Origin: Planctomycetota bacterium
GTDB lineage: Bacteria; Planctomycetota; UBA8108; SXIK01
Reading direction: 5' to 3'
Assembly: GCA_965223845.1 (NCBI GenBank)
Contig: CBDCXR010000004.1
Span: 3,328,001-3,392,000 of the forward strand
DNA length: 64,000 bases
Below are positions 1 through 64,000 of this stretch, one piece after another; position 1 is the stretch's first letter, and every line of letters begins with the position of its first letter. Both the position numbers and the translations under genes were made by a program. Under the pieces are notes generated by a model. The model was given only the letters and a program-made list of their open reading frames with translations, made no database searches and was not told the origin of the DNA.

Positions 1-1
1 C

Positions 2-1438
2 ATGAACAGCGAGATTCTCCGACTGGTGGACACGATCCACCGGGACAAGGATATCGACAAAGAGATCATCTTCGAGGGCGTCGAGCAGTGCATCGAGACC
101 GCCGTCCGGAGGAAGCTAGGCGAGGAATGCGACGTTCGCGTCGCGATCGACCGCGAGTCCGGCGAGACGACGGTGTACCAGGACGGCGAGGAGATTCCGA
201 TCTCCGACCTCGGTCGTCTGGCCGCCCTTCAGGGGAAGCAGGTCCTTCTGCAAAAGATTCGCGAGGCTGAGCGCGACCGCATCTTCGACGAGTACGAGGC
301 GAAGATCGGCAAGCTCGTCACGGGCGTCGTGCAACGGATCGAGGGGCCGAACCTCATCATCAATCTCGGCGGCGGTCGAGTCGAAGGGATCCTTCCGCGG
401 AGCGAGCAGGCTCCGGGCGAGCGCTTCCGGGTCGGCGAGCGCATCAAAGTGCTCCTCGCCGATGTGCGGAAGAACCATCGCGTCCGGATCACGCTTTCGC
501 GCGGGCACCCGGATCTCGTCCGCGCGCTCTTCGAGCTCGAGGTGCCCGAGATCGCCGAGAAGGTGATCGAAATCATGAACATCGTCCGCGAGCCCGGCTA
601 CCGGACGAAGATCGCGGTGACGACCTACGACCGAAACGTCGACTGCGTCGGTGCGTGCGTCGGGGTACGGGGATCGCGCATCAAGAATATCGTCGACGAG
701 CTCTTCGGCGAACGGATCGACATCGTTCGCTGGAACGAGTCGATCGAGGTGCTGATCATGAACGCACTCCAGCCGGCCGAGATCACGACGATGGATCTCG
801 ACTACGACGAGAAGCGCGCGGCGGTCTACGTTCGTCCGGACATGCAGTCGATCGCGATCGGAAAGCGCGGTCAGAACGTCCGTCTCGCGTCGAAGCTTTC
901 GGGGTGGGAGCTCGACATCGTCACGGTCTCCGAAGAGGACATCGAGCGCCTGCGCAAGGGCGAGATGCCGATTCAGCCGGCCGCGGACGGCGAAACCGCC
1001 GCGGAAGCGCCGGCGGAGGGGGCCGCGGCGGACGCCGCAGAAGGAACGGAGTCGGCCGCTCCGGTCGACGAGACCGGCGAGGCGGCGATCCGTTCGGAAG
1101 ATGGCGGTACGGAAGATGGTGACGCCGGTGCGCCCGCGCAAGCGGGCGAGTCGCCCGCGGCCACTCTCCCGTCCTCGGAGGAAGGGGACGGCGCCGCGAC
1201 GTCCGAGAGCGATGCGTCGAGCGATGCAGAGCCCGCCGTCGCGAGCGGGGATGCGTCCGAATCGTCTCCGCCGGGAGACGCTGCCACCGAAACCGTCGAT
1301 GGGGAGGTCGGCGCCGATGGGGAAGAGCCCCGTCCCGACGAACCGAGCGAAGAAGCCGGGGAGAGTGAATCAGAAACCAGCCCGGAAGAGTCGCCGAACG
1401 CGGAAGAGGAAGACGCCGCGGAAGAGCTTCGTAGATAG
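2..1438 (+). CDS. nusA: Transcription termination/antitermination factor NusA with long acidic low-complexity C-terminal tail
   Basis: N-terminal domain, S1 (GKLVTGVVQR...EGILPRSEQ), KH motifs (REPGYRTKIAV, GACVGVRGSRIKNIVDEL, AIGKRGQNVRLASKLSGW); directly upstream of infB. Confidence 0.97.
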   Translation: MNSEILRLVDTIHRDKDIDKEIIFEGVEQCIETAVRRKLGEECDVRVAIDRESGETTVYQDGEEIPISDLGRLAALQGKQVLLQKIREAERDRIFDEYEAKIGKLVTGVVQRIEGPNLIINLGGGRVEGILPRSEQAPGERFRVGERIKVLLADVRKNHRVRITLSRGHPDLVRALFELEVPEIAEKVIEIMNIVREPGYRTKIAVTTYDRNVDCVGACVGVRGSRIKNIVDELFGERIDIVRWNESIEVLIMNALQPAEITTMDLDYDEKRAAVYVRPDMQSIAIGKRGQNVRLASKLSGWELDIVTVSEEDIERLRKGEMPIQPAADGETAAEAPAEGAAADAAEGTESAAPVDETGEAAIRSEDGGTEDGDAGAPAQAGESPAATLPSSEEGDGAATSESDASSDAEPAVASGDASESSPPGDAATETVDGEVGADGEEPRPDEPSEEAGESESETSPEESPNAEEEDAAEELRR

Positions 1439-1552
1439 CCACGGGAGAGCTTCGTAGATCACCGTCGATCGACGAAGAGACCGCTCCCTCCGAGGGGGCG
1501 AAACCGTCCACTCAAATTTAGCCAGCGCAGCGCAGGGACTTTAGGAGCCACC

Positions 1553-3847
1553 TTGGGAGTTCGGATCTTCAAGCTCGCCAAAGAGCTCGACATGACGAGC
1601 AAGGATCTCATCGCGTTCCTGCAGACGCAGGGTCGACCGGTGAAGAGCCATATGTCGACGATCGACGAGTCGGTGGCGAACATTCTGCGCGATCGTCTGC
1701 GACCGAAGTCTGCGCCGTCCGGGACGGGAAGTAGCGAGAAGAAAGCCGCGGGTGGAACCGCGAGATCGGGCACGCAGACCACCGGCTCCGACGCGTCCGC
1801 GGGCACCCGGGGACGGCCAGCTGCGGCTGCCGCTGCAGCCGGAGCCCCGGCAGCTCGGCGCGGCGGCACATCGGGCGACTCCGACGCCGGCGGAGACCGG
1901 GGGAAGGGGACCCAGCGGCGTGACGGCGGTCGCGAGCGGCGCGTTCGCATCTTCGTCCAGGACGGTGGCGTCGACGACGGCTACCTCCCGGGCGGGGGCC
2001 GACGCCGTCCGGTCGGGCGGCGACCGCGCCGGGGCGGGCGCGGAGGCGCTGCGGTCGCGGTGGAACGACCGAAGAGCGTCGAGATCACTCTCCCCGCAAC
2101 GGCCAAGGATCTCTCCGCGGCGACGACGATCCGCGTGAACGACATCGTGAAAACGCTCATGACGCACGGCCAGATGGTCCCGGCGAACGCGTTCCTCGAT
2201 GAAGATCAGATCACGCTCATCTGCCTCGAGTACGAGATCGACGTCACGTTTAAGAAAAAGGAACAAGAGAGCGCCGAGTTCCTCGAAGAGCTCTCGCAGC
2301 AGACCGTCGACGAGGCGGAACTCGAGCTGCGAGCGCCGGTCGTCACCTTCATGGGTCACGTCGACCACGGTAAGACATCGCTTCTCGATTACATCCGGAA
2401 GACGACCGTAACCGACTCCGAGGCCGGCGGGATCACCCAGCACCTCGGTGCCTACCGGGTCGACCACGGCGACTCGCACGTCGTCTTTATCGATACCCCG
2501 GGTCACCAGGCATTCACCGAGATGCGCGCTCGCGGCGCGAACGTCACCGATATCGCGGTGCTCGTCGTCGCGGCGGACGACGGCGTGAAGCCGCAGACGG
2601 TCGAGGCGTACAACCACGCGAAAGCCGCGGAAGTGCCGGTCGTCGTCGCGCTCAACAAGATCGATCGCCCCAACGCGAACGCGATGCGCGCGAAGCAGCA
2701 GCTCTCCGAGCTCGGTCTTCAGCCCGTCGAGTGGGGTGGTGACACCGAAGTCGTCGACGTCTCGGCGATCACCGGGCAGGGAATCGACTCGCTCGTCGAG
2801 ACGCTTTCCCTCACCGCGGAAATCCTCGAGCTCAAGGCGAACTCCCAACGAAGCGCTCTCGGCACGGTGATCGAGGCGGCGGCGACGACGAGCCGCGGGG
2901 TGGTCGCCACCATCCTCGTCCAGGACGGCACGCTGAAGAGAGGCGACTACGTCGTTTGCGGCGCCGCGCACGGCCGTGTGCGGAGCATGGTCGTGAACGG
3001 CGACGAGACGACGGAGACTGCCGGGCCGTCGACGCCGGTGCAGATCACGGGACTCAACGCCGCCCCGGCTGCGGGCGAGCGTCTCTACGCGGTCGAGGAT
3101 GCCAACAAGGCTCGCGACATCGCGGAGGAGCGCGAGCGAGAAGCTCGCGAGGAGGAACGAGCTCGCCGGCAGCAGAAGCCGGTCACCCTCGAAACTCTTT
3201 TCGACGAGATTCAGCAGAAGACCGAGGAGACGGTGCAGACGCTGGGCCTCATTCTCAAGGCGGACGTCCAAGGATCGAGCGAAGCTCTCCGCTCGTCGCT
3301 AGAGAACTTGTCGACCGACGAAGTGAAGGTCCAGATTCTCCACAGCGGGGTCGGCGGGGTGACGCAGGACGACGTATCGCTCGCCGACGCGTCGGGTGCC
3401 ATCGTGATCGGATTCCACGTGGGCGCCGACGAACGGGCCCGAGCGCTCGCCGAAGACCGCGGCGTCGAAATCCGGATCTATCAGATCATCTATGAGGCCA
3501 TCGCCGACGTGAAGGCGGCGATGGAGTCGCGCCTCCGACCGGAGTTCGAAGAAGAGATCCGCGGACACGCGGAGATTCGCCAAGTCTACCGCGCGTCCAA
3601 GATCGGAAATATCGCCGGCTGTTTCGTCACCGACGGCACGATTCAGCGCTCCGACAAGGTGCGCCTCCTCCGCGAGGGACGAATCGTCTACACGGGTGAC
3701 CTCGGATCGCTCAAGCGGTTCAAGGACGACGTCAAAGAGGTGCGCGAGGGCTTCGAGTGCGGTATCAAGATCGCGAAGTTCGACGATATCAAGGAAGGCG
3801 ATTCGATCGAAGCCTTCCACCTTATCGAGAAGCGACGGACGATTTAG
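1553..3847 (+). CDS. infB: Translation initiation factor IF-2 (TTG start)
   Basis: IF2_N (RIFKLAKEL), GTPase motifs [32 protein letters not shown]-terminal [12 protein letters not shown]...ECGI; AGGAG RBS before TTG. Confidence 0.98.
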
Positions 3848-3896
3848 AGACTCGGCCAGCGCGACGCGCTGGCCGAGTCTCTAAATCGATTTTCTT
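3840..3896 (+). terminator. Long perfect stem-loop plus T-rich tail overlapping the infB stop codon (intrinsic-terminator-like)
   Basis: CGATTTAGAGACTCGGCCAGCGCG (3840-3863) is the exact reverse complement of 3865-3888, followed by ATTTTCTT. Confidence 0.6.
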
Positions 3897-4652
3897 AGGG
3901 GTCTTTCGCGAAGACCCCTCGTCGTTCCGAAACCGGAACGACTTCACCCCAACGAGCTCGCCTCCGGCTCGGAATGCGACTCACCGCGCGAACTCGACGA
4001 CCCGCGACGCGCTCGCCGAGTCTCTAAATCGATTCTTTTAGGGGTCTTTCGCGAAGACCCCTCGTCGTTCCGAAACCGGAACGACTTCACCCCAACGAGA
4101 TCGCCTCCGGCTCGGAATGCGACTCACTGCGCGAACTCGACGACCCGCGTCGCGCTGGCCGAGTCTCTAAATCGATTTTCTTAGGGGTCTTTCGCGAAGA
4201 CCCCTCGTCGTTCCGAAACCGGAACGACTTCACCCCAACGAGCTCGCCTCCGGCTCGGAATGCGACTCACCGCGCGAACTCGACGACCCGCGACGCGCTC
4301 GCCGAGCCTCGACATCGATTTTCTTAGGGGTCTCTCGCGAAGACCCCTCGTCGGTCCGAAACCGGAACGACTTCACCCCAACGAGCTCGCCTCCGGCTCG
4401 GGATGCGACTCACCGCGCGAACTCGACGACCCGCGACGCGCTCGCCGAGCCTCTACATCGATTTTCTTAGGGGTCTTTCGCGAAAACCCCTCGTCGGTCC
4501 GAAACCGGAACGACTTCACCCCAACGAGATCGCCTCCGGCTCGGGACGCGACTCACCGCGCGCCGCACTCGCCAAGTCGCTGAATCGATTGTAGCGGCCT
4601 TTCGCGAGGACCCCTCGTCGGTCCGAAAGCGGAACGATTTCACCCCGACGAG
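3865..4652. repeat. Tandem array 1: 143-bp multi-hairpin unit, about 5.5 copies
   Basis: Unit starts at 3865, 4008, 4151, 4294, 4437 (exact 143-bp period) plus a shortened, degenerate copy from about 4564; no unique spacers. Confidence 0.95.
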
Positions 4653-4853
4653 CTTGTCTCTCCCCCCTCCGTCGGACGAACTCGCCCGCGGCTCGGAGCT
4701 CTCCTTCGCGGCTCCACCTCTTCCTTCGCGCCCTTCCCCAACCCTTCGTGTGAAATCCTCCCCGCGAGCTCGCCAGCCAGCTCCGGCCTTGCGACCCCAC
4801 CGCTCGGAGACGACACTCTTCTGGGTGTGACCCTCGACCCTTCGGAGAACCCC

Positions 4854-5234
4854 GTGCCCGATCATTCGCCCCGAACTTCGCGTCGGCTGCGCCGTATCGC
4901 GAGTCGAATGAAGTTCCTCCTCAGCCAAGTCCTCCAAAACGAAGTCAGCGACCCGCGCATCGGCTTTCTCACCGTGCTCGATGTCGAGCCGACAGTGGAT
5001 CTCAAAGAAGCGAAGGTCTACCTCTCGATTCTCGGCGGCGAAGGAGATCGCTCGAAGGCCGAACACGCTCTCGCGAGCGCACGCGGCTACATCCAACGCG
5101 AGGTTGGCAAGGGACTTGAAACGCGGAATACGCCTGTTCTACGATTCGTTTTCGATGACTCGAGGGACCAGGTAGCCCGCTTGGAATCCCTCATCGACGA
5201 GACCGCTCGAGAAGGCCGGGAGACTAAGGAATGA
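4854..5234 (+). CDS. rbfA: Ribosome-binding factor A
   Basis: R..RIAS....LSQVL..EVSDPRIGFLTV..VE.TVDLKEAKVYLS...ASARGYIQREVGK.LETRNTPVLRF.FD; canonical position after infB; GTG 4854 with GGAG upstream chosen as start. Confidence 0.93.
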   Translation: MPDHSPRTSRRLRRIASRMKFLLSQVLQNEVSDPRIGFLTVLDVEPTVDLKEAKVYLSILGGEGDRSKAEHALASARGYIQREVGKGLETRNTPVLRFVFDDSRDQVARLESLIDETAREGRETKE

Positions 5235-5767
5235 CTGCGGTGGAATGGGTGCTCGCGCCGGCCGATCTCGGGGCTTCGGATACCGATGCCGACGCATCGC
5301 TCGCTCTGCGGATGCGAGACGAAATCTTGTGGCGAGACGGCCGGTGCTGCGGTGAACCGGCGCTCGGACTGACGGGCGTGCCCGCCCGCGACTCGTTCGA
5401 CGTCGTTCAGGCTCGGGGCGACGACGAGGATGAAGAGGACGACGACTACTACGAGGAAGACGAGGACGACGACTTCGAGGACGAATTCGACGAAGGTGAC
5501 CTCGAGGACGATGACTACGAAGAGGACGACGAGGATTTCGACGACGACCTCGAAGAAGATGACGACGATCTAGACGACGACTTCGGTGATGTCGACGAAG
5601 AGGACGATCTAGACGACGAAGAGGACGATCTAGACGACGAGGAAGACGACGGAGACTTCGGCTTCGAGGACGACGAGGAAGACGACGAGGGCGAAGACGA
5701 CGACTTCGACTACGAAGAGGACGACGAAGAGGACGACGACTTCGAGTACGAAGAAGAAGACGAGTGA
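5231..5767 (+). CDS. Extremely acidic (Asp/Glu-rich) disordered protein
   Basis: ATGA overlap with the rbfA stop, AAGGA RBS; about 115 C-terminal residues are mostly D/E with host-like GAC/GAG codons; internal 21-bp tandem duplication at 5594-5635. Confidence 0.75.
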   Translation: MTAVEWVLAPADLGASDTDADASLALRMRDEILWRDGRCCGEPALGLTGVPARDSFDVVQARGDDEDEEDDDYYEEDEDDDFEDEFDEGDLEDDDYEEDDEDFDDDLEEDDDDLDDDFGDVDEEDDLDDEEDDLDDEEDDGDFGFEDDEEDDEGEDDDFDYEEDDEEDDDFEYEEEDE

Positions 5768-5956
5768 CTGCGTCCCGTCGTCGGTCGCTCGCTCGAGTTT
5801 ACTTCCCGGAGCGCGCTCACGGACGTCGAAAGCCCCCCGGCTGCCGCACCATGCGGAGCTCGGCCGAGCTCGAGTCTAGACCCCGCACAAAGGCGATTCC
5901 TCCGAACGACGCTCGTTTCGAGTGAACCGCGCGGCGTTTGAACTCGTGCTTGTGCG

Positions 5957-7354
5957 TCAGGGATACGACGCGACGCGGTTCTTACCCTGCCTCTTCGCCT
6001 TGAAGAGCGCGATGTCGGCCGACTGGAGGAGATCGTTCTCATCCTGATCGGCGAGGAGCGTGCTCACTCCCACACTCACGGTGACCGTCGTGCCGTCCTC
6101 CCCCTCGAGCTCGCTCACCGAGAAGGGATACCGCGCCACGGATTCGACGAGCTTGTCGGCGGCCTTACGGGCCATCGCGGCGTCGGTTTCCGGCAGCAGG
6201 ATGACGAACTCGTCGCCGCCGTAGCGACAGACAACGTCGGTCTCGCGGAAGGTTTCGGCCAAGACCGCCGCGATTTCCTTGAGAACCTGGTCGCCCTGGA
6301 GGTGACCGTGGGCGTCGTTCACCTGTTTGAAGCTGTCGAGGTCGACGAAGACGAGCGAAACGTCGCGTGCGTAGCGAATCGAGCGCTCGACCTCGGCGTG
6401 AAGACGCACCATGAACTGACGCCGGTTGAAGGTTCCGGTGAGCGGATCGATGATCGACTGGCGCTTGATCTCCCGGCTGAGGCGTAGGTTCTCGATGAGG
6501 AGGCCGATGATGTCGCCGAGCGCGCCGAGGAAGTCTTTCTGAAGCTCGCTCACGCGCCCCAGACTCGTGAAGTACTCTCTTTCCTGCTCGTACGGAAGGA
6601 CCTCGCAGAAGCCGAGCAGGTTCCCGTGGCAAGTCAATCGAACGATCATCCTCCCCTCGTGCTCCCCCACCGCCACGTCGCCGAAGAGAAACTCGCGGAG
6701 AACGGGCGTATCAGCGAGCGGAACCGGAACCGGTTCGACTTCGCGTGTCGAGTAGGCGACGCGGAGCTCGTCACCAGCGAGGAGATAGAACGTGACCTCG
6801 CGGTATCCGAGACTCGTCGTCTGCGTGAGAATGCGAGCGGCGTCGGCGAACAGCTCGTTCTCGTTGGCGGCGCCGAGAAGATCGCGCGTGATGACCGGCG
6901 TCCACTTGATCTTCTCGGATAGGTGATACACCCGGAGGGACGATTGGATCGCCGCGGACGCCCGTCCCTTCTGCTCCTCGACTTCGCGCCGCAACCGCTC
7001 GAGAACGGAGCTCTCGTGGCCGCAGTCACGGGCGTAGACGACGACGAGAGCACGCTGTTTCCAGCGCACTCGCCGGAACCGGAATTCAGCGGAGAGATCC
7101 TCACCGTGAGGACGCAAGATCTCGCCGGAGACGGTGAGGTCGAGCCCGGGTTCGTCTCGTTGAAGAAACGCGTCGACGACCGACGGCTCGATGACGCGGA
7201 CGATGCGCGACCAGTGCCAAGGCCGCTGCTCGAAATCGGTTACCGTCGCGTCGATGAGACGGAGAAACTGCTCGTTGAGGCCGAGGATCGTGCCGGATTC
7301 GGCGTCGCAGAACGCGGCGGGGAACGGGAGGCACGTTCCGAGGAGGAGGGCCAT
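5957..7354 (-). CDS. Diguanylate cyclase (PAS-like and GAF-like sensors + GGDEF)
   Basis: DPLTGTFNRR, FVDLDSFKQVND.HGH..GD.VL, I-site RETD, RYGGDEF, ADIALFKAKRQGKNRV; start uncertain (frame open to 7636). Confidence 0.9.
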   Translation of the reverse strand: MALLLGTCLPFPAAFCDAESGTILGLNEQFLRLIDATVTDFEQRPWHWSRIVRVIEPSVVDAFLQRDEPGLDLTVSGEILRPHGEDLSAEFRFRRVRWKQRALVVVYARDCGHESSVLERLRREVEEQKGRASAAIQSSLRVYHLSEKIKWTPVITRDLLGAANENELFADAARILTQTTSLGYREVTFYLLAGDELRVAYSTREVEPVPVPLADTPVLREFLFGDVAVGEHEGRMIVRLTCHGNLLGFCEVLPYEQEREYFTSLGRVSELQKDFLGALGDIIGLLIENLRLSREIKRQSIIDPLTGTFNRRQFMVRLHAEVERSIRYARDVSLVFVDLDSFKQVNDAHGHLQGDQVLKEIAAVLAETFRETDVVCRYGGDEFVILLPETDAAMARKAADKLVESVARYPFSVSELEGEDGTTVTVSVGVSTLLADQDENDLLQSADIALFKAKRQGKNRVASYP

Positions 7355-8203
7355 TTCGTCGCCGGTAAAGCACGACGACACCGCGAGCGGGAGATTCCCG
7401 TCGGAGACGACCGGGCCGGAGTGGAGTACGCTCGATTTCGCCTGGCTCAAGGTGCGCAACCCTCGATTCGTGGAGCGCAGCCACGGGGCCCGAGCAGCGG
7501 GAAGCGGGGACATCCCGCCGTGCCTCGCGGTTCGATTCTCGCGGAAGCCCACCGGCTGTCCGGCGGAGCTCGTGCGAGCCCGGAGAGTGCGCCGTCGAAG
7601 TATACCTCGGTGTTCGAAAGCTAGCCGCCCGCGCACGATGACTCCGAGTCGAGGACCCTCTCGTCGGCGTTTCGATCGGCCGGGATGGAAGAACGGAATC
7701 CCCGGGTATTCGCGGAAGTACGCGGCCCGCCGGGCGCGAACTCGCGTAGTTCTCGGCGGGATGAGTCTCGTTCGGGTAGTCCCGTTCGCGTCGGGAGTCG
7801 TGGGCCGGAACGACGTTTACGGCCCCGAGAGGGCGGTCTATAATGTCGAGCCCGAGTTCGGGCCGGGACGCGGCGGGGCGCTCCATCTCCTGCTCGAGTG
7901 ACCCTCGAAGTGGTCGACGGATGGCGTCGAAGGCGGTCGCGAGCTCGACGGAACGGCGGTCCAGACTTGACGTCGGGCGCTCGTCCGTCACGCGGCCGAA
8001 GACCGATCGCGACCGCTCCGACGCCGTCCGTCGACCGGCCTCGACTCCGCGAAGCGGACGTCACCGGCCTCGCCGTCGGCCCCCGAGCGGATCGACGCGC
8101 CGCTCCGCGGGATTCCGGGCGCTTCGATAGAACGGTCGCTTCGCTCTAGCGCGTCAGTTCGAGTTCGGTTTCGAGCTCGCCTCTCCCATCGACAGGACAG
8201 TCC

Positions 8204-8935
8204 GTGAAATCAGCCGACAAGATCTCCGCCGCAATCAAGGCGGCCGATAAGTCCGACGCGCACCGAACGACAAGCGTCGCATCCTACCCCGAGACGATCG
8301 TAGAAACCGTCGCGTTTCACCACCTGCACCGCGTGCTGCCCGCGAAGGACGCGCTGCGCAGCTTCCAGCGCTTGAGCGAAGAGTTCGTCGATTGGAACGA
8401 GGTGCGGGTGAGCACGATCAAAGAGATCCGGCAGCAGATCGCCGACGGTCCGGACTCGCTCGACACCGCGGTCTTCATCAAGGACTTCCTCGAGCACGTC
8501 TTCCGCGAACGCCACTCGGTAGATCTCGAGCCGCTCCGCGAAGCGAACATAACGGACGTCCGCAGGGCGCTGAAGCCCGTGCGCGGCATCGATCTCGCGA
8601 CGATCGAGCTCGTCCTTCTCCGCGTCAAATCGCATCCCGTGCTGCCGCTCAACCCGGAGATGGAGGCGCTCGTCGATGCGTCGGGCTTGGTCAAGACCGG
8701 GGATACGCGAGATCGAAAAGCGAAGGCGCTCTTCGAAAAGTGTGCGAGCGAGCGAGTGCTCCTCGTCCACCACTACCTTCTCGATCTCTCCCGTGCGATC
8801 GGACCGATCGAGGATGGTACGTTTAGCGGGGCGAAGACTCAGCTCAAGTCTGCATTGACGGCCCAGATCAAGGGGAGCGGGAAGCGCTCCTCCGGCGGGA
8901 CGAAGCCCAAGTCGAAGAAACCGTCGGCGGTCTAA
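8204..8935 (+). CDS. Endonuclease III / HhH-GPD-like protein, apparently degenerate
   Basis: FVDWNEVRVS motif, DLEPLR...L..VRGID helix-hairpin-helix-like segment; no Fe-S Cys cluster; AGGA RBS before GTG. Confidence 0.55.
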   Translation: MKSADKISAAIKAADKSDAHRTTSVASYPETIVETVAFHHLHRVLPAKDALRSFQRLSEEFVDWNEVRVSTIKEIRQQIADGPDSLDTAVFIKDFLEHVFRERHSVDLEPLREANITDVRRALKPVRGIDLATIELVLLRVKSHPVLPLNPEMEALVDASGLVKTGDTRDRKAKALFEKCASERVLLVHHYLLDLSRAIGPIEDGTFSGAKTQLKSALTAQIKGSGKRSSGGTKPKSKKPSAV

Positions 8936-9127
8936 CGACTAAGGCAGACTGCCCGTTGAAGAACTCATTCGGCCGAGAGCTCGGCGCGATCACGCTCAGC
9001 TTGGCCGCCCGAATCCTCGATAGTCACGGAGATCGTCCGCGTTCGCCGCAGCCGATCTGAACGCAACCGAGCCGGTTCTCGACTCGAAGCATCTTTTTCC
9101 ATCGGACGGCTAAGAGGTCACAACGAA

Positions 9128-9937
9128 ATGGCCGGCCACTCGAAGTGGAACAATATCAAGCACCGCAAAGAGGCGGCGGACAACAAGCGCGGCAAGGTCT
9201 TCTCCAAGATGGCGAAGCTCATCATGGTCGCCGCGCGCGCCGGCGGAGGGAATCCGAACGAGAATCTGCCGCTTCGCTACGCGATCGAGCGGGCGCGCGC
9301 CGAATCGATGCCCAAGGACTCGATCGAGCGCGCCATCAAGAAGGGAACGGGTGAGCTCGAAGCGGACGAGGTCGTCGAGCTGACCTACGAGGGGATCTGC
9401 CCGGGCGGTGTTTCGGTCATCGTGGAGGCCCTCACCGACAACCGCAATCGAACCGGCGGTGAGGTGCGCAACCTGCTCGAGAAGCGCGGTGGCTCGCTCG
9501 GAAAGTCGAACTCCGTCCTGTGGAAGTTCGACCGCCGCGGCGTCCTCGGAGTGCGGGCGGAAGAGGCCGGCGAGGAGGAGCTCTTCGACGTCGGAATCGA
9601 AGCCGGCGCGGAGAACATCGAAGAAGAGGACGGTGTCTTTTACGTGTACTCGAAGACCGACGACTTCGAGAGCGTCCGAGGCGCGCTCCAAGACCTCCTC
9701 GAGAAGAAGCGCGAGCGTCCGGACAAGAAATGGGGCGAGGCGGCGGACGATCGCCCGCTTTTCACCAAGAGCGAGTTTGCTTACTTGCCGCAGAATCCGA
9801 TCGCGCTCGATGCGGCGAAGGCGAAGCAGGTTCTCGACCTGATCGGGGAGCTCGAAGACCACGACGACGTGCAAAACGTCTACAGCGATCTCGATCTGAC
9901 GGACGAGGTGCTGGCCGCCCTCTCGGCCGAGGAGTGA
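9128..9937 (+). CDS. yebC: YebC/PmpR family protein
   Basis: MAGHSKWNNIKHRK, MPKDSIERAI, YEG..PGG, LTDNRNRT, LEDHDDVQNVYS. Confidence 0.96.
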   Translation: MAGHSKWNNIKHRKEAADNKRGKVFSKMAKLIMVAARAGGGNPNENLPLRYAIERARAESMPKDSIERAIKKGTGELEADEVVELTYEGICPGGVSVIVEALTDNRNRTGGEVRNLLEKRGGSLGKSNSVLWKFDRRGVLGVRAEEAGEEELFDVGIEAGAENIEEEDGVFYVYSKTDDFESVRGALQDLLEKKRERPDKKWGEAADDRPLFTKSEFAYLPQNPIALDAAKAKQVLDLIGELEDHDDVQNVYSDLDLTDEVLAALSAEE

Positions 9938-10012
9938 CGGCGGTCGCGAAGCCGCTTCGCCGGTTTTAGCGAACGGACTTGCGCAGGCGCTCTCTCGCTG
10001 CGCCCCGAGCGG

Positions 10013-10462
10013 TCACACGCGAGGCTTTTGCACCAGGAAGTTCGCGTAGTTTTCGATCCGTACGCGATCGTTGTAGGTTTCGTCGAGTTCGTGCCAATGG
10101 CAGACCGACTCCTCGCCGAAAGTCCAGCAGAGGAAGACCTTCCGGCCGTTGTAGAGCGAGGGAAAATTGATGATCCCGCGCTTGAACTCCTCGACGAAGC
10201 AGCCGAGGTCTTCGACTTCGCGGATGTAGGAGTTGATCTTGTCGATCTGAAAATTGAGATCTTGCTTGATGGCTTCGACTCGCGCTTTGCGTTCGTCCGG
10301 CGAGAGGACCTCATCGCCCGCGTCGATTCCCTTCTCGAGGCATTCGAGCTCCGTACGCTTGAAGATGATCGTCTCCCACTTGGTCGTGATGTCTTCGACG
10401 ATCTTCCGGAGGAGCGGGAGCATTCGGTTGCTCTCTTCGATCGATATCAGCCTCGATTCCAT
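10013..10462 (-). CDS. DUF2203 family protein
   Basis: E.NRMLPLL N-terminus, coiled middle, GIINFPS...GRKVFLCW..GE..V.HWHEL pattern. Confidence 0.8.
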   Translation of the reverse strand: MESRLISIEESNRMLPLLRKIVEDITTKWETIIFKRTELECLEKGIDAGDEVLSPDERKARVEAIKQDLNFQIDKINSYIREVEDLGCFVEEFKRGIINFPSLYNGRKVFLCWTFGEESVCHWHELDETYNDRVRIENYANFLVQKPRV

Positions 10463-10899
10463 TCGTGTGTCCGTTCAGGGCGTGGGGTGAAGGGCGGTTC
10501 GCTCGAGCGCGGCGGGCGGGAGGTCGAACGGCGACACTCGCGAGAACGCTCCAGCGAACGATCGTCTTTGAGCATCTCGTGTGCCGGCGTCCGCGCGTGG
10601 CGCGGAGACTACGCATCCCTTTCTCGATCAAAGACTTATGCGATCTCGCGCGGCGCTCCCCGCTAGGGCCCCGACCGCGGATCGTCCAAGACTGAGACGC
10701 GTTCCCCAAGCTCGCACCGAACCCCGTGCACAGTGGCGGATTGACTTTCGCCCGCGGGGTTCGTTGGATGCCGCTTCGGCCCGTAGCAGAGATCCGGTCG
10801 AGGCCGCCAGAAAGTGAAGAGGACGGTGAAGGGATGCGAGAGCGTTCTCGGGGGATCCGCCCGGCCCCTCGGCCGCGTGCCACGGGCGCGGACCATCGG

Positions 10900-13281
10900 A
10901 TGCCGGTGCGATGGGCGGCGCCGCTCATTCTCGCGCTCCTGTCCTGCGGGTTCGCTTCGAGCGTCGCAGCTCAGGAATTGCCGACGATTCGGATCATCAG
11001 CCGAATCTCGATCGAAGGGCTCCGGCGCGAATCCGAGGCGGACCTGCTCGCCAGCCTCCGCGAGCACATCCGAGTCGGCGACCCGTACTCGCCCGAAGTC
11101 GAGAGCCGCGTCGCGGGTCAGCTCTATCTGACGCAGAAATTTCGGCGCGTTCGTCTCAAGCAGCGCATCGAGCGCGAGGATAGCGTCGAGCTGATCTTCG
11201 AGGTCGAGGAGCGGCCGAGTGTTCTCGCACTCGCGTTCGAGGGGCGCCGGGCGCTCTCGGTAAAGCACTTGAAGACTACGGCGCCGGCGCTTCGCACGCG
11301 CGTCGGCTCGCTGTTCAACGAGTCTCACCTCGTTCAGGACGAAGAGGCGCTCGTCGACAAATACCACGAAGCCGGTTACGTGTTCGCGACGGTGAAGGCC
11401 GACGTTCAGTCGTCGCCCGAGGGAGTTCGAGTGCGCTTCGTGATCGATGAGGGCACGCGCGTACGCGTCCGCGAAGTTCGCTTCGAGGGCAATCACACGA
11501 TCAGCAGCTCGGAGCTGCGCGGAGTGATGTCGACGCGGAAGAAAGGTTGGCTGTTCGGCCTTCTCACCCCGGGGTTTTACGACTACGAAACCCTCGAGCG
11601 CGACCTCCGAAACATTCGCGCCTACTACGGCCGGCGCGGCTTCTTCGACGTCCGCGCCGAGCTGAAGAGCCTCGACTTCGACGACGCCATGGAGCGCCTG
11701 ACGATCACCGTCGCGATCAGCGAGGGTCAACAGTATCAGTTTCGCGGATATCGATTCCGCGGCAACGCCGTGTTTCCCACGTCCACGCTCGAAGATCTAA
11801 CTACGGGCGTCCCCGGCGAACCGTTCGACATGGAGACGGTTCAGCGGGATCGAGACGCGATCTTCAACTACTACGGAGACCGCGCGTACATCGAGGCCCA
11901 AGTCGAATTCGAGCCGAAGTTTCCGCTGGCTGGAACGTCGGTGTTCGTCGACTTCGACATCGAGGAGAACAACGAGATCTATATCGAGGAGGTCCGGATC
12001 CGCGGCAACGACAAGACGCGCGATCCGGTGATTCGACGGGAGCTCGAGTTCTTTCCCGGTGAGCGCGTCGACCGTTCGAAGATCGTCGAGAGTCGCTCAA
12101 ACCTCCACCGCCTCCAGTATTTCAACTCGGTTCAGTTCGACTACGAGCCCGGCTCGGCGCCGGGCAGCCGCCATGTCGTCGTGAACGTCGAGGAAGAGTC
12201 GACGGGCCGGCTGATTCTCGGGTTCGGAGTGACGAGCGGCTTCGGCGTGATCGGGAACTTCAGCATCTCGAAGCGCAACTTCGACATCACCGACTTTCCC
12301 GACTCGTTCTACGACATCCCGGACTCATTCACCGGCGCGGGTCAGACGCTGAACCTCGCCGCGCAGCCGGGAACGCGGCGGTCCCTCTATCGATTCAGCC
12401 TCACCGAGCCGTATCTCTTCAACACTCGGAACTCGCTCACCGTGACCGCGTCGAAGCTCACCGTGATCCGCCGCGATTACGATGAAGACCGCGCGAGCTT
12501 CGCCCCGCGAGTCGGCCACCGCTTCGACTTCGATCGAGATTTCGTCGTCTCGATGGGAGGCAGGATCGAAGACGTCGAAATCCGGCGGATCGAGGCCGAC
12601 GCTCCTCAAGCCGCGTTCGATGCCGACGGTCACACGACCGTGGTGGCGCTGAGCGCCGGAGTCGATCACGACAAAGTGCTCTACGAATACCTCGAGGGAC
12701 CGTACGACGGCACTCTGAGCAGCGTGCTCTACGAGTACGCCGGCGGATTCCTCGGCGGCGAGGTCGACTTTCACAAGCTCGAAACGACGAACGAGTTTTA
12801 CTTTCCGCTCTACGTTTATCAAAGCGGTCCCGACACCCTCCACCACGTGGTCTCACTCAAAAATCGCTTCGGATGGATCGAACCGCACGAGAAAGACGAC
12901 GACATCCCGATCTTCGAGCGGTTCTTCCTCGGGGGGCCGAACAGCGTACGCGGATTCCGCTTTCGCGGCATGGGACCGCACGAAGGCTCTGACCCCGTCG
13001 GAGGGACCGCGATGGTTTGGGGAAACCTCGAGTACAGCTTCCCGATCGTGCAGAAGATGCTCCGCGGTGTCCTCTTCGTCGACTACGGCAACCTCGCGCC
13101 GACGATCTCCCGCCTCGACGTGTTCGATCGGATGCGCGTCGTCGTGGGCGGCGGCCTGCGTCTCAACTTTCCGTTCCTCGGCCAGCCGATACCCATCGGG
13201 CTCTACCTCGGCACTCCGCTCCGCGACGAGCCGGAGGATCGCACACGAGTTTTTCTCTTCACGATCGGCGCCAGGTTCTGA
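10900..13281 (+). CDS. bamA: Outer membrane protein assembly factor BamA
   Basis: Signal peptide, POTRA repeats (FEGN, IRGNDKTRDPVIRREL), ERFFLGGPNSVRGF motif, C-terminal Phe; start at 10900 inferred from the signal peptide. Confidence 0.92.
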   Translation: MPVRWAAPLILALLSCGFASSVAAQELPTIRIISRISIEGLRRESEADLLASLREHIRVGDPYSPEVESRVAGQLYLTQKFRRVRLKQRIEREDSVELIFEVEERPSVLALAFEGRRALSVKHLKTTAPALRTRVGSLFNESHLVQDEEALVDKYHEAGYVFATVKADVQSSPEGVRVRFVIDEGTRVRVREVRFEGNHTISSSELRGVMSTRKKGWLFGLLTPGFYDYETLERDLRNIRAYYGRRGFFDVRAELKSLDFDDAMERLTITVAISEGQQYQFRGYRFRGNAVFPTSTLEDLTTGVPGEPFDMETVQRDRDAIFNYYGDRAYIEAQVEFEPKFPLAGTSVFVDFDIEENNEIYIEEVRIRGNDKTRDPVIRRELEFFPGERVDRSKIVESRSNLHRLQYFNSVQFDYEPGSAPGSRHVVVNVEEESTGRLILGFGVTSGFGVIGNFSISKRNFDITDFPDSFYDIPDSFTGAGQTLNLAAQPGTRRSLYRFSLTEPYLFNTRNSLTVTASKLTVIRRDYDEDRASFAPRVGHRFDFDRDFVVSMGGRIEDVEIRRIEADAPQAAFDADGHTTVVALSAGVDHDKVLYEYLEGPYDGTLSSVLYEYAGGFLGGEVDFHKLETTNEFYFPLYVYQSGPDTLHHVVSLKNRFGWIEPHEKDDDIPIFERFFLGGPNSVRGFRFRGMGPHEGSDPVGGTAMVWGNLEYSFPIVQKMLRGVLFVDYGNLAPTISRLDVFDRMRVVVGGGLRLNFPFLGQPIPIGLYLGTPLRDEPEDRTRVFLFTIGARF

Positions 13282-13492
13282 CGAGCTTCACCCGCTCGCG
13301 GCAAGATCCCGCGATCGAACGCGACGGGCCGATCGAAAGCCGGCGGTCGCGCCTGCGACTGGTATAATCGCCCTGGCCGCGGCCCGAGCGTCACTCGTCG
13401 GAGACGACGGGAAGAGCCTCGCCGCCGGCGCGTCTCAACCGCAGAGTTGAGCAAGTCTGACGAACCGCGTCTGTTCGGGGGATGGACTCACG

Positions 13493-14992
13493 ATGTCGAA
13501 GCATTTGCGACCGCAATTCGTCGCGTTCCTGTTCACCTTCGCGGCTCTCTCGCCGTCGACGGTCTCGGCTCAGAACGATCCGCCGAGCGCCGACGACGCC
13601 CCCAGCGGCGATTCGTCCGCGGCAAACGACAAGACGCGCCTCGCGGAATACATCAAGCGCTGGATCGCCACGCCACCGCGCCGCGCTGACGCTCAAGTCG
13701 CGCTCGCGGAGTGGTGCCAGACGCAAGGCCTCGCGGGCCGCGCCCGTGAGCATTTCGAGAAGGCGATCGCGATCGATTCCGATTGCAAGGCCGCTCGCAC
13801 CGCGCTCGGGTACGAACGCTACGGCACCGAGTGGCGGCGAAAGGGCGAGCGTCCCGCCGCTCGGATCTCGGCGGCAACGACGGGCAGCTCCTCGTCGACG
13901 TCCGGGACGAGACCTCGCACCGAGTCGAAACCGCCCCCGACCGAAACGGCGACGGCGAGTGCGGAAACCGTCGCGCGAGAGGCAGCGGACACCGCGGACG
14001 CCGCGACCGTCGAGGTGGTGAGCCCGTCCTCTCGACTCGAGGAGAAGAAGAAGTGGGCCGCGGCGGCTGCCGAGCGATTCGGCATCCGATTTCAGACCTT
14101 CGAGAGCAGCGACTTTCTGATCCATTCGACCCTCGCAAAGGGCGACAAGCCCTTCAAGGATCTCGTGGCCCATCTCAAGCATCTAAAGTCCACCCTCGCT
14201 TCGGTGATCGGGCGCGAGAAGACGGTTTGGCCGGCGAAACTGCAGCTCGTTCTCCTTCGCTCGGAGCCCGAGTACGAGCGCTTCGCACTCAACATCGACG
14301 GCGTCAAATCGGCGCGCAACCCGGAAGGATCCTATACGCAGGGCGAACACACCGTGCTGTGGAAGCCTCACAGCGAGAAGCTTCCGATCGTCGTCGGGGC
14401 GACCGCGGTCGAAGAGTTCGGCGAGCCGACCCGCTGGGTCGGCTGGTGGCTGCGAGACGGGATCGCAGAGCTCGTTCTCGCGCGAAGCGCGGTCGGTCAG
14501 CGCGATCTCCACTACGAGACGACTTTTCTCAGCGCGGCGGAGGAGCTCGCCGAAGACGGCGACGGAACGCGGGTGTATCAGCTTCTCGAGACGCCCGAGA
14601 ATCAAGGAAGGCGAGCGCAGGGGAACGAAGCGCTCGCGATGACGTTGGTCGATTTTCTCGTGCGCAAGAGTGGCCGAGGGTTCGCGCAGTTCCTACGGAC
14701 GATGAAGTCGACGGACGCGCCCGCTCTGCCCGCGGACGAAGCGGAGTTCGATACCTATTTCGCCGCGTACGTCGCGTTCCAGGAGAAGGCGCTCGCGAAG
14801 CACCTCCGAATGTCCGGCGCCGAGCTCAATCAGCGCTGGAAGGCGTACGTCGGGGCGGTCGCGGCGAAGGCGGAGAAGACGATCGAAGCCGCCGAGAAGG
14901 AAGCGGAGCGGAAGGAGAACGAGAGGCGCGACCGAGACCGCGATCGCGGGGGCCGGCGGGGAGGGCGCGGCCGCGGCGGCGATCGGCGCTGA
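13493..14992 (+). CDS. Secreted hypothetical protein (TPR-like N-terminal motif, degenerate gluzincin-like C-terminal domain)
   Basis: Signal peptide ending VSA-Q; LAEWC...GL...A..HFE..IAID.D...AR.ALGY motif; WWLRDGIAE resembles the W..EG.AE motif but there is no HExxH. Confidence 0.6.
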   Translation: MSKHLRPQFVAFLFTFAALSPSTVSAQNDPPSADDAPSGDSSAANDKTRLAEYIKRWIATPPRRADAQVALAEWCQTQGLAGRAREHFEKAIAIDSDCKAARTALGYERYGTEWRRKGERPAARISAATTGSSSSTSGTRPRTESKPPPTETATASAETVAREAADTADAATVEVVSPSSRLEEKKKWAAAAAERFGIRFQTFESSDFLIHSTLAKGDKPFKDLVAHLKHLKSTLASVIGREKTVWPAKLQLVLLRSEPEYERFALNIDGVKSARNPEGSYTQGEHTVLWKPHSEKLPIVVGATAVEEFGEPTRWVGWWLRDGIAELVLARSAVGQRDLHYETTFLSAAEELAEDGDGTRVYQLLETPENQGRRAQGNEALAMTLVDFLVRKSGRGFAQFLRTMKSTDAPALPADEAEFDTYFAAYVAFQEKALAKHLRMSGAELNQRWKAYVGAVAAKAEKTIEAAEKEAERKENERRDRDRDRGGRRGGRGRGGDRR

Positions 14993-15061
14993 CGCGAAGG
15001 CTCGGTACTCGCAGGTTCGCCCAAACGGTAGGTGGCGACCCCGCGTCCGCGGAATCGTCCT

Positions 15062-15898
15062 TCAGCTCGTCTGCCAGTCGATCGCGCCGCGAAGCGATTC
15101 GTCCACCTGTTCTTCGAAGAGCTGCTCGAAGTCGTCGCGATCGTATTCCCGCGGAGCGCGGAATACGAAGACGATGTTGTTCTTGAGGAAGCTCTTCTTC
15201 TCACTCATCACGACACAGCTCTCGTTCTCGAGAAGGTCGCGATAGGTGCTCGCAGCGTCGGCGAGTTTTTCCGGCGCGAGGCCCTTGACGGTCAGCTTGT
15301 AGGCGCTGCTCCGCTCGAGAGCGATGATGAGAAGAAACGCGAACGCGGCGGCGAGCACGCCGACGTGCGGAATATCGAGTCCACAGCAGAGACCGACACA
15401 GGTAACGAGGATCACGCGCCCGGTATCCTTCGCCGCACCGACGTCGGTTCGGAATCGCATCAATCCCCCGATGCCGAAGAGGACGAAGGCGTAGACGGAA
15501 CCGAGAAGGGCGATCCTCCCGGCGATCGCGCCGACGACCGCGTACATGATGTAAGTCTTGGGAGACTCGAGCTCCTCGAGGCTACGCGCCTTGCCGTAGC
15601 TCCACGGGTGGTAGGCGATCACGGCCGCGAGGAGCGCCGCGAGACCGAGTGCCACGAGAAGCTGCAAGACTCGGGGAGCATCGAGAAGCTTCGAAAGGGG
15701 AGCGACGACATCCTCCCACTTCACCTCGTCCGGCGAACCGCCCGCAACAGCCTGCGCTTGGACGACCGGAAGAGGGTTGGCCGCAGCTTCCGCCTGCGCT
15801 TCGACCGGCGGCAGCCCATCGGTCACCGAAGCGGCGAGACTCAAGAGGACGGACAGTCCGGCGATGATCGCGACGATCGCGGGGAGGGACGGTCTCAT
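15062..15898 (-). CDS. DUF4956/MgtC-like membrane protein
   Basis: Several TM helices; AFVLFGIGGLMRFRT...KDT...VGLCCG pattern. Confidence 0.6.
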   Translation of the reverse strand: MRPSLPAIVAIIAGLSVLLSLAASVTDGLPPVEAQAEAAANPLPVVQAQAVAGGSPDEVKWEDVVAPLSKLLDAPRVLQLLVALGLAALLAAVIAYHPWSYGKARSLEELESPKTYIMYAVVGAIAGRIALLGSVYAFVLFGIGGLMRFRTDVGAAKDTGRVILVTCVGLCCGLDIPHVGVLAAAFAFLLIIALERSSAYKLTVKGLAPEKLADAASTYRDLLENESCVVMSEKKSFLKNNIVFVFRAPREYDRDDFEQLFEEQVDESLRGAIDWQTS

Positions 15899-16125
15899 GG
15901 GGTCTATTACCGAGGGGGCGACGGATCGCTCGAGGCCGCGCGGCGAGGCCTCTCCCGCCGGGACGACCGCTGCCGCAGGTTGCGGCAGAGAAACTACTTA
16001 TGCCTTCATAATACCGCGTCACCGACGCGGGGGGAACCGGAGGCATGAGCTCCGGGCGGAGCTTCCTTCGGGAGCGACCGCCACCGACCCGTGCCGGCGG
16101 GTTGCCGCCATAACGGCCCCCCGAA

Positions 16126-18228
16126 CTAGGCACCGCCGACCCAGGAGACGTCGTCGAAACTGATCTCGACGGCCACCTCGCCGAGAACCACGGTGAGACG
16201 ACGTCCGCCCTTATCGATCTTTCGGACGGTACCTCGCTCGCGGAACTTCGGCACGAAGACTTCGTCGCCCTTCTTGAGGGAGCGTGCGAAGTCCTCGCGG
16301 CGCTCCCCGAGGGGCGTCGCTCGAAGCAGCTCGTCGATCGCTCCACGAAGCTCGTCGATCGCCGCTCGGTGTGCCTTCGGAACGTTTTGCATGCGACCGA
16401 CGAGCGCGAGCAGTCTCTCTCGAGCCGAACGCATCGTTCCGTCGAGTTGATCCTCGAACTCGCGGCGAAGGCTCTCGCGCTCCCGCTCGACGTCGCGCCG
16501 CTTCTCCTCGTACTCCTTACGCTCGCCCTGCGCTCTCCTTCGCGCCCGCTCCGTGCGCTGCTTCTCGCGCTCGATGCGTCGCCGCGTTCTCTCCATGCCG
16601 CGGAGGACGTCGCGAGTTGGCTCCTCGACGGCGTCGACGGATTTCTCCGCGGCCGCCACGAGCTCACGATCGACCCCGAGGCGCTTCGCGATCGCGAGCG
16701 CCATCGATCGCCCGGGAACTCCGGAAAGGAGGCGGTAGGTCGGCCGGAGCGACGCTTCGTCGAACTCCATCGCCGCGTTCTCCGCCCCCTCCCGCTGAAA
16801 GGCGAATTCTTTGAGACTCCCGAGATGCGTCGTCACGATCGTGTGCCACCCTCGCTCGAGTGCCTTGTCGAGAAGGGCTTCGCCGAGCGCCGCCCCCTCG
16901 AGCGGATCGGTGCCCGCGCCGAGCTCATCGAGAAGAACGAGCGACCGTTCTCCCGCATCGCGAAGGATCGTCACGATCTGCTTCAAGTGCGACGAAAACG
17001 TGCTCAAGCTCTGCTCGATGCTCTGTTCGTCGCCGATGTCGGCGAAGACTCCCTCGTAGACCGGTACCCGCGATCCCGCCGCCGTCGCGATCGGGATCCC
17101 ACTCAGTGCGAGGAGCACGCTCAAACCCGCGGTCTTGAGCGCTACGGTCTTTCCGCCGGTATTGGGTCCCGTGACCGTGAGCAGACGGTAGTGCTCGCCG
17201 AGGCGAAGACTCAGAGGGACGACCTTTGCGCGGACCTCGTCGATGTCGACGTCGCGGTGGTCCTTCGTTCGGTCGCGGGAAAGCCACAGGAGATACGGGT
17301 GACGGGCGTCTCGGAGATCGAGGACCTTCTGCCGCGTGATCTCGGGTGCGACGAGCCCGAACGAGTCCGCGTACGAGGCCTTCGCGTAAACAAAGTCGAT
17401 CCAACCGACGCGAGACTGAATGACGCGCAGTGTTTCCCGCTCCGCGAGCACGTCGCGAGTGAGCTCGCGGAGGATGCGCTGCTCCTCGTCCCGCGCGCGA
17501 TCGAGCGCATCGACGAGTTCGTCGCCCCGACTCGTCAGATCCTCCGGTTCGACGTAGAGCGTCGCCCCCGAATGCGAACGATCGCGAATCGGACCTCGCA
17601 GCCACGATCGATACTCCGACCGCACGGGCACGCAGTAGCGATCGTTCTTGAGCACGGGCCCGCCGCCCGAAAACGCCGCCCGAAGCTTGCCGTCGGCGAG
17701 GATGCGCTGAACGCGGGTGCGCAACTCCTCACGGAGACGCGCGACTCGCGCGCGGAGCTCGGCGAGTCGGTCGGACGCCTCATCGCGAACTCCGTCCCGC
17801 GGGTCGATCTTCTCGGGGATCCCCTCTCGAAGAGCCGGGAGGTCCTCGATCGTCTCTGCGAACCGTGCGAGCTCTGGCGTCAGAGACGAATCAGACGTCA
17901 GCGCAGCACGCAGCTGGATTCCGGCGCGAAGAAGATCGACGACATGGTAGAGCTCGTCCGGCTCCGCGGTCCGTCCGTGATCGGCGACGGCCTCGAGCTC
18001 CGATGCGACATCGCGCGCGCCGGCGAGAGGAAGGCGCGAGCGAGCGAGGAGCGCCCGCATCTCTTCGGTCTCGGCGAGCTCGCGCACGATCGTGTCGACG
18101 TCCGTTCGCGGCTCGAGCGCCTGCGCGACTCTCCGGCCGAGGACGCTCGCCGCGTAAGACGCGAGGACTTCGCGCATGCGGTCGTACTCGAGCACGCGCA
18201 GCGCGTGCTCACTCGATCCCGACACCAT
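16126..18228 (-). CDS. mutS2: MutS2 family ATPase lacking the C-terminal Smr domain
   Basis: LRVLEY N-terminus, SHSGATLYVEP, Walker A TGPNTGGKT, DIGDEQSIEQSLSTFSSH, LLDELGAGTDP.EG.ALG, TTH, coiled coil and terminal KOW-like segment. Confidence 0.92.
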   Translation of the reverse strand: MVSGSSEHALRVLEYDRMREVLASYAASVLGRRVAQALEPRTDVDTIVRELAETEEMRALLARSRLPLAGARDVASELEAVADHGRTAEPDELYHVVDLLRAGIQLRAALTSDSSLTPELARFAETIEDLPALREGIPEKIDPRDGVRDEASDRLAELRARVARLREELRTRVQRILADGKLRAAFSGGGPVLKNDRYCVPVRSEYRSWLRGPIRDRSHSGATLYVEPEDLTSRGDELVDALDRARDEEQRILRELTRDVLAERETLRVIQSRVGWIDFVYAKASYADSFGLVAPEITRQKVLDLRDARHPYLLWLSRDRTKDHRDVDIDEVRAKVVPLSLRLGEHYRLLTVTGPNTGGKTVALKTAGLSVLLALSGIPIATAAGSRVPVYEGVFADIGDEQSIEQSLSTFSSHLKQIVTILRDAGERSLVLLDELGAGTDPLEGAALGEALLDKALERGWHTIVTTHLGSLKEFAFQREGAENAAMEFDEASLRPTYRLLSGVPGRSMALAIAKRLGVDRELVAAAEKSVDAVEEPTRDVLRGMERTRRRIEREKQRTERARRRAQGERKEYEEKRRDVERERESLRREFEDQLDGTMRSARERLLALVGRMQNVPKAHRAAIDELRGAIDELLRATPLGERREDFARSLKKGDEVFVPKFRERGTVRKIDKGGRRLTVVLGEVAVEISFDDVSWVGGA

Positions 18229-18330
18229 GGCGTCACCAGGGACGGATCGACGCGCACGGCTCGCGGCGAAGACCGCCGGCGCCGTCGAGACGCGAGGACC
18301 TCCCTTTCGGCTGGCACGCGCCCGCGAGCA

Positions 18331-18567
18331 TCACGCCTCGAGCTGGCGAACGAGCTCGCTCACTTCGCCCTCCTCGGGGAACCGCCCCACCTCCTGCTTG
18401 CTGAATACCGACGTGTCCCCGACTTTGACCAGGAAGATTCCCCCACCGCCCTTCACGAGCTTCGGCTGGACGCCGAAGTTCGATTCGAGTTCCGCGGCCA
18501 CACTGACCGCGCGCGGCTTGAAGTTTCACTGTACGCAGTACTCGATCGAGATCGCGAGTTCGCTCAT
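18331..18567 (-). CDS. SelW/SelT/SelH (Rdx family) selenoprotein, 78 aa, Sec at codon 14 (TGA 18528-18526)
   Basis: Hand translation MSELAISIEYCVQ-U-NFKPRAVSVAAELESNFGVQPKLVKGGGGIFLVKVGDTSVFSKQEVGRFPEEGEVSELVRQLEA; Rdx hallmarks IEYCxxU, PRA, GGIF.V, FSK, GRFP; GGAGGAGA RBS; fills the eda-mutS2 gap; absent from the ORF track. Confidence 0.9.
18493..18511 (-). promoter_or_regulatory. Candidate bacterial SECIS element
   Basis: Minus-strand CGCGGUCA-GUG-UGGCCGCG 8-bp stem; apical loop begins with G, 22 nt downstream of the in-frame UGA. Confidence 0.7.
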
Positions 18568-18588
18568 CTCTCCTCCAGATCCAAAAGG

Positions 18589-19275
18589 CTAGTTCGCGGT
18601 GGATTCAGTTTTCGCCGCGCGGATCCACCCGAGCAGCTTCGACGTCCGTTCGGTGATCGTCTCGAAGCTCCCGCTCGCAACGACGTCCTTGCTGACGAGC
18701 GCGGACCCGATGCCGACCGCGACGGCGCCGGCTCGAATCCACGACTGAACACTCTCCGCCGAGTACGCGACACCGCCGGTCGGCATCAGCGACGACCACG
18801 GCGACGGCCCGAGGACGGAATTGATGAACGTCGGTCCGCCGAGCGCGTCGGCAGGAAAGACCTTGATCACCTCGCAGCCGAGTTCCTCCGCCGCGGCGAT
18901 CTCGCTCGCGCTTCCGCACCCCGGTAGCACCGGTACCTTCCGCCGATTGCACGTCCGGATCACGTCCGCCGACAGAACCGGCGTGACGATGAAATCGGCG
19001 CCGAGCGAAAGATAGAGGGCAGCCGTCGCCGCGTCGCTGATCGTGCCCACGCCGACGATCGCGTCGGGAAGCTCGTCGCGGCAGGCTCGAACCATATCCG
19101 AGAACACGTTCGGGGCGCCATCACCGCGGTTCGTAAACTCGATGACCCTCGAGCCGCCGGCGTGGATCGCCCGCGCGATCTCGATCGCGGTCGGCGCATC
19201 CGCTTGATAAAAGATCGGAACGAGACCGTCGCCTGCGATGGTTTGCAGCGTCTCGAGTCGTCGAAACCTTGCCAT
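18589..19275 (-). CDS. eda: KDPG/KHG aldolase
   Basis: GG.RVIEFTNR, GVGTI.D, GADFIVTP, PGCGSASEI..AEELGCE.IKVFP, LMPTGGV. Confidence 0.92.
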   Translation of the reverse strand: MARFRRLETLQTIAGDGLVPIFYQADAPTAIEIARAIHAGGSRVIEFTNRGDGAPNVFSDMVRACRDELPDAIVGVGTISDAATAALYLSLGADFIVTPVLSADVIRTCNRRKVPVLPGCGSASEIAAAEELGCEVIKVFPADALGGPTFINSVLGPSPWSSLMPTGGVAYSAESVQSWIRAGAVAVGIGSALVSKDVVASGSFETITERTSKLLGWIRAAKTESTAN

Positions 19276-19447
19276 GATCGATCTTCACGTTCGAGAGGGA
19301 TCGGTCCCGGTCCGGCGTGGGCCGGGTGCGCGCGAACAAGTCGGAGAGTATAGCGAACGCGCTGCGACGCGGCCATAGACCGCACTCCCGCGCGACGGGC
19401 TTCCGATCTCCCTCGCACATCGCGCTCACCTCGCTATACTGCCGCGC

Positions 19448-21040
19448 ATGTTCTACGGGCTCACCGCAATCGATTGGCTCGTCGTCGCCGCTTACTTCGC
19501 CGTAGTCGCCGGCGTCGCCGCGTTCGTGAGTCGACGGTCGTCGAACACTCGCGACTACTTTCTCGGCTCGCGCGGGCTTCCCTGGTGGGCGTCGTCGCTC
19601 TCCATAATCGCGACCGAGACCAGCGCCGTGACGTTCATCGGCGTCCCCTACGAAGCCTACGGCGGCGATTGGTCGCTCCTCCAGCTCGTCATCGGATTCG
19701 TCTTCGGCCGGGTCTTTCTCGCGGCCTACTTCGTCCGCGCGTTCTATCAGCACGCCGACGAAACCGTGTACGCCTTCCTCGGCCGGCGATTCGGACGCGC
19801 CGCGCGTGCGACGGCCGGGGCGCTCTTCCTCGGCGGGCGAGTCATCGCAAGCGGCGTCCGTCTACTCGCCGGCTGTCTCGCCCTCGGTGTCGCCATCGCC
19901 GCCGCGTCCCCCGAAGCGGATCTCCGCGACGCGGTCGCAGCGGCGACGATCGCACTCGGAATTTTCGGAACCGCGTTCACGCTCGTCGGGGGCATCCGCG
20001 CGGTCGTCTGGACGGATGTCGTCCTCGGACTGACGTTCGTCGCCGCTGCCGCGGGCTCGGCGGTCTACATGCTCGCGGCCTTGTCGCCGGAGCCATCGCT
20101 CGCCGAGGCGCCTCCATTCACTCTCGACGAGTTCTTGAACCGGGCGTCGGTGATCCATCTCTCCATTGACCTGAGCGACGGTCGGTCCCTTCTCGCCGGC
20201 GTCCTCGGTGGGTTCTTCCTCACGCTCGCGACGCACGGGACGGATCAAGACATCGCGCAGCGGATGCTCACGGGCGCCGACGCGCGCGCCGGTCGCCTGT
20301 CCGTGCTCGGAAGCGCCGTTCTGATCGGCCCCCTGTTCACGCTTTTCCTCGTCGTCGGGACGCTGCTCTACTTCTACTACGGGCAGCATCCTCCCAGCTA
20401 TCCGATGCCCAGCGATCGGAACGCACTCTTTCCCGCGTTCATCATTCACGAGCTTCCCGCGGGATTCACGGGCTTCGTCGTCGCCGGCCTCCTCGCCGCA
20501 TCATTGAGCAGCCTCACGTCGGCATTGAACGCCCTCGCCGCGACGACGATCTGCGACCTCTACCGGCCGTGGCGCGAGCGATCCGGTGCTCGCCCGCTGT
20601 CCGATGCGCACTACGTGTGGGCCTCTCGCGCGGCGACGGTCGGGTGGGGAATCGCGCTCATTCTCACGGCGCTCGCACTCTACGGCAGTGATCAAAGCCT
20701 CGTCCCGTTCGCGCTCTCCGTCCTCACGTATTTTTACGGCGGCCTTCTCGGTGCGTTTCTGCTCGGGCTCTTCACCTCGCGCGGAGGAGCGGTCAGCGTC
20801 CCGGCGGGCATGGTGCTCAGCATTCCGGCCGTCGTCGCTCTTCAGACCCGCCAATTCATCGATCACCCTGAACGAGCTCCCGAGCTCATTCGCGGATCGA
20901 TCGAACGCCTCGCCGCAACCTACGGCGAGGCGATCCGGAGCGCCGTTCCGGATATCTCATGGCACTACTGGCTCATCGTCGCCGCGGCGATCACGTTCGC
21001 GGTGGGTCTGGTCGGAGCGCCGGCGCGCGAGTCGCGCTAA
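19448..21040 (+). CDS. Sodium:solute symporter family transporter
   Basis: DYFLGSRGLPWW..SLSIIATETSAVTFIGVP, GGIRAVVWTD, HGTDQD.AQR, many TM helices. Confidence 0.9.
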   Translation: MFYGLTAIDWLVVAAYFAVVAGVAAFVSRRSSNTRDYFLGSRGLPWWASSLSIIATETSAVTFIGVPYEAYGGDWSLLQLVIGFVFGRVFLAAYFVRAFYQHADETVYAFLGRRFGRAARATAGALFLGGRVIASGVRLLAGCLALGVAIAAASPEADLRDAVAAATIALGIFGTAFTLVGGIRAVVWTDVVLGLTFVAAAAGSAVYMLAALSPEPSLAEAPPFTLDEFLNRASVIHLSIDLSDGRSLLAGVLGGFFLTLATHGTDQDIAQRMLTGADARAGRLSVLGSAVLIGPLFTLFLVVGTLLYFYYGQHPPSYPMPSDRNALFPAFIIHELPAGFTGFVVAGLLAASLSSLTSALNALAATTICDLYRPWRERSGARPLSDAHYVWASRAATVGWGIALILTALALYGSDQSLVPFALSVLTYFYGGLLGAFLLGLFTSRGGAVSVPAGMVLSIPAVVALQTRQFIDHPERAPELIRGSIERLAATYGEAIRSAVPDISWHYWLIVAAAITFAVGLVGAPARESR

Positions 21041-21047
21041 GGACGAC

Positions 21048-21572
21048 TCATCTCTCGAGAGCGGGCTCCCCCTCGTACGGCGAAGAGAGTCGAGGAACCG
21101 CCCCTGCGCGCTCGAGGTTTCGCTGGAGCATGAACCAGTTGTAGAGCCGCTCGACATGATAACGCCGTTCGACTTCCTTCCCTTCAGCGTCGAAGAGGAT
21201 GTACGTCGGATAACGGTCGACGCGCAGCTTCGAGACCAGCCGCTCCTCTTGATCGACGAGTACGGGAACTCGAATGGGGTCGACGTAACGGCCGCGCACC
21301 CACTCGTCGATCTCTCTTCGATCCGGTCCGCTTGCGATCGCGACGAGATCGAGCGGGCTGTCGAGACCGTCGAGAGTGTTGAGCCCCGGAATCGCGCGTA
21401 GGCACTCCATTTCTTCGGTGCTGAGAAACGCGAGGACGGTGGGTTGCCCGTCGAGAAAATGCGGCCAGTACCACTGGCGTCCCTGCTGGGCGTCTCGAAG
21501 AATCAGCGGATGTCGGGCGCAGCCGACCATCCACAATGCTCCGATGGCCGCAGCGATCGTCCATGCTCGCAT
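21048..21572 (-). CDS. Thioredoxin-fold (TlpA-like) lipoprotein with only one active-site Cys
   Basis: Lipobox MVG-C; GQPTVLAFLSTEEMEC..IP, PVLVD, YPTYILFD.EG. Confidence 0.65.
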   Translation of the reverse strand: MRAWTIAAAIGALWMVGCARHPLILRDAQQGRQWYWPHFLDGQPTVLAFLSTEEMECLRAIPGLNTLDGLDSPLDLVAIASGPDRREIDEWVRGRYVDPIRVPVLVDQEERLVSKLRVDRYPTYILFDAEGKEVERRYHVERLYNWFMLQRNLERAGAVPRLSSPYEGEPALER

Positions 21573-21606
21573 GCTTCGCTCCTCTCTATCTCTTCCTTCG
21601 GCTTTC

Positions 21607-23091
21607 TCAGAAGCGTCGAACCTTCCCGAGCGGCACGGCGACGAACGCCAGTCCGAGCTCGCCGCTCGCCGCGTCGTAGAGGCGTATCCAGCCGTCGTAC
21701 CCGGCGACCGCGACCTGTGAGCCGTCGGACCGGAAGGCGACCGCGTAGACCCAATCTTCGTGCCCCTTGAGAACCGCAGCGCGCTTCCCGCTGTCGACTT
21801 CGTAAAGACGAACTTCGTCCGCTTCGCCGCCGAGCGCGAGCCTTTTCCCGTCGGGACTGAACGCGAGCGCGAGCACGGCGCCCGGCTGTCGCTCGAGCTT
21901 GCGAACTTCCTTCATGTCCTTCGCGTCGAAGAGAATCGCATCGTGCGACTCGGCGCCGACGAGGAACTGAGTCGACGCCGGACGCGCCACGAGCCGCATG
22001 ACGGGGCCGTCGATCGTCGCGACGTTCTTGAGGAACGATCCGTCCGCCGCCGTGCTCACCTTGACGGTTCGATCCCGACCGGCGGAGGCAATGCGTTCGC
22101 CGCCCGCGGCGAACGCGACACCGAACACCCAGTCGGAGTGAATCTCCGATGAGTAGATCGTTTCTCCGCTCTCCGCGTCCAGAACATGAAGCGCGCGATC
22201 CGTTCCGGCGACGGCGATCCGCTCGCCGTCACTCGAATACGCGACCGCGTAGAGACAATCCGCTCCGAGCCGAACGAAGCGCGCGAGCTCGCCCGTCTGC
22301 GCGCGCCAAATCTGAAGCTCACCGAATCGAGCCGGACTGCCACCGACCGCGGCGAGGCGACGGCCGTCGGGCGACCACGCGAACGAGTAGAGGCTCTCCG
22401 CCTCTCCGACCCAACGCTCGGACGGAAACGAGGGCGGTGTCGACGACGAAAGATCGTAGACGAGGATTTCGCGGTACGCGGCGACGTAGAGTCGCGGCGA
22501 ACTCGCGACCGGGGACTCCAGGCCGGGGGATGAGGCGCTCGCGGCAGCCGGCTCCGATTTGGGCCCGGACGAGAACGTGATCGCCGTGATCGCGGGTGCT
22601 CGCCGGTAGACGGGAGGATCGAGGGGACGCGAGTACGGCTCATCGCGCGGGACCGGGCGTCCCCGCGCGAGCCCATCTTCGATCCAGCGGCGGATCACCT
22701 CCACTTCGGCGGCGCTGAGCGGCCCCTGCTTCTCCGGCGGCATGACCGGCTTCTCGGCGCGCGATACGAGACGGAAGAGCCGACTCTCCTCCACGCTCCC
22801 GGCCGCGAGCGAGACCCCCTTCCGACCCCCGGCGAGAATCGCTTCGAAGCTCTCGACGCTGAACCGCCCCTTCGGGCGCTCGCCGCCGTGACAGCCGAGG
22901 CACTTCTCGCGGAAGATCGGCTCCACATCTCCGTAGTACGTCGTCCTCGACGCGGCGTCCGGACGATCTTCGGCCGTACTCGTCTCCGCGAGCGACGCGA
23001 CGAGCGCGACGAGTACGAGTGCGCCCGCCGGCGTCCGCTGCGCTCTCGCCCGGCTCGCCGGGGAGATCGTGCTCCGTCTTCTCGGTGCCAT
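21607..23091 (-). CDS. Planctomycete-type cytochrome c domain + WD40 repeat protein
   Basis: DVEPIF...CLGCH (CxxCH), MPP, IRRWI..G; multiple WD40 repeats (GHEDWVYAVAF..DG). Confidence 0.88.
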   Translation of the reverse strand: MAPRRRSTISPASRARAQRTPAGALVLVALVASLAETSTAEDRPDAASRTTYYGDVEPIFREKCLGCHGGERPKGRFSVESFEAILAGGRKGVSLAAGSVEESRLFRLVSRAEKPVMPPEKQGPLSAAEVEVIRRWIEDGLARGRPVPRDEPYSRPLDPPVYRRAPAITAITFSSGPKSEPAAASASSPGLESPVASSPRLYVAAYREILVYDLSSSTPPSFPSERWVGEAESLYSFAWSPDGRRLAAVGGSPARFGELQIWRAQTGELARFVRLGADCLYAVAYSSDGERIAVAGTDRALHVLDAESGETIYSSEIHSDWVFGVAFAAGGERIASAGRDRTVKVSTAADGSFLKNVATIDGPVMRLVARPASTQFLVGAESHDAILFDAKDMKEVRKLERQPGAVLALAFSPDGKRLALGGEADEVRLYEVDSGKRAAVLKGHEDWVYAVAFRSDGSQVAVAGYDGWIRLYDAASGELGLAFVAVPLGKVRRF

Positions 23092-23333
23092 GCCGATCGA
23101 CCTGTGCCCTCCGTCTTCTCGAGTGCCGGATTATCGCACAGCGGGATGGTCCCCGCCAACGGGCCCGCCCACGGAACGGATCACACACCGAACAGTCCCC
23201 GATCGACCGCTCGTCGTCGCTCAGCCGGCGGGAACGGAATTGCCGCTGAACGTCGCGATCGCGCAGGAGAATCTCGCCGCTTCGACCGAAAAGATGGACA
23301 GAGACTCATCGACTCCAGCCTCGCAAGCCAGCT

Positions 23334-24017
23334 ATGGACTCCGCCCTCCTCGCTCTCGACTTCGACACCATCCTCTTCGCCGTCACCGCGGTGATCGCGG
23401 GCGTCGTCGCGTGGGGACTGAGCGGACGGAAGCAGCGACGCCCCGACGCGAATGAAGAGCGCACATCGACGCCTGAACCGGTCGGTCGCTGGCGCGTGTT
23501 TCGACTCGACCCCGGCGTCTTTCACGACGGAAGCACGAAGGAGCGAGCGGTCGCGAAGGAGGAGCCGCGCGGCGGTGTCATCGCGGTTCGAACCCGCTAT
23601 CAAGGTGCGTGGGAGCTCCGCGCTTCCGACTTCGCGGGTCACGAACCGACTCCTCGGGTCGAGATCGCCGAGCGGGGCGTTTTCTCACCGCGCATCGAAG
23701 CGCAGGTGAACGGAAAGACCTGGCTCCGGCTTCCCGCACCACGAGCGGACGACGCGAAGATCGAGCTGAGCCGCCGGGGCAGCAGTCGCGAGCTCAAGAT
23801 TACGGGCGATCCGCGCGGTGACGAGTACGAGATCCGACGCGGCGAGCACCTCGTCGCGATCGTCGCGCGATCACGCGCGGAGAGCTCGCACCACGGGTCG
23901 GTCGAGATCCTGAAGACCGAGGATCCGCTGCCGATCCTCTGGTTCGTCCTCACTCTCGAAGCCGCGCTCCCACCTCGCGCCGCGAAACGAAAGCGCCGCC
24001 GGGCGCGGGCGAGCTAG
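23334..24017 (+). CDS. Membrane-anchored hypothetical protein (tubby/LURP-like C-terminus)
   Basis: N-terminal TM helix; ITGD....EYEIRRG..LVA.V pattern. Confidence 0.5.
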   Translation: MDSALLALDFDTILFAVTAVIAGVVAWGLSGRKQRRPDANEERTSTPEPVGRWRVFRLDPGVFHDGSTKERAVAKEEPRGGVIAVRTRYQGAWELRASDFAGHEPTPRVEIAERGVFSPRIEAQVNGKTWLRLPAPRADDAKIELSRRGSSRELKITGDPRGDEYEIRRGEHLVAIVARSRAESSHHGSVEILKTEDPLPILWFVLTLEAALPPRAAKRKRRRARAS

Positions 24018-24078
24018 GCGTCCGCGTGCACGCGACTCCCTCCGGCGAGTCTTCGGCTCTCTCGAAGCGCTTCGCCCC

Positions 24079-24888
24079 TCACCCGAGCTCGCGCGATCGC
24101 TCCGTCGCCGCGACGACCGCGCTTTGAAGTGCCGCGCGAAGGCCGTGGTCCTCGAGAGCCTTTAGCCCCGCGATCGTCGTTCCGCCTGGAGTCGTCACGC
24201 GATCGCGGAGAACCGCCGGGTGCTCGCCGCTCTTCTTCACTACCTCGGCGGCGCCGAGCACCGTCTGGACGGCGAGCTCGCGCGCGACATCGCGCGGGAG
24301 GCCGACGAGCACTCCGCCGTCGGCGAGCGCTTCGATCACGGTGTAAACGTAGGCCGGTCCACTGCCGCTCAGTCCCGTCACCGCGTCGAGCTGGTGCTCA
24401 CTGACGCGGGCGACGGCGCCGACGGCGCCGAAGATCGACTCCGCGAGGTCGAGCTCCGCGGGACCGGCGGGAGCCACCGCCGCGATCGCCGTCGCGCCCG
24501 CTCCGACCGTCGCCGGGAGGTTCGGCATCGCGCGCACGACCGCCAGCTTCCGGCCGAACGCTTCCTGAATCGTCTCGCCGCGAACGCCCGCGACAACCGA
24601 CAGGACCAGCTGATCATCCCGCGCACGATCACGGACTCCGGCGACGACATCGCGAAGGAGAAACGGCTTCACCGCGAGAAGGACGACGTCCGCGCGCTCT
24701 ACGACCGTCGCGCTGTCAGCGTCCACCGCAACGCCGCACTCGCGCGCGAGCGCCGCGCGCACCTCAGCACTCGGATCGCCGACGATCAATCGATCGGGTG
24801 AAACTACTCCCGAGCGGACGACGCCGCGGACGAGCGCCCCGCCCATGTTTCCCGCTCCGATGATTCCCAGGGTCTTCTGCTCGAACAT
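24079..24888 (-). CDS. proC: Pyrroline-5-carboxylate reductase
   Basis: IGAGNMG, LAVKP, RAMPN, DAVTGLSGSGPAYVY, V.TPGGTTIAGL; start at MFEQKTLG. Confidence 0.96.
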   Translation of the reverse strand: MFEQKTLGIIGAGNMGGALVRGVVRSGVVSPDRLIVGDPSAEVRAALARECGVAVDADSATVVERADVVLLAVKPFLLRDVVAGVRDRARDDQLVLSVVAGVRGETIQEAFGRKLAVVRAMPNLPATVGAGATAIAAVAPAGPAELDLAESIFGAVGAVARVSEHQLDAVTGLSGSGPAYVYTVIEALADGGVLVGLPRDVARELAVQTVLGAAEVVKKSGEHPAVLRDRVTTPGGTTIAGLKALEDHGLRAALQSAVVAATERSRELG

Positions 24889-25303
24889 CGCGTCCTTCCG
24901 GTCCGTGGCCTGCCGCCGCTCGCGCGCGGGATGCGCCGTCAGTGTACCGAATCCGAAGACCGTATCGCGCTCAAGCTGGGATCGGTCGCGCGAGATCTCG
25001 CGTTCGCAACTGGACATCGGGCTCCGTCGGGGCGAGCGACGGCCGTCCTCCCTACTATCGGCGTCTCCTCGTCGTGCCGGCAGGCCGGGTCGAGACCGGC
25101 GAGTTCCGGAAAAGACATCCCCGTTTCCGCATGCATCGGTCCGCGCCGGCCGGACGCTTTAGCGACGATCCTTCGAGTCGAGCGCTCGCGATCGCTTGAT
25201 CCCTCCCGCACGGCGTGGCATCGTGCGCTCTCGACCTCGCCCGATCGCGGGCGCGAACCGCCCTCCTTCCCCGGGGTGAATCCTGCGTCGAAGACGAACC
25301 ACC

Positions 25304-25906
25304 ATGCAAGACCTCGAAACCCGCATCGCCAACTTTCAAAAGATGGCGGAAGCCGACCCGGAGAATGAGCTCGCGCACTTCAGTCTAGGGAAGCTGTTCG
25401 GCGAGGCGGGCCGGCACGCCGAGGCCGTCGAGTCTCTCCGTCGCGCGCTGGCGCTCAAGGACGACCACTCGCTCGCGCACCAGCACCTCGGCACGTCGCT
25501 CCTCGCGCTCGGCGAGAAGGCGGAGGCGATCGAAGCGTGGACGCGGGGCGTCGGCGTCGCCCATGCCCGCGGGGAGCGGATGCCGCGCGACAAGATGATC
25601 GAGCTCCTCGAAGCTGAGGGCGCGCCCGTGCCGGAGCTCGACGATACCGCCCCCGCCGAGCCGGAGGTGGCCGAGGGGAGCTTCCGCTGCGAGCGCTGCC
25701 AGCAGGTCGGCGTCGCCCTCGATGAGCCACCGTTCTCGACCGAGCTCGGCCGCAAAATCCACGCGACGATCTGCACCCGCTGCTGGCGCGAGTGGATGGG
25801 GATGAGCGTCAAAGTGATCAACGAGCTTCGCCTCAATCTGATGGCGCCAAAGGACAGCGAAGTCTACGACGGTCACATGAAGGAGTTCCTCGGACTCGGC
25901 GATTGA
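25304..25906 (+). CDS. TPR + YggX-like Fe(II)-trafficking domain fusion
   Basis: N-terminal TPR helices (DPENELAHFSLG); C-terminal PPF..ELG.KI...IC..CW.EW....VKVINELRLNL......Y..HMKEFL. Confidence 0.8.
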   Translation: MQDLETRIANFQKMAEADPENELAHFSLGKLFGEAGRHAEAVESLRRALALKDDHSLAHQHLGTSLLALGEKAEAIEAWTRGVGVAHARGERMPRDKMIELLEAEGAPVPELDDTAPAEPEVAEGSFRCERCQQVGVALDEPPFSTELGRKIHATICTRCWREWMGMSVKVINELRLNLMAPKDSEVYDGHMKEFLGLGD

Positions 25907-25969
25907 CCTAGGGCCGGAATCTCCGAGCTCGAGGTTGGCGATGGGTCGGCAACGCGCTCGACGCTCAAT

Positions 25970-26257
25970 TCAGGATGACCGCCGACGGCGTAGCTCGTAG
26001 TGCCCGTAGACGCGCTCTCCTTCCGGTGTCGTCTGCGCGACGACGACGATCGCTTGCTCGGCCGGATCGTAGCCCGCCATCGCTTTTCGCAGATTCGGGT
26101 CGGCGTAGCGCTCGGACATCTTCGCGGCGGAAAGGTAGACGAACTCACCGTCCCAGTCGGAGATAAACACGGCGCCTTTCCCGTCGCGGCGGAATCCCTG
26201 CTCCGCGAGCCGAAAGATTCGCTCCCAGTGGGCGTCGATTTCGTCGCGGTCAGACAT
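25970..26257 (-). CDS. Small hypothetical protein
   Basis: Globular composition and host codon usage; fills the gap downstream of the glycosyltransferase. Confidence 0.6.
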   Translation of the reverse strand: MSDRDEIDAHWERIFRLAEQGFRRDGKGAVFISDWDGEFVYLSAAKMSERYADPNLRKAMAGYDPAEQAIVVVAQTTPEGERVYGHYELRRRRSS

Positions 26258-26302
26258 CGGCGGGGAGGTCTCGGGTCTAGCTCGATGGATCGCCGGACGT
26301 CA

Positions 26303-27580
26303 TCAGAACGCGGAGGCGTTCACGGCTGCTTCGCGTCGGCTCGGCTCGAGCGGAAGGCCGAGGATTCGCCAGAGCATCGTCGTCGCGGCGGCGATTCCGC
26401 GCTCGGCCAAAACGCGTCGGTGTCCGCTCTCCTCGAGCGACTGACGGAAGCGGTCGATCGTGAGCACGCGGGAAATCTGCACGGCGAGAGGATCGGCGAA
26501 GTCCGCGATCACCGCGTCCTGAAACGGCCGGAGACGGAGCCCGTACGCGCCGACCGAGGTCGTCGCGAGCGCGCGGCGCGCGACGAGGGCCTCGACGGCC
26601 CGCTGCCGGACACCACTCCCAAAGCGGAGCGGGAGCACGACGACGCTCGCCTCGGCGTACTCTCGATCGAGTGTATCCACCCAGCCGACCCGATCGACTG
26701 CGTCGCCCGGTGCGACCAACCTCGACGCGGAGCCGACGATGCGGAGGCGACAGCTCGGGACGGTCTTGACGACGCGCGGGAACACCTCCGTACGGAACCA
26801 GCGGAGCCCGTCGAGCCCGGCCGTCGACTCCGTCGTGACGCAGAGGATCCGCGGCGGGCGGATCGGCGGCGCCGGAGGGGCGAGATCGTTCCACGAGAGA
26901 ACGGGGAACGGAGAGTAGAGCGCGTCTCCGCGAAATCCGATGCTGCGCAGCTCCGCGACGTCGGTCGTCGATTGAACGAGGAGAAAGTCGGCGAGCTCGA
27001 GAAGCCGGAGCTCACTCTCGGCGGTCCACCGGGTCACGAACGCGTCGGCACGACCGTGCGACTCATGACTCGCGAACGAAACGCTGCTGACGTGCGGCAG
27101 GTCGAGCAGACGCAGGGTCGGGCGGGGAAAGCAAGTGAGTGCGCGTGCGAGGTACGCACCCCCGACGACGATCACGACCGCGTAGTTGCTCGGCGCGTAG
27201 TTCCGGTGGAGAATGCGCTCGAGCGTCGCCGGGAAGTGGAGCGAACCGCCTGGGGTCGTCGGCGCACGGGAGGCGTCGCTGAGGAGCGAGGCCATCCGCG
27301 CCCGCAGACGTCCCCGTCGCGACGCGTCCTGCGCCCCCGGGACTACGCGATAATCACGACACCAGCGACCAAGGATCCCCAGCCGATCGCGCTCCGCGCC
27401 GTCGAGTGGCTTCTCTTCGACGAGCACCGCGTCGACGTGGGAGCCCCGGTCAGCGAGCTCACGCGCCAGGTCGATCACGCGATCGAGGCGAAATCGTTCG
27501 GCGGGGGAACCGTGAGTACCGGCGATGAGGAGGACGCGGATGCCGCTCGGAGCGATCGCGCCATGATCGTTCATAATCAT
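26303..27580 (-). CDS. Glycosyltransferase (GT-B, family 4-like)
   Basis: DGLRWF..EVFP, LRIVG, GWVD.L...Y..A.VVVLPLRFGSG....VEAL, TT.VGA.G; start uncertain. Confidence 0.8.
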   Translation of the reverse strand: MIMNDHGAIAPSGIRVLLIAGTHGSPAERFRLDRVIDLARELADRGSHVDAVLVEEKPLDGAERDRLGILGRWCRDYRVVPGAQDASRRGRLRARMASLLSDASRAPTTPGGSLHFPATLERILHRNYAPSNYAVVIVVGGAYLARALTCFPRPTLRLLDLPHVSSVSFASHESHGRADAFVTRWTAESELRLLELADFLLVQSTTDVAELRSIGFRGDALYSPFPVLSWNDLAPPAPPIRPPRILCVTTESTAGLDGLRWFRTEVFPRVVKTVPSCRLRIVGSASRLVAPGDAVDRVGWVDTLDREYAEASVVVLPLRFGSGVRQRAVEALVARRALATTSVGAYGLRLRPFQDAVIADFADPLAVQISRVLTIDRFRQSLEESGHRRVLAERGIAAATTMLWRILGLPLEPSRREAAVNASAF

Positions 27581-27936
27581 CGTTTTCGACCGCCGGCCGA
27601 GGATCCTTCGCTCGTTCCGAGAACGTCTCGATGTCACCGGCACTCGGTTCGAGCTCCGAAATCCTTCCCCGGCGCGATCGGTCCCGCGCCGGTCGGATTC
27701 TGGGACGTTCAAGGTTTCTCGACACGCATGGAACGACCCAGAGGCTGCCGGGTCGCCTTCCAGACTTGGGAGCGCGCGACACCTCGCGAATGGCATCGTC
27801 CGGCCCCGACGATGGTTTCTCCGCAACGTTTTCCCGCACCGCGTCCTTCACCGGACTCGGTCGCGTCGATCCTCGCCCCCACGCACCCGCTGCACTCTGG
27901 CCGGATGCGAACTACGGAGAGGCCGCGACCCACGCC

Positions 27937-28893
27937 ATGAGCTTCGACCTGATCACGATCGGCAATGTCTGCGTCGATCTCTTCGTGCCCGAGCACGAGC
28001 GTCCCCCTTCGGGTGGCATCGCCCTCATTCCGTCACTCTCTCTCGCGCCGGGAGGAAACGGGGCGAATACCGCGGTCACGGCCGCGCGCTTCGGCGCACG
28101 CTCCGCGCTCGCTGGTCGCATCGGTGATGACGTGTTCGGCGACTACCTCGCTCGATTCCTCGCGGGCGAAGGTGTCGACACGGCGCTCCTCGAGGTGCAC
28201 CCCGAGCTGAGCACTCCCACCACGCTCGTCTTCAACGACGACACCGGCGAGCGGAGCTTCGTCCACTCGCCAGGGACGAACGCGACCTTTGCGCTATCTC
28301 CCGCGGTGACGACAGCAGACTGCCCCACGCTTCACTTCGCCGCGCCCGAGCTCCTCGGGAGTTGGTGGCCCGACGGCGCCGTCGACACGGCGCGGCGCGC
28401 GAAGGAGCGCGGAACGACCCGCGTGAGTCTCGATCTCTTCGTCTCACCGGACATGAGCCCAGCGGAGCTCGCCGAGAGCCATCGTGAGATCCTCGCTCTC
28501 ACGGACGTGGCTCTTCCGAACGAGCCCGAAGCGCTCGCGGTCACGGGCACTCGCGACGTCGACTCGGCCATAGACGCGCTTCACGGGGCCGGCGTCCCGC
28601 TCGTCGTCGTCAAACGTGGTGCGGCCGGGGCCGTGGTCTCAGAATCCGGTCGGCGGACCCTAGTCCGAACGGCGAGCGTGCGCGCCCTCGACACGTGTGG
28701 TGCGGGCGACAGCTTTGCCGGCGCCTTTCTCGTCGGCCTCTCGCGCGGTCTCGAGCCGGCTCGCGCAGCGGAGTTCGGCTGCGCGGTCGGCACCGCGTGC
28801 GTCGAGGAGATCGGCTCGCTGACCGCGACCGCGCGCGACGACGTTCTCGCCGCGTTCCACGAGCGGTTTCCGTTCCTGACCGCCGGCCGGTGA
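27937..28893 (+). CDS. PfkB family carbohydrate kinase
   Basis: PGGNGANTA...ARFG, GRIGDDVFG, PNE.EA, VVKRG..G, DTCGAGDSFAGAF. Confidence 0.92.
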   Translation: MSFDLITIGNVCVDLFVPEHERPPSGGIALIPSLSLAPGGNGANTAVTAARFGARSALAGRIGDDVFGDYLARFLAGEGVDTALLEVHPELSTPTTLVFNDDTGERSFVHSPGTNATFALSPAVTTADCPTLHFAAPELLGSWWPDGAVDTARRAKERGTTRVSLDLFVSPDMSPAELAESHREILALTDVALPNEPEALAVTGTRDVDSAIDALHGAGVPLVVVKRGAAGAVVSESGRRTLVRTASVRALDTCGAGDSFAGAFLVGLSRGLEPARAAEFGCAVGTACVEEIGSLTATARDDVLAAFHERFPFLTAGR

Positions 28894-28948
28894 CCGGCTC
28901 TTCGATTCCTGACCCTTTCTTCCCCTTTTGATCCCAGGAGAGTCTTCG

Positions 28949-29686
28949 ATGGAGAAGCGAACCTGTCTTGTCGTCGCCGGGCTCGCCGCCGGAGCGGTCG
29001 TCTTCGGCTCTCTCGCGCGGACTCCTCTCGCGCGCCTCGGCGTGATCGAGAGACACTTCGACGCGGTTCTCGCCGACGAACGAGCTGATCGAGCTCGCAG
29101 CACGATCCCTCTCCACCCCCGGACGGACGGAACCGGCGCGCTCGGTGCGGGGCGCGTCGGTCTCTTCGACGCGCTTCAGGCCTTTGCGGATACGACGCAA
29201 AAATCCGTCTACGTCGACCGGAGGATCTCCCCCACGACGACCGTGAGCGTCCGACAGAGAATTCGAAGGCTCGACCTCACCGAGCTTCGCGTCCTCCTTC
29301 GCGACGTGGACCTCGAGATCTCCTCGGAGCTCGTCGACGGCAAGACCGCGTACCGAGTCGAGCCGCCGCTCCGTCCGACTCGGCGGAGAGGTTCGCTGTC
29401 GCCCGCCCGAGGTGGCGGCGGCGCGAGCGAAACGAAGGACTCGCGCGGGACTCCCGGCCCGTCCGCTAGCGACGGAATCGAGCTGAGCGAACGAGACTCC
29501 GCGAGCAGCCCGAAGATCTCCCTCTACGAGCGGCGCGACGGGAACGGCGCCGCCTATGTCGTTCAACTGGTGACGGACGATGCCCGCGAAGCGCAAGAAG
29601 CGCTCAGCCTCCTCCGCGCGCTGCGACGCGGCGAAGGGAGAGAATCCAAATCCGGGTCAGCGTCCACCGTGCGCCCTACGCGCTGA
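28949..29686 (+). CDS. Hypothetical exported/membrane-anchored protein
   Basis: AGGAGA RBS, hydrophobic N-terminus, fills intergenic space. Confidence 0.45.
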   Translation: MEKRTCLVVAGLAAGAVVFGSLARTPLARLGVIERHFDAVLADERADRARSTIPLHPRTDGTGALGAGRVGLFDALQAFADTTQKSVYVDRRISPTTTVSVRQRIRRLDLTELRVLLRDVDLEISSELVDGKTAYRVEPPLRPTRRRGSLSPARGGGGASETKDSRGTPGPSASDGIELSERDSASSPKISLYERRDGNGAAYVVQLVTDDAREAQEALSLLRALRRGEGRESKSGSASTVRPTR

Positions 29687-29776
29687 CTCCCCGAAACGGA
29701 TAGCGCCACGAATCGTCTGTCTTCGCACGAGATCGCGCCTCTCGTGGAATCCTTTTCGAAGGGACGCAAACGCGCT

Positions 29777-30826
29777 TCAGTCCTTCAGCGCACTCCCGAA
29801 GTCGCCGCTTCGAAGACGAAACGAGCTGTGGACGTGATTCGCGCCGTTCTGCGTGTTCGAGTAGTTGATGACGTAGCTCGGCGAATGGACGAGATACGAG
29901 TGCGCCTCGAACGGCTTCGAACTTCCGCGCCACGCAATGTGGAACTTTTTGAGTCCGCCGTCCTTCTCGATCTGCTTCCAAACGCCCCGCGAGACGTCCG
30001 GGGGAAGCTTGAGTAGATACGCGTCGACCCAGCGGCGGAGGATCTCGATCTGCGCCTCACTCAGCGAAGCGGCGTCGACGCCGGCCGGGAACGGTCCGTC
30101 GTAGGCCGCTTTTTGCGTCGACGGAACTTCATCCGGTACTTCCTCTCCGAGCGCGCGGGCGCGCTGCGCATCATCGAGCGCGTTCATGAACTCACGGGGA
30201 ATCGTCTCGACGTACTTGAGCACTTGGAGCCCCTTCTTCGGCCCGTCCTTCACCGTGCCGGGATTCGATCCGAAGAATGACGGCGTCGCCGAGACGAGCC
30301 GGTCGCCCTCGAGCTGAAAGTTCACCGAAAGATGGTGACCCTCGTAGCGCCAGCCCCACTTGCCCGCCTTCGACGGCGCGCCGAAGAAGCTGAGGAAATA
30401 GAGCTCCGGGTCGCGTGAGAATCGGCGATTCGGCCCCTCGATCTGCTGCAGGACCGCCTCGAGGCTTCTGACTTCCTCGACCTTCTTGTAGCCCGCCGCG
30501 CCGAGTCCCGCGACGAGGAGCGCCTTTAGCTTCGCGCGCTGCGCGACGCTCAGCTTGCTGAGGACGACGCCGACGCGGTCGCGCGGAACGAAGTGCCAGT
30601 CGACGTGCTCTTTGCCGCCGAAGGCGAACGTCGCCGCCTTGCGCCCGTCCTCTCCGAGCGCCTCGTAGAGAGCGGTCGCCGCCGCGAGGATGCGCGGACC
30701 GGAACGAATGCCGTCGGCGGTCGCGGACGAACCGAGCTCGGAGTCCAACCATCGGGGGACGACGACCGCGCTCAGCAGGAACGTCGCCGAGGCGAAGAAG
30801 AGGCACTTGTTCATGTTGCTGACCAT
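29777..30826 (-). CDS. DUF3500 domain protein
   Basis: WHFVP..R.G, Y.LSFFG.P....WGWRYEGHHLSVN, TPSFFGSNP, NTQNGANHVHS. Confidence 0.85.
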   Translation of the reverse strand: MVSNMNKCLFFASATFLLSAVVVPRWLDSELGSSATADGIRSGPRILAAATALYEALGEDGRKAATFAFGGKEHVDWHFVPRDRVGVVLSKLSVAQRAKLKALLVAGLGAAGYKKVEEVRSLEAVLQQIEGPNRRFSRDPELYFLSFFGAPSKAGKWGWRYEGHHLSVNFQLEGDRLVSATPSFFGSNPGTVKDGPKKGLQVLKYVETIPREFMNALDDAQRARALGEEVPDEVPSTQKAAYDGPFPAGVDAASLSEAQIEILRRWVDAYLLKLPPDVSRGVWKQIEKDGGLKKFHIAWRGSSKPFEAHSYLVHSPSYVINYSNTQNGANHVHSSFRLRSGDFGSALKD

Positions 30827-30967
30827 CCGATTCGTTCGGAACGAGACATCGAGATAGAAATGCGATCGCCGGAATGGAAACGCGACCGCAGCGGCGCTCA
30901 GTATACCCGAATCGACGAACGCGACGAGGAAAGCTTCGCTCCGGCCGGAGCGAGGGCGAGGGTGCGA

Positions 30968-32299
30968 TCAGTTCGTCTCGCCGCCCAGCGACGCTACGGG
31001 ATACCCGACGGGGAGCGCATCCATGAAGGCGCTGACCGAGAACACCGCGCGACCGCAGCCCGGCTCTCCGTACCCCGGAGGGGCCGGCAGGCGATGCCGC
31101 TCGAGCGTCTCGCGCCAGACGCGAAGAAGGCCGACGTGGTACTCGAGCGGGGCTGGTCCCTGGTCACGGCCGAGCACGCTGAGCGGCTCCGGACACCACG
31201 TCGTATAGCGAGGAGTAACGCCTTTCGACATGAAGAACTCGAGCCCTTCACCGGTCGAACGGAGCGCCGCTTCGACCGATTCGAATCCGTGGGGACGCGC
31301 GAGCTCGACGCCGGCGACGAAGTTCGGGATCACGCGCGACGGATCGAACACATTGGCGGCATCGACGATGCGACGCACCCACTCGTCGCGGCCGATGAAA
31401 CGCTCTTTCCCGGGGCAGATCTTCGCGAAGAGGTCACGGTCCCAGACCTCGTAATTCGGGTGATAGATCTGGACTCCCGCGTCGATGAATCGGTGGAGAA
31501 CGTCCTTCGGGTGCGCCTGCACGACGAGCTTCGAGATCCAGCGGCCGGGGAAGCGATCGCGGATCGCGCGAGCGTACTGCGTGTAAAACTCCACTTCGTC
31601 GAGTCCACCGAGATGCCGCGTGATGCTGCCGCCCGTGATCGTGAGCGCGCGCGAGCGGCGCTCGGTGTCCTCCTCGTCGATGATGGCGAGCGCCTCGAGA
31701 ATTTCATCGACATCTTTCACCGTGTTGTACGAGCGGCCGGCCGCTTTTTGTTGGCGGACGTTCTCGTTGATGTCGCAGAACTGACACTCTTCCTTGAACC
31801 CGAAGTACTGGCACTTTCGGTACACGGTGAGGTACACGAGGTAGCCCCACTCGATCGTCGGCGCGATCTCGGTGAGGGAGCGGCCACTAGCGAGATCGCG
31901 CCGGTAGTAGGACGGCACGTCCTGGAGCTCGACATCGGAAAGCTGTTCGCCTTCTGCGAGGAGCGCGAGCCGACCATCGCGGACATCGACTTCGTAAGGC
32001 GAGTTCGGGTCGATGCGAACACTGACGATCGTACGGCGAAAGTTCCCCGGTCCTCCGACGAGGGCGATCTCTTCCGGCGCGCGCAAGTTCTCCTCGCGGG
32101 ACAGCTCCGAGATCGGTCGGCGGTCGAAGCTGAAAATGAAGTAGCTCTTCGGTTTCGCGCCCGAGGAGACACGCAGGGCGTCCTCGGAGAGCGCGACCCC
32201 GAGTCGGAGGAGATCCTCCTTCACGATCGCTTCACGCGGAACGTCAGGGTACTCTTCGGCGAGGGCGTCGATCGACGTCACTCGACTCACGATGGCCAT
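30968..32299 (-). CDS. Radical SAM protein with extended CX8CX2C motif
   Basis: CQYFGFKEECQFC, TITGGS, NYEVWD..LF..ICPGK, NFVAGVE. Confidence 0.75.
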   Translation of the reverse strand: MAIVSRVTSIDALAEEYPDVPREAIVKEDLLRLGVALSEDALRVSSGAKPKSYFIFSFDRRPISELSREENLRAPEEIALVGGPGNFRRTIVSVRIDPNSPYEVDVRDGRLALLAEGEQLSDVELQDVPSYYRRDLASGRSLTEIAPTIEWGYLVYLTVYRKCQYFGFKEECQFCDINENVRQQKAAGRSYNTVKDVDEILEALAIIDEEDTERRSRALTITGGSITRHLGGLDEVEFYTQYARAIRDRFPGRWISKLVVQAHPKDVLHRFIDAGVQIYHPNYEVWDRDLFAKICPGKERFIGRDEWVRRIVDAANVFDPSRVIPNFVAGVELARPHGFESVEAALRSTGEGLEFFMSKGVTPRYTTWCPEPLSVLGRDQGPAPLEYHVGLLRVWRETLERHRLPAPPGYGEPGCGRAVFSVSAFMDALPVGYPVASLGGETN

Positions 32300-32813
32300 C
32301 GCTCAACTCGCTTCGCGGCGGCGGGCTAGACCGCGCCGCCGGCTTCGTTCTCCGGTTTCAAACCGGTCCACGGACGTAGTTTCACCGCGCGGATCCGGCA
32401 AAACGCGCGGCCGGACCGCCCAACTCGGTCGGACGACGGCGCCGACCGATCGGGGCTCGGTTGTACCGCCGGCATTCGCGCGGCGCAACCGAGGGACATC
32501 CTCGCCCCACCGGCCGAAACCGCAGACCCGAGACCGGACTAACAGATGCCTGAACGAGCGCGGAGGCCTTTTCTCTTACGGATCGCTCCCTGTCGCCCTA
32601 TCATCGGCTCGATTCAGGCACTCGCGGGTGACGAGATGCCTGCACTCGAGACCTCCTTCCCGCCGGCCGGAGGATCTCCTTCGGAGAGTGCAGCCCCCCG
32701 GGGAAACGAGGCAGGATCGCCGCGTCAGCTCGCGGCCGGGGCACACTACGGGCAATCGTGGCTCGACACGTCTAAAGAATACCGATCGAAACCAAAACAG
32801 AGGGTGACTTCCG

Positions 32814-33479
32814 ATGAAGTTCGCGAGTTTACGAACTCGTCTCGTGGGTACGTCATGTTTGGTTGCGGCGAGCCTCGCCGCCCTCTCGCTCGACGTCGCT
32901 CCCGCCCGGGCCGCGCTCGTTCCGCTCGGCCTCAAGTCTCTCACGCAGAAATCCGACCTCGTCGTCACGGGGAGAGTCGTCGGCGCTCGGTCGTACCTCG
33001 GCTCCTACTACCATCTCGGCGAGATCGCCTACACGGACGTCACCATCGAGATCGATCAAGTCCTCCGCGGCGAGCTCGCCGAGCGCACGAAGACGATCGT
33101 CGTCCAGACCCGCGGCGGGGTGTTCACCGACTGGAAGCAGGTCTGGCCGGAGGAAGCCCGCTTCGAACGCGACGAGCGAGTGCTCCTGTTTCTCCGCCGG
33201 TCGAAGGACGCGCGCTCGGGGAACAAACTCCGCGCAACGGGCTGGCGTCAAGGGAAGTACCGTCTCTCGAAAGACGGGACGGTCGTCCTCGGGCAGTCGG
33301 ATCTACCGATCGGTCGGTCGACGCAGCTCTCCCGGGTGGAGCTTCAGATCGATCTCTACGCGGCGGCCAGCGCGTCGACGGCGGAGGGGAATGCGCCCGA
33401 CGCCGCGAGCGGCAGCACGAACACGATTGAATCGACTCGTTCTCGAGTCGATTCGGAGACGGGAGGGACGGAACGATGA
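32814..33479 (+). CDS. Secreted hypothetical protein (partner of the downstream matrixin)
   Basis: Signal peptide; L..L...SDLVVTGRV, GG......PEEARF..DERVLLFL, G..QGKY; ATGA overlap with the next gene. Confidence 0.7.
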   Translation: MKFASLRTRLVGTSCLVAASLAALSLDVAPARAALVPLGLKSLTQKSDLVVTGRVVGARSYLGSYYHLGEIAYTDVTIEIDQVLRGELAERTKTIVVQTRGGVFTDWKQVWPEEARFERDERVLLFLRRSKDARSGNKLRATGWRQGKYRLSKDGTVVLGQSDLPIGRSTQLSRVELQIDLYAAASASTAEGNAPDAASGSTNTIESTRSRVDSETGGTER

Positions 33480-35398
33480 TGCGCCCGCGCCGTCCGACTC
33501 GACTCCGCCACCGCCGGCGGACGATTCCGTTCGTCGCCGCGCTCGCGTCGGCACTCACCGTCATCGCGCTCGTGCCGGCATCGGCGTTCGAGGTGATCGG
33601 GAAGTGGGAGTTCAACGAGCTCCGCTTCCGCTTCAACCCGAACTTTCCCGCCGGCGAGGAAGACCTTCAAGAGCAGATCGTGCGCTGCGCGGCCGCGGTC
33701 TGGGAAGAGCAAACGGCGGCGCCGTTCACCTTCCGGTACCTCGGCCGGACCGCGATCGCGGAGCTCGATCGAACGGATGGGGTGAATGCGGTTTTCTTCG
33801 CGGACGTGGACGGCGACGGCGCGCTCGCGTCGACGGCGCTGATCGTCGAACGGACGACCGACACGGTGCGGTCGTTCGACATGATCTTCTACGGCTCGAC
33901 TCTCGACAAAGACATCGACTGGACGACGGCGAGCACACCGCCCCCTGGGACTCACGACATCGGCGGCGTCGCTACCCACGAGCTCGGTCACGGAGCCGGA
34001 CTCGACCACTCGGCGGTCCCGGCGTCGACGATGTTCGAGGCGACAGCCGGGAGCGGGATCCATCTCCGAACTCTCGATCCGGACGACATGGCCGGACTCG
34101 AATTTCTCTACGGCGCAGAGCCCGGGCACGAGGGGGCCGAGATCCGGATCACGTCACTCGACCCGAGCGGCGGCCCCGGACAAGGCGGCAACGAAGTGAT
34201 CGTGCGCGGCGCCAACTTCACCTACAGCATCGATACACGCGTCTTCGTCGACGGGCTCGCGGTCGACCGGTCCGATTGGGAGGTCGTCGCGTGCGACGAG
34301 ATCCGCATCGCGAGCATGCCTCCGGGACCGGAAGGACGTGTCGATCTCACCGTTCTCAACTCACTCGGTGAGACCACCCTCGCGGCCGCGTATCGCTACG
34401 GGGATCCCGCCCCGCTCATCACGGGGATCGATCCGAGCGAGAGCGGGATCGAGGGCGGAGTCGAGGTCACCGTCAACGGTCACGCGTTCACGGAGAACGC
34501 GGTCGTCGAGATCGACGGCCGTCCGCTCGAGGACCAGGTCTTCGTCGACGCCGAAACGATCATCGGCATGGTCCCCTCCGGCGAAGTTGGTGGGCTCGTC
34601 GACGTCACTCTGCGCCAGGAAGGTGACGTGAGCACGCTCTCCGAAGCGTTTTTCTACAATGCCTACCGGATCGTCATCGGCCAGTCGACGGCCGCTCCCG
34701 GTGAAACGAGCGTTCCCGTTCCCGTCTTCTCGTCGAGCCCCGACCCGCTGCAATCGCTCTCGTTCGTCATCGACTACGATCCGGCGGCGATCGCGCTCGA
34801 CTCGGTCTCGACCGCGCCGAGCGAAGCGATCACCGGCGAAGCGCCAGGATTCGCGCAGGCTAAGGTCGACTCGGAAACCGGTCTCGCGACGATCGGCGTC
34901 GTGTTTCGCTTGAGTGGCGAACCCGATCTTCCCGCGGGCGATGGCCTCCACTTCGCGGATCTGCTGTTCAGCGTCGCCGACGATGCCGCCGAGACCGAGC
35001 ACTCGATCACTCTCCTCGAGCGCGGTGGCTCGCCGGAGATCATCACGCTGGTCAACCCGAGCGTCGGCGGAACGTCCGAGGTCGCTCCGGTCCTCGAGGG
35101 CGGCTCCCTCACCGTCGCGGTCGCGACGGACCGGTTTATCCGCGGCGACTCAAACGGCGACGCCGACGTGAACGTCGCCGACGCCGTGTTCTCTCTCAAC
35201 CGTCTCTTCGGGGACGGGATTCCGCCGCCGTGCGCGAAGGCCGCCGACGCGAACGACGATGGCGACTTCAACATCGCCGACCCCATCCGCGTGTTGAACT
35301 TTCTTTTCGTCGATGCGATCGCGCTGCCGGCGCCGTATCCAAACGCCGGGAACGATCCGACCCCGGACGAGCTGACCTGCGAGAAGCCGCTTCCGTAG
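33476..35398 (+). CDS. Secreted matrixin (M10-like metzincin) with 2 IPT/TIG, cohesin-like and dockerin-like domains
   Basis: HELGHGAGLDHS zinc motif + STM Met-turn; ITS.DP..G...GG..V.V.G repeats; FVIDYDP cohesin-like segment; FIRGDSNGD...DANDDG duplicated Ca-binding loops. Confidence 0.85.
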   Translation: MMRPRRPTRLRHRRRTIPFVAALASALTVIALVPASAFEVIGKWEFNELRFRFNPNFPAGEEDLQEQIVRCAAAVWEEQTAAPFTFRYLGRTAIAELDRTDGVNAVFFADVDGDGALASTALIVERTTDTVRSFDMIFYGSTLDKDIDWTTASTPPPGTHDIGGVATHELGHGAGLDHSAVPASTMFEATAGSGIHLRTLDPDDMAGLEFLYGAEPGHEGAEIRITSLDPSGGPGQGGNEVIVRGANFTYSIDTRVFVDGLAVDRSDWEVVACDEIRIASMPPGPEGRVDLTVLNSLGETTLAAAYRYGDPAPLITGIDPSESGIEGGVEVTVNGHAFTENAVVEIDGRPLEDQVFVDAETIIGMVPSGEVGGLVDVTLRQEGDVSTLSEAFFYNAYRIVIGQSTAAPGETSVPVPVFSSSPDPLQSLSFVIDYDPAAIALDSVSTAPSEAITGEAPGFAQAKVDSETGLATIGVVFRLSGEPDLPAGDGLHFADLLFSVADDAAETEHSITLLERGGSPEIITLVNPSVGGTSEVAPVLEGGSLTVAVATDRFIRGDSNGDADVNVADAVFSLNRLFGDGIPPPCAKAADANDDGDFNIADPIRVLNFLFVDAIALPAPYPNAGNDPTPDELTCEKPLP

Positions 35399-35439
35399 CT
35401 CGCTGCCGCGCCTTGGATCAGGCCCGAACGGCGCGCCCC

Positions 35440-38400
35440 CTAACGCGCCGTAGAAGAGTCCGGCGAGAGAAGCGGGCTCGTCGGAGTCCCGCGTCCTCGC
35501 GGGCCGGCTCCGTCGTAGCCATCGAGGAACGTCCCCTCGACGACGCGCGTATTCCACTTCTCGCGGTAGGCTCGAGATTCCGGCGATGATGGATACGCTT
35601 CGCCGCCGGAGTAGGGATAGCTCGCCATCGCGCGGAAGGGGAGCGGCTCGACGCGCTCCGGGTGCGCGGTGTAGAGATCCGTGTCCTTACAGTAGCCGGA
35701 TGTCTTTGCGAAGAAGGTTCGCTTCCAGCCGTCGGGAAGGGGTGGGAGGTCGTCCGCGGGGAAGCGGAGTCGAATCCCGTCGCCGGGGCCAAAGATCACG
35801 AAGCGATCGTCGCTCTCCGCGAGGAGCTCGCGCACGTCCCCGAAGCGCGTGTAGGCGCCGGGGAAAACCTTGAAGGTCATGTTCGGGATCAACTCGCCGT
35901 GCCCGTAGATCTTGGGCCGCCGGCCGTCGGGAGATCGCTCGGGGATGAATCCGTGGAACTCGAGGTCGGCCACCCGAGCGGCGAGATCGTGCTCGACGAA
36001 CGTGGCCGCTCTATCCACACCCGCGAGGAACGCTTGATCCCAGTAGATCTCAAGGTTCGTGCGAACGCGGATCCTTCGGTCGCCGGGCTCGAGGAGTTCG
36101 GCGAAATCGACGCTCATGTAGCGCGGGTACCCCGCGGGAAAGCCCCAGTTCTCGCGCAGCGGCCGCCACGTGCCGTCTCGCTCGACTTCGAACGTCGGAA
36201 ACTCGAAGGCCGCGTTCGCCTGGGACGCGGCGAAGTTCGACGTCGAGTAGCCGTACTCGATATACCCGTAGAGAAAAAGATACGGAACGATTCCCGGCGA
36301 GCGGACGAGTGCGTCGAGCTCGTCGCCGAACTCGAGAACCACGCCGTGGGCCTCGCGCGCGAGCCCGGAAAAACGCTCGTCGAGACGGACCTCGTTCCCG
36401 TAGACGCGATCGACGTCGCGGAGACTCGCGGTAACGTCACGACCGCGGAGGTCGAACGCGCGCAGGGGGGTGAGCTGATCGCGAAACCCGAGCACCTGGA
36501 AACCGGGCGGAGGCGGCCCCGCGATCGCGAACATCTCGTCGGGAAGCACCGTGACGTCGCCGGGATGGTCGACGACCGTCAGCTTGAACTCATCGAGATA
36601 CGTGCACTCCTCGAGCGGCTCGAGGATCTCGAGGCGGTATTCCGCGCGCCCGTCCGCTCCCGGGACCTCCGCGAGCTCGGGAAGAAGTAGAAACTCCGTC
36701 GGGTCAGGGCGGTTGTACCGACCCGGCTCCTCGAAGTAGCCGATCCCGCCGACGCCCAGAAAGTCACCGGCGAACTCGTAACCGTCCTTCGTGAGTGCGA
36801 AGAGAATCGGGCACGACGAAGGCTTTCGCTCGACCTCGGGAATCTCGTAGCGCCGGTCGCCCGTGAGGCGGAGCTCCCCCTGAAGAATCCCGTCCGGCCA
36901 CAGGACTCGGACGTAGTCCGCGGAGTCCTCGCCGCCGAGACCGATACTCAGTCGAGGGGGCAGCCGCACGGTGCCGCCTCCGCCCGAGTCGAGCTGGACG
37001 ACCGCGCTGCGTTTGCCGGCGCGGACTTCGACCGTCGCGCCGCGTCCGGCGGTGTTCGCGCGCTCCTTTCCGGGGATCGGGGTCGTCGGCCCTTGAAGAT
37101 CGATCGTGAGCCACCGCGTCGTGAGGTCGAGCGGCCACGCGCGCACTCCCACGTGGCGATCGTAGACGACGAACTCGGGAGGACCGCTTTTCGCGATCGC
37201 GACGAGAGCTGCACTCGAGTCGTCCGCCGCGCGGACGTCTACGCTGAGGGTGTCCACCGCGACGAGGTCGGCCTCGGGGCTCGCGAGGAGCTCGGCCGGC
37301 CGAGTCGCGCCGGCGGGATCCACCGAAAGAAAGACGAGCTGCGGGGCGAGGACACCGAGCGCGTCGCCCGCCGCGGCGACGCGTGCGCCTTCGATCGTGC
37401 GCAGCTCGCGGAACCGGAGCTGCCCCTCATTCGCGATGAGCTTCACCGCCGTGTCGGTGAGAGCGACGAGGTCCGGATCGTCGTCGCCGTCGAGATTACA
37501 GGTGACGACGGACCGGAGTCCGGCGAGCGTCGGAATCCCGCTCGTCGCGGCATCGATCGCGCGGTACCGCCACACACGCTCGTTCGAGTACACCGTCGCA
37601 ACGCCGTCGCCGTCGAACACGATCAAATCTTGGTCGATGTCCCCGTCGAGATCGGAAACGACGAGCTCTCGAGCGGCAAAGGGAAGATCGCTCATCTCTT
37701 CGGAGGCGACATCGGTGAACGAGCCATCACGATTGTTGTTGAGGATCTCGATGCGGCTTCGGACGGCCCCCTCGACGCTTCGCTGGCGGAGGACGACGAT
37801 GTCGAGGTCCCAGTCGCTGTCGGCGTCGACGGGAATCACGCGCAGCGGAGTTCCCTTGAGCTCCGCACCGAGGTTCGACCGCATCTCACTGAACGTCGTT
37901 CCGTCGCTCGACCGGAAGAGGCGGAGCCCGTCGACCTCCCCCGCGATGATCTCCGGCCGCCGATCGCCGTCGAGATCTCCCGAGGCGCCGACCGTAGCAT
38001 CCGCAGCGATGACCGCAAGCTCGCGAAACGCTCCGTCGTCGCCGCGAGCCACGACGACGACTTCGGAGCCGCCGCCGGACTTCGCCGCACCGAACAGGAT
38101 CGTTTCGAGCTCGCCGTTTCGCGTAAGGTCATCGAAGCTCACCGCCGGCGCGATCGCACGACCATCCGGTGCGGTTCGAGCGATCGCTCGCCGCGTCGAG
38201 ACGACGACCGGAGCTCCGAACTTCGGCGTCCCCGGCGGCTTCCACGCAACGGGGGTCGGGTCCGTCCACCCGGGTGGAACCGTTCCGCGGAGCGCGAGCA
38301 TGTACCGCCCGCCCTCGCCGTACTTGATCCCGGGCTTGATCGCAGCGCCGGCATCTTCGAGTCGCTTGAACTCTTCGAGCGATGCGGCAATGCGGTCGCG

Positions 38401-38961
38401 TTTCTTCGTCTTTAGATACACCGTGCGAAGGCGGTAGTGCGCCGATGCAAGCGAGGGCTGGAGTCGCAAGCTCTCCTCGAGCGCCGCGCGGGCATCTTCG
38501 TAGCGCGCAAGCTCCATGAGCACGCTGCCGCGATAGTAATGGATGTACGGTTCGCGCGGATCCTTCGCGGCCGCGCGAGTGAACACGTCGAGGGCCTCAT
38601 CGAAGCGTTCGGTGTGGAGGTAGAGGATCCCGAGAGGAACGAGCGCGTGCGGCGTCTCCGGCTCGAGCTCGAGGGCCCGTTTGAACGCACGTTCCGCGAT
38701 CTCGAGATGTTCGTCCTGAATGTTCAGCGCAGCGAGACCGCGATTCACGTGCGCCGCGAGCCAATCGGGATGGCGATCGGCGAGTGCATCGAAAAACTGG
38801 AACGCGAGCAAGTAGTCGTAGCGCTCGAGATAGCCGATGCCGAGGTTCATCGCGCGCACCGAATCCTCCGGGACGTCGGGACCGCGAGTGCACGCCTGGA
38901 ACGCCAGTGCCCCTAGCGCGAGGAGTACGACGGAAACGATCGAGAGAAAGAATCGACGCAT
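35440..38961 (-). CDS. TPR + FG-GAP repeat + ASPIC/UnbV (CRTAC1-like) lipoprotein
   Basis: Lipobox FQA-C; TPR helices; D.D.D.D.D FG-GAP loops; NT.G.GA.VEV...GLG...VRVLWPDG..Q; KPSSCP. Confidence 0.85.
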   Translation of the reverse strand: MRRFFLSIVSVVLLALGALAFQACTRGPDVPEDSVRAMNLGIGYLERYDYLLAFQFFDALADRHPDWLAAHVNRGLAALNIQDEHLEIAERAFKRALELEPETPHALVPLGILYLHTERFDEALDVFTRAAAKDPREPYIHYYRGSVLMELARYEDARAALEESLRLQPSLASAHYRLRTVYLKTKKRDRIAASLEEFKRLEDAGAAIKPGIKYGEGGRYMLALRGTVPPGWTDPTPVAWKPPGTPKFGAPVVVSTRRAIARTAPDGRAIAPAVSFDDLTRNGELETILFGAAKSGGGSEVVVVARGDDGAFRELAVIAADATVGASGDLDGDRRPEIIAGEVDGLRLFRSSDGTTFSEMRSNLGAELKGTPLRVIPVDADSDWDLDIVVLRQRSVEGAVRSRIEILNNNRDGSFTDVASEEMSDLPFAARELVVSDLDGDIDQDLIVFDGDGVATVYSNERVWRYRAIDAATSGIPTLAGLRSVVTCNLDGDDDPDLVALTDTAVKLIANEGQLRFRELRTIEGARVAAAGDALGVLAPQLVFLSVDPAGATRPAELLASPEADLVAVDTLSVDVRAADDSSAALVAIAKSGPPEFVVYDRHVGVRAWPLDLTTRWLTIDLQGPTTPIPGKERANTAGRGATVEVRAGKRSAVVQLDSGGGGTVRLPPRLSIGLGGEDSADYVRVLWPDGILQGELRLTGDRRYEIPEVERKPSSCPILFALTKDGYEFAGDFLGVGGIGYFEEPGRYNRPDPTEFLLLPELAEVPGADGRAEYRLEILEPLEECTYLDEFKLTVVDHPGDVTVLPDEMFAIAGPPPPGFQVLGFRDQLTPLRAFDLRGRDVTASLRDVDRVYGNEVRLDERFSGLAREAHGVVLEFGDELDALVRSPGIVPYLFLYGYIEYGYSTSNFAASQANAAFEFPTFEVERDGTWRPLRENWGFPAGYPRYMSVDFAELLEPGDRRIRVRTNLEIYWDQAFLAGVDRAATFVEHDLAARVADLEFHGFIPERSPDGRRPKIYGHGELIPNMTFKVFPGAYTRFGDVRELLAESDDRFVIFGPGDGIRLRFPADDLPPLPDGWKRTFFAKTSGYCKDTDLYTAHPERVEPLPFRAMASYPYSGGEAYPSSPESRAYREKWNTRVVEGTFLDGYDGAGPRGRGTPTSPLLSPDSSTAR

Positions 38962-39627
38962 GATTCAGAACGTGGCTCCGGAGGACTAGGGGAAAAACTC
39001 GCCGCGGCCCGGGTCCGCGTCGCGCCTCGGAATCACGCAGCGACGCGCACGACGAACCACCGGAAGGCTAACCGATCCTCCCCGAACATCGGAGCCGAAC
39101 CGGGCGCGGCCGCTACCGCTCGCCCGCGCGGCGATGTCCCGCGATCGCCTCACGGCCGGGCGCGGACCCCCGGCTACCGCAAAACTACTGGCATGAGCCC
39201 CTGACGGGAGTACGATACGGAAACGGGAGGTATAGAACTGGTGAGAGTCGGCGGCTGACGACCGAGCGATCAGTCCGGTGCGTAGCTGTCGATGGACGAG
39301 TGTCCGGCGATTCGCCAGAGCTCGGGGAGACCTTCGGGACGAAGGGACTTCGAGCCGAAGACGGCGGCGCGCGCTCGGCGTTCGTCGCTGCGTGCGTGCG
39401 TTTGACGGCCGCGTCGAGGTCGGGCGAGCGCTCGGTGGGTGCGTAGTCATGCCGGTTTCCATCGACCGCCGGAACTCACTCCTCCGGCGGATCGAGTGAT
39501 TGCTCCGAGAGCCAAACCCTTGAGAGAGGACTGCGTCTTGGGTCGAGAACCGGACGGCTGGAGAGAGTGCGAGGCGGAGAGTTCGGCGGGAGACGCGACT
39601 CACGAACCGCTCAGTCCCGGAAGCGAG

Positions 39628-40356
39628 ATGCATGCTTCTCCATCGTCACCCGAGCTCGCGCGTCCGCGCGAGCCCGCCGGGAAGCGCGGCGATGGACCGC
39701 GCAACGACGATGAGAGTGCGTGCGACGTCGAGCCCTTCGACCGGATCGAGGACTCCGGTCTCGCCTTCGAATCCGACGAAGCGGAGTCACTCGTTTTCGC
39801 CGGAGACGCGCAGATCGTCGTCGAGCCGCGCCCGATCCCGTCGACGCTTCACTCCGCGTTCCTCGAACGGCCGTTCACGCACTGTACGATCTGTTCGCGC
39901 GCACTTCGCTCTCCGTCACCCCCGGGGAGCGAGGGACCCCCGGAGAGCGAGGGACCGCTCCTCTACGAGATCCAAAAGGTCTTTCGCGGCACGGAAGTCC
40001 TCTTCGAGATGGCGATCTGCCGTCACTGCAGTGACGCGATTTCCCGCGAGTTCTCCGAGGAATCATTGAACGCCATGAAGGGATTCCTCCTCGCGAACTT
40101 CCGTCCGAGTGGGGACGCCGCGACCTGCCATTTCTGTCGAGTCCCCGTCGATCTTCCCGGGCGCTGGACCGTCGTGGGCGCTTGCCATTCCGATCGACTC
40201 CTCTTCCCCGAGTTCGTCGCGTGCGAGCCGTGCACGGAGAGCCTTCAGCTTCAGCTGTCGCAGAAGACTCGGGACACTCAGGATGAGTTCATCCGCGACC
40301 ACTTCCCCGGCGTGCCCGCCGACATGGACGTGAGTCCGCGGGTCTTCGGGATCTGA
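39628..40356 (+). CDS. Hypothetical protein with four CxxC pairs (putative double zinc finger)
   Basis: CTIC, CRHC, CHFC, CEPC; host-like codon usage from about 39.7 kb; start uncertain. Confidence 0.65.
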   Translation: MHASPSSPELARPREPAGKRGDGPRNDDESACDVEPFDRIEDSGLAFESDEAESLVFAGDAQIVVEPRPIPSTLHSAFLERPFTHCTICSRALRSPSPPGSEGPPESEGPLLYEIQKVFRGTEVLFEMAICRHCSDAISREFSEESLNAMKGFLLANFRPSGDAATCHFCRVPVDLPGRWTVVGACHSDRLLFPEFVACEPCTESLQLQLSQKTRDTQDEFIRDHFPGVPADMDVSPRVFGI

Positions 40357-40411
40357 TTGAAAGTCCGACCAAGCGCGGAGCGCTTGGTCGGACTTTCAAT
40401 CAGATCTTTTT
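40350..40411 (+). terminator. 27-bp perfect stem-loop plus T5 tail overlapping the stop codon of the CxxC gene
   Basis: GATCTGATTGAAAGTCCGACCAAGCGC-GGA-GCGCTTGGTCGGACTTTCAATCAGATC-TTTTT. Confidence 0.65.
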
Positions 40412-40989
40412 AGGGGGCTTTCGCGAAGCCCCCTCGTCGCGGCGGAAAAGCCGCCGCGACTCACCCCGACGAGACCTCGCCTTCGGCTCGGGGGCGAACG
40501 GCTCGGGCGCGAGCGAGTCAGGCGCACATCCGCGCTTGGTCGGACTTTCAATCAGATCTTCTTAGGGGGCTTTCGCGAAGCCCCCTCGTCGCGGCGGAAA
40601 AGCCGCCGCGACTCACCCCGACGAGACCTCGCCTTCGGCTCGGGGGCGAACGGCTCGGGCGCGAGCGAGTCAGGCGCACATCCGCGCTTGGTCGGACTTT
40701 CAATCAGATCTTCTTAGGGGGCTTTCGCGAAGCCCCGCTTTCGCGAAGCCCCCTCGTCGCGGCGGAAAAGCCGCCGCGACTCACCCCAACGAGACCTCGC
40801 CTTCCGCTCGGGGGCGAACGGCTCGGGCGCGAGCGAGTCAGGCGCACATCCGCGCTTGGTCGGACTTTCAATCAGATCTTCCTAGGGGGCGTTCGCGAAG
40901 CCCCCTCGTCGCGGCGGAAATCCGCCGCGACTCACCCCGACGAGACCTCGCCTTCGGCTCGGGGGCGAACGGCTCGGGCGAGCCCGAGC
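40380..40989. repeat. Tandem array 2: 152-bp multi-hairpin unit, 4 copies
   Basis: Unit starts at 40380, 40532, 40684, 40852; third unit is 168 bp because of a 16-bp internal duplication GCTTTCGCGAAGCCCC; last copy truncated. Confidence 0.95.
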
Positions 40990-41741
40990 ACCCGCGGGTG
41001 TTCAGACCGCAGATCTCGTTCTTTCGAGGGCGCCGGGGAAAGTCCCCCCGACGCCCCCCCGAGGACTGAGGTGCGAGCGACGCCATCCGATGTCCTTCGT
41101 GCCTGTTCGATTCCCGGACCAGTTTCCTCACAGCCCCGTCAGACCGACGGGCTGCGGCCAGATCGGCTCACCGCGATGAGCCGTCGCGTGAGGCCTTGTG
41201 GGGCGAGACGCGAGAGATTCGCGCGCGCGGTTCCGTGATCAGGCTCGGCCGTGCGCGCTCTCCTCGAGCGACTTCACCGGTGGGCTCGAGCCGTTCCCCA
41301 CGCCCGGCGTCGGAAAACCCGACATCCCGCGCGGCAACATCAAGCCATCGACTCGCTGCTCGAGCGTGCGACCGCCGTCCCGAACGTGCAGGATCGGCGC
41401 CTACCGTCACTTACGAAAAAATGCTCGCTCGTGGCCCTTGGGTTGCATTCCTCGTTTCGCGACCGGCGAGGAGAAGTAAATCGCGCTGGTCACGATAACG
41501 ACCAAAGACCTCGTGCCTCCGGAGCCGCGCGCTCCTTGACCGGCCGGTCCTCACGCAACCGGCGAGAACGGGGAAGCCGAGGGTAGAAGGGTTTTGCGCG
41601 CCCGCGTTGACGGAGTCGGCCGGCGATTCATTTCGTCGGCCGACTTTTTTTTCGAGCGAGCCGCGCGCCGTCGAGCCCGCGAGTTCCCGACGGCCAGTCC
41701 GAGGCACGATCACGCCGGATCTCCTTCCCGGCCGCCCCGCG

Positions 41742-41778
41742 CACACCCCGATGTCGGATTCTCCGACATCGGGGTGTG
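41742..41778. other. 17-bp perfect inverted repeat upstream of glcD
   Basis: CACACCCCGATGTCGGA-TTC-TCCGACATCGGGGTGTG. Confidence 0.8.
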
Positions 41779-41896
41779 GACTCGCGGCGAGCGCACTGGC
41801 GTCCGTTCACGTAGAATGCGCTCCTCCGCCCCGCCCAATTCGGCGGACCCGCTTCGCGGCTCCGACCAACGAACCGAGGACGAGCGAGCCAGATCC

Positions 41897-43348
41897 GTGC
41901 CCAGTCGACCCGAGGCCCCTCGCCCCCCGTCGCCCTACGACGAGCTTCTCGAGTGGATTCCGGCGGACCGGCTCGTCGCCGATCCGGCGCTCCTTCGACT
42001 TTACGAGTGCGACGGGTTCCCCCTCCACAAAGAGCTCCCGCCCGTCGTCGTTCGCTGCGCGTCCCGCGACGACGTGGTCGCGGCGGTACGCTGGTCGAAC
42101 GATCGCGGCCTCCCGTTCGTCCCCCGAGGCGCCGGCACCGGCCTCAGCGGCGGCGCGACCCCGGTCCGCGAAGGAATCGTGCTCGACATGAACCTCATGC
42201 GGCGGGTGATCGAGGTCGATCCGGCGAACGGATTCGCCGTCGTCGAGCCCGGTGTCGTCAATCTGAACATCTCGCGCGCCGCCGCACCGGACGGTTGCCA
42301 CTACGCACCCGACCCGTCGAGCCAGAAGGCGTGCACGATCGGCGGCAACGTCGCCGAGAACGCCGGCGGCCCTCACTGCCTCAAGTACGGCATGACGACC
42401 GACCACATCCTCGGCCTTGAGGTCGTCTTTCCCGACGGCAGCATCGCTGAACTCGGCGGACCCACGGCCGGCGTCGACGGCTACGACCTCGTCGGACTCT
42501 TCGTTGGAACGGAAGGAACGTTCGGCGTCGTCACCAAGGTGACCGTTCGTCTCCTTCCGGCGGCTCCGAGCGTACGCACCTTTCTCGCGATCTTCGACTC
42601 GATGAACCTCGCTTGTCGGTCGGTCGCCGAGATCACACGCACCGGAATCGAACCTGCGGCGCTCGAGATCCTCGACCAGCTCACGATCCGTGCGGTCGAA
42701 GCCTCCGTCTACGCCGCGGGGTATCCGCAGGACGCGGCGGCCGTCCTCCTCATCGAGATCGACGGTTTCGAAGCGGGACTCGACGGCGACGAGCGGCGCG
42801 TCCGCGAGATCGTCGAGCGGCACCACGCGCTCGAGTTTCTCGTCGCGAAGGACGAAGCGGACCGGCAACGACTCTGGCGTGGCCGGAAGGGTGCCTTCGG
42901 CGCGCTCGGACGCATCAACACCGACCTCTATGTTCTCGACGGCGTCGTTCCGCGCACGCGCCTCGAGGCGGCGCTCGAGGAGATCTACGCAATCGCGGAT
43001 CGCCACCGGATCGTTCTCTCGAACGTCTTTCACGCCGGCGACGGGAATCTCCATCCGAATATCTCTTACGACGGCCGCGACCCCGACGAGCGCGAACGCG
43101 TCCTCGCTGCGGGCCGCGAGATTCTCGCCGCGTGTGTAAGGGAGGGCGGCACGATCTCTGGGGAGCACGGCGTAGGAGTCGAGAAGCTCGAGTTCATGCC
43201 GCTCGTTTTCTCCGAGTCGGACCTCGCGCTCCAGCGCGACCTCCGCGGCGCCGTCGATCCGAAGATGCGGTCGAATCCCGGGAAGATTTTCCCGGACACC
43301 CGGGGCTGCGTGGAAGTCGGACGGAACCAACGGACGGTCGCGTCGTGA
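41897..43348 (+). CDS. glcD: Glycolate oxidase FAD subunit GlcD-like
   Basis: YECDG, PRGAGTGLSGGA, YAPDPSSQ.ACTIGGNVAENAGGPHCLKYG, NVFHAGDGNLHP, GEHGVG.EK, NPGK; start could be 41816. Confidence 0.9.
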   Translation: MPSRPEAPRPPSPYDELLEWIPADRLVADPALLRLYECDGFPLHKELPPVVVRCASRDDVVAAVRWSNDRGLPFVPRGAGTGLSGGATPVREGIVLDMNLMRRVIEVDPANGFAVVEPGVVNLNISRAAAPDGCHYAPDPSSQKACTIGGNVAENAGGPHCLKYGMTTDHILGLEVVFPDGSIAELGGPTAGVDGYDLVGLFVGTEGTFGVVTKVTVRLLPAAPSVRTFLAIFDSMNLACRSVAEITRTGIEPAALEILDQLTIRAVEASVYAAGYPQDAAAVLLIEIDGFEAGLDGDERRVREIVERHHALEFLVAKDEADRQRLWRGRKGAFGALGRINTDLYVLDGVVPRTRLEAALEEIYAIADRHRIVLSNVFHAGDGNLHPNISYDGRDPDERERVLAAGREILAACVREGGTISGEHGVGVEKLEFMPLVFSESDLALQRDLRGAVDPKMRSNPGKIFPDTRGCVEVGRNQRTVAS

Positions 43349-44748
43349 ACACCGAGAAGAGGACTCCTGCGCCTACGCGCGCGGCGAGCGAGCTCGAGCG
43401 ATCGTTCTACCGCGCGGACGCGGCGCTCACGCCGAGCTCGCTCGACGACCTGATCGAGATCGTCGCCGACGCCCAGAGTGCGGGGCGCACCATCATCCCC
43501 TGCGGTACGGGCACGCGCGCGTACCTCGGACGCGCGCCCTCGGACCGAGTCACGCTCGTGTCGACGGCCGCGATGCGCGAGGTCGCACAGTACCGCCCGG
43601 ACGATTTCACGCTCGGCGTCGAGGCTGGTGTCCCCCTCGCGGAAGTGAAGGCGATGCTCGAGGAAAACCGCCAGGAGATCCCGGTCGACACCGACTGGAC
43701 ATCCGGCACGGTCGGCGGCTGGGTCGGGTCGAATGACGCCGGGCCCCGGGCGCGAAGCTGCGGCACGCTGCGCAACTTCGTCATCGGAATGGAAGGGCTC
43801 CGCGGCGGCGACCCGCCGAGCTCGTTTCGATCGGGCGGAATGGTCGTCAAAAACGTCGCCGGCTACGACGTCGCGAAGTTCCTCATCGGTTCGCTGGGGA
43901 CGGCGGGAATCGTTCTGCGCATCAATTTCAAGCTGCGCGCGATTCCTCCCGCGCGCCGCCTCTGGGTCGCGCCGTGCGCCGAGCTCGCATCGGCGTCGAA
44001 GTGCGCCGAAGCGATTCGCGACGCGCGCTTAGAGAGCGCGTTCGTGACGATCGTCGACGGACCGGCGAGCGGACGGCTCGGAGCCGCGGTCGGCGCGGAG
44101 CTCCCACTCGGCCCGCTCGCCCTCTGGTCGTTCGAAGGGAACGAGGACGTCGTCGCTTGGAAGGGACGGGAATCCGAGCGCGTCGCCCGGGAAGCGGGTG
44201 CCGAATCGCCCCTCGAATTCGACGACGCCGCGCGCCGTCGCGCGGTCGAGTTTCTCTGCCGCTCGACGAGGCCGCGAGTGCTCGTGCAGAGCGACCTCGA
44301 CGCCGAGGCCGAGGGATTGACGACGCTTCGCGTCCTTCCGACGAGGGCGCCGAGCGTCTCGCGAGCCGCGGCCGAGATCGTCGGACGGACGAACGAGCTC
44401 GATGTCGCTGTCGTCGACGCACTCGACGGAGCGATCCATCTGCGCTGGAACGCGGGCGACGTCCGGCGCCCGCTCGCGGCGCTCCGAGACCTCACCGCAG
44501 AAGAGCGCGGTTCTGGACGCGTGACCTACCTCCCGCCGGCGTTTCGATCGGAGTGGCCTTCGGCCCTCACCGAGAATCGGGCGAGCGCGATTTGGGCCGG
44601 GCGGCTCCGCCGCGCGTTCGATCCGCTCGGCGTGTTTTCGGCGGATCGCCTTCTCGCGACCGGAGCGGAGGCTGCGCCGCGATCCACGGCGAGCACGGTT
44701 CCGGGAGAAGCGAAGGAACCAGGGAGCGATGGAGGACCGTCGCCATGA
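43345..44748 (+). CDS. glcE: Glycolate oxidase subunit GlcE-like
   Basis: GTGA overlap with glcD; GTVGG, GG.VVKNVAGYD..K..IGSLGT.G, AFDP.G. Confidence 0.85.
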   Translation: MNTEKRTPAPTRAASELERSFYRADAALTPSSLDDLIEIVADAQSAGRTIIPCGTGTRAYLGRAPSDRVTLVSTAAMREVAQYRPDDFTLGVEAGVPLAEVKAMLEENRQEIPVDTDWTSGTVGGWVGSNDAGPRARSCGTLRNFVIGMEGLRGGDPPSSFRSGGMVVKNVAGYDVAKFLIGSLGTAGIVLRINFKLRAIPPARRLWVAPCAELASASKCAEAIRDARLESAFVTIVDGPASGRLGAAVGAELPLGPLALWSFEGNEDVVAWKGRESERVAREAGAESPLEFDDAARRRAVEFLCRSTRPRVLVQSDLDAEAEGLTTLRVLPTRAPSVSRAAAEIVGRTNELDVAVVDALDGAIHLRWNAGDVRRPLAALRDLTAEERGSGRVTYLPPAFRSEWPSALTENRASAIWAGRLRRAFDPLGVFSADRLLATGAEAAPRSTASTVPGEAKEPGSDGGPSP

Positions 44749-46031
44749 CGATCTCCGACGAGCGGACCGCCGAATTCCGGGCGCGCTTCGACGACTACAC
44801 CCGCACCCTCGACTGCGTGCACTGTGGACTGTGCGTCCCGCACTGTCCGACCTACGAAGCGACTCTTCACGAGGCGGACTCGCCGCGGGGACGGATCTAT
44901 CTCATGCGTCAGTTCGCCGAAGGCGCACTCTCGCTGAGTCCTCTCGCCGGCGAGCATCTCGACCGCTGCATCGTTTGTCGCGCGTGCGAGACGGCGTGTC
45001 CCTCGGGCGTCCGCATGGGCGATCTCATGGAATCGTTTCGCGCTCTCCAGCGGCTCGAGACACCTGCCCGCGGCGTTCGAGCCGGTCTCGGCCGCTGGTT
45101 CCTCCGTCGAGTCCTCCCCCACCGCCGGCGAATCGCCGCGTTTACGGATCTCGTCTATGCGGCGCAACTCTGCCGCTTCGATCGCGTGGCGCGCTGGCTC
45201 GACCGCGTTCTCTGTCGCGGTCGCTTTGCGTCCGTCGTCGGACTCTGGCCGCCGATCCCTCCGTTGAGCGAGCGCCGTCTTCCGACGGACGCGGATCGCC
45301 CCGAAGGGTTTCCCGCCCACGGGACAGCTCGGATGCGCGTCGGCCTCTTTCTCGGGTGCATCGCATCGGAATGGTTCGCGCACGTCCACCGCGCGACCGT
45401 ACGCGTTCTCCAAAAGAACGGCTGCGATGTCGTCCTTCCCGCCGCGCAAACCTGCTGCGGCGCGCTCCACCGCCACGCCGGGCTTCGCGCGGAAAGTGTG
45501 CCGCTCTGGGAGCAGAACGCCCGCGCCTTCGCTGCGGCCGGAGTGGACGCGATCGTCGTGAACGCGGCCGGCTGCGGCGCGGCGCTCAAGGAGGCACCGC
45601 CTGAATCGACCCGCGGAAGCCTTCCGGTGCGCGACGTTTGTGAGCTCCTCGACGAAATCGGACTGATTCCTCCGACGGAGCGGGTCGAGCGCACCGTCGC
45701 GTACGATCAACCCTGCCACCTCGTTCACGGCCAACGCATCGGGAAGGCTGTCGTCGAAGGTCTACTCGCCGAGATTCCGGGCCTGCGGCTCGTCGACTTG
45801 CCCGGGAGCGAGGACTGCTGCGGCAGCGGCGGTGTGTACAACCTCGCCCAGCGCGAGCTCGCGGCGGCGATCGGCGCGAAGAAAGCCGCGGCGATTCGCG
45901 CGAGCGGTGCCGAAACGATCGCGACCGGGAATCCCGGCTGCTCGCTTCAAATCCGCGCCGCGCTGGGGGACGGGGCGATCGAAGTGGTCCACCCGATCGA
46001 GCTCCTCGATCGCGCGTACGGCGATCGCTAG
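44745..46031 (+). CDS. glcF: Glycolate oxidase Fe-S subunit GlcF-like
   Basis: ATGA overlap; CVHCGLCVPHCPTY, E.DSPRGRI, CIVCRACETACPSGV, two CCG domains. Confidence 0.9.
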   Translation: MTISDERTAEFRARFDDYTRTLDCVHCGLCVPHCPTYEATLHEADSPRGRIYLMRQFAEGALSLSPLAGEHLDRCIVCRACETACPSGVRMGDLMESFRALQRLETPARGVRAGLGRWFLRRVLPHRRRIAAFTDLVYAAQLCRFDRVARWLDRVLCRGRFASVVGLWPPIPPLSERRLPTDADRPEGFPAHGTARMRVGLFLGCIASEWFAHVHRATVRVLQKNGCDVVLPAAQTCCGALHRHAGLRAESVPLWEQNARAFAAAGVDAIVVNAAGCGAALKEAPPESTRGSLPVRDVCELLDEIGLIPPTERVERTVAYDQPCHLVHGQRIGKAVVEGLLAEIPGLRLVDLPGSEDCCGSGGVYNLAQRELAAAIGAKKAAAIRASGAETIATGNPGCSLQIRAALGDGAIEVVHPIELLDRAYGDR

Positions 46032-47035
46032 AGCAAAAGTCCGCACGCGAAGCGAGGCGATGCGACGAAACCGAAGCGAACTCGTCGACTTCGTGACAAA
46101 ACCAGGAGAGGCGGCGCTACCGTCGTTCCGCTCGTCCGAGTGACGACGGACTCCGTCTCAACGTCTGAACGCTGAGCGCGAAGGTGCGAACCACCACGCG
46201 CACCCGCGCTCGTGCCCGAACGGCTCGGCTTGTGTCGCCACGCTCCACTCGCGACCACCGAACTCCGTCCGTGTGCGCGCGGAGTCCTTCCGCGCACACC
46301 GGCAAGAGTCATCGCGCTCACACTCTCCCGGTCGATTCCTACCCGTAACCCAGATTCCCGCCGGCACTCAACAAGAGCACGGTCCGTGCGGCGCCACCTC
46401 CCTGTCCATTCACGCCTCGCGGCGACTCGCCGCTTCGCTCGCCGAACCCGGTGAGAGGTCCGGGTTGAGCGCCCCTTCGACTCGGAGTCCTTCACTCCGC
46501 GATCCCATCGCGCAGAGAACGAACGGCGACAACCGGCAGCGCGTCGCTCCCGGCAGCGCGCGTATCAGCTTCCCTGTCGCTCCGACCTCGCTCCGATCCC
46601 CGCACCCGAACACGGAAGATCAGCGGTCTCGGAAGATTCGGACGGAGAAAGACCCGACTCGCAGACGACGTCTGAAGCCCACCCTTGTGCGAAGACCCGC
46701 GCGCGCTCGCAACGTCGTCGAGATCGCGTTTTAACGCGGCCTCTTGGTCCGGTCAATACGTGAGGCGGTTACGGCTCCGAACGCCGTTTTCGACCGAAGG
46801 GTGCAAGGGTTTTTTTGCTACGATTTGATCCTCGTTCCTTCCGTTTCACGCTCGGTGAGGGCTCGGCGGGTCGTCGCCGCTCCTTCCGACCGAACCGCCT
46901 CGCGGTATACTGTCGCGCCCGTCGTCGTGCCGCGCGCCGAGTTCCGGTCGCGCTCGTCACGCGGTTGCGCTGTAGCTCCTCTCGATCCACGCGGAGAGCA
47001 CGGCGTTTTCGCCCGTTCGGCTCGAGGCTCTCCGT

Positions 47036-48673
47036 ATGGCTCAGCGTTCTTCCCACCGCGGACTCGTCGTCGCGCCGCAGGCCGAAGCGGCCCGCGCGGG
47101 AGCACGCGTCCTCGAGGACGGCGGAACCGCGGCCGACGCGGCGGTGACGGCCGCGCTCGTCCAGGGTGCGGTCGACCCGCATCGCTGCGGGATCGGCGGC
47201 TTCGGATGCGCGACTCTCCACCGGAACAAGGCCGGAAAGACCGAGTGCTACGGTTTCCACGGACGCGCGGGGAGCCGCGCGCGGGAAGATCAGTGGACGT
47301 CGATCTTCCGCTCGGTCGCCCCGGACGGCTTCGGCTTCGTCGTCGACGGCAAGGTGAACGACGTCGGCTACCAGGCGATCACCGTTCCCGGAGTCGTCGC
47401 CGGCCTCGCGGCGATCCACGGCGCGGCGGGCCGAATGCCGTGGCGAGAGCTCGTCCTCCGCGCCGTTCCGTACGCCGAGGACGGCTTCCTCGTCACGAAG
47501 TCGCTCCACGAGTTTTGGCGGCGGCCCGGACTGTTCGATCGAGTGAGCACCGCGCAGCGGCTCGGTCTTACCAGCGCAGGGAAGAAGGTCGCGTTGAAGA
47601 ACGGCGAGCCGTACAAGGCCGGCGAAGTCTTCCGTCAACCCGAGCTAGCCCGCACCTACCGGCGCCTCGCTGAAGAGGGCGCGGAGAGCTTTTACCGTGG
47701 CGCTTTAGCGGACGAGATTGCGCGGGACTGGGATGCGAACGGGGCACTCGTCACCTCGGACGACCTCCGCGACTACTCGGTCGAGATCGAGCCTCCCGTC
47801 GCCCGCACCTACCGCGGCGCAGAGGTCCGCAGCTCGCCGCTTCCCGGCGGGGGCGTCGCGCTCCTTCAGACGCTCGCGCGCTTTGAAGCGATCGAATTCG
47901 ACCGCCTCCGTCGGGGCGGGAGCGAGTTCGTCGACGCCGTTGCAACGGTGCTCCACGCGGTGTCGGCGGACCGCCTCGAGAATCACGGCGACCCGCGGTT
48001 CGAAGGGAAGTCCGCGGAGGAACTGCTCGCGCCGGAGTGGATCGCTCGATTGGGCGCAACGACGACCGAATCGACGCCGGCGGGCGCAGACAGCCCGGAC
48101 ACGACTCAGCTCACCATCGTGGACGCCGAGAACAACGCCGTCGCATTCTCCCATTCGCTCGGATACGGCTCGGGAGTGTTCACGCCGGGTCTCGGCTTCA
48201 TGTTCAACAACTGCATGAGCGCGTTCGATCCTCGTCCGGGAAAACGCAACTCGATCGCCCCGGGAAAGGCGCGCTCGACGGCGGTCGCCGAGACGATCGT
48301 GCTTCGGGACGGAACGCCCATCCTCGCGCTCGGTTCGCCCGGCGCGGCGCGCATCACGGCCGCGCTCGCGCTCGTGATCGTGGACGTTCTCGATTACGGT
48401 AGGAACATCGCGGAGGCCGTCATCCAGCCGCGTTTCGACTCGTTCGGGGAACGGCGGCTGTTGCTCGAGTCGCGGATTCCACTCACGGTAGCGGACGAGC
48501 TTCGCGGCCGCGGCTGGAACGTAGAGCACCGCGAGATTTCCTTCGGAGTCGTAGGGCGAGTCTACGCGATCGAGTGGGACCGCCGCGGGGACGGCGAGCG
48601 ACTCGTCGCGGGAGTCGATCCGGGTGAACCGGGCGACGCCGGTTGGCCGGTCGAGCGTCCCACGGGGGGATAG
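47036..48673 (+). CDS. ggt: Gamma-glutamyltransferase family protein
   Basis: GG.AADAAV, GIGG.G, VPG.VAGL, autocleavage DTTQLTIVD, FNN.M..F, LGSPG..RI. Confidence 0.88.
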   Translation: MAQRSSHRGLVVAPQAEAARAGARVLEDGGTAADAAVTAALVQGAVDPHRCGIGGFGCATLHRNKAGKTECYGFHGRAGSRAREDQWTSIFRSVAPDGFGFVVDGKVNDVGYQAITVPGVVAGLAAIHGAAGRMPWRELVLRAVPYAEDGFLVTKSLHEFWRRPGLFDRVSTAQRLGLTSAGKKVALKNGEPYKAGEVFRQPELARTYRRLAEEGAESFYRGALADEIARDWDANGALVTSDDLRDYSVEIEPPVARTYRGAEVRSSPLPGGGVALLQTLARFEAIEFDRLRRGGSEFVDAVATVLHAVSADRLENHGDPRFEGKSAEELLAPEWIARLGATTTESTPAGADSPDTTQLTIVDAENNAVAFSHSLGYGSGVFTPGLGFMFNNCMSAFDPRPGKRNSIAPGKARSTAVAETIVLRDGTPILALGSPGAARITAALALVIVDVLDYGRNIAEAVIQPRFDSFGERRLLLESRIPLTVADELRGRGWNVEHREISFGVVGRVYAIEWDRRGDGERLVAGVDPGEPGDAGWPVERPTGG

Positions 48674-48752
48674 AGTCACACGCCCCCTGAGAGCGAGACA
48701 CTCACGCAAAGACCGCGAACGACGCGAAGCGAAGCGGTAGCTAGGAGAACAC

Positions 48753-50003
48753 GTGATCGCAGACGTCGCCGTCTTGGGGGCCGGGCCCGCCGGAATCGAA
48801 GCCGCGCTCTACGCATACAAGCTCGGTCTGTCGGTCGTTCTTCTCGAGGCCGGCGAGCGACCCGGCACGAACATCGAGCGCTGGGGCTTCGTACGGCTGT
48901 TCACGCCGTGGAAACTGCTCGTCTCTCCGCTCGGGCAGTCGATCCTCCGGCGACGCGGACTAGCGGCGCCGGAGCCCGAATCGTTTCCGACGGGGCGCGA
49001 ATACATCGCGACGTACCTCGCGCCTCTCGCCGACGAGCTCGGTGATTCGCTCCGTATCCGGTCCGCCGTCGTCGGTGTGGGGAGAGTCGGTCTCCTCAAG
49101 ATGGAGAACATCGGCGGACGGAGACGGAGAGAGGCGCCGTTTCGCATCCTCGTTCGCTCGGCGAGCGGCGAGGACGAGGTCCGCGCGCGCGCGGTCATCG
49201 ACGCGACCGGAGTGTTCGCGACGCCGAACGCGCTCGGGGACGGAGGTGTCGCCGCTCGGGGAGAGCAGGCGAACGCCGATCGCATCGAATATCACGTCGC
49301 GGATCTTCGCGGTGAGGATCGAGCGCGCTTCGCGAATCGCTCGACCCTCCTCGTCGGCTCCGGGTACAGCGCCGCGACGATGCTCGTCGACCTCATCGAT
49401 CTCCGGGATTCCGCGGGCGAAACGTCGGTGATCTGGGCGCGCCGATCGTCGGGCCCCGCGCCGTTTCCGCTTTACGAGAACGACCCGCTGCCCGAGCGAG
49501 ACGCACTCGGTCGCCGCGCGAACATCGTCGCTGCCGATCCGCCGGAGGGTTGCCGCGTTCTCCCGGGCGTCGCCGTGGAAGAGGTCGCGCGCACGGAGGA
49601 CGATCGGCTCGCCGTCTCTCTCGTCCCGGTCGACGGCGGGGGCGCGCCGGAGACCGTCGTCGTCGATCGCATCCTCGCGAACGTCGGCTACCACCCGAAC
49701 GTCGACCTCTTTCGCGAGCTGCAAGTCCATCAGTGCTACGCGTCCGAGGGTCCGATGAACCTCGCCGCAGCCCTGTTCGCGGCGGCCGGAGGTAGCTCGG
49801 ACTGTCTCTCTCAGCGAGGACACGGCAGCGACGCACTTCGGAATCCCGAGCCGAACTTCTTTATCATCGGCCAGAAGAGCTACGGGCGAAGGAACGACTA
49901 CCTCCTTCAAGTCGCGTGGGAACAGATCCGGGACGTCTTTCGTTGTCTTCGAGACGATCCGGAACTCGACCTCTACCGCTCGCAAGAGACGACACCATCG
50001 TGA
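48753..50003 (+). CDS. FAD-dependent oxidoreductase (family often found in ars gene clusters)
   Basis: GAGPAG Rossmann, WG.VRLFTPW, PTG.EY...YL.PL, VIDATG, VGSGYSAA, ANVGY.P, PEPNFFIIG.KSYGR; AGGAG RBS. Confidence 0.8.
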   Translation: MIADVAVLGAGPAGIEAALYAYKLGLSVVLLEAGERPGTNIERWGFVRLFTPWKLLVSPLGQSILRRRGLAAPEPESFPTGREYIATYLAPLADELGDSLRIRSAVVGVGRVGLLKMENIGGRRRREAPFRILVRSASGEDEVRARAVIDATGVFATPNALGDGGVAARGEQANADRIEYHVADLRGEDRARFANRSTLLVGSGYSAATMLVDLIDLRDSAGETSVIWARRSSGPAPFPLYENDPLPERDALGRRANIVAADPPEGCRVLPGVAVEEVARTEDDRLAVSLVPVDGGGAPETVVVDRILANVGYHPNVDLFRELQVHQCYASEGPMNLAAALFAAAGGSSDCLSQRGHGSDALRNPEPNFFIIGQKSYGRRNDYLLQVAWEQIRDVFRCLRDDPELDLYRSQETTPS

Positions 50004-50926
50004 CGCCGCCGACGACGACCGAATCCCCGCGCGCACCTTCACCGCCGCTCGTCGGGCTCGATCGGCTCGACGAGCTGTGGTTCCAGGTCGGCGGAACGCG
50101 GTGCAACCTAGCCTGTCACCACTGCTTCATCAGTTGCCACCCGGGGAACGACCGCTTCGGCTTTCTCGGGCTGGATCGCATCGCCCCCTTCCTCGCCGAA
50201 GCGGAGGCGATGGGCGTGAAGGAGTTCTACTTCACCGGCGGGGAGCCGTTCCTCAACAAGGAGCTCCTCAGCATCCTCGACGCCACGCTCGCGATCGGTC
50301 CCGCGACCGTACTCACGAACGGAACCGTGTTCACCGAGCGCACGCTCGAGCGCCTGGCCGAGATCGAGGCGCGGAGTCGATACTCCCTCGAGCTTCGCGT
50401 CAGCATCGACGGCTACGACGCCGCGACGAACGACCCGATCCGCGGCGACGGCACATTCGCGGCGGCGATGGCGGGTGTTCGCGGATTGGTCAAGCACGGG
50501 TTTCTACCGATCATCACCATGACGCAGACTTGGCCCGAGCGCGAGACGATCGAAGTCCTCCGCCGCTTCCGCGGTGTACTCCAAGATGCCGGCTACGACC
50601 GGCCGCGGATCAAGATCCTGCCGACGATCCATCTGGGGGAAGAAGAGAAACGAACCCGCGCCTACGCGCCGGACGAAGTCGTGACCGAAGAGATGCTCGA
50701 TGGGTTCGACAAAGATCACCTCCTCTGCCACCACAGCCGCATCGTGACCGATCGCGGCGTCGCGGTGTGCCCGATTCTCATCGAGAAACCGGACGCACAC
50801 CTCGCCCCGACTCTAGCGGAAGCCGCCCGGCCGTTCGCACTCGGTCACAACGCGTGCTTCACGTGCTATCTCTACGGCACGATCTGCTCGAACGCAGGAA
50901 GCTCGCTGGGCGGGTCGGATCGCTGA
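50000..50926 (+). CDS. Radical SAM protein, ArsS-related, with Cys-rich C-terminus
   Basis: GTGA overlap with the flavoprotein; CNLACHHC, FTGGEPF, VLTNG, RVSIDG, RG.GTF; C-terminal LC..SR, VCPIL, H.ACFTC, TICS. Confidence 0.85.
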   Translation: MTPPTTTESPRAPSPPLVGLDRLDELWFQVGGTRCNLACHHCFISCHPGNDRFGFLGLDRIAPFLAEAEAMGVKEFYFTGGEPFLNKELLSILDATLAIGPATVLTNGTVFTERTLERLAEIEARSRYSLELRVSIDGYDAATNDPIRGDGTFAAAMAGVRGLVKHGFLPIITMTQTWPERETIEVLRRFRGVLQDAGYDRPRIKILPTIHLGEEEKRTRAYAPDEVVTEEMLDGFDKDHLLCHHSRIVTDRGVAVCPILIEKPDAHLAPTLAEAARPFALGHNACFTCYLYGTICSNAGSSLGGSDR

Positions 50927-50927
50927 T

Positions 50928-51776
50928 ATGGGGAGGCCGCGCGTCGCTTCGGATTCGCGTCTCACGGAAACGATTTCGCTCGACGAGTCGACGCAGTGCC
51001 TCGCGCTCTTCGGCGGAGTCTACTCGAACTGGCTCGCGCTCGAGGCGGCGATCGCAGACGCGCGCGCGTGCGGCGCCAGGGCTCTCTTTTGTCTCGGCGA
51101 CCTCGGCGCGTTCGGGCCGCACCCCGATCGCGTGTTCCCCATCCTCAAGCAACACGACGTGGTGACGATCAAGGGCAACTACGACGACTCGCTCGCGCGC
51201 GGACTCGATGATTGCCAGTGCGGTTACACCGATCCCCGCGACAATCATTTCGCGAGTATCAGCTACCGCTACACCTTCACCGGCACCTCCGCCTCGAACA
51301 AGCGCTGGCTCGGCGAACTCCCCGATCAGCTCGTCCTCGAGCACGCCGGCCGCCGAATCATCCTCTGCCACGGCTCGCCGCGGCGGACGAACGAGTTTCT
51401 GTGGGAGTCGACGAGCTCCGACTCGTTTCTCGAGAAGATTTGCCGCGACGCCGGCGCAGACGTCCTCGCGTGCACGCACACCGGGATCCACTGGCAGCGA
51501 CGACTGCCCTCGGGGCGACTGGTCGTCAACGTGGGCGTGCTCGGGCGACCGGCCAACGACGGCTCGACGTGCGTCTGGTACGCCCTCCTCCGCCGCGGAA
51601 GGGAGGGCGGTTGGAGCGCCGAGTTTCGTCCCGTCGGGTACGATCACGAGCGGCTCGCGGAAGCGATGATCGCCGAGGAGCTGCCGATCGAGTTCGTCGA
51701 CACCATCCGAACCGGCTGGTGGACGACGTGCCTCGAGATCCTTCCCGCGAAGGAGCGCCGCCGAGGGCGCTGGTGA
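50928..51776 (+). CDS. Calcineurin-like metallophosphoesterase, atypical and Cys-rich
   Basis: CLGDL, GNYD, HGSP, THTG, VNVG; first motif is GGVYSN instead of SDIHGN; DCQCGY and WWTTC. Confidence 0.82.
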   Translation: MGRPRVASDSRLTETISLDESTQCLALFGGVYSNWLALEAAIADARACGARALFCLGDLGAFGPHPDRVFPILKQHDVVTIKGNYDDSLARGLDDCQCGYTDPRDNHFASISYRYTFTGTSASNKRWLGELPDQLVLEHAGRRIILCHGSPRRTNEFLWESTSSDSFLEKICRDAGADVLACTHTGIHWQRRLPSGRLVVNVGVLGRPANDGSTCVWYALLRRGREGGWSAEFRPVGYDHERLAEAMIAEELPIEFVDTIRTGWWTTCLEILPAKERRRGRW

Positions 51777-51895
51777 GCACGGGACACTGTGTCGCGGCGA
51801 TCCCTCCCGAGCGCCCGCGGGTTTTTCGTCGATAGGGTCCAAATCCGGTCGCTATCATCCGTCCTGAACGGTGGCAGAAGATAGGAGATCGGACG

Positions 51896-52879
51896 ATGGC
51901 TGAGCGATCGTTTCTCGTAGCCTTCGTGCTCGGGAGCCTCGCGAGTTCCGCCGGCTTCGGTCAGGACGAGCCGTGCGCGGGCGACGAGAGCGCGGAGCTG
52001 ATCTTTCAAGTGGAGAATGTTGGGCAGACGAGCGAGCCCTTCGCGGGCGCGAGCGCGGAGCGGATCGACCGAGCCGCCGGCGAGCGCGAGCTCTACGTCG
52101 GGATCGTCTCGAACCTCGATCGCGGCGCTCAGGGGTGGATGTTCGGTTTCGACGTCCGCGGCGACATCGACGTGTTCGCACCCTCGACCGATGGCACGGT
52201 CGGAAGTCCGGCCGAAAACGGTCCGCCGGGTCTGTTCGCGGTCGGATTTCAAAAGACCGAGTCGAAGCGAGACGTGTGGGGTTACGAGCGCGGGGTGGTG
52301 TCCTCGGTGATCCTGAGCTTCCAAGATCCTTCGATCCGCCTCGATCCGGTCGGTACGGCGACCGTGCTCGCGTTCCGGGTGAGCGGCGAACCGGGTTCCG
52401 AAGGTACGCTCTTCTTTACCCTCGGCGAGTTTGGCGGACCGATCGATGGCGATCCCCCTCCCGGCGCGGCGGACGAACCGGATGGCGAGGCCGGATCCCT
52501 TCCCCCGAGTCAGGCCGGCGTCCACCTAGACCTCGCCGATAGCGAGTTCCTTCTTTTCTGCTCGGCGAGTCGAGTCACGGTGCGATTCCACGACGCGGTG
52601 TTCGTTCGCGGGGACGCAAACGACGACGGCGCCTTCAACATCGCCGATGCGATTCACATGCTGAACTACCTCTTCGACTTCGGGCAGACGCATCCCCTTC
52701 CCTGCGCGGACGCCGGAGATACGAACGACGACGGCTCGCTCAACATCTCCGATCCGATCTACGGTCTCGGGCACCTCTTTCTCGAGCTGCCCATGCCCCC
52801 GCCGCCGTTCGAGCGCTGCGGAGCGGATCCGACGAGTGACGCGCTCGGCTGCGAAGCGAGCGCCGGGTGCGGGGAGTAG
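51896..52879 (+). CDS. Secreted cohesin-like + dockerin-like domain protein
   Basis: AGGAG RBS, signal peptide, QGWMFG cohesin-like strand, FVRGDANDDG.FNIAD...CADAGDTNDDGSLNISDPI...CGADPTSDALGC. Confidence 0.75.
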   Translation: MAERSFLVAFVLGSLASSAGFGQDEPCAGDESAELIFQVENVGQTSEPFAGASAERIDRAAGERELYVGIVSNLDRGAQGWMFGFDVRGDIDVFAPSTDGTVGSPAENGPPGLFAVGFQKTESKRDVWGYERGVVSSVILSFQDPSIRLDPVGTATVLAFRVSGEPGSEGTLFFTLGEFGGPIDGDPPPGAADEPDGEAGSLPPSQAGVHLDLADSEFLLFCSASRVTVRFHDAVFVRGDANDDGAFNIADAIHMLNYLFDFGQTHPLPCADAGDTNDDGSLNISDPIYGLGHLFLELPMPPPPFERCGADPTSDALGCEASAGCGE

Positions 52880-52922
52880 CGACGGCGCTGCCGCAACGAG
52901 CTTCCACTCGCCGGCGGGCCGA

Positions 52923-53369
52923 TTACTCCATGTCGTCGCGAGCGAGCGCGACGATGACGAGCACCTGATCGCCCTCTCGCTCGACGATCTCGAAATCGAC
53001 GAGATCCCAGGTCTCGTCGCGCGCGAGCAGTGCTTCGAGCTCGTCGGCGATGCGGTCCACCGTCGTCGCGATCTCTTCGACTCGATGGCGGATGCGTGGC
53101 TGGCGGTACTCGAGGTTCTCGAGGAGCGCGTTCAACGCGCTCAGGCGCGCGCTGTAGCGGTCCTCGATCTCCTGCAGCTCGAAGCTGAAGGCGCCGTCCG
53201 ATCCCGAGGCGTGGAGAAGGCCCTCGCGGTGGGAGAGGATATCCTCGGTCATCTGCGCGAGAAGCATCTCACGCGCTTCGAGGAGAACGTGGAGAGCGTC
53301 TTTCATCCGACGACTCTCGCGGAAATCGGCGTCGAGGTCGGAATCTACGCCGGAAGGTTCTCTGCGCAT
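52923..53369 (-). CDS. Hypothetical protein (helical N-terminus)
   Basis: Protein-like composition and host codon usage; start uncertain (53369 or 53306). Confidence 0.6.
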   Translation of the reverse strand: MRREPSGVDSDLDADFRESRRMKDALHVLLEAREMLLAQMTEDILSHREGLLHASGSDGAFSFELQEIEDRYSARLSALNALLENLEYRQPRIRHRVEEIATTVDRIADELEALLARDETWDLVDFEIVEREGDQVLVIVALARDDME

Positions 53370-53570
53370 GCGCTTCTCCACGCAACGTCGCGTCGACTCT
53401 CCGCCCCACGAGTCCACCGCGTCAATCGGCGCTACGGACGCCGGCACAACTGAGGGACTAATGTAGCACGGGCACCGCCGACGAAACAGCCCCAACCGAG
53501 CCGCGTTCTCGATCCGCGCAGTGGTTTGGTCGCCCGCGCGTCCAGTCGAGATCCGCGGGGCGCCAGCCCG

Positions 53571-54353
53571 CTACCACTCGAGCGAGAGACCGACGCCGAT
53601 GTTGATCGAGTCGAACTGAATGCGGTCGTCGACCTCGCGACGGTCACCGCCGATCTTGACGTCGATCTTGTCCTGCGGAACGAAATCGTAGGTGACGTTC
53701 GCGAACAGGTGACCGTTCTTCCACAGGCGGTACCGCACCTCGGCGGACGGCCGGAGCACGAAGCCGAAAAACGGAACCAACTCGAACTCGGAGCCTGCCG
53801 CCGCGAACTGATCCTCGAGGAACGGATCCTCGTCGCCCGTGATCGCGACGAGACCGGCGCCGAGGCCGAAGCGAAAGCCCCACGCACCGGGCTCGGTCGA
53901 AGGCTTCGAAAGCGGGACATCGTAGTCGAAGTGGAGAAGAACCGAGTACCGGTCGATCGTATCGTAGAGCGAGGATGCCTCGGTGCTGTCGAGGTCACTT
54001 CCCGCCCCCTGATCGATGCCGTGGTGGGAGTAGGAGAACGACATTCCCGCATAGAGATTCTTGCTGATCTCGAGGGCGAACTTCGCGCCGACACCACCGC
54101 CGACGTCGATGTTGCTGTCGATGGGAATCGCGGCTCCGCCGTAAATGTCGAATTGAGCGTGCTGGTGGAGCATCGCGTTCTCGGCCACCGACTGCTCGGT
54201 GATCGGATCCGTTTCGTAGCTCTCGCCGAACGCGTCCTTGTACTCGGGCGGGTCGATCTCGTTCTGCGACGCGCAGCTACCCAGCGCTACGGCCAAGAGA
54301 CAAAGACCAAAGCTCCTCAACGCGAGCGGAGCTCCAGAGCGGAGAACGGACAT
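53571..54353 (-). CDS. Outer-membrane beta-barrel protein with lipoprotein signal
   Basis: GGAGG RBS, lipobox LGS-C, alternating amphipathic strands, terminal INIGVGLSLEW. Confidence 0.75.
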   Translation of the reverse strand: MSVLRSGAPLALRSFGLCLLAVALGSCASQNEIDPPEYKDAFGESYETDPITEQSVAENAMLHQHAQFDIYGGAAIPIDSNIDVGGGVGAKFALEISKNLYAGMSFSYSHHGIDQGAGSDLDSTEASSLYDTIDRYSVLLHFDYDVPLSKPSTEPGAWGFRFGLGAGLVAITGDEDPFLEDQFAAAGSEFELVPFFGFVLRPSAEVRYRLWKNGHLFANVTYDFVPQDKIDVKIGGDRREVDDRIQFDSINIGVGLSLEW

Positions 54354-55098
54354 TCTTGTTCCTCCTTTGACGTCCTCGAGGGAAAACTCGAGGGCTTGTG
54401 CGCGCGGCTGAATCGGGGGCGACCGGTGACGGCGAGGACGAGCTCGATCGACGCGGCTCGGTGCGTGCGGTCGGTGCGGTGGAATCCCTTGCAGACGACC
54501 CACGCCGCGGCGTCGCGTCGCCCCGAAGGGTTCGCAACTCAGTTCGTTCGGTTCTCTAACTGGGGGATAAGCTTAGACGTGTGCTGCCCTGCGGCAGGAG
54601 ACCCATTCGCCGGCACCCCATCGGGGATTTCGTCACGAGAAGGAGCCGCCGTCCCTGGCCTCGGGCGATCGCGGCAAACCATCTCGCGAAGCGGAGTCAA
54701 CACTCCTTAGGCGAGACGACACGCAGCGAGCACGCCGATTCGATCACACGAGAGTCAGATCGAGCAAAGCGGGGAGACGGATCCGTTGCGACAGAAGCCG
54801 ACGCAAGGATTGGTGAGAAGATAGAACCCAACGGTATCATTCGGGTGTCGCCTTTTCAATGGGCTACCCCCGCGACGCTGGCGTACGAAACTTCCTGTCG
54901 CACCAACCGTTGCGTCGACGCGAAACGAGCCGAAACGCAAGCGGCGGGCCGAACTCGGGCGGGGCTCGAGTCCGCACCGGCGAACTTGCCGAATCCTCAT
55001 TGGAGGTCCGCTTCGCTGGGCAAACATCGCGCAAACTGGCCGGCGAACGGGCAGAGGGTTTGCGAGAGCGGCACGTCGCCTGACCAACGGGCGCCCGG

Positions 55099-56637
55099 TC
55101 AAGAACCGAACAAGGTCTCGAGGCGCGACATCCAGCGATCGTCGAATGAATCGGCCGCGCGCTCCGACCCGCCAGCGAACACACAACGAAAGAGCTGCTC
55201 GCCGAGGCGATCGGGATCGATCGCCGACGACGTACCGCCGCCCGCCCGCGCGATCCGCTCGAAGTACGGGACGCGTTCGGTCGCGCCCTCGGTCCGAAGC
55301 TCGACCGCATGAAACCGCACGCCCTCCTGGTGTCGCGCGTTCTCGACGAGGCTCGCGAGATCGCGCTGCTCGTCGTACGGAGGAGCCGCGTCGCCGACGA
55401 CGATCACATGCTTCGCGGCGCGCGTTCGCCACGGGAATCGCCCGCGTCCGAGCGACGCCCGAACCGCGGCGTGAACGGCTTCCGGAACATCGCCTCCACC
55501 CTCCGCGGTCAGCTCCCGGATTCGGGCGAGCTGCTCTTCGACGGAGACTTCGAATCCGCTCGTTGCGACGACGCGATCACGGTAGACGATCACGCCGAGG
55601 CGCGCACCGGGCAGCCCCCACGCGATCGCCGTCCAGGCCCACGCGAGCTCGCGGACCACCGCACGAAACGCCGGCTTCATGCTCTCCGACGCGTCGACGA
55701 GGATCACCAGATCGAGCCCGTCCCGCTCTCCACTCTCGATCGTCGCGAACGATCGTTCGCGCGCCGTAGCTTGATCGGCGTGCGAACGCAAATCCGCGAT
55801 GACCGCATCTGCGTCGGTCCCGCTCATCTTCGGCGTGTCCCCGTCCGGATAGAGCGCCGACAGCGCGGAAGCGAGCGCGCGTCTCGACGGATCCCGCTCT
55901 AGCTGTGCACGTACGTACGCGATCCAGGCGAGCGCTCGCGGACCGGGGGCTGCGGCAACTCCACCGGACGCTACGTAGGCCTCGAGCTTCTCGATCGCGC
56001 GCGCACGGATTCTCGCGTCTCCGTCGAGCAGGAATGCGCTCCTCCATTCGGCCCCGCCACCTTCGCGTTCGAGGAGAAAGAGTCGACTGAGCGGCGCCCG
56101 GTCGGGAAAGACACCTCGCGGGGACTCCGCGCGCACCGCGACGGCAGTCTCCGCCGGAGGTTCGGAACTCGCGTCGGGCGCGTCGACATGTTCGCTCGAC
56201 CGAGAGTCCTCCGGCGCCGGAGCGCGGAGCGGCTCGGAATCGTCCGGCGAGGGAAGAAGACCGGAGCCGACACGCCGAGAGTCCGCGGCCCCGTTCGGGT
56301 CGGCCGGCGGGACGCTGAGTGCACGGGTCTCCGCTTCGATCACGCGGGTCGAACCGCGCGCTCTATCCGCGTTCGATTCGTCGATCGCGGGTGTACCCAC
56401 GGTCGCGCCCGCGGCGTCGCCCGCGGCGCCCGCGGCGCTCGTCTCGACGCGCTCCGGCGCGGCGCGCTCCGCCTGCGAGTCACCGTTCGCGAGGCGATCG
56501 AGCTGAAGGTACAGGAGAAGGAGCCCGATCGAGTTCACGAGCAAACAGAGGACGACGACGCCGAGGAGCACGTACACCCACTCGCCGTAGCGGAGCTGAA
56601 GCTCCTGCCCACAACGGCACCGCACTTTCACGGACAT
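55099..56637 (-). CDS. Membrane-anchored vWA domain protein
   Basis: N-terminal CxCG knuckle + TM helix, low-complexity linker, MIDAS LVDASES, GGGD.PEA, VGDAAP. Confidence 0.8.
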   Translation of the reverse strand: MSVKVRCRCGQELQLRYGEWVYVLLGVVVLCLLVNSIGLLLLYLQLDRLANGDSQAERAAPERVETSAAGAAGDAAGATVGTPAIDESNADRARGSTRVIEAETRALSVPPADPNGAADSRRVGSGLLPSPDDSEPLRAPAPEDSRSSEHVDAPDASSEPPAETAVAVRAESPRGVFPDRAPLSRLFLLEREGGGAEWRSAFLLDGDARIRARAIEKLEAYVASGGVAAAPGPRALAWIAYVRAQLERDPSRRALASALSALYPDGDTPKMSGTDADAVIADLRSHADQATARERSFATIESGERDGLDLVILVDASESMKPAFRAVVRELAWAWTAIAWGLPGARLGVIVYRDRVVATSGFEVSVEEQLARIRELTAEGGGDVPEAVHAAVRASLGRGRFPWRTRAAKHVIVVGDAAPPYDEQRDLASLVENARHQEGVRFHAVELRTEGATERVPYFERIARAGGGTSSAIDPDRLGEQLFRCVFAGGSERAADSFDDRWMSRLETLFGS

Positions 56638-56838
56638 GGACGCTCTCCGGGCCAGGACGAGACTCACCCTTACGTCGTTCTACCGTCGAGTCGACGAGCC
56701 AACAAGGGCCGCGGCCGAACTGAGAACGAGTCGACACGCCGGCACGAAGGGCTCTCGGTGAGACGACGCGAGGCCCGACGACTCATCGGAGTCGTCGGGC
56801 CTCGTTCACGAAGTCGTGCTGCCTACGGAGCGGGAATC

Positions 56839-57498
56839 TCAGGCGGACGCCGCGTCGCTGCCAACGGCCGGCCACGAACCGGGGTGGCGGCTCGTTTGGT
56901 TCTCGACGTGACGCAGCACGCCGATCACCACGCCGCGGATCTCGACATCCTTCACGTCCATCGTGTCAGACGCGTCGGCGATTCCACAGAGATAGGGCTC
57001 GTCGCCGCTGTTGTGGTAGCGCTTGAGGGTCGCTTCTCCGCCCGCGAGTACCGCGATGATCGTCTCGCCATCGTGGGGCTCGGTGCGGCTCTCCGCAATG
57101 ACGTAGTCGCCTTCCGCGATGTTCGCGTCGCGGAGGGAGCTGTCGGAGACGCGCAGAACGTAGTAGCGCTTCCCGACGGGAAGCAGGTCGGCGATGTTGA
57201 GGTGCTCTCGCTTTTCGGCGACCTCGAGCGGCGAGCCCGCGCTGAACGAGCCGAGCATCGGAATCTGAAAGCGGTTGTTGCGCTCCTCGACGGGAACGAG
57301 AAGCTCGATCGAACGCGCCCGGAACTTCTCGCGCTTCAGCGCGCCCTTGCGTTCTAGCTGGTTGATGTGTTCGTAGATCGTGATCTTCGTAACACCGAAG
57401 TACTCAGCGATTTCCTCGAGCGTGGGGCTGATTCCGCGCTCGGCTCGGAACTGCTGAATGAACTCCATGATGTTCAGCTGTTTCTCAGTGAAGTACAT
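56839..57498 (-). CDS. lexA: LexA family repressor
   Basis: T.KQ..I..FI......G.SPT..EIA..FG wHTH, LE.KG, Ala-Gly cleavage site (SAG), candidate catalytic Ser (SDSSL) and Lys (ATLKR). Confidence 0.88.
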   Translation of the reverse strand: MYFTEKQLNIMEFIQQFRAERGISPTLEEIAEYFGVTKITIYEHINQLERKGALKREKFRARSIELLVPVEERNNRFQIPMLGSFSAGSPLEVAEKREHLNIADLLPVGKRYYVLRVSDSSLRDANIAEGDYVIAESRTEPHDGETIIAVLAGGEATLKRYHNSGDEPYLCGIADASDTMDVKDVEIRGVVIGVLRHVENQTSRHPGSWPAVGSDAASA

Positions 57499-58867
57499 GA
57501 AGCGAACCTTTCGGGGAAAAGACCCCCCACGCGCGTCAAGAGGAGTGTGAGTTTGTCGGTGATTGCGCGCTGGAGGTAGGAACGGAATGGGGACCTTCGT
57601 CGGAGACGAACAACTCCCGCGACACGGGTCGCGGGCTCTAACGCCGCCCGTCGCACGCGATCCACGGATCGGTGGGATCGCTCGACTCTCTGTCACCCGT
57701 GAGGACTCCGTCTCGGTCTCTCCCCCCGGAGAGATCGCGCCGCCGATCCGAAGGATCGAGCGCCGCGCCATCCCGAACGTCGACGTTCCGCGTTCGCAGA
57801 AGATAGCCCGCCGCGCTTCACGTCAGCGCGGCCGGATAGAGCGAGTCACTCTCGGAAGCAAACTCTTATGTCAATTCAAAGTAGTAATAAATAACGATTC
57901 TTTCTTCCGAACCGGAGCGAGTCATACCGCACCCGGAGGCATCGGCAACTGTGTGGTGATTTCAGGTGATCGGAATTCGAATCCTGCTCGTCAGCGGGGG
58001 CCGGCGGAGAACCGGATGCCGAGAGCTCCGCGCGCTTCTCGACCGCCGACGCTCGGTCCGCTCGGGCGAGCGGCCGGGTACCGTCCGGCGGCCGTCCCGA
58101 CGCGAACCACCACTGCGGTGGACGTCTGGGTCGGCGATCGATCGAAGTCTGCTCAACGTCCGCGCTTCGCAGAGGCGAAGCTCCGGGATCCCGGGGCCCC
58201 GCTCGTCCCCGCGATGAGGCCGCGAGGAAGGAGACAGGCACCCGTGCGATCGGGGTGAACGTCGAACTCGAGAGACAATCTTGCGTCGAGAAACACGCGA
58301 TCAACGGCCGGCGGTGCACTGGGGACAGCGCGGCGTGTCCGGCCGGATCGTCCACCTCGCGGAACCGCCTGAATTAAGGCGTCCGGCGGGGCCTGAACGA
58401 CGGGTTCCATCCTACCACCAAAGCCCCACCTTCCTACCCGCTTTCTGCTTACGGTTCGCCGTCCGAGACTCTAATCTCGCGCCCGACCGCACCCGAGCGG
58501 CGCAGGCGGCCGGAGTCTTCGGTGTGATCTCGACGTTTGGGGCGTTCGACATCACGACCATGACTTCGAGCGCGAGACAAAAGACCATCGCCGGCGCCGC
58601 CGGTGTACGTGGGCATCGCCGCTCTGACCCGCGCGCTCACAGGCGTTCGCCTCCTCCGCCTTCTTCTCTCACCTCGTCCACGCTGACCTCCGGTGGAAAC
58701 GACGGGTCTCTTGTCACCCGGCTCGTCGTTCCGCGCGCCTCGGACCGCGTCGACCCGACACGCCGCGCCTGGTTTACCTGCTCGGCTTGCTTCTCCAATC
58801 GCCCTTTGGTTCAATCCACCGCGATCACCTTACGAATACCGAAAAACGCCGCGGAGAACCGGACGCG

Positions 58868-59905
58868 ATGGCAAGCGCGAAGAAGGGTATCGGATTCGGA
58901 ATCGTCGGTATGGGTTTCATGGGAAAGACCCATCTCGACGCGGCGGCGAAGATGCGCGGGGGGCGCGTGCGCGCGTTCGTGACGTCGGATCCGCGAAAAG
59001 CGAAGGGCGACTTCCGCGGCGTCGGCGGAAACTTCGGCGGCTCGGGCACTCGCGTCGACGTGTCGCGGATGAACGTCTACCCGACGCTCGACGAGCTGCT
59101 CGCGGACGACGCGGTCGACGTCGTCGATATCTGCCTCCCGTCCTACCTCCACGCGAAGACGGCCGAGCGCGTTCTCCGCGCCGGAAAGGACGTCCTCGTC
59201 GAGAAGCCCATCGCCCTCGCGACGAGTGAAGCGGACCGGATGATCCGAACCGCAAAGAAGAGTCGCCGCCTCCTTCTCGTCGGACAGGTGCTCAAATTCT
59301 TTCCCGAGTTCGCCCGACTCGAGCGCGCCATCGAGACGGAAGAGTGGGGAAAGCTGCTCTCGCTTCACCTTCGCCGGATCATCGCGAAACCGAGCTGGAG
59401 CGCCGATAGCTGGTTCGCCGACGCGAAGCGATCGGGCGGAATGACCGTCGACCTCCATATCCACGACACCGACTTCATGGTGTACCTCTTCGGAAAACCC
59501 CGTGCCGTTTCGTCGAGCGGACTCATCCGCGACCGGACGCTCGACCGCATTCGGACGACCTACCACTATCGCGGGCGCGGGAAACCGCTCCTCACCGCCG
59601 AAGCCGGCTGGATCAACGGCGCGTCGCTTCCGTTCGAGCACGGCTACGACGCCTACTTCGAAAAGGCGTCGCTCCACTACAACTCCTCGCACGCACCCGT
59701 TCCCGTCCTCTACGGGGCGAAATCAGCGCGCAAGCTGAAACTCCCGGCCCGCGACGGGTTCACGGTCGAGCTGGAGGCCGCGGCGGGCGCGGTGCGCGCG
59801 CGAAAGGTTCCGCGAGGTCTCGCCCCGGAGATCGCGGCGATGTCCCTCGCCGTCTGTCGCGCCGAGGAGAAATCGGCTCGCTCGGGGAAGGCCGTCGAGC
59901 TCTAG
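58868..59905 (+). CDS. Gfo/Idh/MocA family oxidoreductase
   Basis: GIVGMGFMG, DVVDICLP...H, VLVEKPIA, SGG..VDLHIHD.D. Confidence 0.92.
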   Translation: MASAKKGIGFGIVGMGFMGKTHLDAAAKMRGGRVRAFVTSDPRKAKGDFRGVGGNFGGSGTRVDVSRMNVYPTLDELLADDAVDVVDICLPSYLHAKTAERVLRAGKDVLVEKPIALATSEADRMIRTAKKSRRLLLVGQVLKFFPEFARLERAIETEEWGKLLSLHLRRIIAKPSWSADSWFADAKRSGGMTVDLHIHDTDFMVYLFGKPRAVSSSGLIRDRTLDRIRTTYHYRGRGKPLLTAEAGWINGASLPFEHGYDAYFEKASLHYNSSHAPVPVLYGAKSARKLKLPARDGFTVELEAAAGAVRARKVPRGLAPEIAAMSLAVCRAEEKSARSGKAVEL

Positions 59906-60028
59906 CGCCGTCCCGGTGCTCCGATCGCCGCTGGTCGCGGACGGATTTTCGAACGACGATCGTTATAATTCGGGCGTACCCACGACCGCCTTCGAGGCTC
60001 TCTTCGAACTCTCCCCGAGGCCCGTATC

Positions 60029-60976
60029 ATGATTTCGACTCGTCGCCTGCTTCCGCTTGCCGCACTCTTCGTCCCGACGCTCGTGATCGCGCAGACCCCT
60101 CAAACCGCGCCTCCGCAGCAGACTGCGCCCCGCGATCGGCCGTTTCTCGGCCTCCAGACGATCGCCGCCGAGAACGCCGACCGCGGTATCGACGTCCAGT
60201 ACGTGTTTCCCGGATCGGCGGCCGAGTCGATGGGATTTCGCATCGGCGACCGCGTCCTCGCGCTGAACGACGTCGTCCTGCGCACCCGGGAAGGGTTCAT
60301 CAACGAGCTCAGAGGGGAGAACGTCGGCGCGACGCTTCGCTTCATCATCCAGCGCGACGGAAAGAAGCAGGCGCTCCGGGGAAAGATCGGAAGCTACACG
60401 AAGACCATGCGAGCCTACGAGAAGGTCCTCCAATCGAAGCAACTCGGAAAGCCGCTTCCGAAGTATCCCCCGATCGAATGGTGGGACGCGGAGTCGATGA
60501 GCTTCAAGAAGAACCCGCAGGGGCTCGAGACGACGGGAAAGCCGGCGGTGATTTTCTCTTTCGATGGCTGCCCCAATTGCCGGCAGCGCCGCATCGGGAA
60601 GCTCTCCGCGATGGCGCAGACTCTCGAGGGATTCGGATCGCCCGCCGAGTTTCGCGGGATCTACTTTGTCCCGGAGCCCGATCTCGACAAGGCTCGCGCC
60701 GCCGCAAAGAAACTCTACAGCGGTCTGAAGACGACCATTCCGATGGGAATCGCGCTCTACACGAAGGAATCGCAGGACGTCTCGAAGCGCGACGACCACG
60801 CCGTCCTTCACCAACACGGCGTAGCGATCCTCGACGAAAAGGGAACGGTGCAGTATCTCCAGGTGCACGGACTTCCCGAGCAAGTTTTCTGGGGTGCCTT
60901 CCAGCGCATCTTGAAGCTCGAGACGCCGAAAGCGCCCGAAAAGTCGACGGCCCCGGACGCGCCGCCTGGATCGTGA
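60029..60976 (+). CDS. Secreted PDZ + thioredoxin-fold (CPNC) protein
   Basis: Signal peptide; FLGL...V.PGSAA...G..IGD.VL..N PDZ; GKP.VIF.F..CPNC, ILDEKG.V. Confidence 0.7.
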   Translation: MISTRRLLPLAALFVPTLVIAQTPQTAPPQQTAPRDRPFLGLQTIAAENADRGIDVQYVFPGSAAESMGFRIGDRVLALNDVVLRTREGFINELRGENVGATLRFIIQRDGKKQALRGKIGSYTKTMRAYEKVLQSKQLGKPLPKYPPIEWWDAESMSFKKNPQGLETTGKPAVIFSFDGCPNCRQRRIGKLSAMAQTLEGFGSPAEFRGIYFVPEPDLDKARAAAKKLYSGLKTTIPMGIALYTKESQDVSKRDDHAVLHQHGVAILDEKGTVQYLQVHGLPEQVFWGAFQRILKLETPKAPEKSTAPDAPPGS

Positions 60977-61013
60977 GTGGGCGCGTGACCCTGATCTCCC
61001 CGCCGATTCACCG

Positions 61014-61547
61014 ATGACGGATTCCGCCGACGAAACTCGACCGCGCCGCCGATCGCGCGTTCCGCTGGCGCTCGCGGCGATCGTCGCGGTGGGGTTCGTC
61101 GTTGCGTTCCTGCTTCTTCGCGACGCGACTCCCCTGCTGTCGAGCGCAGATCTCGAGTCGGCCCGGACGCGCTGGGAAGCTCTCGCCATCGACAGCTACA
61201 CCATTCGCCTCCACAAGGAGGCCGGAGGGGCGATCGACGAAACGATCACGACCGTCGTCGATGCCGGTCGGCCGACGTCGATGTCCATCGACGGTCGGGA
61301 TGTGAATCCGCCCCGCGATTCGTACACGCTCCCGAGCCTCTTCGAGATCATGGAGCGAGAGCTCGTGATCGCCGAGGGTCGCGAGTCGCTACCCGGTCAA
61401 CCGCAGAACCCGGTTCTCAAAGCGGCCTTCGACGGGAAGACGGGCGTGCCGCTCGTCTTCAAGCGCATCGCGTCCAAGCGCAGCGTGTTCATGACGGTGC
61501 TCAGCGTCGACGTTCCCGGTCGCGGCGATCTGGTCGCGAGCGATTGA
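61014..61547 (+). CDS. Membrane-anchored hypothetical protein (DUF6174-like)
   Basis: TM helix, L..AR.RW....I.SY, T...LF..., FD...G.P. Confidence 0.55.
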   Translation: MTDSADETRPRRRSRVPLALAAIVAVGFVVAFLLLRDATPLLSSADLESARTRWEALAIDSYTIRLHKEAGGAIDETITTVVDAGRPTSMSIDGRDVNPPRDSYTLPSLFEIMERELVIAEGRESLPGQPQNPVLKAAFDGKTGVPLVFKRIASKRSVFMTVLSVDVPGRGDLVASD

Positions 61548-61604
61548 ATTCGGGCTCGCCCGCGGCGGAATTCGGAAGCGAACTTCGAAAAGAGGGAGAG
61601 ATCC

Positions 61605-63149
61605 ATGGCCAAACGCCGCTCGAAGCGTCCCGGAGGATCCCTGATCCTCGCGATCGATCAGGGCACGACGGGAACGAAGGCGCTCCTCATCGACGCGAAG
61701 CTCCGCGTCGTCGCCGAGCACAGCGAGGAATTCCCCCAGCACTTCCCCAAGCCGGGTTGGGTCGAGCACGAACCCGACGAGATCTTCACGAGCGTGAGCG
61801 GCGCGGTGAAGGGGGCACTCCGACGCGCAAAGCGACCCGCGAGTGCGATCGCCGCGATCGGCATCACGAATCAACGCGAGACGACGGTTCTCTGGGACAA
61901 GAAAACGGGGCGGCCGCTTCACCGAGCCATCGTCTGGCAGGATCGACGGACCGCGGACCGCTGTCGCGCTTTGAAGGAGCGTGGCCTCGAGCGGACGATC
62001 CGGCGAAAAACGGGCCTCGTCCTCGACCCATACTTCTCCGGGACCAAAGCGGCTTGGATACTCGACAAGATCCGCGGCGCGCGCCGGCGAGCCGAGCGCG
62101 GCGAGATTCTGTTCGGAACGATCGACACTTATCTTCTGTGGCGTCTCACGGGCGGAGAAGCGCACGCGACGGACATCTCCAACGCGTCGCGAACTCTGCT
62201 CATGGATCTCAAGATCGGCGCGTGGAGTCCGCAGCTCTGTGCGGCGCTCGACGTCCCGGTGGAGATTCTCCCCGAAATTCGGCCGAACGACGCGACATTC
62301 GGACACACGCGCGGAGTCCGGTTCCTTCCCGACGGGATCCCGGTTACGAGCCTGATCGGCGATCAGCAATCGGCCCTCTTCGGCCAGGTTTGTTTTCGCC
62401 CGGGTGAGGCGAAGTGCACTTACGGGACGGGCGCCTTCCTCGTCGTGAATACGGGTGAGGAGATCGTCCGCTCGCGTCACGGCGTTTTGACGACCGCGGG
62501 GTGGCAACTCGGATCGAAGCGCACGTACGCGCTCGAAGGCTCGTCGTTCATCGCGGGTGCGGTCGTCCAGTGGCTCCGCGACGGGCTCGGCCTCATCGAC
62601 TCGGCCGCGGAGATCGAGTCGCTCGCAGCCTCGGTGGAGAGCTCGGACGGCGTGGTCCTCGTTCCGGCGCTCGCCGGTCTCGGCGCTCCGCACTGGGACG
62701 CGGACGCGCGCGGCCTCATCTGCGGCCTGACTCGCGGTACGACGCGCGCGCATCTCGCCCGCGCCGCGCTCGAGGGCATGGCGCTTCAGATCGGTGATCT
62801 CGTCCGGGCGATGGAAGCCGATCTCGGGCGGCGGTTCCGCTCGCTCAAGGTCGACGGCGGCGCGAGCCTGAACGATCTCCTGATGCAGTTCCAAGCGGAC
62901 ATGCTCGGCGTCAAGGTCGTCCGGCCGAAGATCACGTCGACGACGGCGCTCGGCGCTGCGCTCCTCGCGGGACTCGGAGTCGGGATGTTCTCTTCGCCGA
63001 GTGCGATTCGATCGATCTGGGCGGAAGAGCGGTCCTTTCGCCGAGCGATGGCACCGGCAGCAGTGCGCCGCCACACCGCGCAGTGGGAGGACGCGATCGC
63101 GCGGACTCGCTCGACCGAGAGGAAGGCCGGCAATCGCGCGGGAAAGTGA
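61605..63149 (+). CDS. glpK: Glycerol kinase
   Basis: LAIDQGTT, P.PGWVEH.P, IGITNQRETT, AIVWQDRRT, DPYFSGTK, GDQQSALFGQ, K.TYGTG.F, YALEGS, VDGGA. Confidence 0.96.
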   Translation: MAKRRSKRPGGSLILAIDQGTTGTKALLIDAKLRVVAEHSEEFPQHFPKPGWVEHEPDEIFTSVSGAVKGALRRAKRPASAIAAIGITNQRETTVLWDKKTGRPLHRAIVWQDRRTADRCRALKERGLERTIRRKTGLVLDPYFSGTKAAWILDKIRGARRRAERGEILFGTIDTYLLWRLTGGEAHATDISNASRTLLMDLKIGAWSPQLCAALDVPVEILPEIRPNDATFGHTRGVRFLPDGIPVTSLIGDQQSALFGQVCFRPGEAKCTYGTGAFLVVNTGEEIVRSRHGVLTTAGWQLGSKRTYALEGSSFIAGAVVQWLRDGLGLIDSAAEIESLAASVESSDGVVLVPALAGLGAPHWDADARGLICGLTRGTTRAHLARAALEGMALQIGDLVRAMEADLGRRFRSLKVDGGASLNDLLMQFQADMLGVKVVRPKITSTTALGAALLAGLGVGMFSSPSAIRSIWAEERSFRRAMAPAAVRRHTAQWEDAIARTRSTERKAGNRAGK

Positions 63150-63226
63150 GCGAGGCTTCGAATCGCGCTACGGAGCCTCGATCCAGCGAGACGAAGTCTA
63201 CGGTCCGTGGGCGAACGCGCGGTTCT

Positions 63227-63481
63227 TCAAACCGTTTGCGAGTGTGCCGACGCGCGCCGCATCTTGTAGATGCCCTCGAATGCGAGGCAGAGGCAGAGGC
63301 CGATCAGGAGCGCGCCCCAGAACTCACTTCGGATCGAGAGGTAGTCCGGATCGATCGCAAAGCTCGTCGCGGGCATTCTCAGCGCCTCGAAGTTGTCGTA
63401 GACGTAGTTCCAGTAGAAGAGGTGATACAGTCCGGCAACGAGTGCGACCGCAGCAAAGATGAGGTAGACGACACCAAGCAT
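63227..63481 (-). CDS. Small two-TM membrane protein
   Basis: Two hydrophobic helices and host codon usage; convergent with glpK. Confidence 0.55.
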   Translation of the reverse strand: MLGVVYLIFAAVALVAGLYHLFYWNYVYDNFEALRMPATSFAIDPDYLSIRSEFWGALLIGLCLCLAFEGIYKMRRASAHSQTV

Positions 63482-64000
63482 GGGGTGAGAGTCCTCGTGG
63501 TGCGAAAAGCGGATTCGGCGCGGTGGGATTCAGCCGCCGCTGAACAGACGTTCGGTCTTAGGGAAATCGTCGGCAAGCGGGGGCGGCGCGAGCGGGATTC
63601 TACCACACGAGTCGGGCGCGAAGGAATCGTCGCGGTCGACCCTGCGGGTGAGCCGGACGATGCCTGGGGAAAGTTGGGACCGACTTTTTTCCGGTAACCG
63701 TGCGGACCGACCGCCCAGTTTTTCCCCACCCGGTAAAGACCGGATCTCCGGACGAGGGGAGCGCGAACCCGACGCGGCGGCGAAGCGTCTCGACGCCCAG
63801 CCACGATGCGCGGGGGTTCGCGGCGGCTCGATCGTTGCCCCGCAACGACTTGGAGCCTCGTTGGTTCAGTCGCAGCCGCATCTCGTGCGGCCGCGAGGAC
63901 ACCTCTCCGGACGGTATCGGCACGCGCCTTGCCCGCGCCCCGGGTAGGGGAAGGACTCGAACGAGGAGTCTTCGCGAGGTCGAGGAGGAGAGAAGAGATG

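What the first reader, a model, noticed from the sequence alone, without database searches (positions are those of the whole stretch)
3840..40989. Two distant tandem arrays are one structured element family with compensatory base changes
Seen: array 1 (3865-4652, 143 bp) and array 2 (40380-40989, 152 bp) differ in sequence but keep the same ordered scaffold. After TTCTT comes hairpin A: AGGGGTCTT-TCGCG-AAGACCCCT versus AGGGGGCTT-TCGCG-AAGCCCCCT (T-A to G-C swap, identical loop). After a single C comes hairpin B: GTCGTTCCG-AAAC-CGGAACGAC versus GTCGCGGCGG-AAAAG-CCGCCGCGAC (stem rewritten, pairing kept). An invariant linker TCACCCCRACGAG follows, then hairpin C: TCGCCTCCG-GCT-CGGAATGCGA versus TCGCCTTCG-GCT-CGGGGGCGA (same GCT loop). 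The linker can alternatively pair with CTCGT(CG) or with the GGGG arm, which suggests a switch or pseudoknot. Knowledge: covariation indicates selection on ssRNA/ssDNA structure, as in REP/BIME/REPIN elements or ncRNAs, but these units lack the GTAG REP tetramer and I cannot match them to a named family. Inference: a non-autonomous structured mobile element or a tandemly encoded small RNA whose enzyme (HUH/RAYT, RT or recombinase) lies outside this window.
Basis: partly seen in the sequence, partly recalled or inferred. Interest (0 to 1): 0.85.

Follow-up and report, generated by a model that had tools for sequence, protein, structure and literature searches.

The report
Stop-codon-anchored hairpin repeat family
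The two tandem arrays are local amplifications of one roughly 88-base, three-hairpin DNA repeat that sits directly behind the stop codons of housekeeping genes in a few scattered Planctomycetota genomes: a new family of a familiar kind of small selfish repeat, with an unusual habit of hugging stop codons.

Summary
Both arrays exist (143 bp x about 6 units; 152 bp x about 4) and share an ordered core: T-rich leader, hairpin P1, hairpin P2, linker TTCACCCC, hairpin P3.

There are 49-52 copies at 24 loci in this genome. At least 28-96 matches occur in each of four other genomes from different families, one from another class. Nothing was found in most relatives searched, including same-family and same-genus genomes.

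Base pairing covaries across genera (21 of 25 pairs). No Rfam family matches.

Copies point the same way as the upstream gene and start at or within a few bases of its stop codon. In this genome a 19-28-bp perfect hairpin plus T-run precedes the first copy. Its 3' arm is an inverted copy of the gene's stop codon and last 1-10 coding bases.

Array junctions differ from locus to locus, so arrays look like local duplications.

No RAYT, reverse transcriptase or IS91-type enzyme tracks the element. No wobble bias marks an RNA strand, and no RNA data exist. The proposed linker switch is not supported.

Best reading: a REP/MITE-like non-autonomous repeat that is co-transcribed as 3' UTR. This scan has noted similar stop-codon-hugging repeats in other Planctomycetota before.

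The parts
1553..3847 (+). Upstream gene of array 1: translation initiation factor IF-2 (infB); stop TAG at 3845-3847
   Evidence: ORF list; Pfam IF-2 / GTP_EFTU_D2; the C-terminus RRTI* is shared with the G003 orthologue
3840..3888 (+). Long perfect hairpin (23-bp stem, 3-nt loop, apex CCAGCGC-gac-GCGCTGG). The 5' arm holds 5 coding bases plus the infB stop codon; the 3' arm is their inverted copy
   Evidence: Perfect-hairpin scan; terminator-like by scan; fold
3889..3896 (+). T-rich leader ATTTTCTT (with the hairpin it forms a terminator-like site; also the 5' leader of the core)
3897..3919 (+).
3921..3942 (+). P2 (hairpin B) of unit 1: GTCGTTCCG-AAAC-CGGAACGAC; the covarying stem
3943..3956 (+). 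Conserved linker TTCACCCCAACGAG
3953..3971 (+). P3 region of unit 1 (CGAGC...GCTCG); the weakest and most variable helix
3860..4671 (+). Array 1: six cores at 3890-3975, 4033-4118, 4176-4261, 4319-4404, 4462-4547 and 4586-4671 (the last degenerate). Each unit is the 3' arm of the hairpin + leader + core + a locus-specific tail
   Evidence: TRF; nhmmer; CM; unit comparison
4827..5234 (+). Downstream gene of array 1: ribosome-binding factor A (rbfA), so the array interrupts nusA-infB-rbfA
   Evidence: Pfam RBFA; NusA at 2-1438
39439..40356 (+). Upstream gene of array 2 (no Pfam family); stop TGA at 40354-40356; the C-terminus FGI* is shared with the G003 orthologue
40350..40406 (+). Long perfect hairpin (27-bp stem, 3-nt loop, apex CCAAGCGC-gga-GCGCTTGG) holding 4 coding bases plus the stop codon
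40407..40494 (+). Unit 1 of array 2: leader TTTTT 40407-40411, P1 40412-40434, P2 40436-40460, linker 40461-40473, P3 region 40474-40494
40380..40980 (+). Array 2: four cores at 40405-40494, 40557-40646, 40709-40814 (with a 16-nt internal duplication at 40721-40752) and 40877-40965
   Evidence: TRF; CM

Best explanation
The arrays are locally amplified copies of a non-autonomous, hairpin-rich repeat of the REP/BIME/MITE kind. Its unit is a T-rich leader (often containing TAG or TGA), a G5/C5 hairpin P1, a covarying hairpin P2, the conserved single-stranded TTCACCCC, and a variable hairpin P3; about 88 nt in all. Shown: the family is dispersed and strand-specific. It sits at or just after the stop codon of a co-directional gene, it is high-copy in a few unrelated lineages, and it was not found in their close relatives. 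Inferred: it spreads as selfish DNA by an unidentified enzyme supplied in trans. It lands on or next to stop codons and brings its own stop codons, so insertion does not harm the gene. Once in place it is transcribed as 3' UTR and folds into very stable hairpins. In this genome and in G025 a second module sits between stop codon and core: a palindromic unit with apex CAAGCGC-nnn-GCGCTTG that also hugs stop codons. With the T-run this module looks like an intrinsic terminator. In this genome its 3' arm has been re-copied from the gene side, so the stem runs through the stop codon into the coding sequence. I attribute this to hairpin-templated strand switching during replication (quasi-palindrome correction). 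The tandem arrays arise afterwards by hairpin-promoted slippage or unequal exchange. Units near the gene stay homogeneous, while distal units decay.
For: Dispersal: 49 copies at 24 loci; 52 covariance-model matches. Patchy spread: strong in G016 (93 matches), G025 (89) and G037 (96), weak in 3 genomes, none in 34 of the 41 genomes searched. These counts are floors, because only 107 candidates per genome were scored. In a phylum sample, 4 of 151 genomes matched, including G134 of another class (28 of 29 scored candidates). The same-genus genome G012 and the same-family genomes G001-G003 gave no match. Structure: covariation. Placement: in this genome 16 of 24 loci have a co-directional ORF with GC3 of 0.79 or more ending at most 52 nt before the first core. 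A rough null from a proxy gene set gives 2.3% for random non-gene positions. In G016, 12 of 17 loci start -9 to +4 nt from the stop, and 3 more have only a partial copy in between. In G134, 6 loci with high-GC3 frames abut the stop directly and 4 do so through partial copies, out of 18 loci. The TAG of TAGGGGG is itself the stop in several copies (L109, L115, L134, L143). The native gene ends are kept: the RRTI* and FGI* termini occur in orthologues that have no element, and the S9 gene ends in SKR*. The long hairpins are element-specific. Seven of the 10 perfect hairpins with stems of 20 bp or more on the contig adjoin a core, as do all 8 GCGC-apex hairpins with 19 or more pairs. The stems include the stop codon plus 1-10 coding bases at 9 of 9 hairpin loci. 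The hairpin module is separable: the apex motif occurs 29 times in G025 against 1 for the control pattern, and only 3 strong plus 2 weak of 20 further sites carry a core. Arrays are local events: junctions lie in the loop, in the 5' arm or at the T-run depending on the locus. Identity is 0.94-1.0 within arrays but at most 0.90 between loci, and distal units are more diverged. Dispersal is recent in G037, where identity between loci reaches 0.97.
Against: No mobilising enzyme was found. Y1_Tnp hits are weak (22-43 bits), also present in the non-carrier G003, and not flanked by copies. Y2_Tnp occurs in 3 of 5 carriers and in 2 of 5 non-carriers or weak carriers. RVT_1 was not found in this genome or in G037. 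No target-site duplication or terminal inverted repeat could be defined. The only filled-versus-empty comparisons available were at about 70% identity, too diverged to place the ends. The fixed orientation and position relative to stop codons could equally reflect selection for an RNA-level role. The apex of P3 is often cUUCGg, a loop that is special in RNA and not in DNA (the property of the loop is recalled knowledge). The strand-switch origin of the 3' arm is inference only.
Confidence: 0.62

Rival explanations
1. The element is mainly a functional 3'-UTR RNA module, selected for its position at the stop codon. Candidate roles are an exonuclease barrier or mRNA stabiliser, a terminator or attenuator, or a brake on translation termination. 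Mobility would be secondary.
For: Copies always have the sense orientation and lie within a few bases of the stop. Upstream genes are often highly expressed housekeeping genes: IF-2, GroEL, PNPase, ribosomal protein S9, AccC, LeuA. The long hairpin plus T-run scores as terminator-like. Folds are very stable. Many P3 apices are cUUCGg. A stable hairpin 4-7 nt after a stop codon is the geometry reported to slow termination at REP elements (Liang, Rudd and Deutscher 2015; recalled, not seen here).
Against: The element was not found in same-genus and same-family relatives that carry the same genes, so the genes do not need it. Partial, rearranged and amplified copies are common. G-T and A-C mismatches are balanced. 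Array 1 places a terminator-like site inside the nusA-infB-rbfA operon, which looks more like tolerated insertion than design. No expression data are available.
Confidence: 0.2
2. The element is a single-strand DNA transposon derivative of the IS200/IS605 or REP-RAYT type. A Y1 HUH transposase acting in trans would recognise the hairpins and insert 3' of a short target such as TGA(T) or TAG.
For: Conserved hairpins lie near the 5' end. Insertion is oriented immediately 3' of a short motif without duplication. All five genomes tested carry Y1_Tnp-like genes. CGTC-type REPs likewise have no flanking transposase (PMC3733652, passages read).
Against: The Y1-like genes score only 22-43 bits, encode 200-370 aa frames unlike canonical TnpA, also occur in the non-carrier G003, and have no copies beside them. 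Element orientation follows the gene and not an obvious replication direction (mixed strands along the contig). P1 and P3 do not resemble each other as IS200/IS605 ends do.
Confidence: 0.1
3. Each unit is a small RNA gene, and the arrays encode tandem unit-length RNAs of about 143 or 152 nt.
For: The structure is strong and covaries.
Against: No promoter-like sites were found. The spacers within units are locus-specific. Period ranges from about 66 to 165 nt between loci and genomes. There is no Rfam match. The distribution is typical of a repeat and not of a conserved gene.
Confidence: 0.04
4. The element is a retro-element product: copies are made by reverse transcription primed at the nicked sense strand behind the stop codon, and the T-rich leader is the complement of an RNA 3' tail.
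For: The T-rich leader varies in length. Several partial copies keep the leader/P1 end and lack the P3 end, and they lie between the stop codon and a full copy.
Against: No RVT_1 match was found in this genome (0 candidates; 91.7% complete) or in G037, where copies are youngest. Leaders are not homopolymeric. Internal-deletion variants are also common, which fits slippage.
Confidence: 0.03

Closest known systems
REP / BIME / REPIN elements with RAYT transposases (Enterobacteria, Pseudomonas; Bertels and Rainey 2011, PMC3116915, listing only; Di Nocera et al. 2013, PMC3733652, passages read)
   Same: Short GC-rich hairpin repeats between genes, in dozens to hundreds of copies. Stems covary, copies often cluster, the repeats are transcribed with the upstream gene, and they are patchy between species.
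   Different: The unit here is about 88 nt with three different hairpins, not one 20-40-bp palindrome. It has no GTAG or CGTC tag. Clusters are direct head-to-tail arrays, not inverted doublets. Orientation is fixed relative to the upstream gene and the start lies on the stop codon. No RAYT gene is flanked by copies.
CGTC-tagged REPs (PMC3733652)
   Same: No dedicated transposase could be found beside the repeats (passages read). Some stem-B copies begin with CGTC.
   Different: As described there, CGTC REPs have 8-9-bp stems with A/T in the first positions, 4-5-nt loops and a CCA tail, and mostly form head-to-head dimers. None of this fits.
Bacterial MITEs such as Correia/NEMIS of Neisseria, RUP, ERIC (recalled)
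   Same: Non-coding mobile repeats of 100-150 bp that fold into hairpins, sit at gene ends and can act as terminators or processing sites.
   Different: No terminal inverted repeats and no target-site duplication could be shown here. The strict sense orientation and stop-codon contact are not typical of these MITEs.
MIRU-type dispersed minisatellites of mycobacteria (recalled)
   Same: Tandem 40-150-bp units at a few dozen intergenic loci inside operons, with copy number differing per locus.
   Different: MIRUs are not hairpin-dominated, and they carry short reading frames that bridge the flanking genes. That was not examined here.
Stop-codon-hugging hairpin repeats noted earlier in this scan in other Planctomycetota (e1-2144411, e1-4356798, e1-773241, e1-1157388, e1-979172; unchecked AI notes)
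   Same: Same behaviour: hairpin-rich repeats of 100-140 nt in sense orientation on or just after stop codons, sometimes supplying the stop. One note describes a four-hairpin element with CTAG ends, like the hairpin module plus core seen here in G025.
   Different: No sequence look-alike was returned for the one exact query from this family, the window stretch; a second query was a mistyped string, so its blank counts for nothing. Identity with those families is therefore not shown. The inverted copy of coding sequence in the hairpin arm is not mentioned in the lines I saw.

Membership tests
REP / REPIN (RAYT-associated) | Single 20-40-bp imperfect palindrome with a conserved GTAG (or CGTC) tetranucleotide at one end | tested here: not met
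   The unit is about 88 nt with three distinct hairpins. It has no GTAG; CGTC occurs only by chance at the start of some P2 stems.
REP / REPIN (RAYT-associated) | A RAYT (Y1 HUH) gene flanked by copies of the repeat | tested here: not met
   PF01797 hits are weak and are also present in the non-carrier G003. No copy with E below 0.1 lies within about 1.5 kb of six such genes in four carriers, and there are no matching inverted repeats.
REP / REPIN (RAYT-associated) | Copies arranged as inverted doublets (REPIN) or alternating units (BIME) | tested here: not met
   All clustered copies are direct, head to tail, on one strand.
MITE | Terminal inverted repeats and a direct target-site duplication | tested here: inconclusive
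   No TIR between the leader/P1 end and the P3 end, and no duplication seen at flanks. The empty-site comparisons were too diverged (about 70% identity) to fix the ends.
IS200/IS605-derived PATE | Similar subterminal hairpins at both ends, insertion 3' of a fixed 4-5-nt target, TnpA(Y1) in the genome | tested here: inconclusive
   Insertion directly 3' of stop codons fits, but P1 and P3 are unlike each other and only weak Y1-like genes are present.
Any Rfam family | Match at the family's gathering score | tested here: not met
   0 matches over the whole window at gathering thresholds. Only sub-threshold chance-level hits turned up in both arrays.
Intrinsic (Rho-independent) terminator (only the long hairpin plus T-run) | GC-rich stem-loop followed at once by a T-run on the sense strand | tested here: met
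   The consensus scan calls both sites (3843-3885 and 40355-40401). Function in vivo is not testable here.
Retro-element product | A reverse transcriptase encoded in carrier genomes | tested here: not met
   RVT_1 gave 0 candidates in this genome and no match in G037.

The most novel reading that the evidence does not exclude
Insertion may be mechanistically aimed at stop codons rather than filtered there by selection, which would be a targeting mode not described for bacterial mobile DNA. The same process, or a hairpin fold-back copying step tied to it, would re-template the distal arm of the accompanying palindrome from the gene's own last codons. That would produce perfect 19-28-bp stems that enclose the stop codon at a fixed 15-16-nt distance from the loop. 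This would make the many stop-codon-hugging repeats of Planctomycetota products of one undiscovered machinery.
Probability: 0.18. Interest if true: 0.75.

Novelty: new variant of a known kind. Interest (0 to 1): 0.5.

Why it matters
The finding adds a well-defined, covarying, cross-genus repeat family to a phylum whose small repeats are barely described in print. It also documents two features that known REP/MITE biology does not explain. The first is near-exclusive, oriented placement on stop codons, roughly 30-fold or more above a rough random expectation. The second is palindromes whose far arm copies the gene's coding end. If the placement is mechanistic, it points to an unknown integration system. 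If it is selective, it points to a 3'-end RNA function at highly expressed genes such as infB, groEL, pnp and rpsI. On the practical side, the arrays break short-read assemblies and can be mistaken for sRNA genes.

Tried and rejected
- RNAalifold on the plain MAFFT alignment recovered almost no structure (6 pairs) because indels in stem B were misplaced. I therefore gave the structure by hand.
- Wobble test for the transcribed strand: G-T 17 vs A-C 17 in this genome; mixed in other genomes (P1+P2: 28 G-T vs 51 A-C; P3: 15 vs 5). No usable signal.
- RNA evidence: no RNA holder is listed for this stretch. The four DNA runs laid are metagenome contigs that break inside array 1. They neither bridge nor size the array; short pieces match its units exactly.
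- Enzyme hunt: PF01797, PF04986 and PF00078 show no association with carriers. I did not test IS110, TnpB, serine or tyrosine recombinases.
- A full-length 'master' element was sought through P1-only and linker-only matches in this genome. That search turned up only 5 extra partial or internal-deletion copies and chance linker matches.
- Variable parts of the hairpin arms were searched genome-wide: they are locus-unique.
- Filled-versus-empty comparison of G016 with the same-genus G012: the flanks align at only 70-73%, so no ends or duplications could be read.
- Idea that repeated 3' arms act as back-up terminator halves: in array 1 the arm copies are more diverged than the cores (8 of 92 vs 11 of 344 bases), while in two other arrays they are identical. 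No support.
- Papers: searches found no description of such elements in Planctomycetota. Only Creative-Commons PMC and bioRxiv were searched.
- Earlier-findings look-ups by sequence returned nothing. The query was not an exact copy of any stored locus, so its blank carries no weight.

Full report
1. OBSERVATION

Both arrays are present as described. Tandem Repeats Finder reports 3860-4562 (period 143, 4.9 copies, 95% matches) and 40380-40980 (period 152, 3.9 copies, 91% matches). The quoted hairpin sequences can be read. A unit of either array folds far more stably than shuffled sequence (z about -9.8; 0 of 200 shuffles). Rfam holds nothing like it: 0 matches at gathering thresholds over the window, and only chance-level sub-threshold hits in the arrays.

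2. ONE FAMILY, MUCH LARGER THAN THE WINDOW

The window is G000:C4:3328001-3392000. A profile built from the two cores and iterated four times over the 7.93-Mb genome finds 49 copies at 24 loci.

A covariance model (R1, built from 28 copies) finds 52 matches.

The shared core of about 88 nt has these parts, in order:
- a T-rich leader of 5-8 nt;
- P1, (G/A)AGGGGGC-loop-GCCCCCT(C), conserved in sequence;
- P2, a 9-11-bp stem whose sequence differs between loci while pairing is kept;
- the conserved TTCACCCC(R)ACGAG;
- P3, a variable hairpin often topped by CCTTCGG.

Covariation within this genome: 9 of 25 pairs have compensatory changes (5 of 9 in P2), and the covariation score is beaten by 0 of 500 shuffles.

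Across 93 copies from three other genomes, 21 of 25 pairs covary, 82.6% of cells are paired against 74.1% in shuffles, and slid controls are far lower. That alignment was fitted to the model.

His linker-CTCGTCG alternative is paired in 51% of cells, below the shuffled mean. The GGGG/CCCC alternative involves invariant columns.

3. DISTRIBUTION

Among 40 relatives, three genomes of other families in the same class or order give many matches: G016 93, G025 89, G037 96. Only 107 candidates were scored per genome, so these are floors. Three genomes give 1-2 weak matches and 34 give none. The genomes without a match include three of the same family (G001-G003) and G012, which shares its genus with G016.

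In an even sample of the phylum, 4 of 151 genomes match: G000, G025, weak G021, and G134 of a different class, where 28 of 29 scored candidates match.

Between loci, identity is at most 0.90 in this genome but reaches 0.97 in G037. High copy number in a few scattered lineages, with no match in their close kin, is the pattern of a selfish or mobile repeat and not of a conserved RNA gene.

4. PLACEMENT

This genome:
- 16 of 24 loci have a co-directional ORF with GC3 of 0.79 or more ending at most 52 nt before the first core.
- The rest are mostly degenerate copies.
- A rough null from a proxy gene set gives 2.3% (60 nt or less) and 0.6% (15 nt or less) for random non-gene positions and orientations.
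- The upstream genes include IF-2, GroEL, PNPase, ribosomal protein S9, biotin carboxylase, LeuA, an OmpA-family protein and a response regulator.
- Array 1 lies between infB and rbfA, downstream of nusA, that is, inside a conserved operon.

Other genomes:
- G016: 12 of 17 loci begin -9 to +4 nt from the stop codon of a long open frame, and 3 more have only a partial copy in between.
- G134: 6 loci with GC3 of 0.94 or more abut the stop directly and 4 do so through partial copies, out of 18 loci fetched.
- In several copies the TAG of the leader/P1 junction (T-TAG-GGGG) is the gene's stop codon (L109, L115, L134, L143).
- In G021 one copy follows a tRNA gene.

All copies point the same way as the upstream gene.

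5. THE LONG HAIRPIN

At 9 loci of this genome the first core is preceded by a perfect or near-perfect hairpin of 19-28 bp plus a T-run.

Seven of the 10 perfect hairpins with stems of 20 bp or more on the whole contig adjoin a core. All 8 GCGC-apex hairpins with 19 or more pairs do so.

The 5' arm contains the stop codon and 1-10 upstream coding bases. The distance from stop codon to loop is 15-16 nt at 8 of the 9 loci.

The apex (C)AAGCGC-nnn-GCGCTT(G) is shared between loci and with G025.

Orthologues in relatives without the element end in the same residues: RRTI* for IF-2 and FGI* for the second gene, with unrelated sequence after the stop. The coding end is therefore native, and the 3' arm is an inverted copy of it.

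In G025 the same module is a family of its own, cTAG-(G)CCC(G)AAT-CAAGCGCG-nnn-CGCGCTTG-...-CTAG:
- its arms are imperfect and its 5' TAG or TAA serves as the stop codon;
- the apex motif occurs 29 times in G025 against 1 for the reversed control, 0 times in G016, G021 and G037, and 5 times in this genome, all at element loci;
- of 20 further G025 sites, only 3 carry a strong and 2 a weak R1 core.

The hairpin module and the core are therefore separable elements that both sit on stop codons and nest, with the hairpin nearer the gene.

Both window hairpins score as terminator-like.

6. HOW THE ARRAYS FORM

The repeat unit of each array is the core plus locus-specific flanks. The junction lies in a different place at each locus:
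- in or beside the hairpin loop (arrays 1 and 2; C4:6959732);
- just after the stop codon (C4:268125);
- at the T-run (C4:2857646; C4:3432804).

This argues for local duplication and not for a site-specific nick.

Gene-proximal units are nearly identical, while distal units are diverged or truncated. Partial copies, 16-nt stutters and internal deletions between short repeats are common around P1. That is what hairpin-stalled replication slippage produces.

7. MECHANISM: WHAT IS SHOWN AND WHAT IS NOT

Shown: structure under selection or recent common descent with compensatory change; dispersal; patchiness; orientation; stop-codon contact; native gene ends; separable modules; locus-specific amplification.

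Not shown:
- The enzyme. Y1_Tnp-like genes are weak matches, are present in a non-carrier, and are not flanked by copies. Y2_Tnp does not track carriers. RVT_1 was not found in this genome or in G037.
- The strand or molecule that folds. G-T and A-C mismatches are balanced.
- Expression. No RNA holder is listed. Short-read contigs of the likely source samples stop at the array edges.

I commit to a non-autonomous REP/MITE-like repeat that lands on stop codons, carries its own stop codons, is co-transcribed, and is later amplified by slippage (0.62). The main rival is a primarily functional 3'-UTR module (0.2). The inverted copying of the coding end is best explained by hairpin-templated strand switching, but that is inference.

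8. COMPARISON AND NOVELTY

The element works like REP/BIME or MITE elements but fails their membership tests: no GTAG/CGTC-type single palindrome, no inverted doublets, no flanking RAYT, and no TIR or TSD demonstrable. Like the CGTC REPs of Di Nocera et al. (PMC3733652; passages read), it has no visible transposase.

Four full-text searches found no description of such elements in Planctomycetota.

Within this scan, several earlier notes report other stop-codon-hugging hairpin repeats in Planctomycetota. The phenomenon is therefore recurrent in the phylum, and this is one more family, possibly related to the four-hairpin, CTAG-ended element of note e1-2144411.

I rate it a new variant of a known kind, with moderate interest (0.5). 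The stop-codon targeting and the coding-end palindromes remain unexplained.

Noticed in passing
window 3848-4826: The conserved nusA-infB-rbfA gene order is interrupted by about 980 nt of hairpin plus array. Relatives have roughly 50-100 nt between infB and rbfA. How rbfA is expressed behind a terminator-like site is open.
   Followed up: partly
L134-L138 (G134), directly 3' of the element: Long tandem arrays of a 7-nt unit (GGTCTCG-like) start right after the element's 3' end at four or more loci. Earlier scan notes describe similar heptamer arrays in other phyla.
   Followed up: no
L116 (G016), about 47 nt before the core: A 16-nt unit made of the gene's TGA stop, the leader and the first half of P1 is repeated four times head to tail.
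   Followed up: no
L034 (G021), around position 1575: One copy begins 8 nt after the CCA end of a tRNA gene rather than after a protein stop codon.
   Followed up: no
G000:C4:5094911 (+) and 1332916 (-): P1-like hairpins are followed by different downstream hairpins, suggesting sister families that share P1.
   Followed up: no
G000:C4:5879434-5880537 and 4624407-4625330: Two paralogous proteins of about 300-370 aa have a weak Y1_Tnp match and a shared C-terminal motif FPAGTYWMRVFHRQ. Similar genes occur in carriers and in a non-carrier.
   Followed up: partly
window 5419-5763: Dense 9-48-nt tandem periodicities rich in GAC/GAA lie inside the ORF 5231-5767 downstream of rbfA: an acidic low-complexity tail with no Pfam family.
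   Followed up: no
G000:C4:2727200-2727365: Behind the S9 gene copy lie two further units that fuse the first half of P1 directly to the linker and P3. This internal-deletion variant has itself been amplified.
   Followed up: no
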